Below are positions 1-64,000 of a stretch of DNA of 64,000 nucleotides, piece after piece (positions within the stretch are counted from its first letter, which is position 1; each line of letters starts with the position of its first letter). This stretch comes from an uncultured delta proteobacterium (GTDB lineage: Bacteria > Myxococcota_A > Polyangia > Polyangiales > Polyangiaceae), in contig CAWAIF010000003.1 in NCBI GenBank assembly GCA_963782055.1, positions 6,848,001-6,912,000 of the forward strand, given 5' to 3'. Under the pieces are notes generated by a model that was given only the letters and a program-made list of their open reading frames with translations, did no database searches and was not told the DNA's origin. The position numbers were made by a program, and so were the translations under genes.

Positions 1-40
1 AGGGCGCGGGAAACTACGGGACGGAGTCTCGTCTGTCAAG

Positions 41-201
41 GGAGGGGTGGCCCTCCTGGCTCGTGCTCTGGCCCATGCTCGCTCGCACGCGGGCCGGCGG
101 GCTGCGCAGGCGAGGCGTGCGCCGTCGCGCGCGCGAGCTTGCGCGTGGGCCCTGCGCGCGAGCCTCCTCACCTCGGCCATCGCTATCGCTCGGCCGGGGA
201 G
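41..201 (+). repeat. Dispersed intergenic REP-like repeat, copy A (boundaries approximate)
   Basis: Shares GCCCTGCGCG...CCTC...CCTCG(G/C)CCATCGCT...TCGCTCGG..GGGGAG with 12271-12450 (+) and 23151-23257 (-). Confidence 0.6.
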
Positions 202-507
202 GACGATCGGCTGCCAGCTCTGCTCTCTGCAGTCTGAACGCATGGTCAGCCGCCGGCCGGGGGGTGTGCGTCCCCGAAGCTTGATGACGCCGAACGGCCA
301 GATCATGAACACGCTAACGATCTGCCCGTTCGGCGGCGAGGGGGCGGGGGGGCTGGGGTGGGGGCGGGAGCACTGCAAGGGTGCTTGCGCTTCGACGCGC
401 GGGCTGAAAACGCGGGGAAGGGGGAGGCGAGGCGGGGGGCGGAGGGTTCGGCCTTGCCGCCGAATTCTTTCGCACGTAAAAGATCGGCACTCGAAAGGTC
501 TGCCCGT

Positions 508-1719
508 ATGATCGCCTTCTCGCCCTCCGAAGATCAGAAGCTCATGCTCGACGCGGCCCGCGGCTTCGGCAAGACGCTGGCCGCCCGCATGCGCGAGCTG
601 GAGAAGCTGCGGGGCCTCCCCGACGACGTCCGCAAGACCGCCCACGAGATGGGGCTGGGGCTGGCGGCGGTGCCGGAGACGATGGGGGGCGCCGGGCTTG
701 GGCTGGTGACCGCCGTCCTGCTCGAAGAGGAGATCGCCGCGGGCGATCCGGCCGCCGCCTTCGGGTTCGGCGGGCCGGGGGCGCTGGGCGCCGCCGTCGC
801 CGAGCTGGCGACGCCGGAGCAGGCCCGCGCGCTGCTCGAGCCGTTCGCGGGCGCCGACGGGCACTCGCGCTTCGGCGCGGTCGCCTTCGGGGAGCCGAAG
901 CCGCACCGCGAGCGGCCCGGCATGACGACGGTCGCGCGCAAGGACGGCGACGGGTGGGTGCTCGACGGCGAGAAGGCGTACGTGGTCAACGCCGACCGCG
1001 CCGACACCTTCGTGGTCTTCGCGCAGGTGGACGAGAGCAAGGGCTGGGACGGCCTGGGCGCCTTCGTGGTGCGCAAGGGCGACGCCGGCCTCGAGGTCCT
1101 CCCGCGTGGCACCTCCCTCGGCCTGGACATCGCCAGCTTCGGCGGCATCCGCCTCGCCGGCGTGCGCGTGAAGGCGGCCGACCGCCTCGAGGGTGGGGAG
1201 AGCTTCGCCCCCGCGACGGTGCGCTTCTTCGTCAAGCACGGGCTCGTCGTCGCCGCGCGCGCCGCAGGCCTCGCCCGCGCGGCGATGGAGACGACGCGCG
1301 ACTACGTCGAGGGCCGCAAGGCGTTCGGCAAGCCCGTCGCGCACTTCCAGGCCGTCGCCTTCACCGTCGCCGACCGCGCGATGGACGTCGAGGCGGCGCG
1401 CGCGCTGCTGTGGCGCGCCGCGTGGCTCTGGGACTCCGGCGCCAAGGAGCGCGAGGCGCTGCTCGTCTCCGCCCACGCCATCGCGCACGCCCACGAGGCG
1501 GCGATGCGCTGCGGCGACGACGGCGTGCAGCTCCACGGCGGCGCCGGCTTCATGCGCGACTACCCCGTCGAGAAGTACATGCGCGACGCCAAGCAGCTCG
1601 GCGTGTGCGGCCTTCCCGCCGCGTGCGCCGACCAGCTCGCCGCCGCCATCGAGATCGGGCGCCCGCTCGACCTCGGGCTCGTCCTTCCCACCCCCGAATC
1701 CGGCTGCGCCTTCGTCTGA
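508..1719 (+). CDS. Acyl-CoA dehydrogenase family protein
   Basis: MIAFSPSEDQK start; W-x-L-D-G-E-K, RKAFGKPVAHFQAV and QLHGGAGFMRDYPVEKYMRDAK ACAD motifs. Confidence 0.93.
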   Translation: MIAFSPSEDQKLMLDAARGFGKTLAARMRELEKLRGLPDDVRKTAHEMGLGLAAVPETMGGAGLGLVTAVLLEEEIAAGDPAAAFGFGGPGALGAAVAELATPEQARALLEPFAGADGHSRFGAVAFGEPKPHRERPGMTTVARKDGDGWVLDGEKAYVVNADRADTFVVFAQVDESKGWDGLGAFVVRKGDAGLEVLPRGTSLGLDIASFGGIRLAGVRVKAADRLEGGESFAPATVRFFVKHGLVVAARAAGLARAAMETTRDYVEGRKAFGKPVAHFQAVAFTVADRAMDVEAARALLWRAAWLWDSGAKEREALLVSAHAIAHAHEAAMRCGDDGVQLHGGAGFMRDYPVEKYMRDAKQLGVCGLPAACADQLAAAIEIGRPLDLGLVLPTPESGCAFV

Positions 1720-1762
1720 GAGGATGTGAATGAATGGGAGCGCAAGAACCGAGGAACCCACG

Positions 1763-2989
1763 ATGAGCATCGAATTCTCCCTCACCAGGCGGCAGCTCGA
1801 GATGCGCGAGGCCATCCGCGGCCTCACGCGCAACGTCATCCGGCCGGAGAGCCTGAAGTGGGACCGCGAGCACGGCATCCCCGACGACTTCCTGCGCAAC
1901 CTGGCGATGCTCGCCGGCAACCTCGGCCACCTGGCGATGGGCGCGGAGACCGGGCCGAAGACGCCCGACGCCATGCCCTCCGGCGAGAAGAAGAAGAGCG
2001 CCCTCAACGTCAACACGGTGCTCGCCGCCGAGGAGATGTCCTGGGGCGACGCCGGCCTGCTCCTCTGCCTCCCCGGCCCCGGCCTGGGCGGCCCCCCTGT
2101 CCGCGCCACCGGCACCCCCGAGCAGAAGAAGAGGTTCCTCGGCATGTTCGGCGACCTCACCGAGCTCAAGTGGGGCTGCTACGCCCTCACCGAGCCCGGC
2201 GCCGGCAGCGACGTCGCCGGCATCCGCGCGAGCTGCCGCAAGGAGGGCCACGAGTGGGTCCTCAATGGCCGCAAGTGCTACATCACCAACGGCGCGCGCG
2301 CCTCGTGGGCCGTCGTCTTCGCCACCGTCGACCCGAGCCTCGGCCGCGCCGGCCACCGCGCCTTCGTCGTCGAGAAGGGCACGCCGGGCTTCGGCGTCGG
2401 CCGCATCGAGGACAAGATGGGCCTTCGCGCCAGCGAGACGGCGGAGCTCGTGCTCGAGGACTGCCGCGTGCCGGAGGACAACCTCCTCGGCGGCGAGGAG
2501 AAGTACACCAGCAAGGAGGGCTTCATGACCGCGATGAAGACCTTCGACAACACCCGCCCCATCGTCGCCGCGATGGCGCTCGGCATCGGCCGCGCAGCCT
2601 ACGAGTACGCACGCGACTTCGTGAAGGACAACTACGCCCTCTCGCGCCACACCCCGCGCTACGCCGCCGTCTCGGAGAAGCTCGCGAAGGTGGGGCGGCA
2701 GCTCGACGTCGCGCGCATGCTCACGTGGCGCGCCGCGTGGCTCGCCGACGAGGAGCAGCCCAACGCCAAGGAGGCGAGCATGTGCAAGGCGGCCGCCGGT
2801 CAGGCCGCCATCCGCGCGTGCATCGACGCGATCGAGATCTGCGGCGCGGAGGGCTCGCTCCTCAAGGAGCACCAGCTCCTGGAGAAGTGGTTCCGCGACA
2901 TCAAGGTCTACGACATCTTCGAGGGCACCGGGCAGATCCAGCGCATCGTCATCTCCAAGCGCCTGTTCCCGGGACTGAAGCACTTCTAG
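1763..2989 (+). CDS. Acyl-CoA dehydrogenase
   Basis: ALTEPGAGSD, WVLNGRKCYITNG, KMGLRASET and RDIKVYDIFEGTGQIQR motifs; GAGGA upstream of ATG 1763. Confidence 0.95.
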   Translation: MSIEFSLTRRQLEMREAIRGLTRNVIRPESLKWDREHGIPDDFLRNLAMLAGNLGHLAMGAETGPKTPDAMPSGEKKKSALNVNTVLAAEEMSWGDAGLLLCLPGPGLGGPPVRATGTPEQKKRFLGMFGDLTELKWGCYALTEPGAGSDVAGIRASCRKEGHEWVLNGRKCYITNGARASWAVVFATVDPSLGRAGHRAFVVEKGTPGFGVGRIEDKMGLRASETAELVLEDCRVPEDNLLGGEEKYTSKEGFMTAMKTFDNTRPIVAAMALGIGRAAYEYARDFVKDNYALSRHTPRYAAVSEKLAKVGRQLDVARMLTWRAAWLADEEQPNAKEASMCKAAAGQAAIRACIDAIEICGAEGSLLKEHQLLEKWFRDIKVYDIFEGTGQIQRIVISKRLFPGLKHF

Positions 2990-3112
2990 TCCGGCGCGCG
3001 CGTGACCCCGCGGGGGTCGCACGCCGTCGCGACAGGGCGCAGGCGATCGCGATGGATGGCGCGAGATCCAGGCGACTTTGTCGGGCGATGAGGTGGAACG
3101 GACGATGCTAGG

Positions 3113-4126
3113 ATGAGCTGCATGGCAGCTCGCAGCGTCCTGGGGTTCTTCGCGCTCGTCTCCGTCGCCGCGCTCGCCGGCGCGTGCGCGTCCTCCACCG
3201 AGGACGTCGGCTCCTCCGCCGCGACGATCGACTACATCTGCAACGAGAAGGCGTCGGCCACCCTCGACGGCATCCCCGCCTACGCCTACTGCGGCAACTT
3301 CAACGTCTGGTCCAACAACGGCGTCGACGTGAAGAGCACCTCCGGCGGCAACGGCTGGGTGCAGACGGAGGGCGGCTACGGCTACCAGTGCGTCGAGTAC
3401 GCCGTCCGCTACGAGCACTTCAAGTTCGGCGTGAAGACCGGCTGGGGCATCTCCTACGCCAAGCAGATGTGCGCGACGCACCCGTCGAGCATGTCGGTGA
3501 CCACCAAGCCCGTGCACGGCGACCTCGCCATCTTCGGCGCGGGGAGCTGCGGCGCCGACGCCACCGCGGGGCACGTGGCGGTGGTCAGCTCCGTCACCAG
3601 CACCAACTTCACCGCGGTGCAGGAGAACAGCGCGGGCACCTACACCTGGAAGAAGACGTGCGCGAGCTGCTTCCTCCACGCCACCGCCAACAACGGCTCC
3701 ACCGACCCGTGCGCCGCCGCCGCCAACGGCGATTACTGCGGCGCGTCCTCCCAGTTCACCGGCGGCACCAAGGGCACCCTCTACACCTGCAAGGGCGGCG
3801 CGACCGCGAGCAAGACGGTGTGCCCGAACGGCTGCAAGGTCATGCCGCCCGGCCAGCCCGACGTCTGCGCCCCGGCGGCGGACGCCGGCCCCGACGCGGC
3901 GACGGACGCGGCCACCGACGGCGCGGCGACCGACGACGCCGCCACCGACGCGACGCCCGCGGACGACGCCGCGCCGCCTCCCGCCGACACCGACGGCGGC
4001 CCGGTGAGCGACGTGCCCGGACAGGACGGCGGCTGCCAGACCTCCGGCCACGCGCCGACGGGCTCCGCGTGGCTCGTCGCGCTCGGGCTGTTCCTCGCGG
4101 TGCGCCGCCGCCGCGCGCGGGAATGA
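3113..4126 (+). CDS. CHAP-domain amidase/peptidase lipoprotein with C-terminal MYXO-CTERM sorting signal
   Basis: Lipobox LAGAC; CHAP motifs YQCVEY, GDLAIF, GHVAVV, QEN; D/A-rich linker; tail GGCQTSG...WLVALGLFLAVRRRR. Confidence 0.82.
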   Translation: MSCMAARSVLGFFALVSVAALAGACASSTEDVGSSAATIDYICNEKASATLDGIPAYAYCGNFNVWSNNGVDVKSTSGGNGWVQTEGGYGYQCVEYAVRYEHFKFGVKTGWGISYAKQMCATHPSSMSVTTKPVHGDLAIFGAGSCGADATAGHVAVVSSVTSTNFTAVQENSAGTYTWKKTCASCFLHATANNGSTDPCAAAANGDYCGASSQFTGGTKGTLYTCKGGATASKTVCPNGCKVMPPGQPDVCAPAADAGPDAATDAATDGAATDDAATDATPADDAAPPPADTDGGPVSDVPGQDGGCQTSGHAPTGSAWLVALGLFLAVRRRRARE

Positions 4127-4185
4127 CGCGCGCCGTCCGGGCGGCGCAGTGGTGCAGCAGTCCGCACCGTGGCCCGGAGCTCCGG

Positions 4186-5031
4186 CTACGGAACTAGGGA
4201 CCCGAAGCGGTCGTAGCACTCCAGCCCGACCGGGCCACGCAGCTTCTTGCAGTCTTCCAGGCTCATGCACGCTGCCGCATACCGCTTCGCGACCGCGTCG
4301 CTGCCGTCCCCGTTCCTGTAGACGGCGCATGCCCAGTTGTCGGGGTAGTACGGATCGCACCAGACGGTGGGCAGTCCTCCGGTGGCCGGGAGGCTGCACG
4401 TGCGAATGGCATCGGGCGATCCGTTCAGCGTGCCCTCGCAGAACCCGAATCGTCGCGTCGCGGAGCGACCGCTGCACACCGCCGCGGGTTGGCCGCACTT
4501 CCCGCAAGCGCCGCCGCAGAGCGGGCCGAAGAGCGATGTAGGACACGGCTCGCCGGACGAGTCGAGTGGCCGATCGTCGTAGGGCGTCTTGTCGGCGTAC
4601 CGGCACACGTCGCGCACACCGATCTGGAACAGCGCGTGGCAGACGTCGAGCGGCACGCACACCAGGTCGCCGTTGGGCCGCGTGATGCACGCGTCGCCGT
4701 CGTCGCACGCGAAGCACGGATACCGCCCCTGGTCCTGAAGGTCCGCCAGACAAATCCCTCCGCTCGCCGGCGCGCCCGAGTCGATGTCCGCGCTCCGCTG
4801 ACACCCGTAGCCGGGGCACACCGGGGCCGGCAGCTCCGGACAGGGTGGGTCTCCGCCGCAGAGCCGGACTCCGCTTGCGGACACACACTGCGGGTGGTCG
4901 GCGAACCCGCCGTCCACGGCGCCCTGGCCCCCGTCCAGTCCGTGCATCGAGGGGTCCCCGAGATCGCTGCGGGCGCCGCAGCCAACCGTGGCGGCAGCGA
5001 GTGCGAGAGCGAGACCTCTCGCTAGTTGCAC
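4186..5031 (-). CDS. Cys-rich lipoprotein, paralog of 5022-5789
   Basis: GTG start overlapping the upstream gene's end; signal LALAAATVGC; many Cys. Confidence 0.75.
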   Translation of the reverse strand: MQLARGLALALAAATVGCGARSDLGDPSMHGLDGGQGAVDGGFADHPQCVSASGVRLCGGDPPCPELPAPVCPGYGCQRSADIDSGAPASGGICLADLQDQGRYPCFACDDGDACITRPNGDLVCVPLDVCHALFQIGVRDVCRYADKTPYDDRPLDSSGEPCPTSLFGPLCGGACGKCGQPAAVCSGRSATRRFGFCEGTLNGSPDAIRTCSLPATGGLPTVWCDPYYPDNWACAVYRNGDGSDAVAKRYAAACMSLEDCKKLRGPVGLECYDRFGSLVP

Positions 5032-5789
5032 GCCCCGCCCCCCGGGAGCTGGGCGGCGAGCGCCTGACACGTGGCCGATGGCAAGCAGACGCCATTGGCG
5101 TCTGCGATGGACTGCGACTGCGGCGTGACCTTGAAGGTGAAGCACGCGTCGCCCCCGCTGCATGGCGGCTGGCCGGCACCGCAGATGCTATTCACCGTGG
5201 TGGCCGCGCAGAAGCCGACGGGGTGCAGGGGCGCGCGCCCGATGCAGTGCTGCCCGGTATCACACCCGCCGCAGTTCCCGCCGCACACCTGGACACCCGG
5301 GATCGAGGGGCACATGGACGGATTGGGTGGCGTGTCGCCGGTGAACAGATCGCGGTCGTAGTAGGTGACGTCTAGGTCGGCGGAGGCGTCCGGGTCGGCG
5401 CGGTAGAGCAGCTCACCCAGCTCGAAGGGAAAACACATCAGGCCCTTGAGTGGCTGGTGATAGCCACTCGGCACACACAGGTCGCCATCGTTACAATTGA
5501 GGCATCCGGTCACGCCGAAGGAATAGGCCGCGAGGGCCTTGTTGTAGCAGATTTGGACCGGCGCCGAGGCATCGCACCCCGAAAGGCAAGCCGTTGGAGG
5601 ATCGCAGCCCCCGCCGCAGATGGCATATCCGCTCGGCGACATGCAACGCGAGTAGCCCGCGTCGTCGACCGGGCCGGCGTCGATCACGTCCGGCGCAGCG
5701 TCGGGGCGTCCGGCCTCCGGGCCCTCGTCGACGGTGCCCCCGCAGGCGGCGAGCACCCAAAGCAGCGCGGGAAGCCACCGGAGCGTCAC
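5022..5789 (-). CDS. Cys-rich lipoprotein
   Basis: GTGA overlap with upstream stop; signal WLPALLWVLAAC; many Cys. Confidence 0.78.
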   Translation of the reverse strand: MTLRWLPALLWVLAACGGTVDEGPEAGRPDAAPDVIDAGPVDDAGYSRCMSPSGYAICGGGCDPPTACLSGCDASAPVQICYNKALAAYSFGVTGCLNCNDGDLCVPSGYHQPLKGLMCFPFELGELLYRADPDASADLDVTYYDRDLFTGDTPPNPSMCPSIPGVQVCGGNCGGCDTGQHCIGRAPLHPVGFCAATTVNSICGAGQPPCSGGDACFTFKVTPQSQSIADANGVCLPSATCQALAAQLPGGGACN

Positions 5790-7793
5790 TGGCACTGCCC
5801 GTTCGTCGGGTTGGTCGCTGGCGGCGTACACCCGCTCGTGTTCCCCTGCGTGCAGATGGGCTGGACGCAGGCACGTGTATCGCAATCGACTGCGCACGGC
5901 CCCGCAGGAGTCTCACTGCTAGGACAGGTGGCCGGGCCGCCATTCTTGAACGCCCAGTCCTCGTTGTAGAAGTTGGCCAGATCGATGCCGGCATCGACGA
6001 GCGGCGCTCGCCTGGCGGTGCAGATCTTGGTGAACCAGTCCGTCCGCGTGAAGTCGACGTGTCCGAGTGGTGGCGCGTCCGTCATGAACGAGGCGTAGAA
6101 CAAGGCGAGCGCCGGGTTGTTGATCTCGTCCAGACGATCGAAGAGCACAGCCTCTGCCGCCTGCGGCCGGTAGTTCAGCCGCTTCATCGGGACGATGATC
6201 TCGCAGCGCCCGTGATGCGGGTTGACGCACGCGTTGCTCCGGTCGACGGAGCTGGGGAAGGGCACGCAACCCCAGTGCACGAGGTGCCCCCCGGACGTCG
6301 CCATGATGGTCTCCGCGAGAGTATTGGCGTCGCTGGCTGCCATGCCGAACTCCTTTGCACCCTCGCTTGCGGTGTCTCTCACCGTCTTCGCCGCGGCTTT
6401 GCATTGCTCGCTCGGGTCCGCGGGGCACGTGTAGTTCGGGTCGCCCTTGACGGGATCGCACGCAAAGAGCGTGTCACGAGCCGAGTCGGAGAAGTCGTCC
6501 AGTTTGGGGTACATCTGCAGCGCCTGCGCCGTATCGTGAATCTGCCGCGGGATGTCGTCCGTCAGCGCGGACGTGAGCGTGTTGGAAAGTCCCGGGATGT
6601 CGACGAAGTACGGGGGGAAGATCACGTGGACGCCGTTGCACGCCCGTGTCGGCTGATCATCCAGCGTGCTCGGAAAGGCGTTGCCATGGCCATCCACGCC
6701 CGCAGGACCCCCGCCGAAGCTCGATTCAGCCGCCACGACGCCGTCGGAGCCCACGAAGAGGCGGAAGGCGCTCGAGAACGCCGCGTCGCATTTCTCATCT
6801 GGCCCGGGATTCACACCCTGGGTCACGTCAAGCAGTTCGAGCGCCACGTTCGAGATCTGCAGCCTGACGTCACCGTTCATCACGAAGCCTCCTCGCAGGT
6901 CCTGCACCCGTCCCTGCGTGTGGGCGATGAACGAGGCGAAGTTGTCGTATGCGAGCGTCAAGGACGAGAGCGAGTCCGTGGTGAAGCACGCAGCCCCGTG
7001 GTTCGTGAACAGGCTTCCCCGGAGCCCCGTGTCGATCTGCGCGAACAGATCCGCGTATGCGAACTCCTGCGAGCATCCGCCAGCCTGCGAGAGGTAGGCG
7101 CTCCGGATCGTGCCCGAGTTGTTCGGCGAGTTGAAGTCGCCAGGCGTAAGGTGCAGCTCGGTCGGTGTGGGGCCGAAGGGTTGAGTCGTCGCCGGTAGGA
7201 CCACACCGGGCGGCTGCTTCCGCGTCAAGCCGAGCCAGAAGAACTCCGCGGCCGTTCTGGTGAGCGCCTCGAAGCGATCCTCGAAGTCGATCGAGAAGAT
7301 GTGCGCTTCGTAGGGGTTCACCAGCAGGGCCGAATCGAACGGATCGGCCAGGATGAATGCCGGAAGAGGGTCGTTCTCGTCGCTCCCGCGCAGGCGTGCG
7401 TGCACGGGAAACAATGTGGTGCCGCCGTGGAAGGAGTCGATGTATAGGCTCCTCGCCGGCACGCTCGCGAGCTCTCCGCAGGTCGTATACGTGTTGGGGC
7501 ATCCCGTCGTGCCCCACGCGTACGTTTGCGGGGCGTACGTCAACCCGGGGATGATCAACTCCTTCAGCCCCGCGGAGTGGAACGCAACGAGTTGCGTCCC
7601 GGAGCCGCCCGTCGCACCGGCGCCATCAACGAGGATCTCGAAGGTGTACGTATGGTCGCCTGCCGGTGGACTCGGGTTGCAGGTGACCGCACTGACAGCG
7701 AGGAGCAGGGCGACGAGCGACGAGCGACGAGCGACGAGCGACGAGCGACGAGCGACGAGCGACGAGCGACGAGCGACGAGCGACGAGCGACAT
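5786..7793 (-). CDS. Large secreted/lipoprotein of unknown function; ATG at 7793 is out of frame because of a heptamer repeat (putatively phase-variable, OFF state)
   Basis: The frame of ORF 5786-7558 stays open upstream through SLVALLLAVSAVTC and the repeat to a TAG at 7796-7798, with no in-frame start. ATG 7793 has GGGGG upstream and is 1 nt out of frame. Confidence 0.72.
7711..7791. repeat. Perfect tandem heptamer (CGACGAG)x11 plus CGAC
   Basis: Read directly; lies between ATG 7793 (-) and the signal-peptide codons. Confidence 0.97.
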
Positions 7794-7950
7794 GGCTACC
7801 CCCAACTAACGGCCAGTGTGGCGTTGGACGAGTACTCGGTCAAGCGGCGACGCGCCAGCGCGTCAAGATGGGTCGCACTCTGTGCGCATGCGCTCCGGAG
7901 CTCGCCCTCACCAGATCGACGAACGGCGACGCCCGTGCGACTCTCGTCCC

Positions 7951-8415
7951 GTGCGTCTGCGCCCACTGAACGCCGGGGAGGCCGCCGAGGTCGAGCTCCT
8001 CGCCTCCCGCATGCGCGACACCCTCGTCGAGGTGCTCGGGGAGGCGCGCGGCAGCGGCATGGTCGATCACGACTGGCTCGTCGAGCGCGTGCGCTTCCAC
8101 GCGCGCGTCGGCCTTGTGGTCGTCGCGGAGCGTGACGGCGCCATCGTCGGCCACGCCATGGCGCGCGAGGAGGACGGCGTCGGCCATTTCTCCACCATCT
8201 ACGTGGAGCCCGCGTCGCGCCGCGCGGGCGTCGCCGGTGCGCTGGTGCGCCGCGTCGACGCGTGGTTCGCGGAGCGCGGCTTGCCGAGCGCGCGCTACTC
8301 CACCGATCAGGACAACGCTCCGCTGCTCGCCCTCTTCGCGAAGCACGGCTACGCGGCGGCGGAGACCGACGCGGCGTCGCACATGGTGAAGCTCACCAGG
8401 CGGCTCGGCCCGTAG
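7951..8415 (+). CDS. GNAT family N-acetyltransferase
   Basis: IYVEPASRRAGVAGALV (motif A) and N-x-P-x-x-x-L-F-x-K-x-G-Y. Confidence 0.85.
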   Translation: MRLRPLNAGEAAEVELLASRMRDTLVEVLGEARGSGMVDHDWLVERVRFHARVGLVVVAERDGAIVGHAMAREEDGVGHFSTIYVEPASRRAGVAGALVRRVDAWFAERGLPSARYSTDQDNAPLLALFAKHGYAAAETDAASHMVKLTRRLGP

Positions 8416-8429
8416 CAGACGGAGCCTCT

Positions 8430-8900
8430 TCAATCCCTGGGGCCGCCCGCGCGCTCGCCCGCCGCGAGCCGCGCGTCGACCGACAGCGGACCCGCGCCGA
8501 CGATCAGAAGAAACACCAGTCCGAGCAGCATCGAGAAGTCGGTGCGCGCCTCGTGCGCCATCTTCCAGAAGCCGTGGTGGATCAGCATCGGGATCTTGGT
8601 GGTGGCGATGGCGACCAGGATGGTGGCGAGCAGCGGGACCGCCGCAAGCCGCGTGAGCAGGCCGAGGATCACAAGCAGCCCGAAGAGCGTCTCCACCCCA
8701 CCGACGAAGGGCCCCATCACCGCCGGCGCGGGGATGCCGATCCGCGCGAAGCGTCCGACCCCGAGCGCCTCGGGGTAGAGGAACTTCTGGATGCCTTCCG
8801 ACAGGAAGACGGCGCCCACCAGCAGGCGGACCAGCACCGTCGCGGCGGGCGCGCGGCTCCCGAGCACACGGGCGCGCAGCGAGGTGGGCGCCGCGCTCAT
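8430..8900 (-). CDS. DoxX family membrane protein
   Basis: RLLVGAVFLSEGIQK, LGLLTRLAA and GAGPLSVD motifs. Confidence 0.88.
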   Translation of the reverse strand: MSAAPTSLRARVLGSRAPAATVLVRLLVGAVFLSEGIQKFLYPEALGVGRFARIGIPAPAVMGPFVGGVETLFGLLVILGLLTRLAAVPLLATILVAIATTKIPMLIHHGFWKMAHEARTDFSMLLGLVFLLIVGAGPLSVDARLAAGERAGGPRD

Positions 8901-10228
8901 ACCGCCGCCGACACGCTCGCCATGTGGAAGTCGCGCGCCAGCACCGCCGGCACGCGCACCACGCCGCCGTCCCACCAGGGGATCCGCCAGGTGGGCTTCG
9001 TCATGCCGACCAGGTTCTTCAGCACCGCCGCGGGTGACTCGTTGAAGCGGAAGTTGTTCACCGGGTGGGTGACCTTCCCCTTCTCGATCCAGAACACGCC
9101 GTCCCGCGTCAGGCCGGTGACGAGCATCGTCTGCGGGTCGACCCAGCGCGTGTACCAGAAGCGCGTGACCAGCAACCCGCGGTCCACCTTCGCCACCAGC
9201 GCGTCCACGCTCGCCGCGGCCCCTCCCGACAAGTGCCAAGTCGCGTGCGCGCCCGTCGGGGCCTTGCCCTGCTTCTTTGCCCAGTAGCGCGAGTAGTTCA
9301 GGTTCTGGAGCTTGCCGCCCTCCACCCAGGTCGTGCGTGCGAGCGGCATCCCCTCCCCGTCCCACGTGCGCCCCGGCGTCGCGGGGTCGAGCGGGTCGGA
9401 GCGCAGCGTCACCGCGCTCGCGAAGAGCTTCTCCCCGATGCGCGTGCCGCCGCCCGGCTTCGCGAAGAAGGACCGACCCTCGTCCGCGCGCCGCGCGTCC
9501 AGCGCGTCGAAGAAGAAGCCCATCAGGTCGCCGACGGCGGCGGGCTCCAGCACCACGGTGTAGCGCCCGGGCGCGAGCGCCTTCGGCCCGTGCGAGCGCG
9601 CCCCCTTGTCCGCCGCCACGTGCGCGAGCGCGCCCGCGTCCACGTCCGACGCGCGCACCTCCTCCGCGCCCGACCAGCCGGAGCCCTCCCCGTCCGGCGT
9701 GCGCGCGGTCATCGTCAGCGACGCGATGCTCGACGCGTGCGACGCGCGCAGCCCCGCGCTGGACCAGAGCCGGGTGTGCGCGCCGTGCGTCTCGTAGAAG
9801 CCGGCGATGCTCAGCTCCTTGTCCTTCGCGCGGGCGATGGCGAGCTTCGCCGCCTCCGCGCGCCGGTCGGGGGACAGCGCCTCCGTCGTCGCGTCGTACG
9901 CCGCGGGGCTCGGAGGGAAGTCGTGCGCGCCGAGCACGCCCATCCACTCCGGGTCCTCCGGGGACGCCTTCGCCATCGCCAGCGTGCGCTTCACCAGCGC
10001 CTCCAGGGACGCGTCGTCGGTCTGGTTGGTCTCCGCCGACGCGTGGCGCTTGCCCACCGCGAGCGTCAGCCGCGCGCCGGTGTCGTCGGTCATCCCCGCG
10101 GTGGTGATGTCGTTGACCGCGAAGCGCGTGTTGCCGGACCGCCCGGTGGTGGCGCGGGCGAGCGCCTCCGCGCCGGGGGCGAGGCGCGCCGCCAGGTCGA
10201 GCAGCGTCTTGCAGGCGTCGGCGCTCAT
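8897..10228 (-). CDS. TldE/PmbA family protein
   Basis: PGRYTVVLEPAAV and TGLTRDG...PVNNFRFNES; follows tldD with ATGA overlap; no HExxxH. Confidence 0.87.
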   Translation of the reverse strand: MSADACKTLLDLAARLAPGAEALARATTGRSGNTRFAVNDITTAGMTDDTGARLTLAVGKRHASAETNQTDDASLEALVKRTLAMAKASPEDPEWMGVLGAHDFPPSPAAYDATTEALSPDRRAEAAKLAIARAKDKELSIAGFYETHGAHTRLWSSAGLRASHASSIASLTMTARTPDGEGSGWSGAEEVRASDVDAGALAHVAADKGARSHGPKALAPGRYTVVLEPAAVGDLMGFFFDALDARRADEGRSFFAKPGGGTRIGEKLFASAVTLRSDPLDPATPGRTWDGEGMPLARTTWVEGGKLQNLNYSRYWAKKQGKAPTGAHATWHLSGGAAASVDALVAKVDRGLLVTRFWYTRWVDPQTMLVTGLTRDGVFWIEKGKVTHPVNNFRFNESPAAVLKNLVGMTKPTWRIPWWDGGVVRVPAVLARDFHMASVSAAV

Positions 10229-11826
10229 GCCTTGCTCCGCTTGGTGTCCAGCACGTTGACCTTGCGGAAGCGCGCGGGCGAGCACCCGTGGCTCACCGGG
10301 TTGTCCTGCACCGGCTCCCCCTTGCCATCGTGCAGGGTGCCGTGCATCTCGAAGTGCGACGCGTCGGCGATCATGTCGCAGGAGTGCCAGAAGTCGATGG
10401 TGTTGGACTGGTAGGCCACGTCCTTCAGGGCGCCCGTGATCTTGCCCTTCTTCACCTCGTAGAACATCTGCCCGCCGAACTGGAAGTTGTAGCGCTGGTG
10501 GTCAATCGACCACGAGCCGTTGCCGTGGATGAGCACCCCGTCGTCGGTGGCCGCGACGATGTCCGCGAGCGACATCGTCTTGTCCCCCGGCTTCAGCGAC
10601 ACGTTGGGCATGCGCTGGAAGGGCACGGAGGCGTGGTCCTGGGCGTAGGAGCAGCCGCGAGAGGTCTTCTCGCCGATCCACGCCGCCTGATCGCGCGTCG
10701 TCTGGTAGCCGACGAGCAGGCCGTCCTTCACCAGATCCCAGCGCCCGCACTTCACGCCGTCGTCGTCCCAGCCGCTGGTGGCCAGTCCCCCCGGCGTCGT
10801 CTTGTCCGCGTAGACGGTGACGCCCGGGTCGCCGATCTTCAGCTTGCCCAGCTTGTCGGGGGTGGCGAAGGAGGTGCCCGCCAGGTTGGCCTCGTAGCCC
10901 ATGGCGCGGTCCAGCTCGGTGGAGTGGCCCATGGACTCGTGGATGGTCAGCCAGAGGTGCGACGGGAGCAGGATGACGTCGCGCTTGCCGGGCTTCACCG
11001 AGGGCGCCTTCAGCTTCTCGGCGGCGTCCTCCCCCATCTTGCGCGCGTCGGCGAGCAGGGACGACCGCGTCACCATCTCCCATCCGGCCTGCGCGCGCGG
11101 CAGCTCCGTCCCGCGCGTCACGAACTCGCCGGTCTTCTTGTCGGTGGCGGTGACGTCGTACCAGCAGCCGACGCGGGTGATGCTCTGCTCGATGAGGGAG
11201 CCCTCGGTGGAGGCGAAGAGCTTCCACTCGCCGTGCGCCTCCGCGTTGCCGGTGAGGAAGCTGACGCCGGACACCTTGCGCGCCTCGCGCCAGGCGGCGA
11301 GCAGCAGCTCCGCCTTCTCGGCGACGGGGACGTCGAAGGGATCGACCTCGAGCGGCGTCGCGTACTTGACGCCGTGGTACGCGGGCACCGGGGCGAGCGC
11401 GATGGGCCGCTTCTGTGCGCCGCGGTCCGCCTTCGCCACGGCGACGGCCTGCTGGGCTGCGGCCTTCGCGCTCGCGGGGCTCACCGAGGCGGCGGCGGCG
11501 AAGCCCCACGCGCCGAAGGCGAGCACGCGCACGCCCACGCCGTAGTTCTCGGAGTAGCTCACCTCCCGCACGTGGTCCTCGCGGGTGCCGACGCGCTCGT
11601 AGCGGCGGCGCACGACGCGGGCGTCGGCGTAGGTGGCGCCCGCCTTCTTCGCGGCGTCGAGCGCGCCGTCGAGCACCGACTCCAGGGAGGCGTGCACGGC
11701 GGGGGGCAGCACCGGAGGCGGCCGGGGACCGGGCACCGGCGGCACGGGGGCGCGCGCGGCGGGCCCGCACGCGGTCAGCGCGCCGAGGCCGGATCCGACG
11801 AGAAAGGAGCGGCGACCGAGGGACAT
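10225..11826 (-). CDS. tldD: TldD family metalloprotease with Tat-type (lipoprotein) signal
   Basis: HESMGH zinc motif, WDDDG, QRMPN, GKGEP..PVSHG; N-terminus MSLGRRSFL...LTAC. Confidence 0.88.
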   Translation of the reverse strand: MSLGRRSFLVGSGLGALTACGPAARAPVPPVPGPRPPPVLPPAVHASLESVLDGALDAAKKAGATYADARVVRRRYERVGTREDHVREVSYSENYGVGVRVLAFGAWGFAAAASVSPASAKAAAQQAVAVAKADRGAQKRPIALAPVPAYHGVKYATPLEVDPFDVPVAEKAELLLAAWREARKVSGVSFLTGNAEAHGEWKLFASTEGSLIEQSITRVGCWYDVTATDKKTGEFVTRGTELPRAQAGWEMVTRSSLLADARKMGEDAAEKLKAPSVKPGKRDVILLPSHLWLTIHESMGHSTELDRAMGYEANLAGTSFATPDKLGKLKIGDPGVTVYADKTTPGGLATSGWDDDGVKCGRWDLVKDGLLVGYQTTRDQAAWIGEKTSRGCSYAQDHASVPFQRMPNVSLKPGDKTMSLADIVAATDDGVLIHGNGSWSIDHQRYNFQFGGQMFYEVKKGKITGALKDVAYQSNTIDFWHSCDMIADASHFEMHGTLHDGKGEPVQDNPVSHGCSPARFRKVNVLDTKRSKA

Positions 11827-11906
11827 GGCGCGGAGCATACCCCCGCCGGCGCGGGGATCGCGCGGGGTGTGGCCGGGCGAGGCCCGCGTGCTATCTTGGC
11901 TCCGCC

Positions 11907-12269
11907 ATGTCCGAAAAGATGACCTTCCACGACTACATGCGCGCCTACGGCGAGGACCACCAGAACAAGATCAACAAGGCGTGCCACATGATCGGCATCC
12001 CGCTGATCCTCGGCTCCCTGCCGGTGATCCCGGTCGCGCCGCCGGTGGGCCTGTCCATGTTCGGGGTCGGCTGGACGTTCCAGTTCGTGGGGCACTTCTT
12101 CGAGGGCAAGAAGCCGAGCTTCACGCGGGACGTGCGATACCTGCCGATCGGCGCGGTGTGGGTGACGGTGGAGTGGGTGGAGCTGCTGACGGGGAAGCGG
12201 ATCTACCGGGTGAGGGAGACGGCGAAGCACGCAGAGACGAACGGGGTGACGGCCGCGGCGACGGCCTAG
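11907..12269 (+). CDS. DUF962/Mpo1-like membrane protein
   Basis: Y..DHQN..NKACHMIGIP and QFVGHFFEGKKPSF. Confidence 0.88.
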   Translation: MSEKMTFHDYMRAYGEDHQNKINKACHMIGIPLILGSLPVIPVAPPVGLSMFGVGWTFQFVGHFFEGKKPSFTRDVRYLPIGAVWVTVEWVELLTGKRIYRVRETAKHAETNGVTAAATA

Positions 12270-12270
12270 C

Positions 12271-12450
12271 GGAGAAGGAGAGGAGGGGCCCCGCCCCGCC
12301 CATGCTCGGGCACGTGCTCGCTCGCGCGCGCGCCGGCCGGGTGGGCGTGATGGACGGGCGACGGCACGCACGCGAGCTTGCGCGCGAGCCCTGCGCGTGG
12401 GCGCCCTCCCCTCGCCCATCGCTCGCTGGCGCTCGCTCGGGCGGGGAGGG
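12271..12450 (+). repeat. Dispersed intergenic REP-like repeat, copy B
   Basis: Begins right after the TAG at 12269; similar to copies A and C. Confidence 0.6.
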
Positions 12451-12620
12451 TTTTCGAAGCGCTGGTGGGCCCGGTTTCGTCGGAGGATGCGGCCCGGCTG
12501 CTACAGGCGACGAGGAACGCTCCGGCGCTTCGTGAAGACGGAGCGGATGGAATAGTGCGGCGACGCGCGATCTTCGTGGGCGATCGAAGCTCGCGCTCGC
12601 GCCTGCGTTCCAATCCGCAG

Positions 12621-12857
12621 ATGCAACTCGACACGATCGACGACTTCGCGCGAGACGCCCGCCGGCGAGTGCGGCGGGTGGTGTGCTTCTTCCACGCGGC
12701 GGCCGTCCTCGCGCTCGTCGCCGGCGCGTGGATCGACGCGCAGCCTCCGCGACCGCACCTCGATTGCCACACCTTCGTCGGTCAGACGTACTCGCACTAC
12801 CCGCACCCGTACGGCCTGCCGCCGCCGGCGTCCTGGACGCGATGCGCCTGGCGGTGA
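12621..12857 (+). CDS. Small hypothetical membrane protein
   Basis: ATG 12621, one hydrophobic segment, plausible codon usage. Confidence 0.45.
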   Translation: MQLDTIDDFARDARRRVRRVVCFFHAAAVLALVAGAWIDAQPPRPHLDCHTFVGQTYSHYPHPYGLPPPASWTRCAWR

Positions 12858-12903
12858 GAAGGAGTCGCGGGATGCGCGGCGGCAGCTCGGCTAGACTGGC
12901 AGC

Positions 12904-13320
12904 ATGAGGATGGTCGGAGTGGTCGGCGTGAGCGCGGTGCTGCTCGTCGCGTGCGTGGGGCCGGCGGGGGTGCCGGCGCACTCGGGCGCGACGCAGGAGG
13001 CGAACCCGGGGGACGTGGCCAACGCGGCGGTCGTGGTCGGCGCGCGCGCGGCGACCGACAGGCAGGAGGTCCGCTTCGGCTGGGACGTGCGGCTGGACGA
13101 CGAGCACGTGCAGTGGCGTGAATGCGTGACCGCGAAGGAGTGCGGGGGCGCGCTCCACACCGGCGCCGCGTCCCGGCTCCTCGGCGTCGAGACCGTAGGG
13201 ACCGCGGACGTGGCCGACCCCGCCGGCAAGACGCAGCGCGTGGAGGTCAAGCGCATGCGCTTCCGGCCCCTCTCCGCCACGCGCGCGCTGCCGGCTCCTG
13301 CGGACGGCACCTCGCCTTGA
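12904..13320 (+). CDS. Hypothetical lipoprotein
   Basis: Signal VGVSAVLLVAC. Confidence 0.55.
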   Translation: MRMVGVVGVSAVLLVACVGPAGVPAHSGATQEANPGDVANAAVVVGARAATDRQEVRFGWDVRLDDEHVQWRECVTAKECGGALHTGAASRLLGVETVGTADVADPAGKTQRVEVKRMRFRPLSATRALPAPADGTSP

Positions 13321-13443
13321 TGCGCGCGCTCACCGCCCACCGGCCCGCGCGCCTGCTCGGGCACGCGCGCGGCGTCGGGTACGGGGAGCCGGCGGTCTGT
13401 CACGCCCCTTGAGTTTCTCCGTCATCCCTGGCACGAGGCAGGC

Positions 13444-13833
13444 ATGACGACCGACCTGTGGATGCTCGTCGCGAGCGCGGGGCTGTACTGGGCACTCATC
13501 TTCGCCGCCGCGACGCCTCGCATGTTCAAGAACGGCATTCCCTGGTCCCTGGGCAACCGTGACGCCGCGACCGTCGCCGTCCCGGCCTGGGCCGACCGAG
13601 CGCAGCGCGCGTGCAACAACATGCAGGAGAACCTGATCCTGCTCGTCGTGCTGGTGCTGGTCGCGCACGCCGCGAACCGCGCGAGCGAACGGACCGTGCT
13701 CGGCGCGGAGATCTTCTTCGGCGCCCGGATCGCGCACGCGGTCGTCTACATCGCGGGGATCCCCGTCGTGCGCACGCTCGCGTGGGCGACCGGCGTCGCC
13801 GGGCTCGCCGTCATCGCCGCCGCGCTCGTGTGA
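13444..13833 (+). CDS. MAPEG family membrane protein
   Basis: RAQRACNNMQEN and FFGARIAHAVVYIAGIP. Confidence 0.88.
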   Translation: MTTDLWMLVASAGLYWALIFAAATPRMFKNGIPWSLGNRDAATVAVPAWADRAQRACNNMQENLILLVVLVLVAHAANRASERTVLGAEIFFGARIAHAVVYIAGIPVVRTLAWATGVAGLAVIAAALV

Positions 13834-13838
13834 CGCGC

Positions 13839-14357
13839 GCGCCGCCGCGCGAGGCTCGGGGTTCGCCCTCGGGGTGACGCGCTGACGACGGCGCGCCCGG
13901 TTCTGGCCATCCCCGGATCAGCGCGCGCGAACGACGATTGGGCGGGCACCCGCCGGCAATCTCCGGCGACGAGAGTGCTCACCCCGTGCGCCGGCCGGCG
14001 CGGGGTCGGGCGCCCTCGGCCATGCGCGCGCGGAGCAGCTTTTTCACCAGCGAGGTGGGCAGCGGCCGGTCCGGACCGAAGTGCAGCGCGCTCTTCGTCT
14101 TGTCGTAGACGGCGAGGTCGGCCGCGAGCGTGCGCAAGGTCGTCCCGCTGAAGGGGTAGTACGAGCAGCCCCTGGAGGTGGCGGAGAAGCCCGCGATGAC
14201 CTTCCCCTCGTGGCGGAAGGCGGGCAGGCGGTAGCTGATGCACTCCTCCGCGTCCGGGACGAGGGCGCGGATGGTCTTGCGCAGCTCCTCGAGCAGCGCG
14301 CGGCTCTTCGGGGGCACGCCGGCGAGGTACGCGTCGATGGCGGGGTCTCGTTTCATC
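13839..14357. repeat. ~520-bp near-identical direct repeat, copy 1 (copy 2 at 18079-18597)
   Basis: Direct comparison: constant offset of 4240 nt and about five substitutions. Confidence 0.93.
13979..14356 (-). CDS. DUF1801/YdhG-like protein, copy 1
   Basis: IDAYLA...LRKTIR..PDAEECISYRLPAF...LPTSLVKKL. Confidence 0.85.
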   Translation of the reverse strand: MKRDPAIDAYLAGVPPKSRALLEELRKTIRALVPDAEECISYRLPAFRHEGKVIAGFSATSRGCSYYPFSGTTLRTLAADLAVYDKTKSALHFGPDRPLPTSLVKKLLRARMAEGARPRAGRRTG

Positions 14358-14385
14358 GGGGCTCCGGGCGATTGGGCGGGTGACG

Positions 14386-15117
14386 TCAGAACGAGCGCAT
14401 GACGCTCAGCTCGGGCATGTACGCGATGGCGCCTCCCCGGCCGAACGCGGCGGCGATCTTCAGCGGGGCGAGCATCATGCCGAGGTTTGCGTTCCCGAAG
14501 CGGATGCCGAGACCGGTGGTGACGAAGAAAGGCCCGGCGACGTCCCACGCCTGCACCGGCTGGTGTCCGAGAACGTCGTCCTTCACCACGAGGGTGAGGT
14601 CGACCGGCGCGCCGAAATCGGCCATCCCGAAGCCGAAGAGGGCGTAGGGCCGAAAGGCGTAGCGGGTGCGCGTGAGCGGGTGCGCGCCGAGCACCCAGGT
14701 AACGCGTGCCTCCAACATGGAGTCGTTGAGCAATCCGTAGTCGGCGACGTGGACGTTCTGGGGGTGGAAGTAGAAGCCGTACCGAACGCCGAGCAGGACG
14801 CCGTCGGTGAGCGCGACGTCGACCGCACCGACGGCGAAGTTGGCGAGTCCGCCGAGGCCCGGGCGGACGTCCGTCCCGCCCGACACGACGGAGCTCCGGG
14901 GGCTCGGGAAGACGGGGCCGCCGTCCTTCTCCGCGCACGTCCACGCTGCGCTCGCGCAGACGTTCGCACCGGATGGATGCAAGACGATGGTCAGCCCGTC
15001 GGAGAATCCGAGCCAGAAGCGGTGGAGCTTCACCGGCTTGTCGCCCGCGGCGAGTCCGGCCCGCGGGAGCGCCAGCAGCGCGAGCGAGACGGCGAACGCG
15101 GCCAGCTTGCGGTTCAC
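14386..15117 (-). CDS. Secreted, probable outer-membrane beta-barrel protein, paralog 1
   Basis: Signal peptide, amphipathic aromatic strands, C-terminal Phe; GTGA overlap with the RCC1 gene. Confidence 0.68.
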   Translation of the reverse strand: MNRKLAAFAVSLALLALPRAGLAAGDKPVKLHRFWLGFSDGLTIVLHPSGANVCASAAWTCAEKDGGPVFPSPRSSVVSGGTDVRPGLGGLANFAVGAVDVALTDGVLLGVRYGFYFHPQNVHVADYGLLNDSMLEARVTWVLGAHPLTRTRYAFRPYALFGFGMADFGAPVDLTLVVKDDVLGHQPVQAWDVAGPFFVTTGLGIRFGNANLGMMLAPLKIAAAFGRGGAIAYMPELSVMRSF

Positions 15118-16337
15118 GGCAACCCCACGACGCGTGTCGGAACGTCGCGGTCGGCCGTCGTCCCGTCGCCGAGCTGGCCGTAGTCGTTCCATCCCCAGCA
15201 GTAGACATCGCCGGAGACGAGGAGCGCACACGAGAAGTCGTAGCCGGCGTGGAGGTCGACGATGCCGGAGAGCCGCCCATCGCCCGACGGAGAGACGACC
15301 GGGGTCGGCGTGAGGTGCTGGTCGGTCGTGCCGTCGCCGAGCTGGCCGTGGGTGTTCGCGCCCCAGCACACCGCCGTGCCGTCGGCGAGCCGGGCGCAGG
15401 AGTGGTAGTCGCCGAGCGCGAGTTGCACGGCATCCGTCAACCCCGCGACTTTCACTGGCGTCGATCGGTCGGTGCCCTTCGTACCGTCGCCGACCTGGCC
15501 CTCGCTGTTCCAGCCCCAGCACCAGGCCGTCCCGCCCTCCACCAGCGCGCACGCGTGGACCAGTCCTACGAAGGCCTTCTGGACCTTCGTGCCCGGTGGC
15601 AGGAGGACCGCGGCGAGCGCCGGGTGATAGGCGGACGATTCCGCCCCGTTACCGAGGACCCCAGAGGTCTGGTGACCGCAGCAGTACACAGATGTGTCCC
15701 GGGTACCGCACAGGAACTGCTGGCCCAGCGCAACGCTATCGAGCGACCCGAGGTCCGGGCGCGGCGCCGGCGTGGCCGGGTAGCCTGCGTCCGGATATGT
15801 CGGGTCGCAGTCTGGTGGATAGCCCCAGCAATAGAGGGCATGGTCGGCTCGACGCGCACACTCGAAGTCGCCGTGCGGCGAGGAAATAAGCGCGGTCGCG
15901 CCCTTGAGTACTGCAACACCGGGGGGCGTTTGCGGCTTGCCGGACCCATCGCCCAGGCGCTGAAACTGGTCGTCGTATCCCCAGCAATCGACGGTTCCGT
16001 CGGCAAGCAGGATGCATTGACCTATGTAGTGCGCGCTGACCATGATGGGAACGCCGTTGGTCGGGACGGCCTGTGGCCTGGGGACTGCCAGCCAGCCGCC
16101 GTCACCACCCACTTCACCGTTGGGACTCCCCCCCCAGCATAGCAGGGTTCCCTCACGGCTCCGGTAGCAGGCATGACGACCGTCGGCGACCAGCAGCGGC
16201 GCGAAACCGCCTCCGTCGGAGGCATCGCTCACGTCCCGGCCGGCGTCGGCACGTTGCGGTACGCCAAGCCCGGTACGTGCGCCGCAACCCGCGAGCAAGA
16301 TGATGAGAGACGCGTACTGAAGCGTCGGCGACGGCAT
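15114..16337 (-). CDS. RCC1/BLIP-II repeat lipoprotein
   Basis: Lipobox LLAGC; repeated CWG.N..GQLGDGT motifs. Confidence 0.9.
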   Translation of the reverse strand: MPSPTLQYASLIILLAGCGARTGLGVPQRADAGRDVSDASDGGGFAPLLVADGRHACYRSREGTLLCWGGSPNGEVGGDGGWLAVPRPQAVPTNGVPIMVSAHYIGQCILLADGTVDCWGYDDQFQRLGDGSGKPQTPPGVAVLKGATALISSPHGDFECARRADHALYCWGYPPDCDPTYPDAGYPATPAPRPDLGSLDSVALGQQFLCGTRDTSVYCCGHQTSGVLGNGAESSAYHPALAAVLLPPGTKVQKAFVGLVHACALVEGGTAWCWGWNSEGQVGDGTKGTDRSTPVKVAGLTDAVQLALGDYHSCARLADGTAVCWGANTHGQLGDGTTDQHLTPTPVVSPSGDGRLSGIVDLHAGYDFSCALLVSGDVYCWGWNDYGQLGDGTTADRDVPTRVVGLP

Positions 16338-16348
16338 TCGTGAGCTCG

Positions 16349-17753
16349 TCAGTGGCACGCGCCGTCCACGCAGGTCTGCCCAGACCCACAGCATGCCCCA
16401 TCGACGACACACGACGCCGGGCAGCAATCCTGAGCGCCACCTGGTAGCGTCATGCACGGTCCGCCGCAGCAGTGTCCCCCGCAAAGCCGTGCGCCGCCGT
16501 TGCCGCCGGAGATCGTGATGTTGCAGCACGTCTGGTCGGTGGTCGCGCAGACGGAACCAGGGAAGCAGCACTCGCCGCCGCACTGTGTCGCGGCGGCTGG
16601 ACAGGTGCAGGTCCCGTCCGGGTTGCAGACATTTCCGCCCGTGCAGCACGTCGTCGTCCCGTTCGCCGGGTTGGGACACACGTCCGCCGGGCCGCAGCAC
16701 GTGTCGGTCTTCGCGTCGCAGGGCTGACCCTCCGGGCAGCACACCGTTCCGCCATTGCACGCCCGGTCGTTGGGGCAGCAGGTGCTGTCCGCCTCCGAGG
16801 TGCACGTTTCGGTGCCGCTATCGCAGCAGTTCTGGTTGCAGCTCGTCGTACCGCCCGGACAGCAAAGATGCTGCGCTTCGCTCGAGCATGTCGAGCCGTA
16901 GTCGCAACAGAAGTGGCCTTGACCCTCGACGCCGCACGGAACGGGGCAGCAGCCGAACTGGTTCCCGAGCTCGTTGCACTGGTCGTTGCAAACGTTGTCG
17001 GCGAGCACCGCGGCGACGATGACGACCGCGAGGCAGACAGCGAGCGGAATGCCGAAGAACTGTCCGTCCCAGACGGCCGCGCAGGTGACCAATCCCAAGA
17101 ATACCGCCAAGGAGGCGCCCACCGTGCACTGCAGGTGGCAATTCCGGCAATTCTCCCCATCCTGCGGGTACTCCGGCTGCGCGGGAACCGACGACACTGA
17201 CGAACCGTCAGCCGCCACGCACGTGCCCGACGACAGCACCTCCTGCAAGTGCTTGTAGGTGTCCAGGATGTGCTGCGACGCAGGTGCCACCCCCGCGTCG
17301 AAGGGCGTCCCGTCGGCGAAGTGCACCGTGCTCGCGTCGGCGTCCTTCGGAAAGGGCGCGAGCGGCTTGCCGTCGACGTCGCCGGTGACGACGGTGTCGC
17401 CGCGGAGCAGGTGGATGACGTGCTGCTCCTGCCCGCTGTACGCCGGGCCCTGCTTCACCGTCTCGCTCCAGCCCTGCGGGGTGGAGACGGCGGTCGCGTC
17501 GAACGCCAGCGACCCGTCGACGACGAGCCGCATCTCGGTCGACGTGGGCGACATGTCCATGTCGAGCTCGTTCGCGCCGTCGGTGACGGTGCGATGCCAG
17601 CCGCCATCGCTGGCCGTCGCGGTACACAGCGGCACCGAGGAGGACGGCGAATCGCTCGAGCAGCTGAGGACGCCGAGCACGAGGAGCGCTCCGGATGCAG
17701 CTAGGACACTACGGGCACGAGGCGAGGCGAGGCGAGGCGAGGCGAGGCGACAT
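16349..17753 (-). CDS. Cys-rich lipoprotein with internal hydrophobic hairpin; ATG at 17753 is out of frame because of a pentamer repeat (putatively phase-variable, OFF state)
   Basis: The frame of ORF 16349-17680 continues upstream through RARSVLAASGALLVLGVLSC to a TGA at 17753-17755. ATG 17753 has AAAGGGG upstream and reads MSPRLASPRLASCP*. Confidence 0.75.
17718..17750. repeat. Tandem pentamer (GGCGA)x6, read as (TCGCC)x6 on the minus strand
   Basis: Read directly; immediately follows ATG 17753 (-). Confidence 0.95.
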
Positions 17754-17984
17754 CACGTTTCCCCTTTCGTGACACGCCCCCCCCCGGTGGCGACGCGTGA
17801 ACGCCATCCTCGGCCTGTCCACCTCCGAAGACAAGGCACGAAGGCAAGCCATCAAAGAATGAGTAGGAGGTCGTCGCACACGCGCGCGCTCCTGCCGAAC
17901 TGGTGTCCGCGCCGTCCGCGCCACCACGCCCCGGCCTCGCGGCGCGGGATGGACCGCAGCTCATTCCATTGTAATGATCGACGG

Positions 17985-18125
17985 ATGGCCCTCGGTCGAC
18001 ACCTGCAGCTCGCCGCGACTGCCGCGTTCCTCGTGGGGTGTGGCGGGATCGTCGCCGCGCCTCCCGATGCCGGTGCAGGCGCCGCCGCGCGAGGCTCGGG
18101 GTTCGCCCTCGGGGTGACGCGCTGA
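17985..18125 (+). pseudogene. Truncated lipoprotein gene (signal peptide only) cut at the duplication junction
   Basis: MALGRHLQLAATAAFLVGCGG...DAG runs into repeat copy 2 at 18079 and stops soon after. Confidence 0.5.
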
Positions 18126-18597
18126 CGACGGCGCGCCCGGTTCTGGCCATCCCCGGATCAGCGCGCGCGAACGACGATCGGGCGGGCACCCGCCGGCAAT
18201 CTCCGGCGACGAGAGTGCTCACCCCGTGCGCCGGCCGGCGCGGGGTCGGGCGCCCTCGGCCATGCGCGCGCGGAGCAGCTTCTTCACCAGCGAGGTGGGC
18301 AGCGGCCGGTCCGGACCGAAGTGCAGCGCGCTCTTCGTCTTGTCGTAGACGGCGAGGTCGGCCGCGAGCGTGCGCAAGGTCGTCCCGCTGAAGGGGTAGT
18401 ACGAGCAGCCCCTGGAGGTGGCGGAGAAGCCCGCGATGACCTTCCCCTCGTGGCGGAAGGCGGGCAGGCGGTAGCTGATGCACTCCTCCGCGTCGGGGAC
18501 GAGGGCGCGGATGGTCTTGCGCAGCTCCTCGAGCAGCGCGCGGCTCTTCGGGGGCACGCCGGCGAGGTACGCGTCGATGCCGGGGTCACGTTTCATC
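18079..18597. repeat. ~520-bp near-identical direct repeat, copy 2
   Basis: Matches 13839-14357. Confidence 0.93.
18219..18596 (-). CDS. DUF1801/YdhG-like protein, copy 2
   Basis: Identical to copy 1 except A6G. Confidence 0.85.
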   Translation of the reverse strand: MKRDPGIDAYLAGVPPKSRALLEELRKTIRALVPDAEECISYRLPAFRHEGKVIAGFSATSRGCSYYPFSGTTLRTLAADLAVYDKTKSALHFGPDRPLPTSLVKKLLRARMAEGARPRAGRRTG

Positions 18598-18732
18598 TGA
18601 GCGTCTCCTCCTCGAGGCGCCGGCGCTCGGGGCCCATCACGGCGCGCTGACGGGCTCGGCCGAAGCAGCTGTCAGCCGCACCGGATCGTACGCGATGACC
18701 ACCTGCCTGGCGTTCCACGTTTTCCACGTTTC

Positions 18733-18846
18733 AATTTCCCGAACGGGAAATTTCCGTTTGCCAGGACTCATCGGGGAGCTACGTTTCCCGAACGGGAAAA
18801 TCATGGCGGAACGGACCAAGAGCGAACCAGACTTCCCGAGCGGGAT
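18733..18846 (+). promoter_or_regulatory. Three inverted-repeat operators, probable HipB binding sites
   Basis: TTTCCCGAACGGGAAA at 18735-18750 and 18784-18799, and degenerate TTCCCGAGCGGGAT at 18833-18846, about 49 bp apart around the hipB start. Confidence 0.75.
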
Positions 18847-19060
18847 CATTCGAACGCCGAAGGACATCGGCGCGTGGGTGCGCCGCGCGCGGAGGGCGAG
18901 CGGGAAGACGCTCGCGGAGGCCGCCGCGCTCACCGGCGTCGGGGTGCGCTTCCTCCACGAGCTGGAGCACGGCAAGGAGACCGCGTCCCTCGGCAAGGCG
19001 CTCCTGGTGCTCCACCGCATGGGACTCGTGCTCGCGATCCGCGAACGGCGCGCGCGATGA
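18803..19060 (+). CDS. hipB: HipB-like XRE HTH antitoxin
   Basis: IG..VR..R...GKTLAEAA..TGVGVRFLHELEHGKET; ATGA overlap with hipA. Confidence 0.87.
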   Translation: MAERTKSEPDFPSGIIRTPKDIGAWVRRARRASGKTLAEAAALTGVGVRFLHELEHGKETASLGKALLVLHRMGLVLAIRERRAR

Positions 19061-20293
19061 CGCGCAGGCTGGTCGTCGTCCACGGGCTGCGACGCGTCGG
19101 TCACCTCGAACCGAGCGACGACCGCATGACGTTCGCGTACGACCCGGCATGGGTCGCCTCTCCGGACGCCTTCGCGATCTCCGCTCAGCCTGCCGCTGGA
19201 CGGGAACTTCGATGCGACGCGCGCCACGCGGTTCTTCGCGAACCTCCTGCCCGAGGCGAACGTACGGACGCTCATCTGCCGCCGTCTCGGGCTCTCCGGG
19301 TCGAACGACTTCGGCCTCCTCGCCGCCATTGGTGGGGAATGCGCGGGAGCGCTCTCCATCCTTCCGGAGGGCGTCGACCCGGCGGAGCACGCGAACGAGT
19401 ACGAGGAGCTGGACCGGGCGAGGCTCGAACAGCTGGCCACGAGCTACGAGGCGCTGCCCATCGTCGACGGGTCCGGCCGCGCCCGGCTCTCCCTCGCCGG
19501 CGCGCAGGACAAGCTGCCCGTGAGGATGGACGGCGATCGCATTCTCTTGCCGATCGGCAACTCGCCGAGCTCGCACATCCTCAAGCTCCCCAACCGCAAC
19601 TACAAGCATCTGCCGGCGAACGAGGCGCTCGTCATGGAGCTGGCGCGGCAGGTGAAGCTTCCAGTCGTGGCGACGACGTGGCGTGCCCTCGGAGAGGAGG
19701 GGATGTGCATCGTGGAGCGCTACGACCGCGTGGTCCGGGGCGGCGAGCTCCGTCGCGTGCACCAGGAGGACTTCTGCCAGGCCATGGGCCTCTCCTTCAG
19801 CACGAAGTACGAGGAGGAGGGCGGCCCGTCCTTCGCGAGCTGCGTCGAGCTGGTACGCGAGCACTCGGTCGTGCCGCTCGCCGACGTCGACGCGCTCCTC
19901 GGCTGGCTCGCCTTCGACGCGATCGCCGCCAACGCGGACGGTCACGGCAAGAACCTGTCGCTGCTCCTCGGAGGAGGGCCGAGGCTCGCTCCCTTCTACG
20001 ATCTGGTCTGTACGCGAGCCTACGAAGGTCTCGACCGGCGCCTGGCGATGAGCATCGGCGACGAGCGCGACCCGGATCGGCTGCGGCCCGAGCACCTCGA
20101 CGATTGCGCCGCCGCGCTCGACGTGAAGCCGTGGCTCCTCCGCGCGACGTTCGAGCGGATGGCGGACTCGATCCTCCAGCGGCTCGACGCCACGGTCGAG
20201 GCCGCCGGGGTGGGTGAGTCGCCCGCCGTACGACGCACCGTGCCGCTCGTGCGGAAGCAGGCGAAGCGCTGGCTTCGAGAGCTGGGCGGGTGA
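19057..20293 (+). pseudogene. hipA: HipA family kinase toxin with a +1 frameshift near 19181-19183
   Basis: FAY.P.W...AIS|LSLPL, FFANLLPE, SLAGAQDK, HILK, VERYDR, HQEDFCQ, N.D.H.KN and LAPFYD motifs lie in two frames. Confidence 0.85.
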
Positions 20294-20295
20294 CG

Positions 20296-21018
20296 TCAGA
20301 ACGCGCGCATGAAGGTCAGCTCGGGCATGTACGCGATGGCGCCTCCCGAGCCGAACGCGGCGGCGATCTTGAGCGGCGCCACCATGAAGCCGTAGCGATC
20401 GTTGCCGAATCGAAGACCCAGGCCGGTCGTGACGTAGAAGGGCCCGGCGACCTTCCACGCCTGCACGGGTTGCTGTCCGTAGACATCGTCCTTCACCACG
20501 AGCGTCATGTCGACCGGGGCGCCGAAGTCGGCCATCCCGAAGCCGAAGAGCACGTAGGGGCGGAAGCCGAAGGCGGTCTGCGTGAGCGGATGCGAGCCGA
20601 GCACCCAGGTCGCACGCGCCTCCCACATGATGTTGGTGATTGGGAAGTTGGTGACGTGGACGCTCCCCCAGTCGAAGTAGAGGCCCCAGCGGAGGCCGAG
20701 CAAGACGCCGTCGGTTGGCGCGAGGTCGAGCTCGCCCATGAAAATGCCGGCGGGCCCGCCGAAGCCCGGGCTCACCTTGGCCGCGCCCGACACCACCGAG
20801 CTCTGCGCGTTCGGGAAGACCGGGCCGTTCGCTTCCGCGCAAATCCACTCGGTGCTCGCGCAGACGTTCGCACCCGACGGGTGGAAGACGGTGGTGAACC
20901 CGAGGGAGACGCCGAACCAGACGCGGCGGGGCTTCGTCCGCTTGCTGCCGGCGGCGAGTCCGGCCCGCGGGAGCGCCAGCAGCGCGAGCGAGACGGCGAG
21001 CGCCGCGATCGTGCGCAT
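20296..21018 (-). CDS. Secreted, probable outer-membrane beta-barrel protein, paralog 2
   Basis: Collinear and highly similar to 14386-15117. Confidence 0.68.
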   Translation of the reverse strand: MRTIAALAVSLALLALPRAGLAAGSKRTKPRRVWFGVSLGFTTVFHPSGANVCASTEWICAEANGPVFPNAQSSVVSGAAKVSPGFGGPAGIFMGELDLAPTDGVLLGLRWGLYFDWGSVHVTNFPITNIMWEARATWVLGSHPLTQTAFGFRPYVLFGFGMADFGAPVDMTLVVKDDVYGQQPVQAWKVAGPFYVTTGLGLRFGNDRYGFMVAPLKIAAAFGSGGAIAYMPELTFMRAF

Positions 21019-21206
21019 CACGGCAACCCCACGACGCGGGTCGGGACGTGCCGGTCGCTCGTCGTCCCGTCGCCGAGCTGGCCGTAGTCGTTCCATCCCT
21101 GCGCCCCCGTCCTCCTGCCGCCGCACCCCAGGAGGATGACGCCGACCAGCGAGCCCACGAGGACCACCCCCCGAGAGGGATCGCCCCAGCGACTGAAGAC
21201 TACCAC
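21018..21206 (-). pseudogene. Internally deleted RCC1 lipoprotein (signal fused to the last RCC1 half-repeat)
   Basis: ILLGCGG..TG joined to GWNDYGQLGDGTTSDRHVPTRVVGLP, matching the C-terminus of 15114-16337. Confidence 0.7.
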
Positions 21207-21291
21207 GTCCGATCACGGCACCGACCACGCGCGACTCAGCCCCGCCCGGGCGAGCGCCCCAGAGCCGCCACAACCGCGCTATCCTCCACCC

Positions 21292-21918
21292 GTGCGCGCC
21301 GAGCCGCCGAACCAGTGGGTCGCCATCGACCAGAGCGGCCGGATCGCCCTCTTCTGCGGCTCCCCGGACGCGGCGGTCCCGCGCGCGGCGCGCCCCGTGG
21401 ACCTGAACGTCGCGGGCATCCTGCTCCCCGACCCGGACGAAGCCCGCTCCTACCGCGCGCCGGCGTCCGGCCCGAGCACCTTCGACGACGTGGGCGCCGA
21501 GCACGCTCTTTCCCTCGACACGCTGGAGCGCCTCGGCGCGGCGGGCATCTTCGTCTACGAGGCGCGCGGTGAGGGCGCCGCGTACCCGTACCGTCGCGTC
21601 CTCCGCCCCTTCCGCGCGGCGCACGTCGACGCCGCTTCAACGCGGATGCGGGCGCTCGCCACGGCGGTGGTGCTGCCGCGCTCCTTCGACGACGCACCGG
21701 AGATCCAGCCGCTCGAGCTCGTCCCGTGCGACGCGCGGGCGCGCGAGTACGTGGCAGAGGGAGACACGCGCAGGCTCCCCATCCTCCACGGGCGCCCGCC
21801 GCCACCCGAGCGCGGCCCGCTCGGCTTCCGGTGGCCGCCGGGGACGAGCTCCTTCTTGCTCGCGGCGATCATCATCGCGGCCGTTCTCGTCTTCGTCGTG
21901 CAGTTCAATCCGCACTGA
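21292..21918 (+). CDS. Hypothetical protein with C-terminal TM helix
   Basis: Typical codon usage; tail FLLAAIIIAAVLVFVV. Confidence 0.6.
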   Translation: MRAEPPNQWVAIDQSGRIALFCGSPDAAVPRAARPVDLNVAGILLPDPDEARSYRAPASGPSTFDDVGAEHALSLDTLERLGAAGIFVYEARGEGAAYPYRRVLRPFRAAHVDAASTRMRALATAVVLPRSFDDAPEIQPLELVPCDARAREYVAEGDTRRLPILHGRPPPPERGPLGFRWPPGTSSFLLAAIIIAAVLVFVVQFNPH

Positions 21919-21961
21919 CGCGCCCATGGTCGCGGGAGAGGCCCCCCCTACCCTCTCGCCT

Positions 21962-22735
21962 GTGACCTCACCAGGCACACCGCTCGTCGACTTCGGCCGC
22001 GCCGCGCGCGACTACGCGCGCCACCGCCCCGGCTTCCCGCCGGCCTTCTTCGACCACGTCGCCCACCTCGGCATCGGCGCGCCCGGCCAGCGCATCCTGG
22101 ATCTCGGCACGGGCACCGGCACCCTCGCGCGCGGCTTCGCGGAGCGCGGCTGCGACGCGGTCGGCCTGGATCCCTCGGAGGAGCTGCTCGCCCAGGCCGC
22201 GACCCTCGCCGCGGAGCAACACCTGTCCGTCCGCTGGGTGCGCGGGTGGGCGGAGTCGACCGGCCTGCCTGACGCCGACTTCGACGTCGTCTGCGCGGGC
22301 CAGTGCTGGCACTGGTTCCACGGCCTGCGCGCCGCCACGGAGGCGCGCCGGCTCCTGCGCGCGGGCGGCCGCGTCCTCATCGCCTACTTCAGCTACCTCC
22401 CGCTGCCCGGCACCCTCGCGGAGGCCACCGAGCAGATCATCCTCCGCCACAACCCGGGCTGGGACTGGGCCGGCCACGACGGCCGCCACCCCCGCTTCGC
22501 CGACAACCTCGTCCGCGCCGGCCTCGCGGCGCCCGCCACCTTCGACTTCGTGCTCCCCATCGCCTTCACCCACGAGGACTGGCGCGGCCGCTTCCGCGCC
22601 CACGCCGCCGTCCTGACCCTGCCGCCCGAGAAGGTCGCCGCCTTCGACGCCGACCTCGCCCGCCTCCTCGCCGACCGCTTCCCCGAGCCGCTGATGGTCG
22701 ACCACCGCCTCTTCGGCATCGTCGCCCGGAAGTAG
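21962..22735 (+). CDS. Class I SAM-dependent methyltransferase
   Basis: ILDLGTGTG and FDVVCAGQCWHWF; start may instead be ATG 21926. Confidence 0.9.
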   Translation: MTSPGTPLVDFGRAARDYARHRPGFPPAFFDHVAHLGIGAPGQRILDLGTGTGTLARGFAERGCDAVGLDPSEELLAQAATLAAEQHLSVRWVRGWAESTGLPDADFDVVCAGQCWHWFHGLRAATEARRLLRAGGRVLIAYFSYLPLPGTLAEATEQIILRHNPGWDWAGHDGRHPRFADNLVRAGLAAPATFDFVLPIAFTHEDWRGRFRAHAAVLTLPPEKVAAFDADLARLLADRFPEPLMVDHRLFGIVARK

Positions 22736-22915
22736 AGCGCCCGCCCACCGTCCACCTCCACGACCAGCCGCTCACTCAGCGCCACGAAGTCCACGACATA
22801 GCTCCCGCCCAGCACGTGCTGCCGCCGAAACTTCACCCCGCACACCCCGCAGCGCCCGCCAGAGCATCTCCTCCGACCGCGTCGCGTCAGCCCCCCGCAT
22901 CCGTCGAGCATGGTG
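22736..22915 (-). pseudogene. DUF559 (Vsr-like) endonuclease remnant, frameshifted and 3'-truncated
   Basis: ARRMR...TRSEEMLWRALR in one frame; GVKFRRQHVLG.YVVDF....RLVVEVDG in another. Confidence 0.72.
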
Positions 22916-22929
22916 ATGGAGGAAGAAGA

Positions 22930-23067
22930 GCGAGGGAGCTTCGTGCGAGGCCATGCCCCCCATGCCGGAAGAAGCGTGACGGCCGCAGTGAGGACTTCAC
23001 CTCGGACAGCCGGAGGGCCGGCGCGATTCTTCCGGCCCCGGCGTGGCCTCGCACGAAGCTCCCTCGC
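22930..23067. repeat. Long inverted repeat / hairpin
   Basis: GCGAGGGAGCTTCGTGCGAGGCCATGCC (22930-22957) pairs with GGCGTGGCCTCGCACGAAGCTCCCTCGC (23040-23067); inner CCGGAAGAA/TTCTTCCGG pair. Confidence 0.8.
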
Positions 23068-23150
23068 GCCACGCCCGCCCCCGTCTCTCGAGATGAGTGG
23101 GAGGGGGGCCCAGTCCACCCCGCCGAGGCCGGCCCAGTGCACGACACCAT

Positions 23151-23257
23151 CCTCCCCGCCCGAGCGAGCGCGAGCGAGCGATGGGCGAGGGGAGGAGGCT
23201 CGCGCGCAGGGCTCGCCAGAGCCCGAGCACGAGCCAGGCGGGGCCTCCCTCCTCCTC
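23151..23257 (-). repeat. Dispersed intergenic REP-like repeat, copy C
   Basis: Reverse complement matches copies A and B; starts right after the Omp85 gene stop. Confidence 0.6.
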
Positions 23258-26200
23258 CTAAAACAACCCGATCGCAAAATTCAGCGCGCCGATGTCCTCG
23301 AACGGCTGCTTCGTCAGGTTGAACCCGTAATCCAGCGCGATCGCCCCCACCGGCGTGTCCACCCGGATCCCCGACCCCGCCGCCACCCGCAGCGTCAGCG
23401 AGTGATCGAACGGGTACGTCGGATCGCCCCACAGGTTCCCCGCGTCGACGAACACCACGGTGTGCAGCGGCCCCATCACCGGGATGCGCACCTCCACGCG
23501 CGGGTTGAACATCAGGTTGCCGCCGTTGACCGCGACGTTGGTCGGCTGCAGCGTGCCGCCCGACGCGTTGATGGTGTCGACGGCGTCCTGCGGGATGACG
23601 GTGTCCTGCGTGTATGACCGCATGGAGTCGAAGCCGCCCATGAAGAACTCGCGGTCGGGGTAGGTCACCGAGTTGGTGGTCACCTGCGCGACCTCCCCCA
23701 TCCGCAGCGTGGCCGCCAGGATGACGCCCTTGTAGATGGGGATGTAGCCGGACAGCGTCTGCGTCAGCCGCACGAAGTGCCCCTCGCTGGTGTTGCCGGA
23801 GCCCAGCGGGAAGGCGTCGTCGTGCTCCACGCCCACCACCGCGAGCGTGCCCTTGTGCGCGTCGAAGGAGTTGTCGCGGCAATCCCACGTGGCGACCACC
23901 CGCTCGGAGAAGAGCGCCGACTCGCCGCTGGGCACGCGCAGGAGCTGGTCGCAGAAGATGTTGCCCTGGCAGTGCGACGCCGGGTCGTCCACGCCCTGGA
24001 AGACGTGCAGGTTGTTGTATTCTGCACTGACCGAGAAGGCGAACAGGAGCTGCCGCTCCGGGCGGTAGTAGGCCGTCGGGATGAGCGCCGCCTTCCCGAT
24101 GGTGAAGTACGGCTCCAGCGTGCGCGCGTAGAGGGCGTCCACGTTGCCGCGCACCAGCGGGCCCAGGCCGACCTCCGGGAAGCCCACGCTCAGGGTGACG
24201 TTGCCCGCCAGGCGCTCCGAGATGCTGAGCGGCTTGAAGTTCTGCGCGATGAGCGGGTCGGTGATGAGAAAGTCCGGCAGGTAGGAGACCTGCGCGCGGA
24301 AGGACAGCGCGATGGCGTCGCCGAAGACGTTCTTGTGGCCGTACTCGAAGGCGCCGCGCACGCCCTGCCCGGTGGCGAAGCCCGCCCGGAACTCGATGTA
24401 CTGCGGCAGCGACTCCTGCACCGTGATGACCACCGTCTTGTCGCGCTGCGGGACCTGCGGGTTCTGCAGGGCGACGTTCACGCTGGAGAAGACGCCGAGG
24501 GTCGCCACGCGCTCCTGCGTCTTGCGCACGTCGCTCGTCCGGTACGGCTGCCCCACGGTGAGGGCGATGCGGCGGCGGATGACGTTCTCGTCGGTGTGCC
24601 GGTTCCCCCGCACCAGGATCTGCTGGACGATGACGCGGTCGCCCTCGGTGATGTCGAAGCGCACCCGCGCCTGCGTGGAGTCGAGCGACTTCTCGATCGC
24701 GAACTTCACGTCGGCGTAGAAGTAGCCCTCCTCCTTGTACAGGTCGACGATGCGGCGGCGCGCCTCGTCCACCTTGGCCGCGCTGAGCGGGCCGCCCATG
24801 TCCAGCGCGGCCGCGTCGGCGATGCGCTTCTCGGTGATGGAGCGCGCGCCGTAGAACACCACGTCGCGCAGGAAGGTGCGCGGCCCCAGCTTGATCGGGA
24901 TGCGCAGGCGCACCACAGGCTCGCAGGTGACGCCGTGCGCCCTGTCGGGCGTGCAGGTCCACGACTGCGGCAAGGGCGGCACCGGCCGCGGCAGACCCTG
25001 CCTGTCGTAGACGCACGCGTCGGCGGGCGTGCCCTTGCGCGGCAGCGGCGCGCACGTCCCGGGCGGCGAGTCGGGAGAGCAGGTGCGCCGGATGACCTGC
25101 ACCGGCCCCACCGTGGCCGAGAGGAACCCCTCGCTCCGATAGAGCTCTTGCACGTGCGCCGCGGCGCGGTCGTAGGTGTCCGGCACGTAGGTGCGGTCGG
25201 GGTCGAGATCGATGGGCACCGCCGGACGCCCCGCCGGCGTCACGCGAGAGCCGGAGGTGTGGGAGAAGAGGGAGTCGACCAGGCGCGGGTCCGGGCTGAC
25301 GACCAGGTCGGCGCCGGGGAGCTCCTCGTCCAGGAAGCTGTCGATCTCGTTGCCGATCTGCGAGGCGGAGCGCGGCCCGCCGCCGCGCAGGTCCTTGATC
25401 TCGTCGGCCGCGACGCACGGGTAGGTGCGCGCGGCGACCACCACCCGCTCGCCCTCCTGGACGTGGAAGACCAGCGTGCGCGCGTGGTCCGCCGGGCGAC
25501 CGCGGACCTCCACCTTCACCTCGGCGTCGAGGAAGCCGCGCAGCACGTAGAAGCGCCGCAGCTTGTCCGCCAGGTGCTGCAGCCCGAGGTCTGTCTCGGC
25601 GTCGACGCCCAGCGCGGAGGAGAGGGCGTCGGCGTCGTAGTGCTCGTTGCCATCGAAGCTCAGGGCGAAGCGGGCGCCGGTGTCGACGCGCACGCGCAGC
25701 GTGACCAGCCCGGAGGCGAGCACCACGTCGTGGGAGACGCGCGCGTCGTACCATCCGCCCGCGCGCAGGCGCGTCTCCAGGTCCGTGTCGGCGGCGTCGA
25801 GCGCCGTCTCGTCGGCGCGGTCGCCCTTGTCCACATGGTACGCGCGCGTGTAGCGGTCGAGGTCCTCCGCCCTGGCGCCGAAGGAGTAAAAGACACGGCG
25901 CGCGAGGACGCGGGCCGGGCCCGGCTGCACGTCCAGCAGCGCGATGACCCGCGTCGGCTTGTCCGTCGCCCGGGTGGCGAGGTCGGCGTGCGCCTGCGGG
26001 AAGCCGCGCCGGGCGAGCAGCGCCTCGATGCGTCGCTCGCGCACCTCCAGGTCGTTGCCTATCAGCTCGCCGCCCTCGCTCAGGCCCGCCTCGCGCAGGA
26101 TGTCGTCCCGCTCGACGGGCACGTCGTGCAGGTCCACCTTCAGCGACTCGATGAGGCGCCGCGGTACGGCGTGCACGCGCAGCTTCACGCCGCTGCCGTA

Positions 26201-26557
26201 GGGCTCCACCGTCACGTGCGCGGTGCCGTACAGGCCGCTCTCCATCGCCTCGCCCATGGCGATGCGCGCGAGCAACGGCGAGAAGGGCTGACCGGCGCGC
26301 ACGCGCAGCAACCTGGGCGGGCGCATGTCCCCCCACGGATCGTCCTCCTGCACCACCTCCACGCTGACGACCGGCTTGCCCGCGTAGGCGCGCAGGTCGG
26401 GCGCGGTGCCCACCTGCGGCTCCGCGGGGCCGAGTGGGGGCTCCACCGGGGGCGCGAGCACCTTCACGGCGGGCGGGCCGGCAGCGCTCGCGACCGGAGA
26501 GATCAGACCGAGGAGCGATGCGCAGAGTACGACGACCGCTCGCCTACTCGAACTCAA
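23258..26557 (-). CDS. Omp85 family (BamA/TamA-like) protein with multiple POTRA domains
   Basis: POTRA motifs GN..T...VIRR and YKEEGY; FFMGGFDSMRSY; GIRVDTPVGAIALDYG; C-terminal Phe. Confidence 0.92.
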   Translation of the reverse strand: MSSSRRAVVVLCASLLGLISPVASAAGPPAVKVLAPPVEPPLGPAEPQVGTAPDLRAYAGKPVVSVEVVQEDDPWGDMRPPRLLRVRAGQPFSPLLARIAMGEAMESGLYGTAHVTVEPYGSGVKLRVHAVPRRLIESLKVDLHDVPVERDDILREAGLSEGGELIGNDLEVRERRIEALLARRGFPQAHADLATRATDKPTRVIALLDVQPGPARVLARRVFYSFGARAEDLDRYTRAYHVDKGDRADETALDAADTDLETRLRAGGWYDARVSHDVVLASGLVTLRVRVDTGARFALSFDGNEHYDADALSSALGVDAETDLGLQHLADKLRRFYVLRGFLDAEVKVEVRGRPADHARTLVFHVQEGERVVVAARTYPCVAADEIKDLRGGGPRSASQIGNEIDSFLDEELPGADLVVSPDPRLVDSLFSHTSGSRVTPAGRPAVPIDLDPDRTYVPDTYDRAAAHVQELYRSEGFLSATVGPVQVIRRTCSPDSPPGTCAPLPRKGTPADACVYDRQGLPRPVPPLPQSWTCTPDRAHGVTCEPVVRLRIPIKLGPRTFLRDVVFYGARSITEKRIADAAALDMGGPLSAAKVDEARRRIVDLYKEEGYFYADVKFAIEKSLDSTQARVRFDITEGDRVIVQQILVRGNRHTDENVIRRRIALTVGQPYRTSDVRKTQERVATLGVFSSVNVALQNPQVPQRDKTVVITVQESLPQYIEFRAGFATGQGVRGAFEYGHKNVFGDAIALSFRAQVSYLPDFLITDPLIAQNFKPLSISERLAGNVTLSVGFPEVGLGPLVRGNVDALYARTLEPYFTIGKAALIPTAYYRPERQLLFAFSVSAEYNNLHVFQGVDDPASHCQGNIFCDQLLRVPSGESALFSERVVATWDCRDNSFDAHKGTLAVVGVEHDDAFPLGSGNTSEGHFVRLTQTLSGYIPIYKGVILAATLRMGEVAQVTTNSVTYPDREFFMGGFDSMRSYTQDTVIPQDAVDTINASGGTLQPTNVAVNGGNLMFNPRVEVRIPVMGPLHTVVFVDAGNLWGDPTYPFDHSLTLRVAAGSGIRVDTPVGAIALDYGFNLTKQPFEDIGALNFAIGLF

Positions 26558-29500
26558 GCCGCCACCGGAGGTCTACACCGACGTTGCCCACGCCGAGCGA
26601 TGTTACGTCATTGTTGACGTTGTCGTACGACCCCTGGATGCTGACGCCCTTGCTGAGCCTCCACAGGATGTTGGCGTACAGCTCGTTGGAGCCGCTCAGG
26701 CCCGTGGCGACGTTGGCGGTGACGTCCTTGGTGATGCGCTTGCCCACGCTGACGACGGGGACCGTCTGGCCGGAGTGGGGAGAGTACGCGCTGCCGAAGT
26801 GGAAGTCGTCGATGACCGGGATGGCCGATCGCACCGCGGCGCTCGCGCCCGTGGCGGCGGAGACCGCCTCCAGAGCGAGCCCCTGCCCGATGGCCGTCTG
26901 CGCCTGGTCGGCCTCCGCGCGCGTGATGCCGATGGTGAGCAGGAGCACGATGTCCTCCTGCGCGAGCGGAGGGTCGCTCGTCAGGTCCACCTTCAGGTCG
27001 TCGCTGTCGCCGTAGGCGTGGACGTTGATGCGCCACGTCGTGCCGGCCTGCGCGCCGGAGCTGGAGCTGGCGCTGTAGCTGCTGCCGCCGGTGCGCCGGT
27101 ACTCGGTCTGGGCCTGGATGTCGACGTTGGCGACGAGCCGGTCGGGGTCGTTGAAGCGGATCTTCGCCTCCTTGATGTCGAAGACGCTGGAGCCGAAGGG
27201 CAGCCGGAAGTGCCCGCCGGGCTCTGCCCGCAGCTCCCCGCGCAGGCCGTAGCGCTGGTTGGTGCCGCTCACCAGCAGCGGCCCGGAGTCCAGCGCGAGC
27301 TTCACGTCGATGAGGTTGTTGTGGATGTTGAGCGGCACGCGGGAGAAGACCTGCAGGTCCAGCTTCACCGCGTCGAGGGAGGGATCGTAGGTCTCCACCT
27401 CGGTGCGCTTGGCGCGCCCGCCGAAGGCGGAGATGTTGTCCACCAGGTTGATGGGCCGCGTGTAGTCGAAGGAGGTGACCACGACCGCGCCCGTCACGTG
27501 CGGGAGGTTGCGCGTCTCCCCGCTGCCCTTGTCGTCCAGGGTGACGGCCAGGTCGGCGTCCAGGCCCGCGGAGATGCCGGGGGCGGGCGTGATGCGAACC
27601 CCGCGCGCGGAGACCGAGAGCTTCGCCGTGCCGATGGTCAGGTGGCGGATGGGCACGCGCCCGGCGAGATCCAGCGTGCCGCCGGCGAACTTGCCCACGC
27701 CGCGGGCCACGCGGATCTCCTGGTTCTCCGCGCGCAGGTCCACGTCCACGTCGGTGATGGGGTCGGGCAGATCGTGGATGTCCAGCTCGCTCGCCTTGAT
27801 GCGCAGGTCGCCCTGCAGCACCGGGTCCTGCAGCGGCCCGGTCACGTGCACGCCACCGGAGAAGCTGCCGACCGCCTTGTCCAGCTTGGGCACGGCACCG
27901 GCGAGCACGCCGAGGTCCACCGGCGCCAGGTCCGCCGTCATGTCCAGCGTCGTCGCGCCGAAGACATCCGACGCGGTGCCCTGCACGCTGATCGCGCCGG
28001 AGAGTCCGCCGCCTGCCTGCAGGTCCAGCTCCAGCGGGGGGATGGTGAGGGTGTCGTCGCGCAGCGCGATGACCGCGGCGGTCGGGTTGAGGGAGATCTT
28101 CTTGTTCTCCCTGCCCACCACCAGCTCGCGCGGGAGGAAGCGCACCACCCCGTGCTCCATGTCGCCCTGCTTGAGGTGGTCGATCGTCAGGTCGCCGCTG
28201 AGCACGCCGCCCAGCCTGGCGAGCGGGGAGGTCTCCCCGCCCTCCGTCGCGGGCGCCACGATCTTGCCGAAGGGCCCCAGCTCCAGCTTGCGGAAGAGCA
28301 CCGAGCCGGCCACCTCGACCTGCTTGGCGCGCGAGAAGGTGAGGCGCTCCACGTGCGCCTCGCCGCCGAAGACGTCGCCCGTCACGACGTACTCGCCGTG
28401 CGAGGAGGTGTCGCGCGCGTAGGCCTCCTTGTCGAAGGCCGGGTAGAGCAAGCCGCCGCAGCGCGTCTTGCCGACGGCGCCCTGCTTCGGCGCGACCTGG
28501 GTCATGGTGACGTGCAGGCGCGAGCCGCCGAGGGAGGCGCCTCGCACGTGCACCGGGGAGACGTCGGCGTCGGCCTCCACGGTGAAGGCGTCCACCGTGC
28601 CGCTCACCTGCGCGATGCCGGAGACGGTGCCCTCCAGCTCCTGCGCGTAGGAGCCCAGCGTCTGCAAGCGCGAGAGCGGCACGCTCTCCAGGACCAGGTT
28701 GCCGTGCAGCGCGCCGCCCTCCTGGATGCTCGCCGAGCCGAGGACGGAGCCGACCGCCGAGCCGTCCTTCTCCCGCCGCACCTTGTGCAGGGAGATGGAG
28801 TGAAGCTGCACGTCGGCGCCGTCCAGGCCGGCGAGCCGATCCCGCCAGCTCAGGTCGACGTCGGCGTCGCCGTCGTCGAACTGCTCGCCCAGGAGGTCGA
28901 TCTGGGTGAAGTGCGGGCTCGCGTGCACCGCGATGAAGCCGCCGCCGCACGGGTCCTCCGGGCCGCCCAGCGCGAGGTGGAAGGTGGTGTCCCCCGAGAT
29001 GTTGGCGTCGAGCTGGTCGAAGCGCGGGTCGTCGTTCATCTGGAAGATGTCGAGCAGATCGCGCAGGTCGAGCGAGTCGGCGTGGGCGGTGGCGTCCATC
29101 TGCATGCTGCCCGGCCCGCCGAAGTCCAGGCGCGCGCTGGGCATCTGGTAGCTGCTCTTGTTCTTCACCGCGCGCACGTTGGTCAGGGTGAGCAGCTTCT
29201 GGTCGAGCTCGGCGTGCGCCGCCGTCACGTTCCCGAAGGGCATGTCGGCGATGGCGAAGTCCTTGATGCTCGCGTCGCCGACCAGCCGCGGGTTGGTCGT
29301 GTCCTCGCCGACGTGCACCTTCACCTGCGCCTGGCCGGCGAGGGGGATGGAGGCGAGCGGGGTGATGTCCGCGAGGCCGACGTCGGCGTCCGGCGCGTCC
29401 ACCTGCAGCCCGCCGGCGAAGCCGATGAAGACGTAGCCGCCCTGGATGTGGCTGTGCGCCAGGTCGGCGTGGGCCGCGCGGAAGGACACGCCGTCCGGCC

Positions 29501-30971
29501 GCACCGCGAAGTGCGCGCCCACGTGCGCCTCGCTGAAGCCGACGAGGCGCTCGCGGCTCGGGTCGTCGGCCGGCCGGTCGTAGACCCCGAAGTTGCGCGT
29601 GACGGCGGTGAAGTCGCCGTCCAGCTTGAGCGGGTCGAGCAATCCGCCGAAGCTCGCCAGGTGAACCTCGTCGATGTCCCACCCGACGTGCGCGTGCGGG
29701 TGGACGTCCAGGTCACGCAGCAGCGTGGTGAAGCTCACGCCGTGGATCTCCGCCTTCACCCCGAGCGTCTTGGCCAGCGGCTCGACGTGCAGGCCGCTCA
29801 GGCTCACCACGCCGCCGGCGAGCTTGACCTCCATGGTCGGGCTGCGGATGACGTTGTCCTTGATGGACACCTGGCCGTCGAGGGCGTCGGCGAGGTGGTA
29901 GTGCCCCACGCGCACGCCGCCCGCGCGCAGCCGGCCGTCGGCCTGGGGCATGTTCATCCCCGCGGCGTACTTCACGTCGGCGTCGAGGGAGACCCACCCG
30001 CCCACGTCGGGCGTCTGCGCGAAACGGCTGGCGATGCCGACGGGCGCGCGCACCTTCGCGTGGCCGGAGAAGTCGGGGAGGTCCTGCGGCGCCCTGGGGT
30101 AGCGCACGTGCACGTGGTTGAGCGAGACCTCCACCTGGCGCGGGTCGTCGTCGGCGAGCGAGCAGGTGGGGGCGTTGGCCTGCGTCGGGTCCAGGTCGGC
30201 CGCGCCTGTCAGCTCCAGCCGGCGCACCGTCACGTCGTCGGGGGTGATGCGCACGCGGCCGTCCAGGCTGCAGAGGACGTCGTCGTCGGAGGCGTGCTTA
30301 CCGCCGCCGAGGTCCCGCACGCGGTGCATCTGGGAGGCGCCGGCGCGGACCGCGATCTCGAAGGAGGAGCCGCGGACCGGGTCGTCCTCGGTCGTCACGT
30401 CCAGGTCCACCTCGTGCGCGTGGACGCTCGCGTCGTCCACGGTGAGGTCCACGTCGCCATCTGTGATGGCGAAGACATCGAAGAAGGCGTGGAAGGGACC
30501 GGTCTGCTTGCTGCTCGCCGACTTGACGTTCAGGTTGACCAGCTTCTTGTCCTTGACCACCACCCGCGCACGCGGCGCCTCGATGTCGATCTGGTCGATG
30601 ATGAGCTTGCCGCTGAGCAGCGGGAAGAAGCGCGGGCGCACGGTGGCGCTCTTCGCGGTGAGGAAGGGGCTGCCGCCGTCGGTGGCGTCGACGCGCAGGT
30701 CGGCCAGCTCCAGGGCGATGGGCCAGAGGTGCACCACCACGCGATAGTGGGCCTGGATGCCCTCGTCCCGGAGCATCCGGGACGTCTCCCTGGCCGTCCA
30801 CTGCTGGACGAAGTCGCTGCGGGCGAGCAGGGTCAGCGCGATGGGCAGCGCCCCGAGCAGCGCCAGCACCCCGCAGATCACCCGGGCCAGGGCGCGCCCC
30901 AGCGAGAAGCGCCGCCGTGGCGGCGCCGCCGGGGGCGGAAGCTGGGTCTCCTGGGAGCGCTCGTACGGCAT
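26544..30971 (-). CDS. tamB: TamB/AsmA-like translocation and assembly module protein
   Basis: 1475 aa; N-terminal TM; beta-rich; LTSDPPLAQEDIVLLL and GVDLRWRLEFE ends; adjacent to Omp85 gene. Confidence 0.85.
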   Translation of the reverse strand: MPYERSQETQLPPPAAPPRRRFSLGRALARVICGVLALLGALPIALTLLARSDFVQQWTARETSRMLRDEGIQAHYRVVVHLWPIALELADLRVDATDGGSPFLTAKSATVRPRFFPLLSGKLIIDQIDIEAPRARVVVKDKKLVNLNVKSASSKQTGPFHAFFDVFAITDGDVDLTVDDASVHAHEVDLDVTTEDDPVRGSSFEIAVRAGASQMHRVRDLGGGKHASDDDVLCSLDGRVRITPDDVTVRRLELTGAADLDPTQANAPTCSLADDDPRQVEVSLNHVHVRYPRAPQDLPDFSGHAKVRAPVGIASRFAQTPDVGGWVSLDADVKYAAGMNMPQADGRLRAGGVRVGHYHLADALDGQVSIKDNVIRSPTMEVKLAGGVVSLSGLHVEPLAKTLGVKAEIHGVSFTTLLRDLDVHPHAHVGWDIDEVHLASFGGLLDPLKLDGDFTAVTRNFGVYDRPADDPSRERLVGFSEAHVGAHFAVRPDGVSFRAAHADLAHSHIQGGYVFIGFAGGLQVDAPDADVGLADITPLASIPLAGQAQVKVHVGEDTTNPRLVGDASIKDFAIADMPFGNVTAAHAELDQKLLTLTNVRAVKNKSSYQMPSARLDFGGPGSMQMDATAHADSLDLRDLLDIFQMNDDPRFDQLDANISGDTTFHLALGGPEDPCGGGFIAVHASPHFTQIDLLGEQFDDGDADVDLSWRDRLAGLDGADVQLHSISLHKVRREKDGSAVGSVLGSASIQEGGALHGNLVLESVPLSRLQTLGSYAQELEGTVSGIAQVSGTVDAFTVEADADVSPVHVRGASLGGSRLHVTMTQVAPKQGAVGKTRCGGLLYPAFDKEAYARDTSSHGEYVVTGDVFGGEAHVERLTFSRAKQVEVAGSVLFRKLELGPFGKIVAPATEGGETSPLARLGGVLSGDLTIDHLKQGDMEHGVVRFLPRELVVGRENKKISLNPTAAVIALRDDTLTIPPLELDLQAGGGLSGAISVQGTASDVFGATTLDMTADLAPVDLGVLAGAVPKLDKAVGSFSGGVHVTGPLQDPVLQGDLRIKASELDIHDLPDPITDVDVDLRAENQEIRVARGVGKFAGGTLDLAGRVPIRHLTIGTAKLSVSARGVRITPAPGISAGLDADLAVTLDDKGSGETRNLPHVTGAVVVTSFDYTRPINLVDNISAFGGRAKRTEVETYDPSLDAVKLDLQVFSRVPLNIHNNLIDVKLALDSGPLLVSGTNQRYGLRGELRAEPGGHFRLPFGSSVFDIKEAKIRFNDPDRLVANVDIQAQTEYRRTGGSSYSASSSSGAQAGTTWRINVHAYGDSDDLKVDLTSDPPLAQEDIVLLLTIGITRAEADQAQTAIGQGLALEAVSAATGASAAVRSAIPVIDDFHFGSAYSPHSGQTVPVVSVGKRITKDVTANVATGLSGSNELYANILWRLSKGVSIQGSYDNVNNDVTSLGVGNVGVDLRWRLEFE

Positions 30972-31181
30972 GGGCTGGGCGGATGGACGGGGCGAGAGGT
31001 GAAATGTAGCGAAAAGCGGGGGCCCGGCCCATTGTTTGACGTGTAAAAAACCGCGAAATCTCGGCGGATTTAGGCACTGCTAGCACGCTTGCACTCCGAC
31101 GCCTGGCGGCCAACCTCTCGAGGGGACCCCCGCCGGGGGGGCCGGCCCCCACGGCCGGGGCCGCGGTGGTAAAAGGACACC

Positions 31182-31904
31182 ATGCGGCGGACGACGGAGG
31201 GGGTCCTCTCCAGCGGGGAGCTGGTCCCGCGCCGCATCGCGGCCATCGAGCGGCACGATCCGGAGCGGGTCATCCGGCTGCTGGAGCCGCTGGTGCTCGA
31301 GCGGCGCCGGGCGAGGCTGCGGGAGGTCATCGACGCGCGCCTCGGCAGCGTGTGCGTGGTCTTCGACGCCCCCCACGATCCGCACAACGGCGCGGCGGTG
31401 GTGCGCACCTGCGAGGCCTTGGGCGTGCAGACGTTGCACGTCGTCGAGCGCCGGGAGAGCTTCCTCGCCGCCGCGTCGGTGGCGCGCGGCGCGGAGAAGT
31501 GGGTGGACGTGCTCACCCACAAGGACGTCGCCGGCGCCGTCGCCGCCGCGCGCGCCGCGGGCATGGAGCTCTGCGCCGCGACCGCCACCGGCGAGCTGGA
31601 GCCGCCCGATCTCGCCCGCATCCCGCGCCTCGCGCTGGTGCTGGGCAACGAGCGCGACGGCATCGCCGACGAGCTGCTCGCCGCGTGCACCCGCTCCGTG
31701 CGCGTACCGATGCGCGGCTTCGTCGAGAGCCTCAACGTCAGCGTGACCGCCGCCATCCTGCTGTCCCACGCCACCGCCGGCCGCCCCGGGGACCTGCCGG
31801 AGCGCGACAGGCGCAGACTCTACGCGCGCGGCCTGTATCTCACCGTCCCTCGCGCAGCGGATGTGCTGCGCGAAGATCCCGGCGACCCAGACCGTGAACC
31901 ATGA
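31182..31904 (+). CDS. TrmH/SpoU family RNA methyltransferase
   Basis: DPHNGAAVVRTCEALG, LVLGNERDG and PMRGFVESLNVSV. Confidence 0.92.
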   Translation: MRRTTEGVLSSGELVPRRIAAIERHDPERVIRLLEPLVLERRRARLREVIDARLGSVCVVFDAPHDPHNGAAVVRTCEALGVQTLHVVERRESFLAAASVARGAEKWVDVLTHKDVAGAVAAARAAGMELCAATATGELEPPDLARIPRLALVLGNERDGIADELLAACTRSVRVPMRGFVESLNVSVTAAILLSHATAGRPGDLPERDRRRLYARGLYLTVPRAADVLREDPGDPDREP

Positions 31905-31986
31905 ACTTTGCATCGACTGGCGGACATGATTACCCTCGCGTTGGGCCGGCGCGTACCCCTGCGCAAAGCTCGCCCTCAAAGCACCC

Positions 31987-32550
31987 ATGACCCAGGACGC
32001 CGACACCAAGGCCGAGACGGCCGAAGACGAAGCGAGCACCCCGGCCGATCCGGCCGAGGAGGAAGCCACCCCGGCCGACCCGCTGGAGGCTGCCCGCGCA
32101 GAGGCCACCCGCCTCAAGGACGCGCTGATGCGCACCGCCGCGGACTTCGACAACTTCCGCAAGCGAAGCCGCCGTGAGGTGGAAGACGCCCGCCGCACCG
32201 GCCGCGTGGACCTGCTCAAGGAGCTGCTCCCCGTCTTCGACAACCTGGAGCGCGGCGTCCAGAGCGCCCAGCGCGCGCAGGACGTCAAGGCCGTCGCCGA
32301 CGGCCTGACGATGATCCTCAAGCAGTTCGAGGCGACGCTCGGGCGCGCCGGCATCACCCGCGTGCCGACCATCGGCAGCATCTTCAATCCCAGCGTGCAC
32401 GAGGCCATCCAGCAGGTGGAGACGGCGGAGCACCCGCCCGGCACCGTCGTGGCGGAGGTCCAGCCCGGCTACCTCCACGGCGACCGACTCGTCCGCGCGG
32501 CGATGGTCGTGGTCGCCAAGCCCAAGAGCGACGGCGAGAGCGCCTCGTAG
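31987..32550 (+). CDS. grpE: Nucleotide exchange factor GrpE
   Basis: [27 protein letters not shown] and GY....RLVRAAMV. Confidence 0.96.
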
Positions 32551-32661
32551 CCTCACCCCCCTCCGAAGAGGCGTGCTTGACGCGTCAACCTTTGGCGGGG
32601 CAAAAGGGGTCTGTGCTCATGCCTGGCGCACGCAAACGGTGTATCGTCGGATTCCCTGACC

Positions 32662-34527
<1,866 letters not shown>

Positions 34528-34586
34528 GTGGGGTCCGCGCGGCTTCGCCCGGGGTGCCCGGCGGTCATCCGCGCTATAGTTGGTGC

Positions 34587-35849
<1,263 letters not shown>

Positions 35850-35851
35850 TC

Positions 35852-36685
35852 ATGCCCCACGCGCGCGCCGGCGACGGCACCCGCATCCACTACGAGGTCC
35901 ACGAGGGCCGCGCGACCGGCGAGCGGCCGACGGTCGTGCTGGTGCAGGGGCTCGGCCTCTCCTCGCGCTTCTGGTTCGACCAGCCGAAGCTCGTCTCGGA
36001 GGACCGAGACGCGCCGCACCGCGTGGTGGTGCTGGACAACCGCGGCACCGGCCGCAGCGACAGGCCGCGCGGGCCGTACCGCATGGCGCGCATGGCCGAC
36101 GACGTGGCGGAGGTCATCGCGCTCACCGGCAGCGCCCCGGCGATCGTCGTCGGCATCTCCATGGGCGGGATGATCGCCCAGCGCCTCGCCATCCGGCACC
36201 CGGACAAGGTGCGCGGCCTGGTCCTGCTCGCCACCACGCCCGGCCTGCCCGCGGCGGTGCTCCCCGCCCCGCGGACCATCGCCACCCTGCTGAGCGCGCC
36301 GCTGCAGCGCAAGGGCGGCGGCGCGTCGCGCCGCTACAACCGGCTCCTCTTGCCGGAGGCCGAGCTCGACCGCGCGCACGTGCACTTCGCGCGATGGCCG
36401 GCGGCGCTCGCGCACGATCCGCTCCGCTTCTCCACCTTCCTCGCCCAGTTCTTCGCCGTCATGACCCACTGGACCGGCGACGCCCTCCGGCGCATCGACT
36501 GCCCCGCGGTGGTGGTGCACGGCGCCGAGGACATCCTCGTCCCGCCGCGCAACGGCGAGCGCATCGCGCGGCGCATCCCCAACGCCTCGCTGGAGATCCT
36601 GCCCGCCGTCGCGCACGCAGTGCCCATGCTGGACAGCGCGGTGGTGCAGCGTTCGCTGCGCAAGCTGGCGGAGATGGGGGCGTGA
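35852..36685 (+). CDS. Alpha/beta fold hydrolase
   Basis: DNRGTGRS, GISMGG nucleophile elbow, HGAEDILVP and AH. Confidence 0.9.
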   Translation: MPHARAGDGTRIHYEVHEGRATGERPTVVLVQGLGLSSRFWFDQPKLVSEDRDAPHRVVVLDNRGTGRSDRPRGPYRMARMADDVAEVIALTGSAPAIVVGISMGGMIAQRLAIRHPDKVRGLVLLATTPGLPAAVLPAPRTIATLLSAPLQRKGGGASRRYNRLLLPEAELDRAHVHFARWPAALAHDPLRFSTFLAQFFAVMTHWTGDALRRIDCPAVVVHGAEDILVPPRNGERIARRIPNASLEILPAVAHAVPMLDSAVVQRSLRKLAEMGA

Positions 36686-37215
36686 GGCGCGCGGCGGCGG
36701 CGGCGATCGCCGCGGGGGCGATGGGGGCGGCGGCGATCGTGGCGTGCACCTCCTCGTCGCGCGTGGTGCAGGCGCCCATGCTCCCCGTCGGGTACGTCAT
36801 GCCGGTGGAGGACGCCGGCGCCGACGGCGACGCCGCGACAGGCCGCAAGGTGCTGGCGGGCACCTACAAGGGCGTGGGCATCCAGAGCAACGGCCCGGAG
36901 TGGCCGATGCTGGTGCACTTCGCCGCCGGCGGCGGCGCGGTGGTGCACGCCTCGGTGCGCTACCCCTCGCTCGGCTGCGTGGCGGAGTGGAAGCTGCAGC
37001 GGGAGGGCCGAGGCGGCCAGTGGACCGGCGTGGAGAACGTGGTGAGCGGCAAGCGCTGCATCGCCTTCGGAGTGATCCACGTGGAGTGGGTCGACGACGT
37101 CACGCTCAAGTGGGACTGGCACGACACGACCAAGAAGCTGGGCGCGCGGGCGACGCTGACGAAGGACGTGACCGGACGAAACCCGTTCCGCGATCGCGAG
37201 CCGGACTTCCCCTGA
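36682..37215 (+). CDS. Hypothetical lipoprotein
   Basis: GTGA overlap with upstream stop; signal ...AAAIVAC. Confidence 0.6.
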   Translation: MRRAAAAAIAAGAMGAAAIVACTSSSRVVQAPMLPVGYVMPVEDAGADGDAATGRKVLAGTYKGVGIQSNGPEWPMLVHFAAGGGAVVHASVRYPSLGCVAEWKLQREGRGGQWTGVENVVSGKRCIAFGVIHVEWVDDVTLKWDWHDTTKKLGARATLTKDVTGRNPFRDREPDFP

Positions 37216-37218
37216 CCC

Positions 37219-39147
37219 TCACCCGTCCAGCACCTCACGCACCTTCCGCAGCAGCCTGGAGTGAGTGATGGGCTTCGGGAGGAAGGGCACGCCCTCCTCC
37301 AGGATGGGCCGCCCGCCGACTGTGCCCGTGTACCCCGACATGAACAGCACCTTCGTGCCGGCGCGCGCGGCGGTGAGACGCTCCGCGAGCCGGTGGCCGT
37401 TCATCCCGGGCATCACCACGTCGGTCACCAGCAGGTGGATCTCGCCGCGGTGCTCCTCGCTCAGGCGGAGCGCCTCGGAAGGGTCCCCCGCCGCGAGCAC
37501 GGCGTAGCCCGTGCGCCGCAGGATCGCCACGAGCACCTTGCGAAGGTGCGCCTCGTCCTCCACGAGCAAGATGGTCTCGCCGGTCCGGTGTGCCGGGGCG
37601 AGCGACGGACGCGCTTCCGCCGCCACGCTGGTCGCCACCGCGCGGGGGAACAGCAGGCTGAACGTCGTCCCGGCGCCGGGGTCACTCTTGACGCGGATCG
37701 ACCCGCCGCTCTGCTCCACGATGCCGAGGACGGTGGCCAGACCGAGCCCGGTGCCCTTGCCCACCTCCTTGGTGGTGAAGAAGGGGTCGAAGATCCGACT
37801 CCGCGTCGCCTCGTCCATGCCCTCGCCCGTGTCCGCGACGGTCAGCCGCACGTGAGGCCCGTGCTTCACGCTCGAAGGCCCCTGCGCGCCGCCCGACGGC
37901 GGCTCCACGTTGGACGTCTCGATCGTCAGCGTCCCGCCGCCCGGCATCGCGTCGCGCGCGTTGACGGCGAGGTTCATCAGCACCTGCTCGATCTGTCCCG
38001 GGTCCACCTTCACCGTCCACAGCGAGGGGGCCGGGCGGATGATCAGCTCCACGTCCTCTCCGAGGAGGCGTCTCAACATTCGCTCGATGCCGGCGAGAGA
38101 CTGGTTGAGGTCGACGACGCGCGGCTGGAGAACCTGCCGGCGGCTGAAGGCGAGGAGCTGGCCGGTCAGCTCCGCGGCGCGGCGCCCTGCCTTCTCGATC
38201 TCCGAGAGGTCCTCGTAAAGCGGGTTGGAGGGGTCGAGGCTCTCGACGGCCATCGTCGCGTAGCTCAGGATGACGGAGAGGACGTTGTTGAAGTCGTGCG
38301 CGACACCCCCGGCGAGGCGACCGACAGCCTCCATCTTCTGGGCTTGACGGAGCTTGTCCTCCATCCGCCTCTGCTCGGTCACGTCCTTGGCGTAGACGAT
38401 CATGCACCGGCAATCCCGGACGAGCACCGTCTGCCCGGTGATCTGGGCATCGATCGGGGTGCCGTCCTTCTTCCTGTGCTTCCAGAGGCCGTAGTCGAGC
38501 ACCCCGGGCTGGGCGCTCCCCGCCAGCTCGATCAACCTGGGGGCCTCCTCCGGAGGGCGTATGTCGGTCACCCGCATCCGCAAGAACTCCTCCCGCGAGT
38601 ACCCGTAGTGCTTGATGGCCGCCTCGTTGACCGCGAGGAAGCGCATCGTCTCGATGTCGAAGACCCACGTCGGCATGGGGCTGTTGTCGAACAGCCCGCG
38701 GTACTCCGCCTCCGACTCGCGCAGCGCCTCCTCGCTCTCGCGAAGCCGCTGCTCGACCCGCGAGCGCTCGGTCACGTCGCGCTGGATCGCCAGGAAGCCG
38801 ATGATCTGGCCGCGCTCGTCCAGCATCGGGTTGGCGGTCGCCTCGATGTGCACGAGCCGGCCGTCCTTGGTCTTGTTGATGACCTCGACCGGGACGACCT
38901 CCTTGGAGAGGAGCCTGGCCCACAGGTCCTGGTAGAAGGTGGCGTCCTGCATGCCGGACTTCAGGATGCGCGGCGTGAACCCCACCGCCTCGGCGCGCGT
39001 GAAGCCGTAGAGCCTCTCGAACGCAGGGTTGACGTAGGTGATCGTGCCGTCGGGGGTGGTGGTGAAGATGATGTCGCTGGAGCGCTCCACCGCGAGCCTG
39101 AATGTCGGCTCCCCCTGCGCGTCGCTCCGGCGTGCTCGATCGTCCAT
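37219..39147 (-). CDS. Hybrid sensor histidine kinase (2 PAS + HisKA + HATPase + REC)
   Basis: AHDFNN H-box, NARDAM, PFFTTK..GKGTGLGL and LLVTDVVMP. Confidence 0.95.
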   Translation of the reverse strand: MDDRARRSDAQGEPTFRLAVERSSDIIFTTTPDGTITYVNPAFERLYGFTRAEAVGFTPRILKSGMQDATFYQDLWARLLSKEVVPVEVINKTKDGRLVHIEATANPMLDERGQIIGFLAIQRDVTERSRVEQRLRESEEALRESEAEYRGLFDNSPMPTWVFDIETMRFLAVNEAAIKHYGYSREEFLRMRVTDIRPPEEAPRLIELAGSAQPGVLDYGLWKHRKKDGTPIDAQITGQTVLVRDCRCMIVYAKDVTEQRRMEDKLRQAQKMEAVGRLAGGVAHDFNNVLSVILSYATMAVESLDPSNPLYEDLSEIEKAGRRAAELTGQLLAFSRRQVLQPRVVDLNQSLAGIERMLRRLLGEDVELIIRPAPSLWTVKVDPGQIEQVLMNLAVNARDAMPGGGTLTIETSNVEPPSGGAQGPSSVKHGPHVRLTVADTGEGMDEATRSRIFDPFFTTKEVGKGTGLGLATVLGIVEQSGGSIRVKSDPGAGTTFSLLFPRAVATSVAAEARPSLAPAHRTGETILLVEDEAHLRKVLVAILRRTGYAVLAAGDPSEALRLSEEHRGEIHLLVTDVVMPGMNGHRLAERLTAARAGTKVLFMSGYTGTVGGRPILEEGVPFLPKPITHSRLLRKVREVLDG

Positions 39148-39231
39148 GTGACCAGCCTTCCAGCATACCGCCGGACCAGCCCTGGTGTCACCGGGGACCC
39201 AATGCTTGGAGCAGCTCTACCGCAGGGTCAG

Positions 39232-40107
39232 CTACTTTCCAGTCTTGGAGATCATCCCGCCGCCGGCGTTGATCCAGTAGACGCTGGTCGAATCCACCGC
39301 GATGCAGTTGGGGCCGTTCTGCTTCGTGGCGAGGGTCGCGTCGTTCTGGCCCGCCACCGTGGCGCGGTGGACCTCCCCGGTGCTGGGCTTGTAGGGCTGG
39401 ACGTTGGACTGCTCGGCGTACCAGAGGGAGGTGCCGTCGGTCTCCACGCCGTTGATGTAGGCCAGGCCGGAGGAGATCACGGGCGTCGGGGCGGCCGCGG
39501 TCGCGCCCAGGTCGATGGACAGGATGGCGGCTTTGTTCTGCGGGTACGCGCCGAAGTAGGCGTTCTTCGAGTCGATGGCGATGTAGCCCACGCCGCCCAC
39601 CTGGGTGGTCATCGTCGTCACGTTGCCGCCGGCGATGGGCACGCGCTTCACCAGGCCGGAGGTGTGGTCGGTGAAGTAGACGTTGGTCGCGTCGACGCGC
39701 AGGTGGGTGGCGTGGCCCTGGCCCGAGGGCCCGGCGAGCTTGATGGGGTTGGGCGTCGTCTTGTCGCTCTTCCAGACCGAGCCGTCGCCGGCGTTGGCCC
39801 AGTAGACGTTGTTGGCGTCCACGACGACGTCGACCGGAACCGACTGCCCGCTGGCGATGGGCGTGGCCGACCCGCCGCCCACCGGGATGCGCTGGACGGT
39901 GCCGTTGTTGACGCCGGCCCCCTCGTCGGCGAAGAAGAGGTCGGTCCCGTCGGAGGCCATCCCGTGCGGCAGCGCCTGGCCGCCGATGACGAGCATGGGG
40001 CAGCCCCCGCCGATCCAGACGCTCCCGTTGTTGAAGCCGGAGGCCCAGTAGACGTTCTTGGTGTCGATGGTGAGGCACGCGTTGTCGCCGACCGCACCGA
40101 CGCCGGC
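39232..40107 (-). pseudogene. C-terminal beta-propeller part of a lipoprotein gene, separated from its N-terminus by an inversion
   Basis: Repeats I.VD..NVYW; the frame is open upstream of ATG 39996 to AGVGAVGDNAC at 40107 with no signal peptide. Confidence 0.72.
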
Positions 40108-40147
40108 TGCACTGCCGAGCCGGACCTACGCTTGGAGGAGGCTTACC

Positions 40148-40478
40148 ATGCGCACAATCGGGCTCATGTCGTGTGCTGTGTTCGGGGTGTTCGGCTTCGC
40201 CGTGGCGTGCGGCGGCTCGGACGGGACGGAATCTCACGGTGGACGGGGGCGACGACTCCGGCCAGGGGGTCGACTCGGGCAACCCGGGTGACTCCGGCGA
40301 CCCCGGAGACGCCGGCAACGACTCCGCGACGCCGGTGAGCTGCGACGGCGGCCTGATGGCGTGCGGCCAGCAGTGCGTCGACACCAGCACCGACACGCAG
40401 AACTGCGGCGGGTGCGGCGTGGTGTGCAACACGCAGTGCGTGGGCGGTGTCTGCCAGCTCCTAGGCAACCAGTGCGAC
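40148..40478 (+). pseudogene. Inverted N-terminal part (signal peptide + Cys-rich domain) of the same gene, with a +1 frameshift at about 40229
   Basis: GGAGGAG SD, MRTIGL...FAVAC, then CVDTSTDTQNCGGCG...NQCD ending abruptly. Confidence 0.72.
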
Positions 40479-40592
40479 GGCCGCATGCCGTGCGGGATTT
40501 TCGGTGGATCGCGCTCGCGGACGGGCACGCGGACCGCCAACCCGGTTGCCGGTCGATGAATCTCTTGCGGCCCTGGTGCTACGCTGGGGCCG

Positions 40593-42140
<1,548 letters not shown>

Positions 42141-42173
42141 CCGGCTTTGCGGAGACGGCGGGCGGCGCGCGGG

Positions 42174-43595
42174 TCAGAAGTCTTCCAGGTTCTCCCGCAG
42201 GAACTTCAGGATGATGCCGTTGTTGTCGTGGTAGCTGTCCGGGACGTCGTCCCACACCCACTCGTAGGCGCCGTCGACCCAGTCGGTGATCTCGGTGACG
42301 TTGCGCGTGAAGGGCGGGAAGCGCGCGTTCTGGGTGCCGGCGACGTCCACCCAGTAGCCGCTGAAGACCAGAAATGCGCGGTAGCGGTCGCGCCCCTCCG
42401 GGTCCTCCTTGATGCGGCTGGTGAGCTGGTCGAAGCCGAGCGAGCCGAGCTCGTACGTCGGCACCGCGCGGCTGCGCAGCGCCGGCGCCAGCAGGATCTG
42501 TTCGGGCCGGAGCGTGGGCGCGCCCGCGCCCTTCTTCTTCGCGCCGAGCACGCCGGGGTCGACGTAGCCGGCGATCTCGCGCAGCAGCGAGAGCTGGTAC
42601 TCCCCGCTCGTCGGGTAGAGCGCGTGCGATCCCTCACCCACCGCGATCACCGGGTGCCCGTCCAGCTTCAGCGTGCGCTCGTCGTCGAAGGGGACGCGGA
42701 TGCGTCCCTGCGACCAGCGCTTCAGCTTGTTCAGGAAGAAGATGGTCTGGTTCTCCAGGTGCCCGGAGATGATGATCGACGTCGGCCGCTCGTCGCCGTC
42801 GAACACCAGGATCATGCTCTCGCGGTCGAAGACGTGCGGGCCAATCTGCGTGATGCGCGCCAGCCCCGTCTTGGTGTCGAAGGCGTAGATCTGGTGGTAG
42901 CTGATGAAGAAGCGGTCGCTCCCCGGGGCCTCGATGTACGAGTAGTAGATGACGCTGGTGCGCGGGTCGCCGCCAAGCGAGGCGAACACCGAGCGGCGCA
43001 TGCTGAAGAGGTTGAAGTCCAGCAGGTAGTCGGCGTGGCCGTTGTAGCGCATGAACTCGCCGAGCTCGGCGAGCGGGACGCTCTCCTTGCCGAACACCGT
43101 CTTCAGACGCATCGCCTCCGTCGACTCGCGCACGAGCTTGTGGCGCAGCAGCGTCCGCAGCGACACCGGGAAGTACTTCTCCTTGCCGCTGAAGACGAAG
43201 ACCGGCGCGTGCCGCCGCGCGAGCTCCGCGATCTGGGCCTGCGTGCGCCGCAGCCCGCCCTGCACGAAGAGGAGCTGCTTCCACAGCTCGCGCCCCGCCT
43301 TGGAGGTGATGCGCAGCTCCCAGGCGCCGTCGGGGTCGACCCCGCGCGCGAAGCGCAGGCGGAAGCGGCCGGTCTCCGGGTCCACCTCCCCGCGCTTCAC
43401 CCGCTCGCCGTGGCGCACCTCGTAGCGCAGCTCGAACGGGCCGCTCTCGTGCAGCACCCGGCGCAGATCGTCGGGGTGCGTGGTGAGCGCGGGGATGGCC
43501 AGGTCGAGGACGCGGCCGCCCTTCGCGTCGAGCGTGCTCCGCCGGATGTCGAGCATCCGGCGCGCGGTGGCTGGCGATCGCTCCTCTCCGGGCAT
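42174..43595 (-). CDS. Hypothetical protein, possibly Vps62/NPP1-like domain
   Basis: APVFVF...EKYFP and HPVIAVGEGSHALYP resemble that family; clean codon usage. Confidence 0.55.
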   Translation of the reverse strand: MPGEERSPATARRMLDIRRSTLDAKGGRVLDLAIPALTTHPDDLRRVLHESGPFELRYEVRHGERVKRGEVDPETGRFRLRFARGVDPDGAWELRITSKAGRELWKQLLFVQGGLRRTQAQIAELARRHAPVFVFSGKEKYFPVSLRTLLRHKLVRESTEAMRLKTVFGKESVPLAELGEFMRYNGHADYLLDFNLFSMRRSVFASLGGDPRTSVIYYSYIEAPGSDRFFISYHQIYAFDTKTGLARITQIGPHVFDRESMILVFDGDERPTSIIISGHLENQTIFFLNKLKRWSQGRIRVPFDDERTLKLDGHPVIAVGEGSHALYPTSGEYQLSLLREIAGYVDPGVLGAKKKGAGAPTLRPEQILLAPALRSRAVPTYELGSLGFDQLTSRIKEDPEGRDRYRAFLVFSGYWVDVAGTQNARFPPFTRNVTEITDWVDGAYEWVWDDVPDSYHDNNGIILKFLRENLEDF

Positions 43596-43683
43596 GCGTG
43601 CTCTTCGATCAGGCTAGACCAACCGCAAGGGCGGCGGCGGGGAAACGGCGGCGCCCGGTGCTCGCGCCTGATAGGTTGAGGGT

Positions 43684-44697
43684 ATGCGCTGGCTCTGGCC
43701 CGTCCTGTTGTGCTGCGCGGCGTGCTCACTGGACCAGGCCGGACTGGGTCAGGCCGACGATGACGGGGGCCTCCTCCCCGACGTGACCCCGGGCGACGTC
43801 ACCGTGCCCGACGTGAACGTGCCCGACACGGGCGCGGCCGACGTGGGCCTGGACGTCGTGGAGGAGCCAGGCCCCCCGCTCCCCTGCACCACCGACGCCA
43901 GCGTCTGCAGCGGCACCGTCCCCCAAGGGTGGAGCCTCGTCGCCTACGAGGCCAACCGTTCGACCGCGTGCCCCGGCAACTTCACGACCACTGACGTCGT
44001 CGCGTCGCCGACGCTGCAGGCGGGCGCGTGCACCTGCTCCTGCAACGTCACCACGCAGCCCTCGTGCGCCCTCGGGACGGTGACGGTGGGCTACTCGGGC
44101 AACAACCAGTGCAACTTCACCCTGCCCCCGATGAACATCACGACCGAGGGGCAGTGCGTGGACTACGGCATCGGCACCTTCACCCCCTTCAGCTACAACT
44201 CGTACACCAAGCTCCCCCTCACGCCGGGCACGTGCACGACGGCGGCGGCCACCGACACGAGCAAGGTCGGCTCCACGCCCACGCGCACGTGCATCCCGCC
44301 GCAGACCTGCGCGGAGGACGTGTGCAACGGGGACGTGCCGCAGGGCATGCGGGCGTGCATCGTGGGGGCCGGCGACGTCGCGTGCCCCGCCGGGCCCTTC
44401 TCCGACAAGGCTGCGGTCGTCGGCAGCGACACCTCGCTCACCTGCGGCGCGTGCAGCGCGTGCAGCGTCACGGCGTCGGCGTGCGGCAACGGCACCGTGA
44501 AGTACTGGGGCGACTCCAGCTGCACGCAGGCCAAGGGGACCATCGCCGCCGACGGCAAGTGCAACGCGACGGGCACCCCCAGCGGCGTGAACCACTTCAC
44601 CTACGAGAACCCCGTCCAGAACGTGAAGTGCAACGCCGGCACCTCCACGCCGACCGCGGACCTGGCCGGCAAGCAGACGGTCTGCTGCCGGCCCTGA
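43684..44697 (+). CDS. Cys-rich lipoprotein
   Basis: Signal ...LLCCAAC; many Cys; ends TVCCRP. Confidence 0.8.
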   Translation: MRWLWPVLLCCAACSLDQAGLGQADDDGGLLPDVTPGDVTVPDVNVPDTGAADVGLDVVEEPGPPLPCTTDASVCSGTVPQGWSLVAYEANRSTACPGNFTTTDVVASPTLQAGACTCSCNVTTQPSCALGTVTVGYSGNNQCNFTLPPMNITTEGQCVDYGIGTFTPFSYNSYTKLPLTPGTCTTAAATDTSKVGSTPTRTCIPPQTCAEDVCNGDVPQGMRACIVGAGDVACPAGPFSDKAAVVGSDTSLTCGACSACSVTASACGNGTVKYWGDSSCTQAKGTIAADGKCNATGTPSGVNHFTYENPVQNVKCNAGTSTPTADLAGKQTVCCRP

Positions 44698-44751
44698 GCG
44701 GAGATCGGATCCCGCTGTCACACCGGACCGCGTTGGACGTAACATCGGGCC

Positions 44752-46197
44752 ATGAAGACCCGCTTCGTCCTCGTAGCCGCCCTGCTGGGCGGTGCCGTCG
44801 CCGTCGGCGCGTGCGTCAGCGACGCGCCGCCCGCCAACAGCTGCTCCGCCACGCAGAAGCTCTGCGCCGGCAAGTGCGTCGCCAGCGACGATCCCGCCAA
44901 CGGCTGCGGCAACGTCGACTGCACCCCGTGTGCGGCGCCGGGCGCGAACGCGACCAGCGCCTGCGTCTCGGGCGCCTGCAGCAACACGTGCGCCGCCGGG
45001 TTCGACGACTGCGACTCCAACCCGGCCAACGGCTGCGAGGCGAAGGTGGACAGCGACGTGGCGAACTGCGGCGCGTGCGGCAACGCGTGCGGCTCGGCGA
45101 ACACCGGCAGCGCCCCGACGTGCCAGGCGGGCAAGTGCGTCTTCTCCTGCAGCCAGGGCTTCGGGCACTGCGGACCCGACGCCGCCGGCTGCGACACCGA
45201 CCTGCAGACGAGCCCGGACAACTGCGGCGCCTGCGGTCACTCGTGCGGCGGCGCCACCTGCACCGGCGGCAAGTGCGATCCCATCCAGCTCACCACGGCC
45301 AACTTGCCGGAAGGCATCGCGGTGGACGCGACCGACGTCTATTACACGCTCCGCGCGGCCGACATGGTGATGCGCATCGGCAAGGACGGCACGTGCAAGC
45401 CCGCGTCGCCCTGCCCGCAGGTGATCGCCAGCGGGGCCGCCCCCGAGGTGCGAGGCCCGGAGGCCGTCATCAGCGACGGGACGAACGTCTACTGGACGGC
45501 CGCGGCCGCCGGGAAGATCGGGTGGGTGCCCGCCGCCGGCGGGACGGTGAACGGCATCGGCACCAACGGGATCACCGGGAACACCGAGCCCGGCGTGCTC
45601 GCCATCGCCGGCGGCAAGCTCTGGTGGACGAGCGGCGCTTCCTCCCTCAACCGCCTGCACCGCGCCGACCTGGACGGCAGCAACATCACCGTCGCCGCCA
45701 CCGGCAGCTTCGCGGGTCGTGGGGGCGTCACCGCGGACGCGAACAACGTCTTCTGGGTCAACGACCAGGGCTCGCTCTACAGCACGGGCTTCAACGACGC
45801 GCAGTGCGCGGAGACGACCTCGTGCAAGCACGTCGCCACCGCCGCCAACGCCGTCGGCATCGCCGTCGACGACACCTACGTCTACTGGACCTCACCCACC
45901 GGAGGCGTCGTGCAGCGCGCCCCCAAAACCGGCGGCTCCAATTCCGTCATCGCCAAGAACCAGGACATGCCGCAGTCCATCGTCGTCGACGGCAAGTACG
46001 TCTACTGGGGCAACATCGGCACCGGCCCGGTGGGCGCCAGCATCCGCCGCGCGCCGATCGCGGGCGGCACGTGCGACGGCGCGGCGTGCGAGGTCTTCGA
46101 GAAGGTCCCCGTCCCCAACGCCCTCGCGATCGACGCCGACGCCCTATACTGGGTGGACAAGAGCGCGAGCGGCGGCGTCTACAAGGTCGTGAAGTAG
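44752..46197 (+). CDS. Lipoprotein with Cys-rich (NCGACG) repeats and C-terminal beta-propeller
   Basis: Lipobox VGAC; NCGACG repeats; IAVD..YVYW blades; same architecture as the broken gene at 39232-40478. Confidence 0.85.
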   Translation: MKTRFVLVAALLGGAVAVGACVSDAPPANSCSATQKLCAGKCVASDDPANGCGNVDCTPCAAPGANATSACVSGACSNTCAAGFDDCDSNPANGCEAKVDSDVANCGACGNACGSANTGSAPTCQAGKCVFSCSQGFGHCGPDAAGCDTDLQTSPDNCGACGHSCGGATCTGGKCDPIQLTTANLPEGIAVDATDVYYTLRAADMVMRIGKDGTCKPASPCPQVIASGAAPEVRGPEAVISDGTNVYWTAAAAGKIGWVPAAGGTVNGIGTNGITGNTEPGVLAIAGGKLWWTSGASSLNRLHRADLDGSNITVAATGSFAGRGGVTADANNVFWVNDQGSLYSTGFNDAQCAETTSCKHVATAANAVGIAVDDTYVYWTSPTGGVVQRAPKTGGSNSVIAKNQDMPQSIVVDGKYVYWGNIGTGPVGASIRRAPIAGGTCDGAACEVFEKVPVPNALAIDADALYWVDKSASGGVYKVVK

Positions 46198-46227
46198 CCG
46201 CCCTCGTTGTCGGGCCATCATCGCCAC

Positions 46228-46899
46228 GTGCGCAGGTCGTCGCTCATCGCGATCGGGGTGGGCGTGGGGCTCGCCGCGTGCCATGGCGCGGCCCAGCCGG
46301 CTGTCGTGCCGCCGGCGTCCTCCGTCGAGGTGCCGCCTCGCACGGCGAAGCCCAACGCCGCGCAGCCGTCGGCGCCCGTGCCGACGGCCATCGCGGGCTT
46401 TCGCTTCGGGATGACGGTGCCGGAGTTTTTGGCGCACTGCGCCGAGGTCGGGCAGCCCAACGCCACGGTCGACGACGACGGCGGCATCCTCCACCACGAG
46501 TGCGATCAGGTGGAGGTGGAGCCCGGGCTGCGCATGGATGTGCTGGTGGGCTTCTGCGGCGATGGCTCGCTGCTCTGCGAGATGGGCTACTTCGCGCAGA
46601 AGGACGCGATCGCCAGGCTCGCGACGCTCGACCGCAACCTGCGCGAGCGCTACGGGCCCGCGCACGACAGCAACACCACACTGCGCGACAGAAACGTCGC
46701 CGCGCAGTGTGCCGGGGATGGTGGAGCGCTCCGCCGCACGTGGTGGTGGGGTCACCCCGGCGCCTTCACCGGCCGCCTGCTCCTCACGTTCGACTGCAAG
46801 CCTAGCAACGATCCGCTCGTGTACGTCGTGTTCGACGACGCGGTCGGGACGGCGCACCAGATCCGCATCGCCCGGGCCGCCGGTGTGTGGCCGTTCTAG
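46228..46899 (+). CDS. Hypothetical lipoprotein
   Basis: Signal RRSSLIAIGVGVGLAAC. Confidence 0.65.
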   Translation: MRRSSLIAIGVGVGLAACHGAAQPAVVPPASSVEVPPRTAKPNAAQPSAPVPTAIAGFRFGMTVPEFLAHCAEVGQPNATVDDDGGILHHECDQVEVEPGLRMDVLVGFCGDGSLLCEMGYFAQKDAIARLATLDRNLRERYGPAHDSNTTLRDRNVAAQCAGDGGALRRTWWWGHPGAFTGRLLLTFDCKPSNDPLVYVVFDDAVGTAHQIRIARAAGVWPF

Positions 46900-47013
46900 A
46901 TGAACGAGCGCGATTCGCGATCGATCCCTGCAGGCCGGATCCAGGCGCCGTGCGTGACACAGAGTGCGCCACCTGTCCTTCTGCCCGGCCGCTCCTTCTC
47001 CGGGATCCCGCGC

Positions 47014-47029
47014 TGGCACCAGCCTTGCT
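47014..47029 (+). promoter_or_regulatory. Sigma-54 -24/-12 promoter
   Basis: TGGCACCAGCCTTGCT is an exact TGGCAC-N5-TTGC match; predicted start site lies just before ATG 47042. Confidence 0.7.
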
Positions 47030-47041
47030 ATCGGCGCGGGC

Positions 47042-47713
47042 ATGAACGCTTCGAGGCTCGGATGGGTGGCGGCGCTGCTGGCGGTCGCGGCGTGCGGTGG
47101 CAAGACGGACGACGCGGCGGGCGACGCCGGCAATGCGGGCGACGCCGCCGCCGATCACGCCACCCCGGCCGACGCCGCACCCCTGCCCGATCACGGCTGC
47201 CCCGGCGCCCAGCCGCAGGAGGGCACAGCCTGCGCGACGGAGACCCTGCAGTGCGAGTACGGCAACGATCCGCGCTGGACCTGCAACTGGGTCGCGACCT
47301 GCGCCAAGGGCCGCTGGTCGGTCGCGACGACGAACGACGCGTGGTGCCCGACGCCCGCCACCAACCCCGCAGCCTGCCCCGCCACCTTCACGGCGGCGTC
47401 GCAGGGCGGCGTGTGCCCGTCGGCGGGCGTACCGTGCGACTACGCGGAGGGCTTCTGCACGTGCCTGCACTACGGGGGACCGCCGTTCCCCGACGCGGGA
47501 CAGCCCGCCGATACGTGGGCCTGCAACTACATTCCGGGCACCGACTGCCCCGCGGCGCGCCCGCGCCTCGGCGAGCCCTGCGCGCCCGCTGGCACCGAGT
47601 GCGACTACGGCGTCTGTGATCTGCCGTCCGGCCTCTCGGTGCAGTGCGACCTGACCACGCACACCTGGCGCACGGGCTCCGGCTCCCCCTGCGCCCTCGG
47701 CGCGTCGAAGTGA
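47042..47713 (+). CDS. Cys-rich lipoprotein
   Basis: Signal ...LLAVAAC; repeated CP...P..G..C....C.Y units. Confidence 0.8.
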   Translation: MNASRLGWVAALLAVAACGGKTDDAAGDAGNAGDAAADHATPADAAPLPDHGCPGAQPQEGTACATETLQCEYGNDPRWTCNWVATCAKGRWSVATTNDAWCPTPATNPAACPATFTAASQGGVCPSAGVPCDYAEGFCTCLHYGGPPFPDAGQPADTWACNYIPGTDCPAARPRLGEPCAPAGTECDYGVCDLPSGLSVQCDLTTHTWRTGSGSPCALGASK

Positions 47714-47724
47714 GGGAGGGTGAT

Positions 47725-47813
47725 GGCTTGGTCACCGCGCTCATGGTAACGCCTCACCGCCCGATGCGCCGCGCCGGGTTTGCATGGCGGGAAGGAGTGC
47801 AGCGCGTGTGCCC
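47725..47813 (-). pseudogene. Remnant of the Uma2 unit: promoter/leader plus first 7 codons (MSAVTKP)
   Basis: Nearly identical to the leader of the five full copies; ATG at 47744. Confidence 0.85.
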
Positions 47814-47862
47814 GAAGCAGGACATGCTTGCGCCGCTCCCGACTCCGCAGTGTGATCAGGGG

Positions 47863-48680
47863 GTGAGCCACGATCTGATGCTCTGGCGGCCGCGTGCGGG
47901 AGCGCGGAGTGACCGGGCCATGGTCTACCTCGTGCTCGCGGGAGGCGCGCCGTGCGATGCCATCGAGCCGCTCGACTGCGCGGTCGTCGAGGAGGATCTC
48001 GACCGGCACTGTCCCGGGTGGCGCAGTGGCGAACGCGGAATGACCGTCGATCTCTGCGCGACGCACCTCGACGTCAGCCTCGCTGCCGGCGAGCGCGGCG
48101 GCGCGGCCCTCACCGCGATCCAGGCGCTGGCCGCCCGGCTTGGGCTCGAGCTCTTCGATCCCGGCGCGGCTCCGATCTCCCCGGCGGAGGACCGTGAGGC
48201 GGCGAGGACTCTCCGCGCGCACGATGCCGAGGCGACTCAGGAGCGCGTGCGCGTGTGGCAGCGCGAGGCCGAGAGCGGCGACGCCGCCGCGATGAACGAG
48301 CTCGGAAACGCCTACTCGATGGGCGAGGGCGTGCCGGAGGACGCCGCGCTCGCGGCGCAATGGTACGCGCGCGCTCGCCGCGCGCTGGCTCGAGCAGGCG
48401 GGCGCGCACGCAGGGCTACACCGAAGGGCTCGTGCGCCTCGCCGAGCTGTATCGGTCCGGCGACCGGATGCCGCGCGATCCCGCCCGCGCCCGGGCCATG
48501 CTGGAGCGTGCTCTCCCGCGAGACGGGCTGGTCGCCGCGTTCATGCTCGCGGAGATGATGGAAGCGGGTGAAGGCGGCGCCGCCGACGTCGAGCGGGCCA
48601 GGCAGCTCTATCGGGGCGCCCTCGAGCACCGCCACCCGGAGGCACGCCTCCGGCTCCGGCGGCTCGGGGAGGATGTGTGA
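47863..48680 (+). pseudogene. SEL1-like repeat protein, frameshifted near 48372-48411
   Basis: AMNELG..Y..GEGVPED...A.QWY in one frame, LAARWLEQA in a second, GY.EG..RLAELY..G in a third. Confidence 0.7.
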
Positions 48681-48788
48681 GACCGGTAGCTCCCTGGGTG
48701 CGATGGACCAATCCCTGAACTCGGCGGGCAGGGCGAGGAGCATCAAGACCCGAGCCTCGGCATACGCATCACCGACGGGCCCGCCGCG

Positions 48789-49493
48789 TCACCTGCCGCC
48801 GCCGCGCTCCGCGAGCAGGGCGCGCAGCCGCGCAACCTCCTCCAGCGCTGCCTCCTTCGCGGCGCGCTCCGCTTCCTTCGCCGCGCGCTCCGCCTCCTCC
48901 GGCGTGGGGGCGAGCACGCCGTCGCGCGCGAGGCGCAGCGCAGCCGGCTCGCCTCTACCCGGTGCGATCACCCACGCGGCGCCCAGCGCGAGGCACGGCG
49001 TCGTGCCGCCGGAAACCGCGCGCTCGACCAGGTCGCCCTCGATGCGGTCCCACGCGCGGATGCGGAGCTCGTCCGCGTCGAAGCACACCACCTCCTGCGT
49101 GCCCAGCGCGCGGTAGCGCTCCAGCTTCTGCTCGAGGGGGATGGCCTCCCGCGTGTCGCTCGGGCTGAGGATCTCCACGCACAGCTCCGGCGTGCCGCGT
49201 TCCCACGTCTTCCACGATGGGAAGCTGTCTTGCGGCGTGCCCAGCTTGACGAAGCCGTCCGGCGCGAGGCACCGGCGAGGATCGCTCGCGTCGAAGTAGA
49301 CGAACTGATCGGCCCCCACCGTGTCCGCCTGCGTGACGGCCGCGAGCAGGATGGCGTGGAGGAGCTCGCACAGATAGAGGTGCCGCAGCGACTGACCCAA
49401 GGCCCACTCCTCCCTCGTGGACGGGAAGTCCACCGGCTGCACCGGACGGAGGTGGCGGAGGGAGGAGGCCTGCGGCTTGGTCACCGCGCTCAT
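48789..49493 (-). CDS. Uma2 family (DUF820, PD-(D/E)XK) endonuclease, copy 1
   Basis: APDGFV...PELCVEILSPSD...KLERY..LG plus EAERAAK coiled-coil tail. Confidence 0.9.
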   Translation of the reverse strand: MSAVTKPQASSLRHLRPVQPVDFPSTREEWALGQSLRHLYLCELLHAILLAAVTQADTVGADQFVYFDASDPRRCLAPDGFVKLGTPQDSFPSWKTWERGTPELCVEILSPSDTREAIPLEQKLERYRALGTQEVVCFDADELRIRAWDRIEGDLVERAVSGGTTPCLALGAAWVIAPGRGEPAALRLARDGVLAPTPEEAERAAKEAERAAKEAALEEVARLRALLAERGGGR

Positions 49494-49546
49494 GGTAACG
49501 CCTCGCCGCCCGATGCGCCGCGCCGGGTTTGCATGGCGGGAAGGAG

Positions 49547-49640
49547 TGCAGCGCGTGTGCCAGCGAGGGAGCGCAGGAATTCGCGGGGTTCGTGGCGGCG
49601 CGCGGGTGTCCGGGGACACCCGCGGGGGACAGGGCGGACA
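49547..49640 (-). promoter_or_regulatory. Sigma-54 promoter plus upstream palindrome, Uma2 copy 1
   Basis: TGGCACACGCGCTGCA (49562-49547); CGCGGGTGTCC-GG-GGACACCCGCG (49601-49624); extra GGACA repeats. Confidence 0.7.
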
Positions 49641-49708
49641 GACGAGGACGCGCAGCCCGGCGACCAGACCGCGCGGTGCCGAAGCTCGAGTGCGGTCGCC
49701 GCCAGCGC

Positions 49709-50179
49709 TCACGGCACGGGCACGATGACGTCGAGCCCGTCGCCGCTCGGGTCCACCTCGCAAATGCCGCTGTGGTGATTGTCCATGCAGTCGCACGACA
49801 GGTCCTGAAGGCACTCGGGCGGCAGGTCGTAGCAGGAGGTCACCCCTGCGTCGGGCGACGGGCAGAGGGCCACTCCCCCGTCGGCGTCGAGGGGCATGGG
49901 CGGCGGCGCGCCCCCCGCGTGCTGGTAGACCACGCAGTAGTGATCCGCGCCTTCGCAGAGACAGTCACCGCAGAGGAAGGGGGCCCCCGCGTCGATGCGG
50001 CGCGGCGCCGGGGGCGAGGCGGCGTCGACCCTGGGCACGAAGTCGGGTCCGCCGTCCACGTCGGTGGGGGCGTCCGCCGTCGCGTCGCGCGTGACGTCGT
50101 CGTGCGCCGGCGCCGTGCCGCAGCCCGCCGCTACCATGCTGATCGCCGGGATGATCCAGGTGCGGAGCGCGCGGGTCAT
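49709..50179 (-). CDS. Small Cys-rich lipoprotein (cargo)
   Basis: Signal ...ISMVAAGC; Cys-rich C-terminus. Confidence 0.7.
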   Translation of the reverse strand: MTRALRTWIIPAISMVAAGCGTAPAHDDVTRDATADAPTDVDGGPDFVPRVDAASPPAPRRIDAGAPFLCGDCLCEGADHYCVVYQHAGGAPPPMPLDADGGVALCPSPDAGVTSCYDLPPECLQDLSCDCMDNHHSGICEVDPSGDGLDVIVPVP

Positions 50180-50199
50180 GGGCTCGAGGATAGCGCACT

Positions 50200-50378
50200 C
50201 GGGGGGGGCGCGGGGGGGCGCGGTGATGGCGACCGCGACGGTGCCGGACGTCAACAGCCCGATGCCCGTCCCGAGCATCGCCGGGCTGCGCACACCGTGA
50301 TCCTCCGCGCTCCGCGGAGGCCGCACCCGGGAGAAGGAGTCCGCCGGCGATGAGGCAGGCAACAAGCAGTCCGCGCAT
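50200..50378 (-). pseudogene. Fragment of a secreted/membrane protein gene
   Basis: MRGLLVACL...ASAE, then a 7-bp duplication (CGCGGAG x2) shifts frame into DHGVRSPAMLGTGIGLL; truncated. Confidence 0.45.
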
Positions 50379-50575
50379 TCGTCAACACTAGCAAGTACGG
50401 CGGCTGCTCGCCGGCCTCGCCCCGGTGCCGTGCGCGCGGCGCCGCGGATGGCTGCGAGGCCTCACGGGGCCGTCGGCGCGTGCGGTACCATCGATGCCGG
50501 GGGATCAGACCGACCCGAGGACGGCGCGGTGTGGAGCCGAGCCTCGGCATACGCATCACCGACGGGCCCGTCGCG

Positions 50576-51280
50576 TCACCTGCCGCCGCCGCGCTCCGTG
50601 AGCAGGGCGCGCAGCCGCGCAACCTCCTCCAGCGCTGCCTCCTTCGCCGCGCGCTCCGCTTCCTTCGCGGCGCGCTCCGCCTCTTCCGGCGTGGGGACGA
50701 GCACGCCGTCGCGCGCGAGGCGCAAGGCAGCCGGCTCGCCTCTACCCGGTGCGATCACCCACGCGGCGCCCAGCGCGAGGCACGGCGTCGTGCCGCCCGT
50801 GACCTCGCGCTCGACCAGATCGCCCTCGATGCGATCCCACGCGCGGATGAGGAGCTCGTCCGCGTCGAAGCACACCACCTCCTGCGCGCCGAGGGCGCGG
50901 TAGCGCTCCAGCTTCTGCTCGAGGGGGATCGCCTCCCGCGTGTCGCTCGGGCTGAGGATCTCCACGCACAGCTCCGGCGTGCCGCGCTCCCACGTCTTCC
51001 ACGAGCCGAAGCGATCCCGCGGATGGCCGAGCTTCACGAATCCGTCCGGCGCGAGGCAGCGCCGGGGATCGCTCGCGTCGAAGTAGATGAATGCGTCGGA
51101 CCCCACCGTGTCATCCGGCGTGACGGCAGCCGCGAGGATGGCGTAGAGCAGGACGCAGAGGTCCAGGTGGCGTGACGATTGACCCAAAGCCCACTCCTCC
51201 CTCGTGGACGGGAAGTCCACCGGCTGCACCGGGCGGAGGTGGCGGATGGAGGAGGCCTGCGGCTTGGTCACCGCGCTCAT
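50576..51280 (-). CDS. Uma2 family endonuclease, copy 2 (most divergent)
   Basis: Same motifs as copy 1; 234 aa. Confidence 0.9.
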   Translation of the reverse strand: MSAVTKPQASSIRHLRPVQPVDFPSTREEWALGQSSRHLDLCVLLYAILAAAVTPDDTVGSDAFIYFDASDPRRCLAPDGFVKLGHPRDRFGSWKTWERGTPELCVEILSPSDTREAIPLEQKLERYRALGAQEVVCFDADELLIRAWDRIEGDLVEREVTGGTTPCLALGAAWVIAPGRGEPAALRLARDGVLVPTPEEAERAAKEAERAAKEAALEEVARLRALLTERGGGR

Positions 51281-51333
51281 GGTAACGCCTCGCCGCCCGA
51301 TGCGCCGCGCCGGGTTTGCATGGCGGGGAGGAG

Positions 51334-51430
51334 TGCAGCGCGCGTGCCGGCGCGAGCGTGCGGGGTTTCTCGGGCTGCGAGGAGGTGGCGGGGTGTCCGG
51401 GGACACCCGAGATGGACAGGGGGGACACCC
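51334..51430 (-). promoter_or_regulatory. Sigma-54 promoter plus palindrome, Uma2 copy 2
   Basis: CGGCACGCGCGCTGCA (51349-51334); TGTCC-GG-GGACA at 51394-51405. Confidence 0.68.
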
Positions 51431-51444
51431 GGTCTGCGCCGCGA

Positions 51445-52497
51445 CTACCGATTGTAGGCCGGCTTCTCCAGCGGCAGCGGCTGCGGGTTGCGCAGCACCC
51501 AGGCGACCGCGAGCGCAGCCAGGCGATCGTTCCCGGCGCCCCCCCGCGCGTGCAGTGAACGCACGATCGACGCGATCTCGGCGATCTCCGACGGCCCGAG
51601 GGGCGTCCCGCGTTGCACGTAGCTCGCCAGGGCGGCCGCCATCTCGGTGTACGGGTCATCCCAGTTCGCCCCGCCGTTGCGCTCCCACTCGTCGGAGATG
51701 CGGCCCGTGATGCGGATGACCTCGCCCTGGACGGTGGCGGCAGGGCCGCGCGACGGCACCAGCAGATCCCACAGCTCCGCGTGCTGCTCCTGCCAGGTCG
51801 TCGTCTTCACGACGATGGGCGCGGCGCCCTCGTGCACGTGCCGGCGAGCCACCGGCGTGACCTCGAAGGTCGTGTAGAGGAAGTCGAGCGCGTCGCTGGC
51901 CGCCGCCACGCCCTCGCGGTTGAACCCCTCGCGATGAAACTCGAACGACTTGCCCGCCTGCGCGACGAAGCCCTTCATCGCCGGGGTGCGCTCGGCGCCG
52001 GCGTCCAGCATGACCTTCACGAAGGCCGGCATGCGATCGAGCTCGGCGTTGGTGCAGCCGCGCAGCGCGAGCTCGAGCGGGGTGAGCCCTTGCTTGTTGC
52101 GCGCATCGACCCGCGCGCCGTGCGCGAGCAAGAGCGCGGCGTTCTCGGTGTGCTTGCGGTCCGCCGCGGCGTGGAGCGGCGTGCCGATGGAGGCGGTGGC
52201 GGCGTTCACGTCGGCGCCGAGCTCCAGGAGCACCGGGATGTTGCCCCGCCAGCTCCGCGCCCGGGTGTGCAGCGGGGTGTTGCCCCAGGTGTCGACGGCG
52301 CCGAGGTCGGCTCCCCGCGCCACCAGCCATCGCGCGAGGGCGTCGGGACACCCGTCGAAGGCGAGGGCGGTCTGCTTCGCGTAGTCTCCGCGGGCATCGA
52401 CCTCGCAGGTCTCGAAGACCGCCTGGAGCGCGGCGAGATCCCCCGCCTCCAGCAGCTCGGCGAAGTTCTTCGGCAGGGTCTTGCGCTTGCTCGGCAC
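51445..52497 (-). CDS. Ankyrin repeat protein (cargo)
   Basis: GNTPLH...LLELGADVN, GTPLHAAA...LLLAHGA and GLTPLELA. Confidence 0.88.
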   Translation of the reverse strand: MPSKRKTLPKNFAELLEAGDLAALQAVFETCEVDARGDYAKQTALAFDGCPDALARWLVARGADLGAVDTWGNTPLHTRARSWRGNIPVLLELGADVNAATASIGTPLHAAADRKHTENAALLLAHGARVDARNKQGLTPLELALRGCTNAELDRMPAFVKVMLDAGAERTPAMKGFVAQAGKSFEFHREGFNREGVAAASDALDFLYTTFEVTPVARRHVHEGAAPIVVKTTTWQEQHAELWDLLVPSRGPAATVQGEVIRITGRISDEWERNGGANWDDPYTEMAAALASYVQRGTPLGPSEIAEIASIVRSLHARGGAGNDRLAALAVAWVLRNPQPLPLEKPAYNR

Positions 52498-52640
52498 GCC
52501 GGCAGGCTACCACGCTCCGTGCGGGTCCCGCCGCCAGGGGCGGCGCTCCGGAACCACCCGTGCGGTCATGACGCGGTCGCGCTCGGAGGAACGGGAGCGT
52601 CACGGGACGCGCTCCGTCAGCGTGGGCCCCCTCGCCTTCA

Positions 52641-53345
52641 TCACGTGCCCCCGCCGCGCTCCGCGAGCAGGGCGCGCAGCCGCGCGAGCTCCTCGAGGGC
52701 CTTCGCCTCCCGCGCGAGCGCTGCTTCCTTCTCCGCGCGCTCTGCCTCCTCCGGCGTGGGGACGAGCACGCCGTCGCGCGCGAGGCGCAGCGCAGCCGGC
52801 TCGCCTCTACCCGGTGCGATCACCCACGCGGCGCCCAGCGCGAGGCACGGCGTGGTGCCGCCCGTGATCTCGCGCTCGACCAGATCGCCCTCGATGCGGT
52901 CCCACGCGCGGATGCGGAGCTCGTCCGCGTCGAAGCACACCACCTCCTGCACGCCGAGGGCGCGGTAGCGCTCCAGCTTCTGCTCGAGGGGGATCGCCTC
53001 CCGCGTGTCGCTCGGACTGAGGATCTCCACGCACAGCTCCGGCGTGCCGCGCTCCCACGTCTTCCACGATGGGAAGCTGTCTTGCGGCGTGCCCAGCTTG
53101 ACGAAGCCGTCCGGCGCGAGGCACCGGCGAGGATCGCTCGCGTCGAAGTAGACGAACTGATCGGCCCCGACCGTGTCCGCCGGCGTGACGGCGGCGCGAA
53201 GGATGGCGTGCAGGAGCTCGCAGAGATCCAGATGGCGCAGCGACTGACCCAAGGCCCACTCCTCCCTCGTGGACGGGAAGTCCACCGGCTGCACCGGACG
53301 GAGGTGGCGGAGGGAGGAGGCCTGCGGCTTGGTCACCGCGCTCAT
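52641..53345 (-). CDS. Uma2 family endonuclease, copy 3
   Basis: Same motifs; 234 aa. Confidence 0.9.
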   Translation of the reverse strand: MSAVTKPQASSLRHLRPVQPVDFPSTREEWALGQSLRHLDLCELLHAILRAAVTPADTVGADQFVYFDASDPRRCLAPDGFVKLGTPQDSFPSWKTWERGTPELCVEILSPSDTREAIPLEQKLERYRALGVQEVVCFDADELRIRAWDRIEGDLVEREITGGTTPCLALGAAWVIAPGRGEPAALRLARDGVLVPTPEEAERAEKEAALAREAKALEELARLRALLAERGGGT

Positions 53346-53398
53346 GGTAACGCCTCGCCGCCCGATGCGCCGCGCCGGGTTTGCATGACGAGGAGGAG

Positions 53399-53490
53399 TG
53401 CAGCGCGTGTGCCAGCGAGCCGGTGCGGGATTTCGCGGCTGCGCGCGCGCGCGGGGTGTCCGGGGACACCCGCGGGGGACAGGGGGGACA
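53399..53490 (-). promoter_or_regulatory. Sigma-54 promoter plus palindrome, Uma2 copy 3 (intergenic region shared with the divergent WYL gene)
   Basis: TGGCACACGCGCTGCA (53414-53399); TGTCC-GG-GGACA at 53457-53468. Confidence 0.7.
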
Positions 53491-53580
53491 GCCCGCGAGG
53501 AGCGGGGCTGTCCGCGTCGAGGTAGGCGGCGCGCTCCGCGGGCGCTGTCCGCTGCTCCCCACGCAGACTAGGATGCAGCC

Positions 53581-54510
53581 GTGGGACAGCGCAGCAACAC
53601 CGAGACCATCGTCGCGCTCCTCAAGGCGTTCCTGGATCAGCGCACATGGAAGCAGGCGGACCTGGCGCGCCACGTCGGCGTCCAGCCCGCCACCGTCCAC
53701 AAGCGCCTGGAGGAGCTGCGCGCCTGCGGCGTCCCCCTCGAGAGCGAGCGGGAGCACCCCCACGTCTTCTGGAGCGTGCCGCGGAGCTGGTACCCCGGCG
53801 GCGTGCTCTTCACCGGCGAGCAGGTGACGCAGATGTTCCGGCAGCTCTCCCGCCTGCCGAAGAGCAAGGCGCGCAACGCGCTCATCGAGACGGTGCTCCG
53901 GTACCTGCCCACGCGCCAGCCGGCGATCGCCATCGTCCCCGCGGAGACCACCGCGCGCGAGGAGCAGCACCTGCCCGTCATCGAGGACGCGGCGAACCAG
54001 AAGGTCGCCCTCCAGTTCCGCTACTTCACCGCCAACCGCGGCAGCGAGGGCAGGCGCCACGCGTCGGTGCACCGGGTGGTGCTCGGACCGCCCGCGCGCT
54101 TCGTCGCCACCTGCCACCGCACCGGCGGCCTCAAGTGGTTTCGCGTGGAGAACGTGTCCGACGCGAAGCTCGACGCCCGCGAGCCCTTCCGCGACGCCGA
54201 CGCGAAGACGGTGGACGCCCACCTGCGCGCCAGCCTGGACGGCTTCCACGAGGGCCGTCCCCCCGAGGCGCACGTCTTCTTCGTGAGCGATCCGGACGCG
54301 CGCTGGGTCGCCCGCAACCTCCTCGAGGAGATGCGCGCGGAGGAGGTCCCTGGCGGGATCCGCGTGACGCTGGAGACCTCCGCGCTCACCCGCCTCGCGC
54401 GGTTCGTGGTGGGCCTCGGCGCCGCGGCCAGACCGCTCACCCCCGCGCTGCGGGCGGAGGTGTCGGCGCTCGCGAAGGGTGCGCTGGAGTCGATCGCGCA
54501 GTCGAAGTAG
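53581..54510 (+). CDS. HTH + WYL domain transcriptional regulator
   Basis: N-terminal HTH (QADLARHVGV..ATV.K.L..L...G); WYL core F.Y......R.......C..TGGLKWFRVENV. Confidence 0.82.
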   Translation: MGQRSNTETIVALLKAFLDQRTWKQADLARHVGVQPATVHKRLEELRACGVPLESEREHPHVFWSVPRSWYPGGVLFTGEQVTQMFRQLSRLPKSKARNALIETVLRYLPTRQPAIAIVPAETTAREEQHLPVIEDAANQKVALQFRYFTANRGSEGRRHASVHRVVLGPPARFVATCHRTGGLKWFRVENVSDAKLDAREPFRDADAKTVDAHLRASLDGFHEGRPPEAHVFFVSDPDARWVARNLLEEMRAEEVPGGIRVTLETSALTRLARFVVGLGAAARPLTPALRAEVSALAKGALESIAQSK

Positions 54511-54612
54511 GCCCTCCCGGCCGGGAGTGAACAAGCGGCCAGTCGTGGCTATCTGGTGCGCCCTTTCGGCGAAGGGGCAGTCGCACGGTGAGAGGTACCC
54601 GAGGAGGCCTCC

Positions 54613-54876
54613 ATGAGCGACTTCGATCCCACCGCCGCGCTGCTGCAGTTTCCGGATACGCCGCGCGTCCGGCGCGCGCGCACCCTCGACATCGCGGGCA
54701 GGGCGATCCCGCTCCTGCAGGCGGCGCTGGATGCGGGCAACGCGACGCTGCTCCGCGAGCTCTTCGCGGTGCTCGGGGACGTGGCCGCCGGCGAGGACGC
54801 GCTCGCCCGGTTCGTGGCTATCTCCGTCGCGGACGCGCAGGTCGTGGCGATCGCCGGAGAGGCGGCGGGATCATGA
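54613..54876 (+). CDS. Small hypothetical protein
   Basis: GAGGAGG SD; ATGA overlap with the next gene. Confidence 0.6.
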   Translation: MSDFDPTAALLQFPDTPRVRRARTLDIAGRAIPLLQAALDAGNATLLRELFAVLGDVAAGEDALARFVAISVADAQVVAIAGEAAGS

Positions 54877-56267
54877 GCCGCGGCGCTCACCTGTCCAAGT
54901 CGCGGTACACCGCCGGTCTCCAGTGCCACCGCGCGCTGTGGTGGAGGGTCCACGACCCGGAGGCGCCGGAGCTCGTCAGCGGCCCGGAGCTGCAGGCGAT
55001 CTTCGACCGGGGCGCGCGCGTGGGCGAGCTCGCCCGGGAGTACCTCCCCGGCGGAGAGCTCATCCACTCTCCCTGCGAGGAGGTCGAGAGGAGCATCGAG
55101 GCGACGCGCGCAGCGATCGCCGCGGGCGCCAGGATCATCTACGAGGCCTCCTTCCGCGCCGACGACGTGTTCGTCGCGGTCGACATCCTGCACCGGCCTC
55201 CGCGCAGCCGCGGCTGGACCCTCTCGGAGGTGAAGTCGACGACGAAGGTGAAGCCGCACCACATCCCCGGCGCCGCGGTGCAGACGCACGTGCTCCGCCG
55301 CGCGGGGCTCCCCGTCACGCGGACCGAGGTGATGCACCTCGAGCGCGAGTGCCGCCACCCGGCCCTCTACAACCTCTTCACCCGCACCGACGTGAGCGAG
55401 GAGGTCGAGGAGTACCTGCCCGCCGTCCCGCGGGAGGTGAGGGCGCAGCTCCGGATGCTCGGGCGCGCGTCGCCGCCGGAGGTCCGGCCCGGCGCGCACT
55501 GCACCGCGCCGTACGTGTGTCCCTTCCTCGCGCGCTGCTGGGGGGAGGAGGAGGAGGTCGTACAAAAGGAGGCGGTCATCGTCGACGAGCGTCTGCGCGA
55601 CGTGCTCGCGGGGCTCGAGGGCCCGATCGCCCACCTCGACTTCGAGACCGTCAATCCGGCCGTGCCCGTCTGGCCAGGTTGCCGTCCGTACGATCCGGTT
55701 CCGGTGCAGTTCAGCGTCCACTTCGAGCCGGTGGGAGAGGGCGCTCCGAGGCACTTCGAGTGGCTCGCCAGCGGAGCGGGTGATCCTCGCACTGCGCTCG
55801 CGCGCGCCCTCGTCCGCGCCCTGCGGGGCGCGCGCACGGTCATCGTGTATCACCAGCCCTTCGAGCAGGGGCGGCTGCGCGATCTCCAGGAGGCGGTGCC
55901 GGACCTCGCCGGCGAGCTCGAGGACATCATCGCGCGCCTGGTGGACCTGCTGCCCATCGTGCGCAGGCACGTGGTGCACCCGGGGTTCGGGGGGCGCTAC
56001 AGCCTGAAGAAGGTGGCGCCCGCGCTGGTGCCCGGGCTGCGCTACGAGGAGATGGAGATCGGGGACGGCGCGGCGGCGAGCCGGGCGCTGGAGACTCTGC
56101 TGCTCGGGCCGGAGGTGAGCGCGGGGGAGCGGCGGAGGACGCGGGAGGCGCTGCTGGCGTACTGCGGGCAGGACACGCTGGCGACGATGGGGGTGCTCTC
56201 GTGGCTGCGAAGGGCGGTGGGATCGCGCGGGATGCGGACGGCGCGACGCGCAGGGCGCGGGGCCTGA
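54873..56267 (+). CDS. DUF2779-domain protein: Cas4-like PD-(D/E)XK nuclease fused to an RNase H-like domain
   Basis: LSKS.Y..GLQC, DIL...EVKS, HC..PY.CPF...C (4 Cys), LDFET, YSLKKV.PAL and YC.QDT. Confidence 0.82.
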   Translation: MSRGAHLSKSRYTAGLQCHRALWWRVHDPEAPELVSGPELQAIFDRGARVGELAREYLPGGELIHSPCEEVERSIEATRAAIAAGARIIYEASFRADDVFVAVDILHRPPRSRGWTLSEVKSTTKVKPHHIPGAAVQTHVLRRAGLPVTRTEVMHLERECRHPALYNLFTRTDVSEEVEEYLPAVPREVRAQLRMLGRASPPEVRPGAHCTAPYVCPFLARCWGEEEEVVQKEAVIVDERLRDVLAGLEGPIAHLDFETVNPAVPVWPGCRPYDPVPVQFSVHFEPVGEGAPRHFEWLASGAGDPRTALARALVRALRGARTVIVYHQPFEQGRLRDLQEAVPDLAGELEDIIARLVDLLPIVRRHVVHPGFGGRYSLKKVAPALVPGLRYEEMEIGDGAAASRALETLLLGPEVSAGERRRTREALLAYCGQDTLATMGVLSWLRRAVGSRGMRTARRAGRGA

Positions 56268-56360
56268 CGCGCGTGCCCCGCGTTGCCGCCGTCACGGGCC
56301 GAGGTACCGCGTACGTTCGCGCTTGCGGAACATCTGACCGGACGTATAGGTTCTTCCAGA

Positions 56361-57155
56361 ATGGTGCCAGGCGCCAGCGACGACGAGATCGTGTCGTTCA
56401 GCCGCCCGCCCGTGGTCGAGGTGGTGTACGGCGCGCAGTTTCACGCGCTCCCGCTGCAGACCGTCCACTACGGCAGGTTCTGGGACCGCATCCGCCAGAC
56501 GTATCAAAAGACGCTGGACGTGCCGCCGCTGCCCTCCATCCTGGAGACACCGGCCGGTCAATCCGCCGTCGGTATCTTCACCGTCTCGCCGCTACCCGAC
56601 CTCCGCCGCGTGTTCTTCGTCGACGAGGAGCACGGCCGGATGCTCCAGCTCCAGCCCAACCGTTTCCACCACAACTGGCGACGTCGAACGGACGTGGAGC
56701 CCTATCCTCGATTCCGTGAACTTCGCCCCCAGTTCGTCGACAGGTGGCGGGAGTTCCTCACGTTCCTCGAGGACGAAGGTCTACCTCCCCCTCATGTCAC
56801 TCAGGGGGAGATGACGTACATCAACCAGATGCCCTTCGGTGAGCTCTGGGACGACGCCGGGCTCGCCAGGCTATTCCCGTGGCTGACGCCCAGGAACCCT
56901 GCGCTACCGGCTGCGCCGGGCGTCGAGGTCGCGCTCCACTTCGAGGCACCGGAGCTGCACGGCAGAGTCCACATCACCATCGGTATGGCGACTCCGCCGA
57001 AGGACGGGCAGCGCGTGGTCCAGATGGAGCTCACCGCGCGCGGCGCGCCCGACAATCTGGAGCAGTGGCTCGTGGCAGCACGGAGCGCGATTGTTCGCAG
57101 CTTCGTCGAGCTCACGGGGGCGGACGCCCACGCACACTGGGGGAGGGTCACTTGA
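56361..57155 (+). CDS. TIGR04255 family protein
   Basis: F..PPVVEVV...QF, LQLQ.NRF..NWR, YP.F, YIN and F..LT...AH..W pattern. Confidence 0.78.
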   Translation: MVPGASDDEIVSFSRPPVVEVVYGAQFHALPLQTVHYGRFWDRIRQTYQKTLDVPPLPSILETPAGQSAVGIFTVSPLPDLRRVFFVDEEHGRMLQLQPNRFHHNWRRRTDVEPYPRFRELRPQFVDRWREFLTFLEDEGLPPPHVTQGEMTYINQMPFGELWDDAGLARLFPWLTPRNPALPAAPGVEVALHFEAPELHGRVHITIGMATPPKDGQRVVQMELTARGAPDNLEQWLVAARSAIVRSFVELTGADAHAHWGRVT

Positions 57156-57673
57156 GCGCCGCGAAGATGTTCGCGTACGGTGGCAGCGGGACATCGTCCA
57201 GCGTCCTGGAGTCCGGCACGGGTGCACCTACCCGTCCCCGGGGTTCGCTCGGGACGACGGTGGACCTTTCTGGGACGGCGAGGCAGGTCGAACGGGCGAG
57301 CGAGATCCTGGCGGCCGAGGAGAGCGCGCTCGGCCGGATCAAGGAGCTCGTCGGACAGACCGCCTCACGTGACTGGGACGGCGAGGGAGGGGAGCCGATC
57401 GAGCCGCGCCAGTGGGACGACGCGAGGGCGCTCGTGTCCCGTGCAGTCCGTGAGCTCCTCGGGCTCCCCCCGCCGTTCGTCAGCGCGTGCGGAGACGGCA
57501 CTGTGCACCTCCAGTGGACGACCCCGCACGGCGACCGTGGCATCATCGAGATCGGACGCGACGCGTACTGGTGGGACTACCTTCCGGCTCCGGATCGCGG
57601 AGAGCAGGACGAGGTGCTCGCACTCTCGAGCCCGGACCCGGCCTTCGAGAAGGTCCGCGCGCTCTTCGGTTGA
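57152..57673 (+). CDS. Hypothetical protein (WDG-motif partner of the TIGR04255 gene)
   Basis: TTGA overlap with upstream stop; DWDGEGGEPI...P.V....DG.V.L.W; start may be ATG 57167. Confidence 0.65.
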   Translation: MSAAKMFAYGGSGTSSSVLESGTGAPTRPRGSLGTTVDLSGTARQVERASEILAAEESALGRIKELVGQTASRDWDGEGGEPIEPRQWDDARALVSRAVRELLGLPPPFVSACGDGTVHLQWTTPHGDRGIIEIGRDAYWWDYLPAPDRGEQDEVLALSSPDPAFEKVRALFG

Positions 57674-57675
57674 CG

Positions 57676-58098
57676 ATGCCCGGAGACCGGCCGGACGTCA
57701 CCGAGCTCGAGGTCGCTCCGGACGACTCCATCCTGTTCCGGTTCGTGCAGCCGACTCACATCGACGCCAAGGCGCCGCCCGGCGCCCGGCTACAGACCGC
57801 CGCGCTTCCCACGAACGAGTTCACGCCCAACGAGCACGGCTACGGAGCGTCCGTGTACGTGAAGTCGCTGCTCGCCAACGGGCTTCGCGATCTCCACGAA
57901 GCGTGCCCCAAGTGGTGCGACTGGCGCGTCGCAGAAGTCCCGGTGCGGGAAATGCTCGAACTCGGCGTGGGGGTCCGCCTCTCGCCGCAAGACTGTCCGT
58001 TCGAGGCCATCCGCCACGCACACGCGTCCCTCATTGGCGTGACGAGGCAGAAGCGGAACCTCCTCATCCGCATCATCGAGCGGCGCCTGCTCCCCTGA
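57676..58098 (+). CDS. Hypothetical protein, possible ADP-ribosyltransferase/RES-like toxin fold
   Basis: Starts 2 nt after upstream stop; LFR...ASVY...HA.L pattern (fold is an inference). Confidence 0.55.
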   Translation: MPGDRPDVTELEVAPDDSILFRFVQPTHIDAKAPPGARLQTAALPTNEFTPNEHGYGASVYVKSLLANGLRDLHEACPKWCDWRVAEVPVREMLELGVGVRLSPQDCPFEAIRHAHASLIGVTRQKRNLLIRIIERRLLP

Positions 58099-58266
58099 CG
58101 GAACGGATCACGCGTGCCATGCGCGAGGCGCTACGGATCCAGCGCGACTTCCGCGCGAACCTCGGCCATCCCCGGGGGAGGTCTCCACGCCGCGCCAGGC
58201 ATCGAGCTCCGCGATGCCCTCGTCGAGCGCGTCGCGCAGCGCCGAGCGCTTCTTCTCCTCGAGCAC
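58099..58266 (-). pseudogene. Possible ParD/ParE-type toxin-antitoxin remnant
   Basis: K..ALRDALDEGIAELD..RGVE, then MAEVRAEVALDP* in a shifted frame, then ATG MARVIRS cut off by the opposing gene. Confidence 0.35.
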
Positions 58267-58271
58267 GAGCC

Positions 58272-59909
58272 CTACCGGTTCTTCTTGCGCGCCTTGCGCG
58301 CCGCCTTGCGCTTGTCCTTCTTCGCGCGCGCCGCCTTCGGCGCGGCCGACGGCGCCCGCCCGAGCGGAGGCGTCCCGATCGAGAGCGGCCTCTCCTGCAG
58401 GTCTCGCATCCAGGCCTCGATGCCCTCCTTCGTCTCGACGTCGAAGCCCGCGGCGCGCCCCGCCTGCACCACCGACTTCGCCGTTCCGAAGTTGCGCGGG
58501 TCGGAGAGCGCGGCCTCGAGCTTCTCCACCGCGTCGCCGCCGAGCACGCGCAGGCACGCGTCCGCCTGCGGCAGCCCGAACTCGCGCTTCAGGAAGGCGT
58601 AAAACGCCCGGTTCGTCTCGATGATCGCGCGCGCCTCGGCGGCGGCGATGGTCACCTTGGCCGGGAGGATCTCGAAGAGGAGCTCCCGCAGCTCCGCCGC
58701 CTGGAGGGTCGCGACGCTGGCGCCCATGAAGCTCGCCGCGAGATCGATCACGTAGTGGCAGTCGTCGACGTGCGTCAGCGCCGCGCCCTCGGGGGACTCC
58801 GCGAAGCGGCGCACCAGCTCCTCCTCCAGCTCGGTCTCCTCGTCCGGGTCCACGTCTTCTCCGGCGCTCGCGAGCTCGGTCAGGCGGCCGAGCACGTCGT
58901 AGGGTGGCCGGTAGCGCCCGGTGTCGTCGTACGGCGCGCCCACCGTGACCTCCACCTCCCCGGCGTGCGTCTGGACCCGGAGCGTGCGCCGGAAGCCGGC
59001 GCCCGCGCGCCACGCGTCGCGCACCGCGCGGCGGTCCGCCAGCGCCTCCGGCAGCGCCAGCGCGATCGCCTCGGCGAGGGTCAGCTCCTTCGCCTTCGGC
59101 GGCCGCCCGACCATGTCCTCGTCGACCACGACGACCCAGGGATAGGCGTCGGCGCCGGCGACCTCCCAGCCGTGCTCGGCGATCTCCTTGCGCAGCGCGT
59201 CCGGCAGCTCGGCGCCTCGCTGGAAGTTGATGGCGAAGTGCGCCGGCAGCTCCGGCTCCTCGCCGGCCTCCACGTCCGCGGCCGCCTCGAGGAACCTCTC
59301 GAGGTCATCGAGCCCGGAGAAGAGCAGGACCGCGCGGCTCTCGCCGAGCTGGCCGATCACGATCATCGCCGCGTCGCGCAGGCCCAGGCTCTCGATCGTC
59401 ACCGAGAGCACGCTCTCGTCGTCGGGCACGGCCTCCCAGGGCCGCGCGCGGAAGAGGCCGGCGGCGGCGCGAAAGAAGGACGCCACCGCCGCGGGGCCGA
59501 TGTCCGGCGCCAGGTACGACGGCTCCGCCCCCGTCCCGTGCTCGCCCATGTGCTCGCGCATCGAGCCGAGCATGCCGTCGACCTCCGGTGTCGGGGCGCA
59601 GACGAGCTCCACCGCGGGGGGCAGCGCCTCCCGCAGGGCGCGCGCGAGCTCCGGCGAGGCCACGCGGACGCGCGCGGGGGTGTGGGGACGTCCGACCGCC
59701 GGGTGAAGCGTCGTGCGGTGGAAGCTCGCGGCGGCGCCGGCGAGGATCTCGCCCGGCTTCGCGGTGTCGAAGCCCAGCACCGGACCGTCGGGGAGCATCC
59801 ACACCAGCAGCTCGGGCCGGTAGGGCTCGCCCTCGCCGGTGACGTACGCCGGCATCCGTCCCACCCCGCACACCCACTCGGTGCCCTTCGATCGTGCGCT
59901 CTTCTTCAT
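58272..59909 (-). CDS. Hypothetical protein with basic C-terminal tail (cargo)
   Basis: 545 aa; clean codon usage; GGAG SD; KKDKRKAARKARKKNR tail. Confidence 0.78.
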   Translation of the reverse strand: MKKSARSKGTEWVCGVGRMPAYVTGEGEPYRPELLVWMLPDGPVLGFDTAKPGEILAGAAASFHRTTLHPAVGRPHTPARVRVASPELARALREALPPAVELVCAPTPEVDGMLGSMREHMGEHGTGAEPSYLAPDIGPAAVASFFRAAAGLFRARPWEAVPDDESVLSVTIESLGLRDAAMIVIGQLGESRAVLLFSGLDDLERFLEAAADVEAGEEPELPAHFAINFQRGAELPDALRKEIAEHGWEVAGADAYPWVVVVDEDMVGRPPKAKELTLAEAIALALPEALADRRAVRDAWRAGAGFRRTLRVQTHAGEVEVTVGAPYDDTGRYRPPYDVLGRLTELASAGEDVDPDEETELEEELVRRFAESPEGAALTHVDDCHYVIDLAASFMGASVATLQAAELRELLFEILPAKVTIAAAEARAIIETNRAFYAFLKREFGLPQADACLRVLGGDAVEKLEAALSDPRNFGTAKSVVQAGRAAGFDVETKEGIEAWMRDLQERPLSIGTPPLGRAPSAAPKAARAKKDKRKAARKARKKNR

Positions 59910-59999
59910 GGCTGCTCCAGGGCGTGGAGCATAGCCCCGTTCGGGCCGCGATCATCGCGCCGTTCTTCCCCGCGCAGGCGAGGAAGAAGGGCTCGCTCG

Positions 60000-60707
60000 C
60001 TAGCGTTCGCCGTCGCCGTGCTTCGCCAGAAGCGCGCGCAGCCGGGCCACCTCCTCGAGCGCCTTCTCCTTCTCGGCGCGTTCCGCCTCCTTCGCGGCGC
60101 GCTCCGCCTCCTCCGGCGTGGGGACGAGCACGCCATCCCGCGCGAGGCGCAGCGCAGCCGGCTCGCCTCTACCCGGAGCGATCACCCACGCGGCGCCCAG
60201 CGCGAGGCACGGCGTGGTGCCGCCGGAGACTTCGCGCTCGACCAGATCGCCCTCGATGCGATCCCACGCGCGGATGCGGAGCTCGTCCGCGTCGAAGCAC
60301 ACCACCTCCCTCGTGCCGAGGGCGCGGTAGCGCTCCAGCTTCTGCTCGAGGGGGATCGCCTCGCGCGTGTCGCTCGGACTGAGGATCTCCACGCACAGCT
60401 CCGGCGTGCCACGCTCCCACGTCTTCCACGATGGGAAGCTGTCCTGCGAAGCGCCACGCTTGACGAAGCCGTCGGGCGCGAGGCAGCGGCGAGGATCGCT
60501 CGCGTCGAAGTAGACGAACTGATCGGACCCGACCGTGTCCGCCTGCGTGACGGCGGCGCGAAGGATGGCGTGAAGGAGCTCACAGAGATCCAGATGGCGC
60601 AGCGACTGACCCAAGGCCCACTCCTCCCTCGTGGACGGGAAGTCCACCGGCCGGACCGGGCGGAGGTGGCGGATGGAGGAGGTCTGCGGCTTGGTCACCG
60701 CGCTCAT
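60000..60707 (-). CDS. Uma2 family endonuclease, copy 4
   Basis: Same motifs; 235 aa. Confidence 0.9.
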   Translation of the reverse strand: MSAVTKPQTSSIRHLRPVRPVDFPSTREEWALGQSLRHLDLCELLHAILRAAVTQADTVGSDQFVYFDASDPRRCLAPDGFVKRGASQDSFPSWKTWERGTPELCVEILSPSDTREAIPLEQKLERYRALGTREVVCFDADELRIRAWDRIEGDLVEREVSGGTTPCLALGAAWVIAPGRGEPAALRLARDGVLVPTPEEAERAAKEAERAEKEKALEEVARLRALLAKHGDGER

Positions 60708-60760
60708 GGTAACGCCTCACCGCCGGGTGCGCCGCGCCGGGTTTGCATGGCGGGGAGCAG

Positions 60761-60846
60761 AGCAGCGCGCGTGCCGGCGAGAGCGTGCGCTATTTCTCGG
60801 GCGAGGACACGCGCGCGGGCTGTCCGCGGACACCCCCGAGGGACAG
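60761..60846 (-). promoter_or_regulatory. Sigma-54 promoter plus palindrome, Uma2 copy 4
   Basis: CGGCACGCGCGCTGCT (60776-60761); TGTCC-GC-GGACA at 60821-60832. Confidence 0.66.
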
Positions 60847-60893
60847 GGCGACGACCTGGCGACAGGCCACGCCGACGCCGACAATCCGAGGTG

Positions 60894-61493
60894 TCACGGA
60901 TCGCACTCCGTCAGCGTCGGACCGCCGTAGAGGCTCGGGTACGAGCGACACCGGGGGCCCTGGTAGACGACGTCGTCCGCGTCGCCGAGCATCGCCGCCG
61001 CCGTCTGCCGCGCGGCCGCCACGTCGGCGCGATGTTCGGCGGCGCGCCGGTCCTCGATCGCAATCTCGGTGCGGGCAGCGTGATCGAGCACGGCGGCATC
61101 ATGCGAGTCGAGCAGCGCCAGCTCGTAGACCCTCGGGGCCTCGCAGCGCCGAGGGTTCGCGTCGCACGCGAGCCTGACGGCGCTCCAGTCCGCGGCGAAG
61201 TAGCGCCTCGTCAACCACGCGTCGAGCGCGCGGGCGTACAGCCTCTCGCAGCGATCGCGGTCGATGCCCGCGCACTTCTTCTCCCGGAACATGGTGCGGA
61301 AGCGCGCGGTCGACGCGTATTCGAGGAGCAGGCCGCAACCCGGCCGGAGGCCGCCATCACGACACGTCGGGGAGATGACCCGATGCGCGGCGTCGGAGCG
61401 CACGCCGGCGATCTCCGTGTCGGCGCGATCGTCGATGGCCGCGGCGTTGCAGCCCGCGCAGGCCAGCGGTACCAGCAGGAGCCCCCATCGCAT
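60894..61493 (-). CDS. Hypothetical lipoprotein (cargo)
   Basis: Signal MRWGLLLVPLACAGC. Confidence 0.7.
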   Translation of the reverse strand: MRWGLLLVPLACAGCNAAAIDDRADTEIAGVRSDAAHRVISPTCRDGGLRPGCGLLLEYASTARFRTMFREKKCAGIDRDRCERLYARALDAWLTRRYFAADWSAVRLACDANPRRCEAPRVYELALLDSHDAAVLDHAARTEIAIEDRRAAEHRADVAAARQTAAAMLGDADDVVYQGPRCRSYPSLYGGPTLTECDP

Positions 61494-61555
61494 GACTGAG
61501 GGATAGCACGCGGCTCGTGTGCGGCCACGGCTGGCCGCGCGCGGCCCTGGAGCGA

Positions 61556-62302
61556 CTACGTTCCCCCGCCGCGCTCCGCGAGCAGGGCGCGCAGCCGGGC
61601 CACCTCCTCGAGCGCCTTCTCCTTCTCGGCGCGCTCCGCCTCCTTCGCGGCGCGCTCCGCCTCCTTCGCGGCGCGCTCCGCCTCCTTCGCCGCGCGCTCC
61701 GCCTCCTCCGGCGTGGGGACGAGCACGCCATCCCGCGCGAGGCGCAGCGCAGCCGGCTCGCCTCTACCCGGAGCGATCACCCACGCGGCGCCCAGCGCGA
61801 GGCACGGCGTGGTGCCGCCCGAGACTTCGCGCTCCACCAGATCGCCCTCGATGCGGTCCCACGCGCGGATGCGGAGCTCGTCCGCGTCGAAGCACACCAC
61901 CTCCCGCGCGCCGAGGGCGCGGTAGCGCTCCAGCTTCTCCTCGAGGGGGATCGCCTCGCGCGTGTCGCTCGGACTGAGGATCTCCACGCACAGCTCCGGC
62001 GTGCCACGCTCCCACGTCTTCCACGATGGAAAGGTGTCCTGCGGCGTGCCCCGCTTCACGAACCCGTCCGGCGCGAGGCACCGGCGCGGATCGCCCGCGT
62101 CGAAGTAGACGAACTGATCGGACCCGACCGTGTCCGCCTGCGTGACGGCGGCGCGAAGGATGGCGTGAAGGAGCTCACAGAGATCCAGATGGCGCAGCGA
62201 CTGACCCAAGGCCCACTCCTCCCTCGTGGACGGGAAGTCCACCGGCCGGACCGGGCGGAGGTGGCGGATGGAGGAGGCCTGAGGCTTGGTCACCGCGCTC
62301 AT
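61556..62302 (-). CDS. Uma2 family endonuclease, copy 5 (two extra EAERAAK heptads)
   Basis: Same motifs; 248 aa. Confidence 0.9.
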   Translation of the reverse strand: MSAVTKPQASSIRHLRPVRPVDFPSTREEWALGQSLRHLDLCELLHAILRAAVTQADTVGSDQFVYFDAGDPRRCLAPDGFVKRGTPQDTFPSWKTWERGTPELCVEILSPSDTREAIPLEEKLERYRALGAREVVCFDADELRIRAWDRIEGDLVEREVSGGTTPCLALGAAWVIAPGRGEPAALRLARDGVLVPTPEEAERAAKEAERAAKEAERAAKEAERAEKEKALEEVARLRALLAERGGGT

Positions 62303-62355
62303 GGTAACGCCTCGCCGCCGGATGCGCCGCGCCGGGTTTGCATGGCGGGGAGCAG

Positions 62356-62450
62356 AGCAGCGCGCGTGCCAGCGAGGGCGCGCGGGAATTCTCGGGTGCG
62401 CGCGCGGCGCGGGGTGTCCGGGGACAGGCAAGCCGGACAGTCAGGACACC
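62356..62450 (-). promoter_or_regulatory. Sigma-54 promoter plus palindrome, Uma2 copy 5
   Basis: TGGCACGCGCGCTGCT (62371-62356); TGTCC-GG-GGACA at 62415-62426; extra GGACA repeats. Confidence 0.7.
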
Positions 62451-62577
62451 TCGAAGGCTCCGAGGACGTCACCGAGCGCGTGCGCGCCCGGTGAGCATGC
62501 CGGTCAGTCCGGCCGGGCGCCATGTGGCGTGTTGGCGAGACGAAGTGCCGCTGGACCGGCAGACCGCCGACGCTGTC

Positions 62578-62865
62578 TCACCGGACGTTCTGCTCGACCC
62601 GCCACTCGTCCCACAGGGCGAGCGCCGCACCGAGGAGCGCGCCGTACTCTGCGGAGGAGGGCCCGCCGGCGGCTTCCTGAAGGGGCCCGCGGGCCGCGTC
62701 GACCACGTCGAGCAGCCGCCTCTGGTCCTGCGCGTCCGCGTTGAAGATCTGGAGCGTGCGCTCGCGGCCATCGTAGTCGCCGACGAGCCGCTCCGAGGGA
62801 ATCCATCGCACGGGGCGACCGCCGACGAGCCGAGAGACCACGAAAGGGATCTGCTCGCGGTTCAT
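62578..62865 (-). CDS. Small hypothetical protein coupled to the HEPN gene (possibly damaged at its 3' end)
   Basis: ATGA overlap with the HEPN stop. Confidence 0.5.
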   Translation of the reverse strand: MNREQIPFVVSRLVGGRPVRWIPSERLVGDYDGRERTLQIFNADAQDQRRLLDVVDAARGPLQEAAGGPSSAEYGALLGAALALWDEWRVEQNVR

Positions 62866-63203
62866 CCGAGGAGTCCTCCCACCAGCTTTTCTGCCAGCGA
62901 AGCCGCCCTGTCGGCCTCCTCGGGCTCCACGGGTTCGTCGTGGTAGTCAGCCTTCAACCGCATCCCGTAGAGCTCCTTCAAGTCCTTGCGACCTTCTTCA
63001 TCAAGGATACCGATTCTCGCCGCGTCGTCCGGCAGCAGATCGTGTCGGTAGTACTGCTTGTCGGAGGTGAACTCGAGGTGGCGAGCCTGCGCGACGTGCG
63101 CGACCGCGTGGTAGGCCGCGTAGTACGCGCGGTTGGCGGCGGCGTTGGCGAGACAGGGTCGGACGCCGTCGTCGTCCGGGAGCAGCCGACCGCGGCGCGT
63201 CAA
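62862..63203 (-). CDS. HEPN domain protein, N-terminus probably truncated
   Basis: AANRAYYAAYHA, H and R-LKAD-Y motifs; first helix appears missing. Confidence 0.75.
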   Translation of the reverse strand: MTRRGRLLPDDDGVRPCLANAAANRAYYAAYHAVAHVAQARHLEFTSDKQYYRHDLLPDDAARIGILDEEGRKDLKELYGMRLKADYHDEPVEPEEADRAASLAEKLVGGLLG

Positions 63204-63212
63204 TCATCGCAG

Positions 63213-63310
63213 AGCAGAATGCATGCCGGGCGCGGGGACCGTGATTTCCCGCGCGAGGACGACGCCCGAGGTGTCCGGGGACAGCCGCCACCTGTCCCGG
63301 GGACACCCGG
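63213..63310 (-). promoter_or_regulatory. Same sigma-54 promoter plus palindrome architecture upstream of the HEPN gene
   Basis: CGGCATGCATTCTGCT (63228-63213); TGTCC-GG-GGACA at 63272-63283; second TGTCC..GGACA at 63293-63305. Confidence 0.6.
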
Positions 63311-63487
63311 CGTCGCAGGTCTCCCGCTCCGCGACCCGGGCACCGCGAGTGGTGCCGCTCGATCAGCCGCGCTGCTGCGCGTCCCACACGCATGCCGCCT
63401 TGACCCGCGCGCTCTCCACGAAGTGCGCCTCGAGGCGGATGCCGAGCTGCCCGGCGAGACGAGCGCGCGGCGGGAGCGTGACGCCCT

Positions 63488-63895
63488 TCAGATGCCACAT
63501 CCCCAGGACGGACCTCCGCCGTCGACGTTGGGATCGGACTGGCACCAACAAGATTGCGGTGTGCCTTCGTAGAAGCGATTGCAGTACGTCAGGTTCACGT
63601 AACAGCCGACCGGGAACGTCTCGCCAACTCCCGCGTCGTCTTCGAAGAAGCCCCCCACCGAGACGGAACACCTCGGCGCGTCGGCGGCAGCGTCCGTGGG
63701 GCAGATGAACTGGTTGTGCGCGGGCGCGCAGCACTTCGGGTCGGTGGTCGACGGGACCCATGCGTCGGAGCCCGCGAACTTCGGGTCGTCGGGGAACCCC
63801 GTGCACGTCCGCGGGTTGGCGTTCTCGGCGATCTGCCCGCACGACACGATCGCCAGCAGCGCGACCGCGCAACCCCAGGCATCCACGTTCGACAT
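63488..63895 (-). CDS. Small Cys-rich lipoprotein
   Basis: GGAGG SD; signal ...ALLAIVSC. Confidence 0.7.
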   Translation of the reverse strand: MSNVDAWGCAVALLAIVSCGQIAENANPRTCTGFPDDPKFAGSDAWVPSTTDPKCCAPAHNQFICPTDAAADAPRCSVSVGGFFEDDAGVGETFPVGCYVNLTYCNRFYEGTPQSCWCQSDPNVDGGGPSWGCGI

Positions 63896-64000
63896 GAGGC
63901 GCCTCCGTAAGTTGCGTGGGAAGTGGGCGGGGGTCAAGGGACCGGTGAGCACGACGCGTGCCATCGCCACGGTGACGCGATTGCTGGCCGCGCTGGACCA

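Follow-up and report, generated by a model that had tools for sequence, protein, structure and literature searches.

In the passages of two papers that deal with the Uma2 family (DUF820, COG4636), cassettes of its paralogues are described from cyanobacteria and Thermus (Omelchenko et al., 2005, PMC1274311; Makarova et al., 2009, PMC2701414), and the family is called a "likely solo toxin" in the latter (Makarova et al., 2009). An array of Uma2 genes is also found in the genome (7.58 Mb) of a soil myxobacterium, in a stretch of 64,000 nucleotides (the window, to which the coordinates below refer). By direct-repeat search and by blastn with one unit as a query against the whole 7.58-Mb genome, five intact Uma2 (PF05685) genes, all on the minus strand, and an 88-nt stump of a sixth were located here; this agrees with the initial annotation, as does the presence of unrelated genes between the copies. 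The features are as follows.

47725..47812, minus strand: sixth-unit stump with the -24/-12 element, the 5′ UTR and the first 7 Uma2 codons
47900..48680, plus strand: frameshifted Sel1-repeat gene, convergent with U1, with Sel1 repeats in two plus-strand frames
48747..49640, minus strand: U1, Uma2 CDS 48789-49493, leader 49494-49640, sigma-54-like element 49547-49562
49709..50365, minus strand: Cys-rich lipoprotein-like ORF, likely start near 50176 (MTRALRTW...AAGC), with no Pfam, NCBIfam or PADLOC family
50534..51430, minus strand: U2, Uma2 CDS 50576-51280, leader to 51430, sigma-54-like element 51334-51349
51445..52497, minus strand: ankyrin-repeat protein
52641..53493, minus strand: U3, Uma2 CDS 52641-53345, leader to 53493, sigma-54-like element 53399-53414
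53581..58098, plus strand: five-gene cargo block, made up of the next four lines
53581-54510, plus strand: HTH-WYL-WCX regulator
54588-56267, plus strand: DUF2779/RecB-like
56283-57155, plus strand: TIGR04255 protein
57170-57673 and 57676-58098, plus strand: small ORFs without family
58272..59909, minus strand: 545-aa protein with weak DUF6930/DUF7309 matches, below cut-off
60000..60848, minus strand: U4, Uma2 CDS 60000-60707, leader to 60848, sigma-54-like element 60761-60776
60894..61493, minus strand: lipoprotein-like ORF beginning MRWGLLLVPLACAGC, without family
61556..62450, minus strand: U5, Uma2 CDS 61556-62302, leader to 62450, sigma-54-like element 62356-62371
62578..63310, minus strand: HEPN transcription unit, HEPN gene 62862-63203 and overlapping 95-aa ORF 62578-62865

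Two groups of genes had been named too generously: one gene of the "TIGR04255 triad" indeed matches TIGR04255 while the two others are the small ORFs without family, and the "HEPN pair" consists of one HEPN gene and the overlapping 95-aa ORF, also without family. The Sel1 pseudogene, by contrast, is borne out by its frameshift.

Each unit consists of a leader and a Uma2 gene, is about 0.85 kb long and is sharply delimited, its edges falling a few nt away from the first dyad (see below) and from the stop codon. The blastn spans of the five copies are 48747-49640, 50534-51430, 52641-53493, 60009-60848 and 61563-62450 (~840-895 nt). All five Uma2 ORFs are open, with the same ATG start and 234-248 aa. 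The C-terminal helix of U5 is 14 residues longer (two EAERAAK heptads), 42 nt past the stop codon of U1 are common to U2 only, and U2 contains a diverged patch at about codons 30-93 with 76-78% identity to the remaining copies. Leader and gene are shared, but "near-identical", as the copies had been called, is an overstatement for an identity of 88-95% in the coding part and 76-86% in the leader. The stump, placed between a plus-strand Cys-rich lipoprotein gene (end 47713) and the Sel1 pseudogene, is identical to copy 1 at 87 of 88 nt and 93-97% identical to the other copies. Similarity between the unit flanks is at noise in 19 of 20 pairwise comparisons, with nothing in common in the 150-nt flanks, and the unit is a discrete promoter-plus-gene module, as had been proposed. 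Beyond the array, blastn gives in the whole genome just one diverged copy (C3:1711834-1712560, 75.9% over 735 nt) and one further weak match of 75 nt. Repeats this long can mislead assemblers, and an array could arise from contigs mis-joined at a repeat. Such an artefact is hardly credible here, because coding sequences diverge by 5-12% from copy to copy and every unit is flanked by sequence of its own, so that the copies would neither collapse nor cross-join; the genome, moreover, is assembled in three contigs with 97% completeness.

The family assignment is supported by Pfam, in which the two copies scanned score 40.5 and 44.5 bits (cut-off, 27). An AlphaFold model of the protein (pLDDT 88.9) has the Uma2/DUF820 structures 9y1l, 6okh, 3ot2 and 1wdj as its top matches among solved structures, and the family profile matches 9y1l at E 9.8e-5. 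Across 46 sequences, conservation of residues D79, E107 and K123 is complete or no lower than 90%, and the most variable part is a surface helix and loop. The five copies are under purifying selection, with dS of 0.12-0.33 and dN/dS of 0.13-0.27 across the 10 copy pairs. Functional divergence between them would probably reside in the variable helix and loop (residues 36-95) and in the heptad-stepped C-terminal helix.

In a tree of the 46 sequences, U1-U5 group together as a single clade (support 97/95), to which the 1.71-Mb copy is sister (100/99), and the nearest homologue outside the genome is 61% identical. The Uma2 family has therefore expanded inside this genome, and the five copies have a single in-genome origin, not the several donors to be expected if units had been captured along with their neighbours. 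The copies have also recombined with one another, as the initial annotation supposed: 10 different two-copy partitions are represented among the 60 informative sites, the four-gamete test is failed by 795 of the 1770 site pairs, and local incompatibility is lower than the shuffled value (p 0.012). The exchange tracts are short and interleaved, unlike single crossovers, and this mosaicism indicates gene conversion. At the observed dS, neutral flanking DNA duplicated along with the gene would be expected to remain alignable, which in 19 of 20 comparisons it is not; copying was confined to the module, or other sequence has since taken the place of the flanks. Through gene conversion, copies may seem younger than their real age.

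The leader is a predicted promoter composed of two TGTCC-N2-GGACA dyads and a sigma-54-type -24/-12 element, aligned as TGTCC-N5-TGTCC-N8-GGGTGTCC-CC-GGACACCC, then GAGAAAT, then TGGCAC-N5-CTGC, in which the GG and GC of the -24/-12 element are invariant, the diverged copy included. The first dyad of U2 begins 15 nt past the stop codon of the ankyrin gene. The genome harbors rpoN and 54 matches to the sigma-54 activator domain. Genome-wide, dyads are found 30-120 nt upstream at 61 of 1195 sigma-54-like sites, versus 1-6 of 1195 random positions in five controls. A single amplified MarR-like family accounts for the majority of these 61 sites, leaving only about eight independent promoter lineages. 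The leader is one instance of this module and no private recombination site.

The module lies upstream of the adjacent HEPN unit, comM-recA2 (a second recA, 100 nt downstream of comM), radC, a comEA operon, an ssb gene and ~50 MarR-like genes. A -55 spacing class holds U1-U5, the HEPN unit, comM, radC (at -66), the ssb gene, two IS91-like genes and an 89-aa ORF plus comEA-like HHH gene; the identities of comM, ssb, radC and the HHH gene are confirmed by Pfam. In front of the HEPN gene, two dyads (~63272-63308), GGGAAAT and a sigma-54-like element (63213-63228) are arranged in the same way, which makes this a sixth transcription unit of the same type. In this genome dprA, comEC and recA1 have no module upstream, and for this reason "competence" is not established as the theme of the set.

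The module is not confined to this organism. A sigma-54-like element is found upstream in 15 of 89 Uma2 homologues elsewhere versus 0 of 89 on the opposite strand, and upstream of comM in 17 of 26 genomes. The dyads, which were read by eye from the upstream regions (a strict palindrome search recovered few), are of the TGTCC type in this genome and in G007, G025 and G027, of the TGGCC type in six congeners and of the TGGCG type in others. In all five genomes with dyads at a Uma2 homologue (G000, G002, G003, G025 and G027), the type is that of the genome's own comM; G031, whose comM upstream region was not recovered, was left out of this comparison. The same holds for radC in five of five relatives, and 21 of 23 MarR-like genes of congeners carry the TGGCC type. 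The dyad letter thus shifts between species jointly at comM, radC, Uma2 and the MarR-like genes. This shared module and its co-variation are evident from the upstream regions compared, and the promoter is likely to be a switch of a DNA-recombination gene set (comM-recA, radC). Uma2 homologues of G004, G011, G018 and G036 (42-47% identical) are without the module, and so are the best ssb matches in five of five relatives, implying that ssb membership is not conserved or that another paralogue is concerned.

How, then, did the cargo come to lie between the units? The initial annotation saw the unit as a recombination scaffold that captures, expresses and shuffles genes, much like an integron; circular or incoming DNA carrying the unit and a neighbour gene would integrate there by homologous recombination, and the unit promoter would drive the shuffled cargo. 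At 88-95% identity, direct repeats of ~0.85 kb are long and similar enough for RecA, the copies have exchanged sequence, a recA paralogue and comM have the same promoter type, the U2 patch looks as if it came from a source outside the six copies, and the cargo is patchy in a manner resembling horizontal transfer (9 of 60 other genomes have the 545-aa gene). In addition, four of the five copies are followed by a co-oriented gene, and a search for intrinsic terminators called none behind the Uma2 stop codons. Nevertheless, none of the analyses lends support to capture, expression and shuffling by the unit, and this scenario is unlikely given the single ancestor and the short tracts above. No tyrosine recombinase or integrase gene was found within ~110 kb of the array, as noted earlier, and beyond their own limits the units have neither sequence nor an attC-like element in common. 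Cargo genes occur on either strand, and the five-gene plus-strand block is beyond a unit's reach for expression. The 545-aa gene, the sole cargo gene followed up, adjoins neither Uma2 nor other cargo at the three homologue loci examined, and two-copy loci in Sorangium are plain 3-6 kb segmental duplications.

The gene downstream of copies 2-5 is on the same strand, as claimed, at gaps of about 400, 143, 90 and 62 nt. Each copy might form a functional two-gene module with its variable downstream gene, such as a nuclease and its partner or immunity protein, so that diversified pairs would make up the array. Ankyrin and Sel1 proteins and lipoproteins are kinds often listed as immunity or adaptor proteins, and the variability of the surface helix and loop would suit such pairs. 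Yet the downstream genes are unrelated to one another, copy 1 adjoins the convergent pseudogene, and at the three homologue loci examined the 545-aa gene goes without Uma2. Among 65 homologues in other genomes, the downstream gene is co-oriented in 29, convergent in 31 and not called in 5, from which the 4 of 5 in the array are not different. Elsewhere, then, Uma2 shows no tendency to stand at the head of operons, and functional pairs of this kind are quite improbable.

The unit could also be a selfish, self-copying element like a free-standing homing nuclease gene, which would have entered five or six intergenic sites close by and one far away, with the "cargo" being resident genes. The sharp edges, the unrelated flanks in spite of low dS and the tight fit into intergenic gaps, e.g., behind the ankyrin gene, would be natural for such an element. 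The Uma2 protein is a predicted nuclease, IS91-like transposase genes carry the same promoter module, and another promoter-plus-gene unit with this type of promoter is scattered through the genome, in 44 copies at the DNA level. Self-copying is rather unlikely all the same: the flanks hold no evident target site, no terminal repeats were seen, only one copy exists outside the locus at the DNA level, all copies have diverged under purifying selection with no near-identical pair except the stump, and Uma2 genes of different species retain the module, with dyads particular to each species, as for a host-regulated gene.

The copies, their selection and the shared module point most strongly to an in-genome family of Uma2 nuclease paralogues in a recombination/repair-type regulon, predicted to be co-regulated with comM-recA2, radC and the comEA operon; the intervening genes would be due to ordinary insertion and rearrangement, not to capture by the unit. 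We give this reading a probability of roughly 0.6. Transcription of the copies would depend on sigma-54 and a factor binding the TGTCC-N2-GGACA dyads, which may be an enhancer-binding protein or an amplified MarR-like protein. The trigger of the regulon would be DNA damage or DNA uptake, a state in which the Uma2 proteins would act on DNA as nucleases. Probably, the array started as a tandem paralogue cassette like those described for the family or that of a congener, in which four Uma2 copies occupy 5.4 kb, three of them directly adjoining and the fourth at a distance of 2.8 kb. Insertions may later have split the cassette, and short-tract gene conversion would then have kept promoter and gene alike but not the flanks.

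The locus can be compared with several known systems. Like an integron with IntI, attI and attC cassettes, it is a one-way series of repeats with unrelated genes between; unlike an integron, it lacks an integrase within ~110 kb and attC-like elements outside the units, the repeat is a whole gene with a promoter, and the intervening genes occupy both strands, whole operons among them. Free-standing homing endonuclease genes, such as the seg and mob genes of T4-like phages, are likewise nuclease genes with their own promoter and sharp limits in the intergenic space between unrelated genes; here, in contrast, no target-site similarity was found in the flanks, the copies are diverged and under purifying selection, and the promoter is a host regulon module conserved across species. 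As in classical sigma-54 promoters with tandem upstream activator dyads (e.g., NtrC at glnAp2), there are a GG-N10-GC element, two upstream dyads and an A/T-rich stretch between, and rpoN and many activator genes are present, but the dyads are close, with centres ~50-80 nt upstream of the -24 element, and the set consists of nucleases and genes of the recombination/repair type. Competence and DNA-damage regulons, e.g., those of Sxy/CRP-S and ComX, hold comM, comEA, radC, ssb and recA, a similar gene set under one promoter type; the set described here, by contrast, has a sigma-54-type promoter, excludes dprA, comEC and recA1, which are without the module, and also takes in Uma2 and HEPN nucleases, IS91-like genes and an amplified MarR-like family. 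The Uma2/DUF820/COG4636 cassettes share with this array the Pfam family, the fold and the clustering of co-oriented, intact stand-alone paralogues. As far as the cited passages describe them, they differ in that the copies here are not back to back, with one to six unrelated genes between, and each has a sigma-54-type dyad promoter common to comM-recA2 and radC, an arrangement for which a literature search found no paper. New here are the cargo interspersed among the Uma2 copies and their link to the regulon.

The genome (7.58 Mb, ~72% G+C, three contigs) has members of the Polyangiaceae, Sorangium among them, as its relatives in the genome collection. A direct-repeat search and a genome-wide blastn with one unit as query both reveal five minus-strand copies of a stretch of ~840–895 nt. 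These units, U1–U5, consist of a promoter leader and a Uma2 gene, and lie with an 88-nt stump of a sixth unit where the initial annotation placed them. Genes at the locus were called by third-position G+C and family scans, and are arranged in window order as follows.

46964–47713, + strand: Cys-rich lipoprotein gene, ending at 47713 before the stump
47725–47812: stump, 88 nt (direct repeats, blastn)
between the stump and U1, + strand: Sel1-repeat gene, split over two frames (family scans)
48747–49640, − strand: U1 (direct repeats, blastn)
between U1 and U2: lipoprotein-like ORF
50534–51430, − strand: U2 (direct repeats, blastn)
between U2 and U3: ankyrin protein gene
52641–53493, − strand: U3 (direct repeats, blastn)
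between U3 and the 545-aa gene, + strand: HTH-WYL-WCX regulator, DUF2779/RecB-like protein, one TIGR04255 protein and two small ORFs
between the + strand block and U4: gene for a 545-aa protein
60009–60848, − strand: U4 (direct repeats, blastn)
between U4 and U5: lipoprotein-like ORF
61563–62450, − strand: U5 (direct repeats, blastn)
after U5, last in window order: HEPN gene and overlapping 95-aa ORF (the HEPN pair)

All five Uma2 ORFs are open, encode 234–248 aa, and share the N-terminus MSAVTKPQ. The copies had been called near-identical; the repeat stands but that wording does not, as identity is 88–95% in the coding part and 76–86% in the leader. Beyond this locus, the blastn search finds only one diverged copy, U6 (75.9% over 735 nt, C3:1711834-1712560), and one weak 75-nt match. 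Mis-assembly, by which the array would be an artifact of its own repeats, is unlikely: coding parts diverge by 5–12% between copies, and each copy has unique flanks. The initial description of the locus is therefore correct in substance.

Uma2 (Pfam PF05685, DUF820, COG4636) is a large family whose members, predicted to be nucleases, have expanded widely. Two array copies scanned individually score 40.5 and 44.5 bits (cut-off 27), and the genome scan places all five copies and U6 above the Pfam cut-off among 14 matches, the other eight belonging to other subfamilies. An AlphaFold model (pLDDT 88.9) has its best Foldseek matches in the solved Uma2/DUF820 structures 9y1l, 6okh, 3ot2, and 1wdj (E 4.8e-7 to 1.6e-3), and the predicted fold is the restriction-endonuclease-like one of the solved family members. 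While a search of solved structures with a single sequence gave no match, a 46-member family profile matches 9y1l at E 9.8e-5, and the stretch of conserved residues aligns to that structure. P78 and E107 show no variation among the 46 sequences, D79, S110, and K123 reach at least 90% conservation, and U1–U5 keep all five residues. The conserved acidic and lysine residues are those which we take to form a PD-(D/E)XK-type site. A defence annotation was considered and not used, the PADLOC PDC-S03 match being weak (E 0.0036). Expansion of the family in Thermus is noted by Omelchenko et al. (2005; PMC1274311), and the listings and abstracts searched for Uma2, DUF820, and COG4636 contained no biochemical, functional, or regulatory report.

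In a tree of 46 family members, U1–U5 form a single clade (support 97/95) with U6 as its sister (100/99), and no homologue in 60 other genomes exceeds 61% identity; therefore, the family expanded inside this genome. Pairwise dS among U1–U5 is 0.12–0.33 and dN/dS is 0.13–0.27, and from the latter it follows that all copies are kept by selection. The copies are mosaic: 60 parsimony-informative sites support ten different two-copy partitions, most commonly {4,5} (18 sites), {1,2} (16), and {1,3} (7), and by the four-gamete test 795 of the 1770 site pairs are incompatible. Compatibility is higher between neighbouring than between shuffled sites (p 0.012), and the partitions alternate along the unit, an interleaving that indicates short-tract gene conversion rather than single crossovers. 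A patch of U2 (~codons 30–93) is only 76–78% identical to the other copies, a divergence like that of U6. The 41 variable protein columns are distributed as 17 of 60 in residues 36–95, a region of helix and loops in the predicted model, 13 of 38 in the C-terminal helix, and 8 of 101 in the core. In U5 the C-terminal helix carries two extra EAERAAK heptads (42 nt, window 61610–61655).

The edges of the units are sharp. Homology extends from within a few nt of the first TGTCC to the stop codon, and within 150 nt past either edge, 19 of 20 pairwise local alignments are at noise (z −2.0 to 3.3); the sole exception is 42 nt after the stop common to U1 and U2 (z 25). With dS so low, neutral flanks duplicated together with the genes would be expected to align still. 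The unrelated flanks are thus the one feature that a simple paralogue model alone does not explain, and they require module-only copying, flank replacement, or gene conversion that lowers the apparent age of the copies. The first of these could mean that the promoter-plus-Uma2 unit copies itself. A target sequence common to the insertion sites, as for a homing endonuclease, was not found in the flank comparisons, 19 of 20 being at noise, and we regard self-copying as improbable.

What the five copies share upstream is an elaborate leader. In the alignment it reads TGTCC-N5-TGTCC-N8-GGGTGTCC-CC-GGACACCC, followed by ~20 nt, GAGAAAT, 16 nt, TGGCAC/CGGCAC-N5-CTGC(A/T), ~60 nt, and the ATG. The last element is present in the five copies and the stump, resembles the consensus TGGCAC-N5-TTGCW, and has its GG and GC invariant even in U6; it is a predicted sigma-54-type −24/−12 promoter. 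The sigma-54 machinery is encoded in the genome: there is rpoN, with one PF04552 match, and there are 54 matches to the activator domain PF00158. The motif TGGCAC-N5-YTGCW occurs 27 times, against ~13 expected from base composition by a hand estimate. In a genome-wide scan allowing at most one mismatch, a TGTCC-N2/3-GGACA dyad lies 30–120 nt upstream of 61 of 1195 sigma-54-like sites, and of 1–6 of 1195 positions in five random controls. Dyads at −55/−56 form a spacing class comprising U1–U5, the HEPN pair, comM, an 89-aa ORF with a comEA-like HHH gene, ssb, and two IS91-like genes. A second recA, recA2, is located 100 nt downstream of comM and has no module of its own; the dyad of radC is at −66. 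Pfam confirms comM, ssb, radC, and the HHH gene, and dprA, comEC, and recA1 were checked and are without the module. Genes elsewhere in the genome that carry the module are as follows.

C3:985020-987570: comM-recA2 (L124, L128)
C3:1251409: radC (L126)
C3:966575-965786: 89-aa ORF and HHH gene (L127)
C3:1344343: ssb (L125)
C3:4409704 (+) and C3:5267047 (−): IS91-like transposase genes, 573 aa, dyad and sigma-54-type module before each
C3:2924235-2924930: example of the MarR-like unit (L173)

The MarR-like unit represents a second spacing class (−75 to −80). It is a dispersed 0.7-kb unit of promoter and gene with 44 copies by DNA (75–88% identical, unique flanks) and 60 matches by protein, and contains three TGTCCCC repeats with a TGTCC-N2-GGACACC dyad, a hairpin, the sigma-54-like element TGGCAT-N5-GTGCT, and a MarR-like gene of ~190 aa. 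The congeners, six genomes of the same genus, have just 2–7 copies, with TGGCC-type dyads. A second MarR-like subfamily (203 aa) was also seen, with a double dyad, a sigma-54-like element at −75, and five near-identical copies at C2:422322 (−), C2:429873 (+), and C3:5910210, 6491239, and 6580921; the two inverted copies on C2 are 7.5 kb apart, as if bounding a mobile segment.

Furthermore, the module is found in other species. A sigma-54-like element is located at −24 to −93 in 15 of 89 regions upstream of Uma2 homologues from other genomes and metagenomes, and in 0 of 89 on the opposite strand. Before comM it occurs in 17 of 26 genomes, 27–29 nt from the ATG in 11 of them. Dyad types were read by eye because a strict perfect-palindrome script missed most sites. 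Before comM, the dyad is TGTCC..GGACA in the source genome (G000), G007, G025, and G027, TGGCC..GGCCA in the six congeners, and TGGCG..CGCCA in several other genera. In the five genomes with Uma2 dyads (G000, G002, G003, G025, and G027), the Uma2 homologue carries the type of its own genome's comM, and in G002 the two genes share the words GGCCGGGCCAGATC; G031, for which the script recovered no comM upstream region, is left out of this comparison. Likewise, the radC dyad is of the genome's own type in 5/5 relatives, and of 23 MarR-like genes in the congeners, 21 have dyads of the TGGCC type. The module is missing from the best ssb matches in 5/5 relatives, and from the Uma2 homologues examined in G004, G011, G018, and G036 (42–47% identical). 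We take the co-variation of dyad types as good evidence that this Uma2 subfamily has long belonged to the same regulon as comM-recA2 and radC. An alternative is that the MarR-like protein alone accounts for the dyads. The MarR-like family is present in 6/6 congeners, and in 0/24 genomes of other genera (E 1e-15); among these 24, G007 (80% complete) has TGTCC dyads before comM all the same, and the explanation is weakened, though not rejected.

Taken together, the array is probably, at roughly 0.6, a co-regulated, gene-converting Uma2 family that expanded within this genome in a variable accessory region, its leader being the promoter module of a sigma-54-type regulon of recombination/repair-like character. 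The Uma2 promoter module also stands before comM-recA2 and radC, and between species its operator letters differ in step at these genes. A testable hypothesis is therefore that the nucleases are active during recombination, repair, or DNA uptake. A much bolder scenario, to which we give little credence, is a sigma-54 regulon of polyangial myxobacteria induced by DNA damage or uptake, in which RecA2, ComM, RadC, and the Uma2 battery would be switched on together; the nucleases would cut DNA, the 0.85-kb units would serve as recombination substrates, and gene gain, loss, and shuffling would be regulated. The Uma2 module would then be an integrase-free promoter-plus-nuclease element that seeds variable gene arrays. 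The shared module itself points to a regulon in polyangial myxobacteria of which the literature searched gave no description; no paper linking sigma-54 with comM, radC, and comEA was found, and the listings and abstracts on myxobacterial transformation and on Myxococcus recA2, sigma-54, and DNA damage contained nothing on Uma2 function or regulation. The available part of the DdiA paper (PMC12288472) reports that sigma-54-dependent regulators change in abundance after mitomycin C, and does not mention a sigma-54-dependent comM or radC promoter.

The initial annotation proposed, on the other hand, that the Uma2 unit captures and shuffles cargo in an integron-like manner, and here the result is sobering. 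As it stated, no integrase is nearby: the nearest of 23 tyrosine recombinase (PF00589) matches in the genome is at C3:6785060, ~110 kb from the array. No attC-type inverted repeat is found at cassette ends, the units share no sequence outside themselves, and the only palindromes common to them are the promoter dyads, present at 61 sigma-54-like sites genome-wide. An Rfam scan of the region gave no match at E up to 0.1, and the window has no tRNA genes. The cargo does not consist of promoterless co-oriented single-gene cassettes but lies on both strands, including a five-gene + strand block. The units had also been proposed to head mini-operons. Four of the five have a co-oriented downstream neighbour, that of U1 being convergent, but this is no departure from Uma2 homologues elsewhere, whose first downstream ORF is co-oriented in 29, convergent in 31, and absent in 5 of 65 cases with enough downstream sequence. 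No intrinsic terminator was called after the Uma2 stop codons; five sites are called elsewhere in the region, against 2.8 expected.

The cargo itself is varied. The supposed triad of TIGR04255 proteins holds for one family member and not for the other two. The row of HTH-WYL-WCX, DUF2779/RecB-like, and TIGR04255 genes (53581–57155, +) looks like a conserved module; homologues of WYL and DUF2779 are seen at contig ends in the congener G003 (52% and 68–69% protein identity, 69–80% DNA identity). The 545-aa gene was not found in the six congeners and is present in 9 of 60 other genomes, with its best matches (58%) in other families, and three fetched loci of its homologues contain neither Uma2 nor other array cargo. 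A full match to the sigma-54 consensus without dyads, TGGCACCAGCCTTGCT (window 47014–47029, +), immediately precedes the probable start of the Cys-rich lipoprotein gene. A paralogue of the HEPN pair (75% DNA identity) is located ~23 kb right of the array (C3:6934835-6935335). At 12–16 kb past the right end of the window (L013:12250-15941), a Lhr/Cas3-like DEAD helicase gene adjoins a BrxC/BrxD-family ATPase gene (E 2e-135), so that the array has a defence-type gene cluster as its neighbour.

No close strain was found. The congeners have only scattered genes in common with this genome, at 69–80% DNA identity, and the array is not syntenic in them; in genome and metagenome contigs, protein-profile scans reached 60% identity at most, and the exact 22-nt leader word has no match in the metagenome contigs. 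Two-copy loci in Sorangium are ordinary segmental duplications of 3–6 kb. In the congener G004 (contig C1, L015:8221-14170), four Uma2 subfamily genes, one frameshifted, are found within 5.4 kb; three of them follow one another directly, the fourth stands 2.8 kb apart, and such a cluster is a plausible earlier state of the array. These four genes lack the sigma-54 module, and a TAnnnT box sits a few nt ahead of each ATG, as would suit leaderless mRNA; just upstream, the end of a PIN-like ORF was seen by eye. No test that was run supports the unit as an integron-like capture machine. Co-regulated, gene-converting paralogues in a variable island explain the pattern of repeat unit plus cargo better than a novel machinery for gene capture does.
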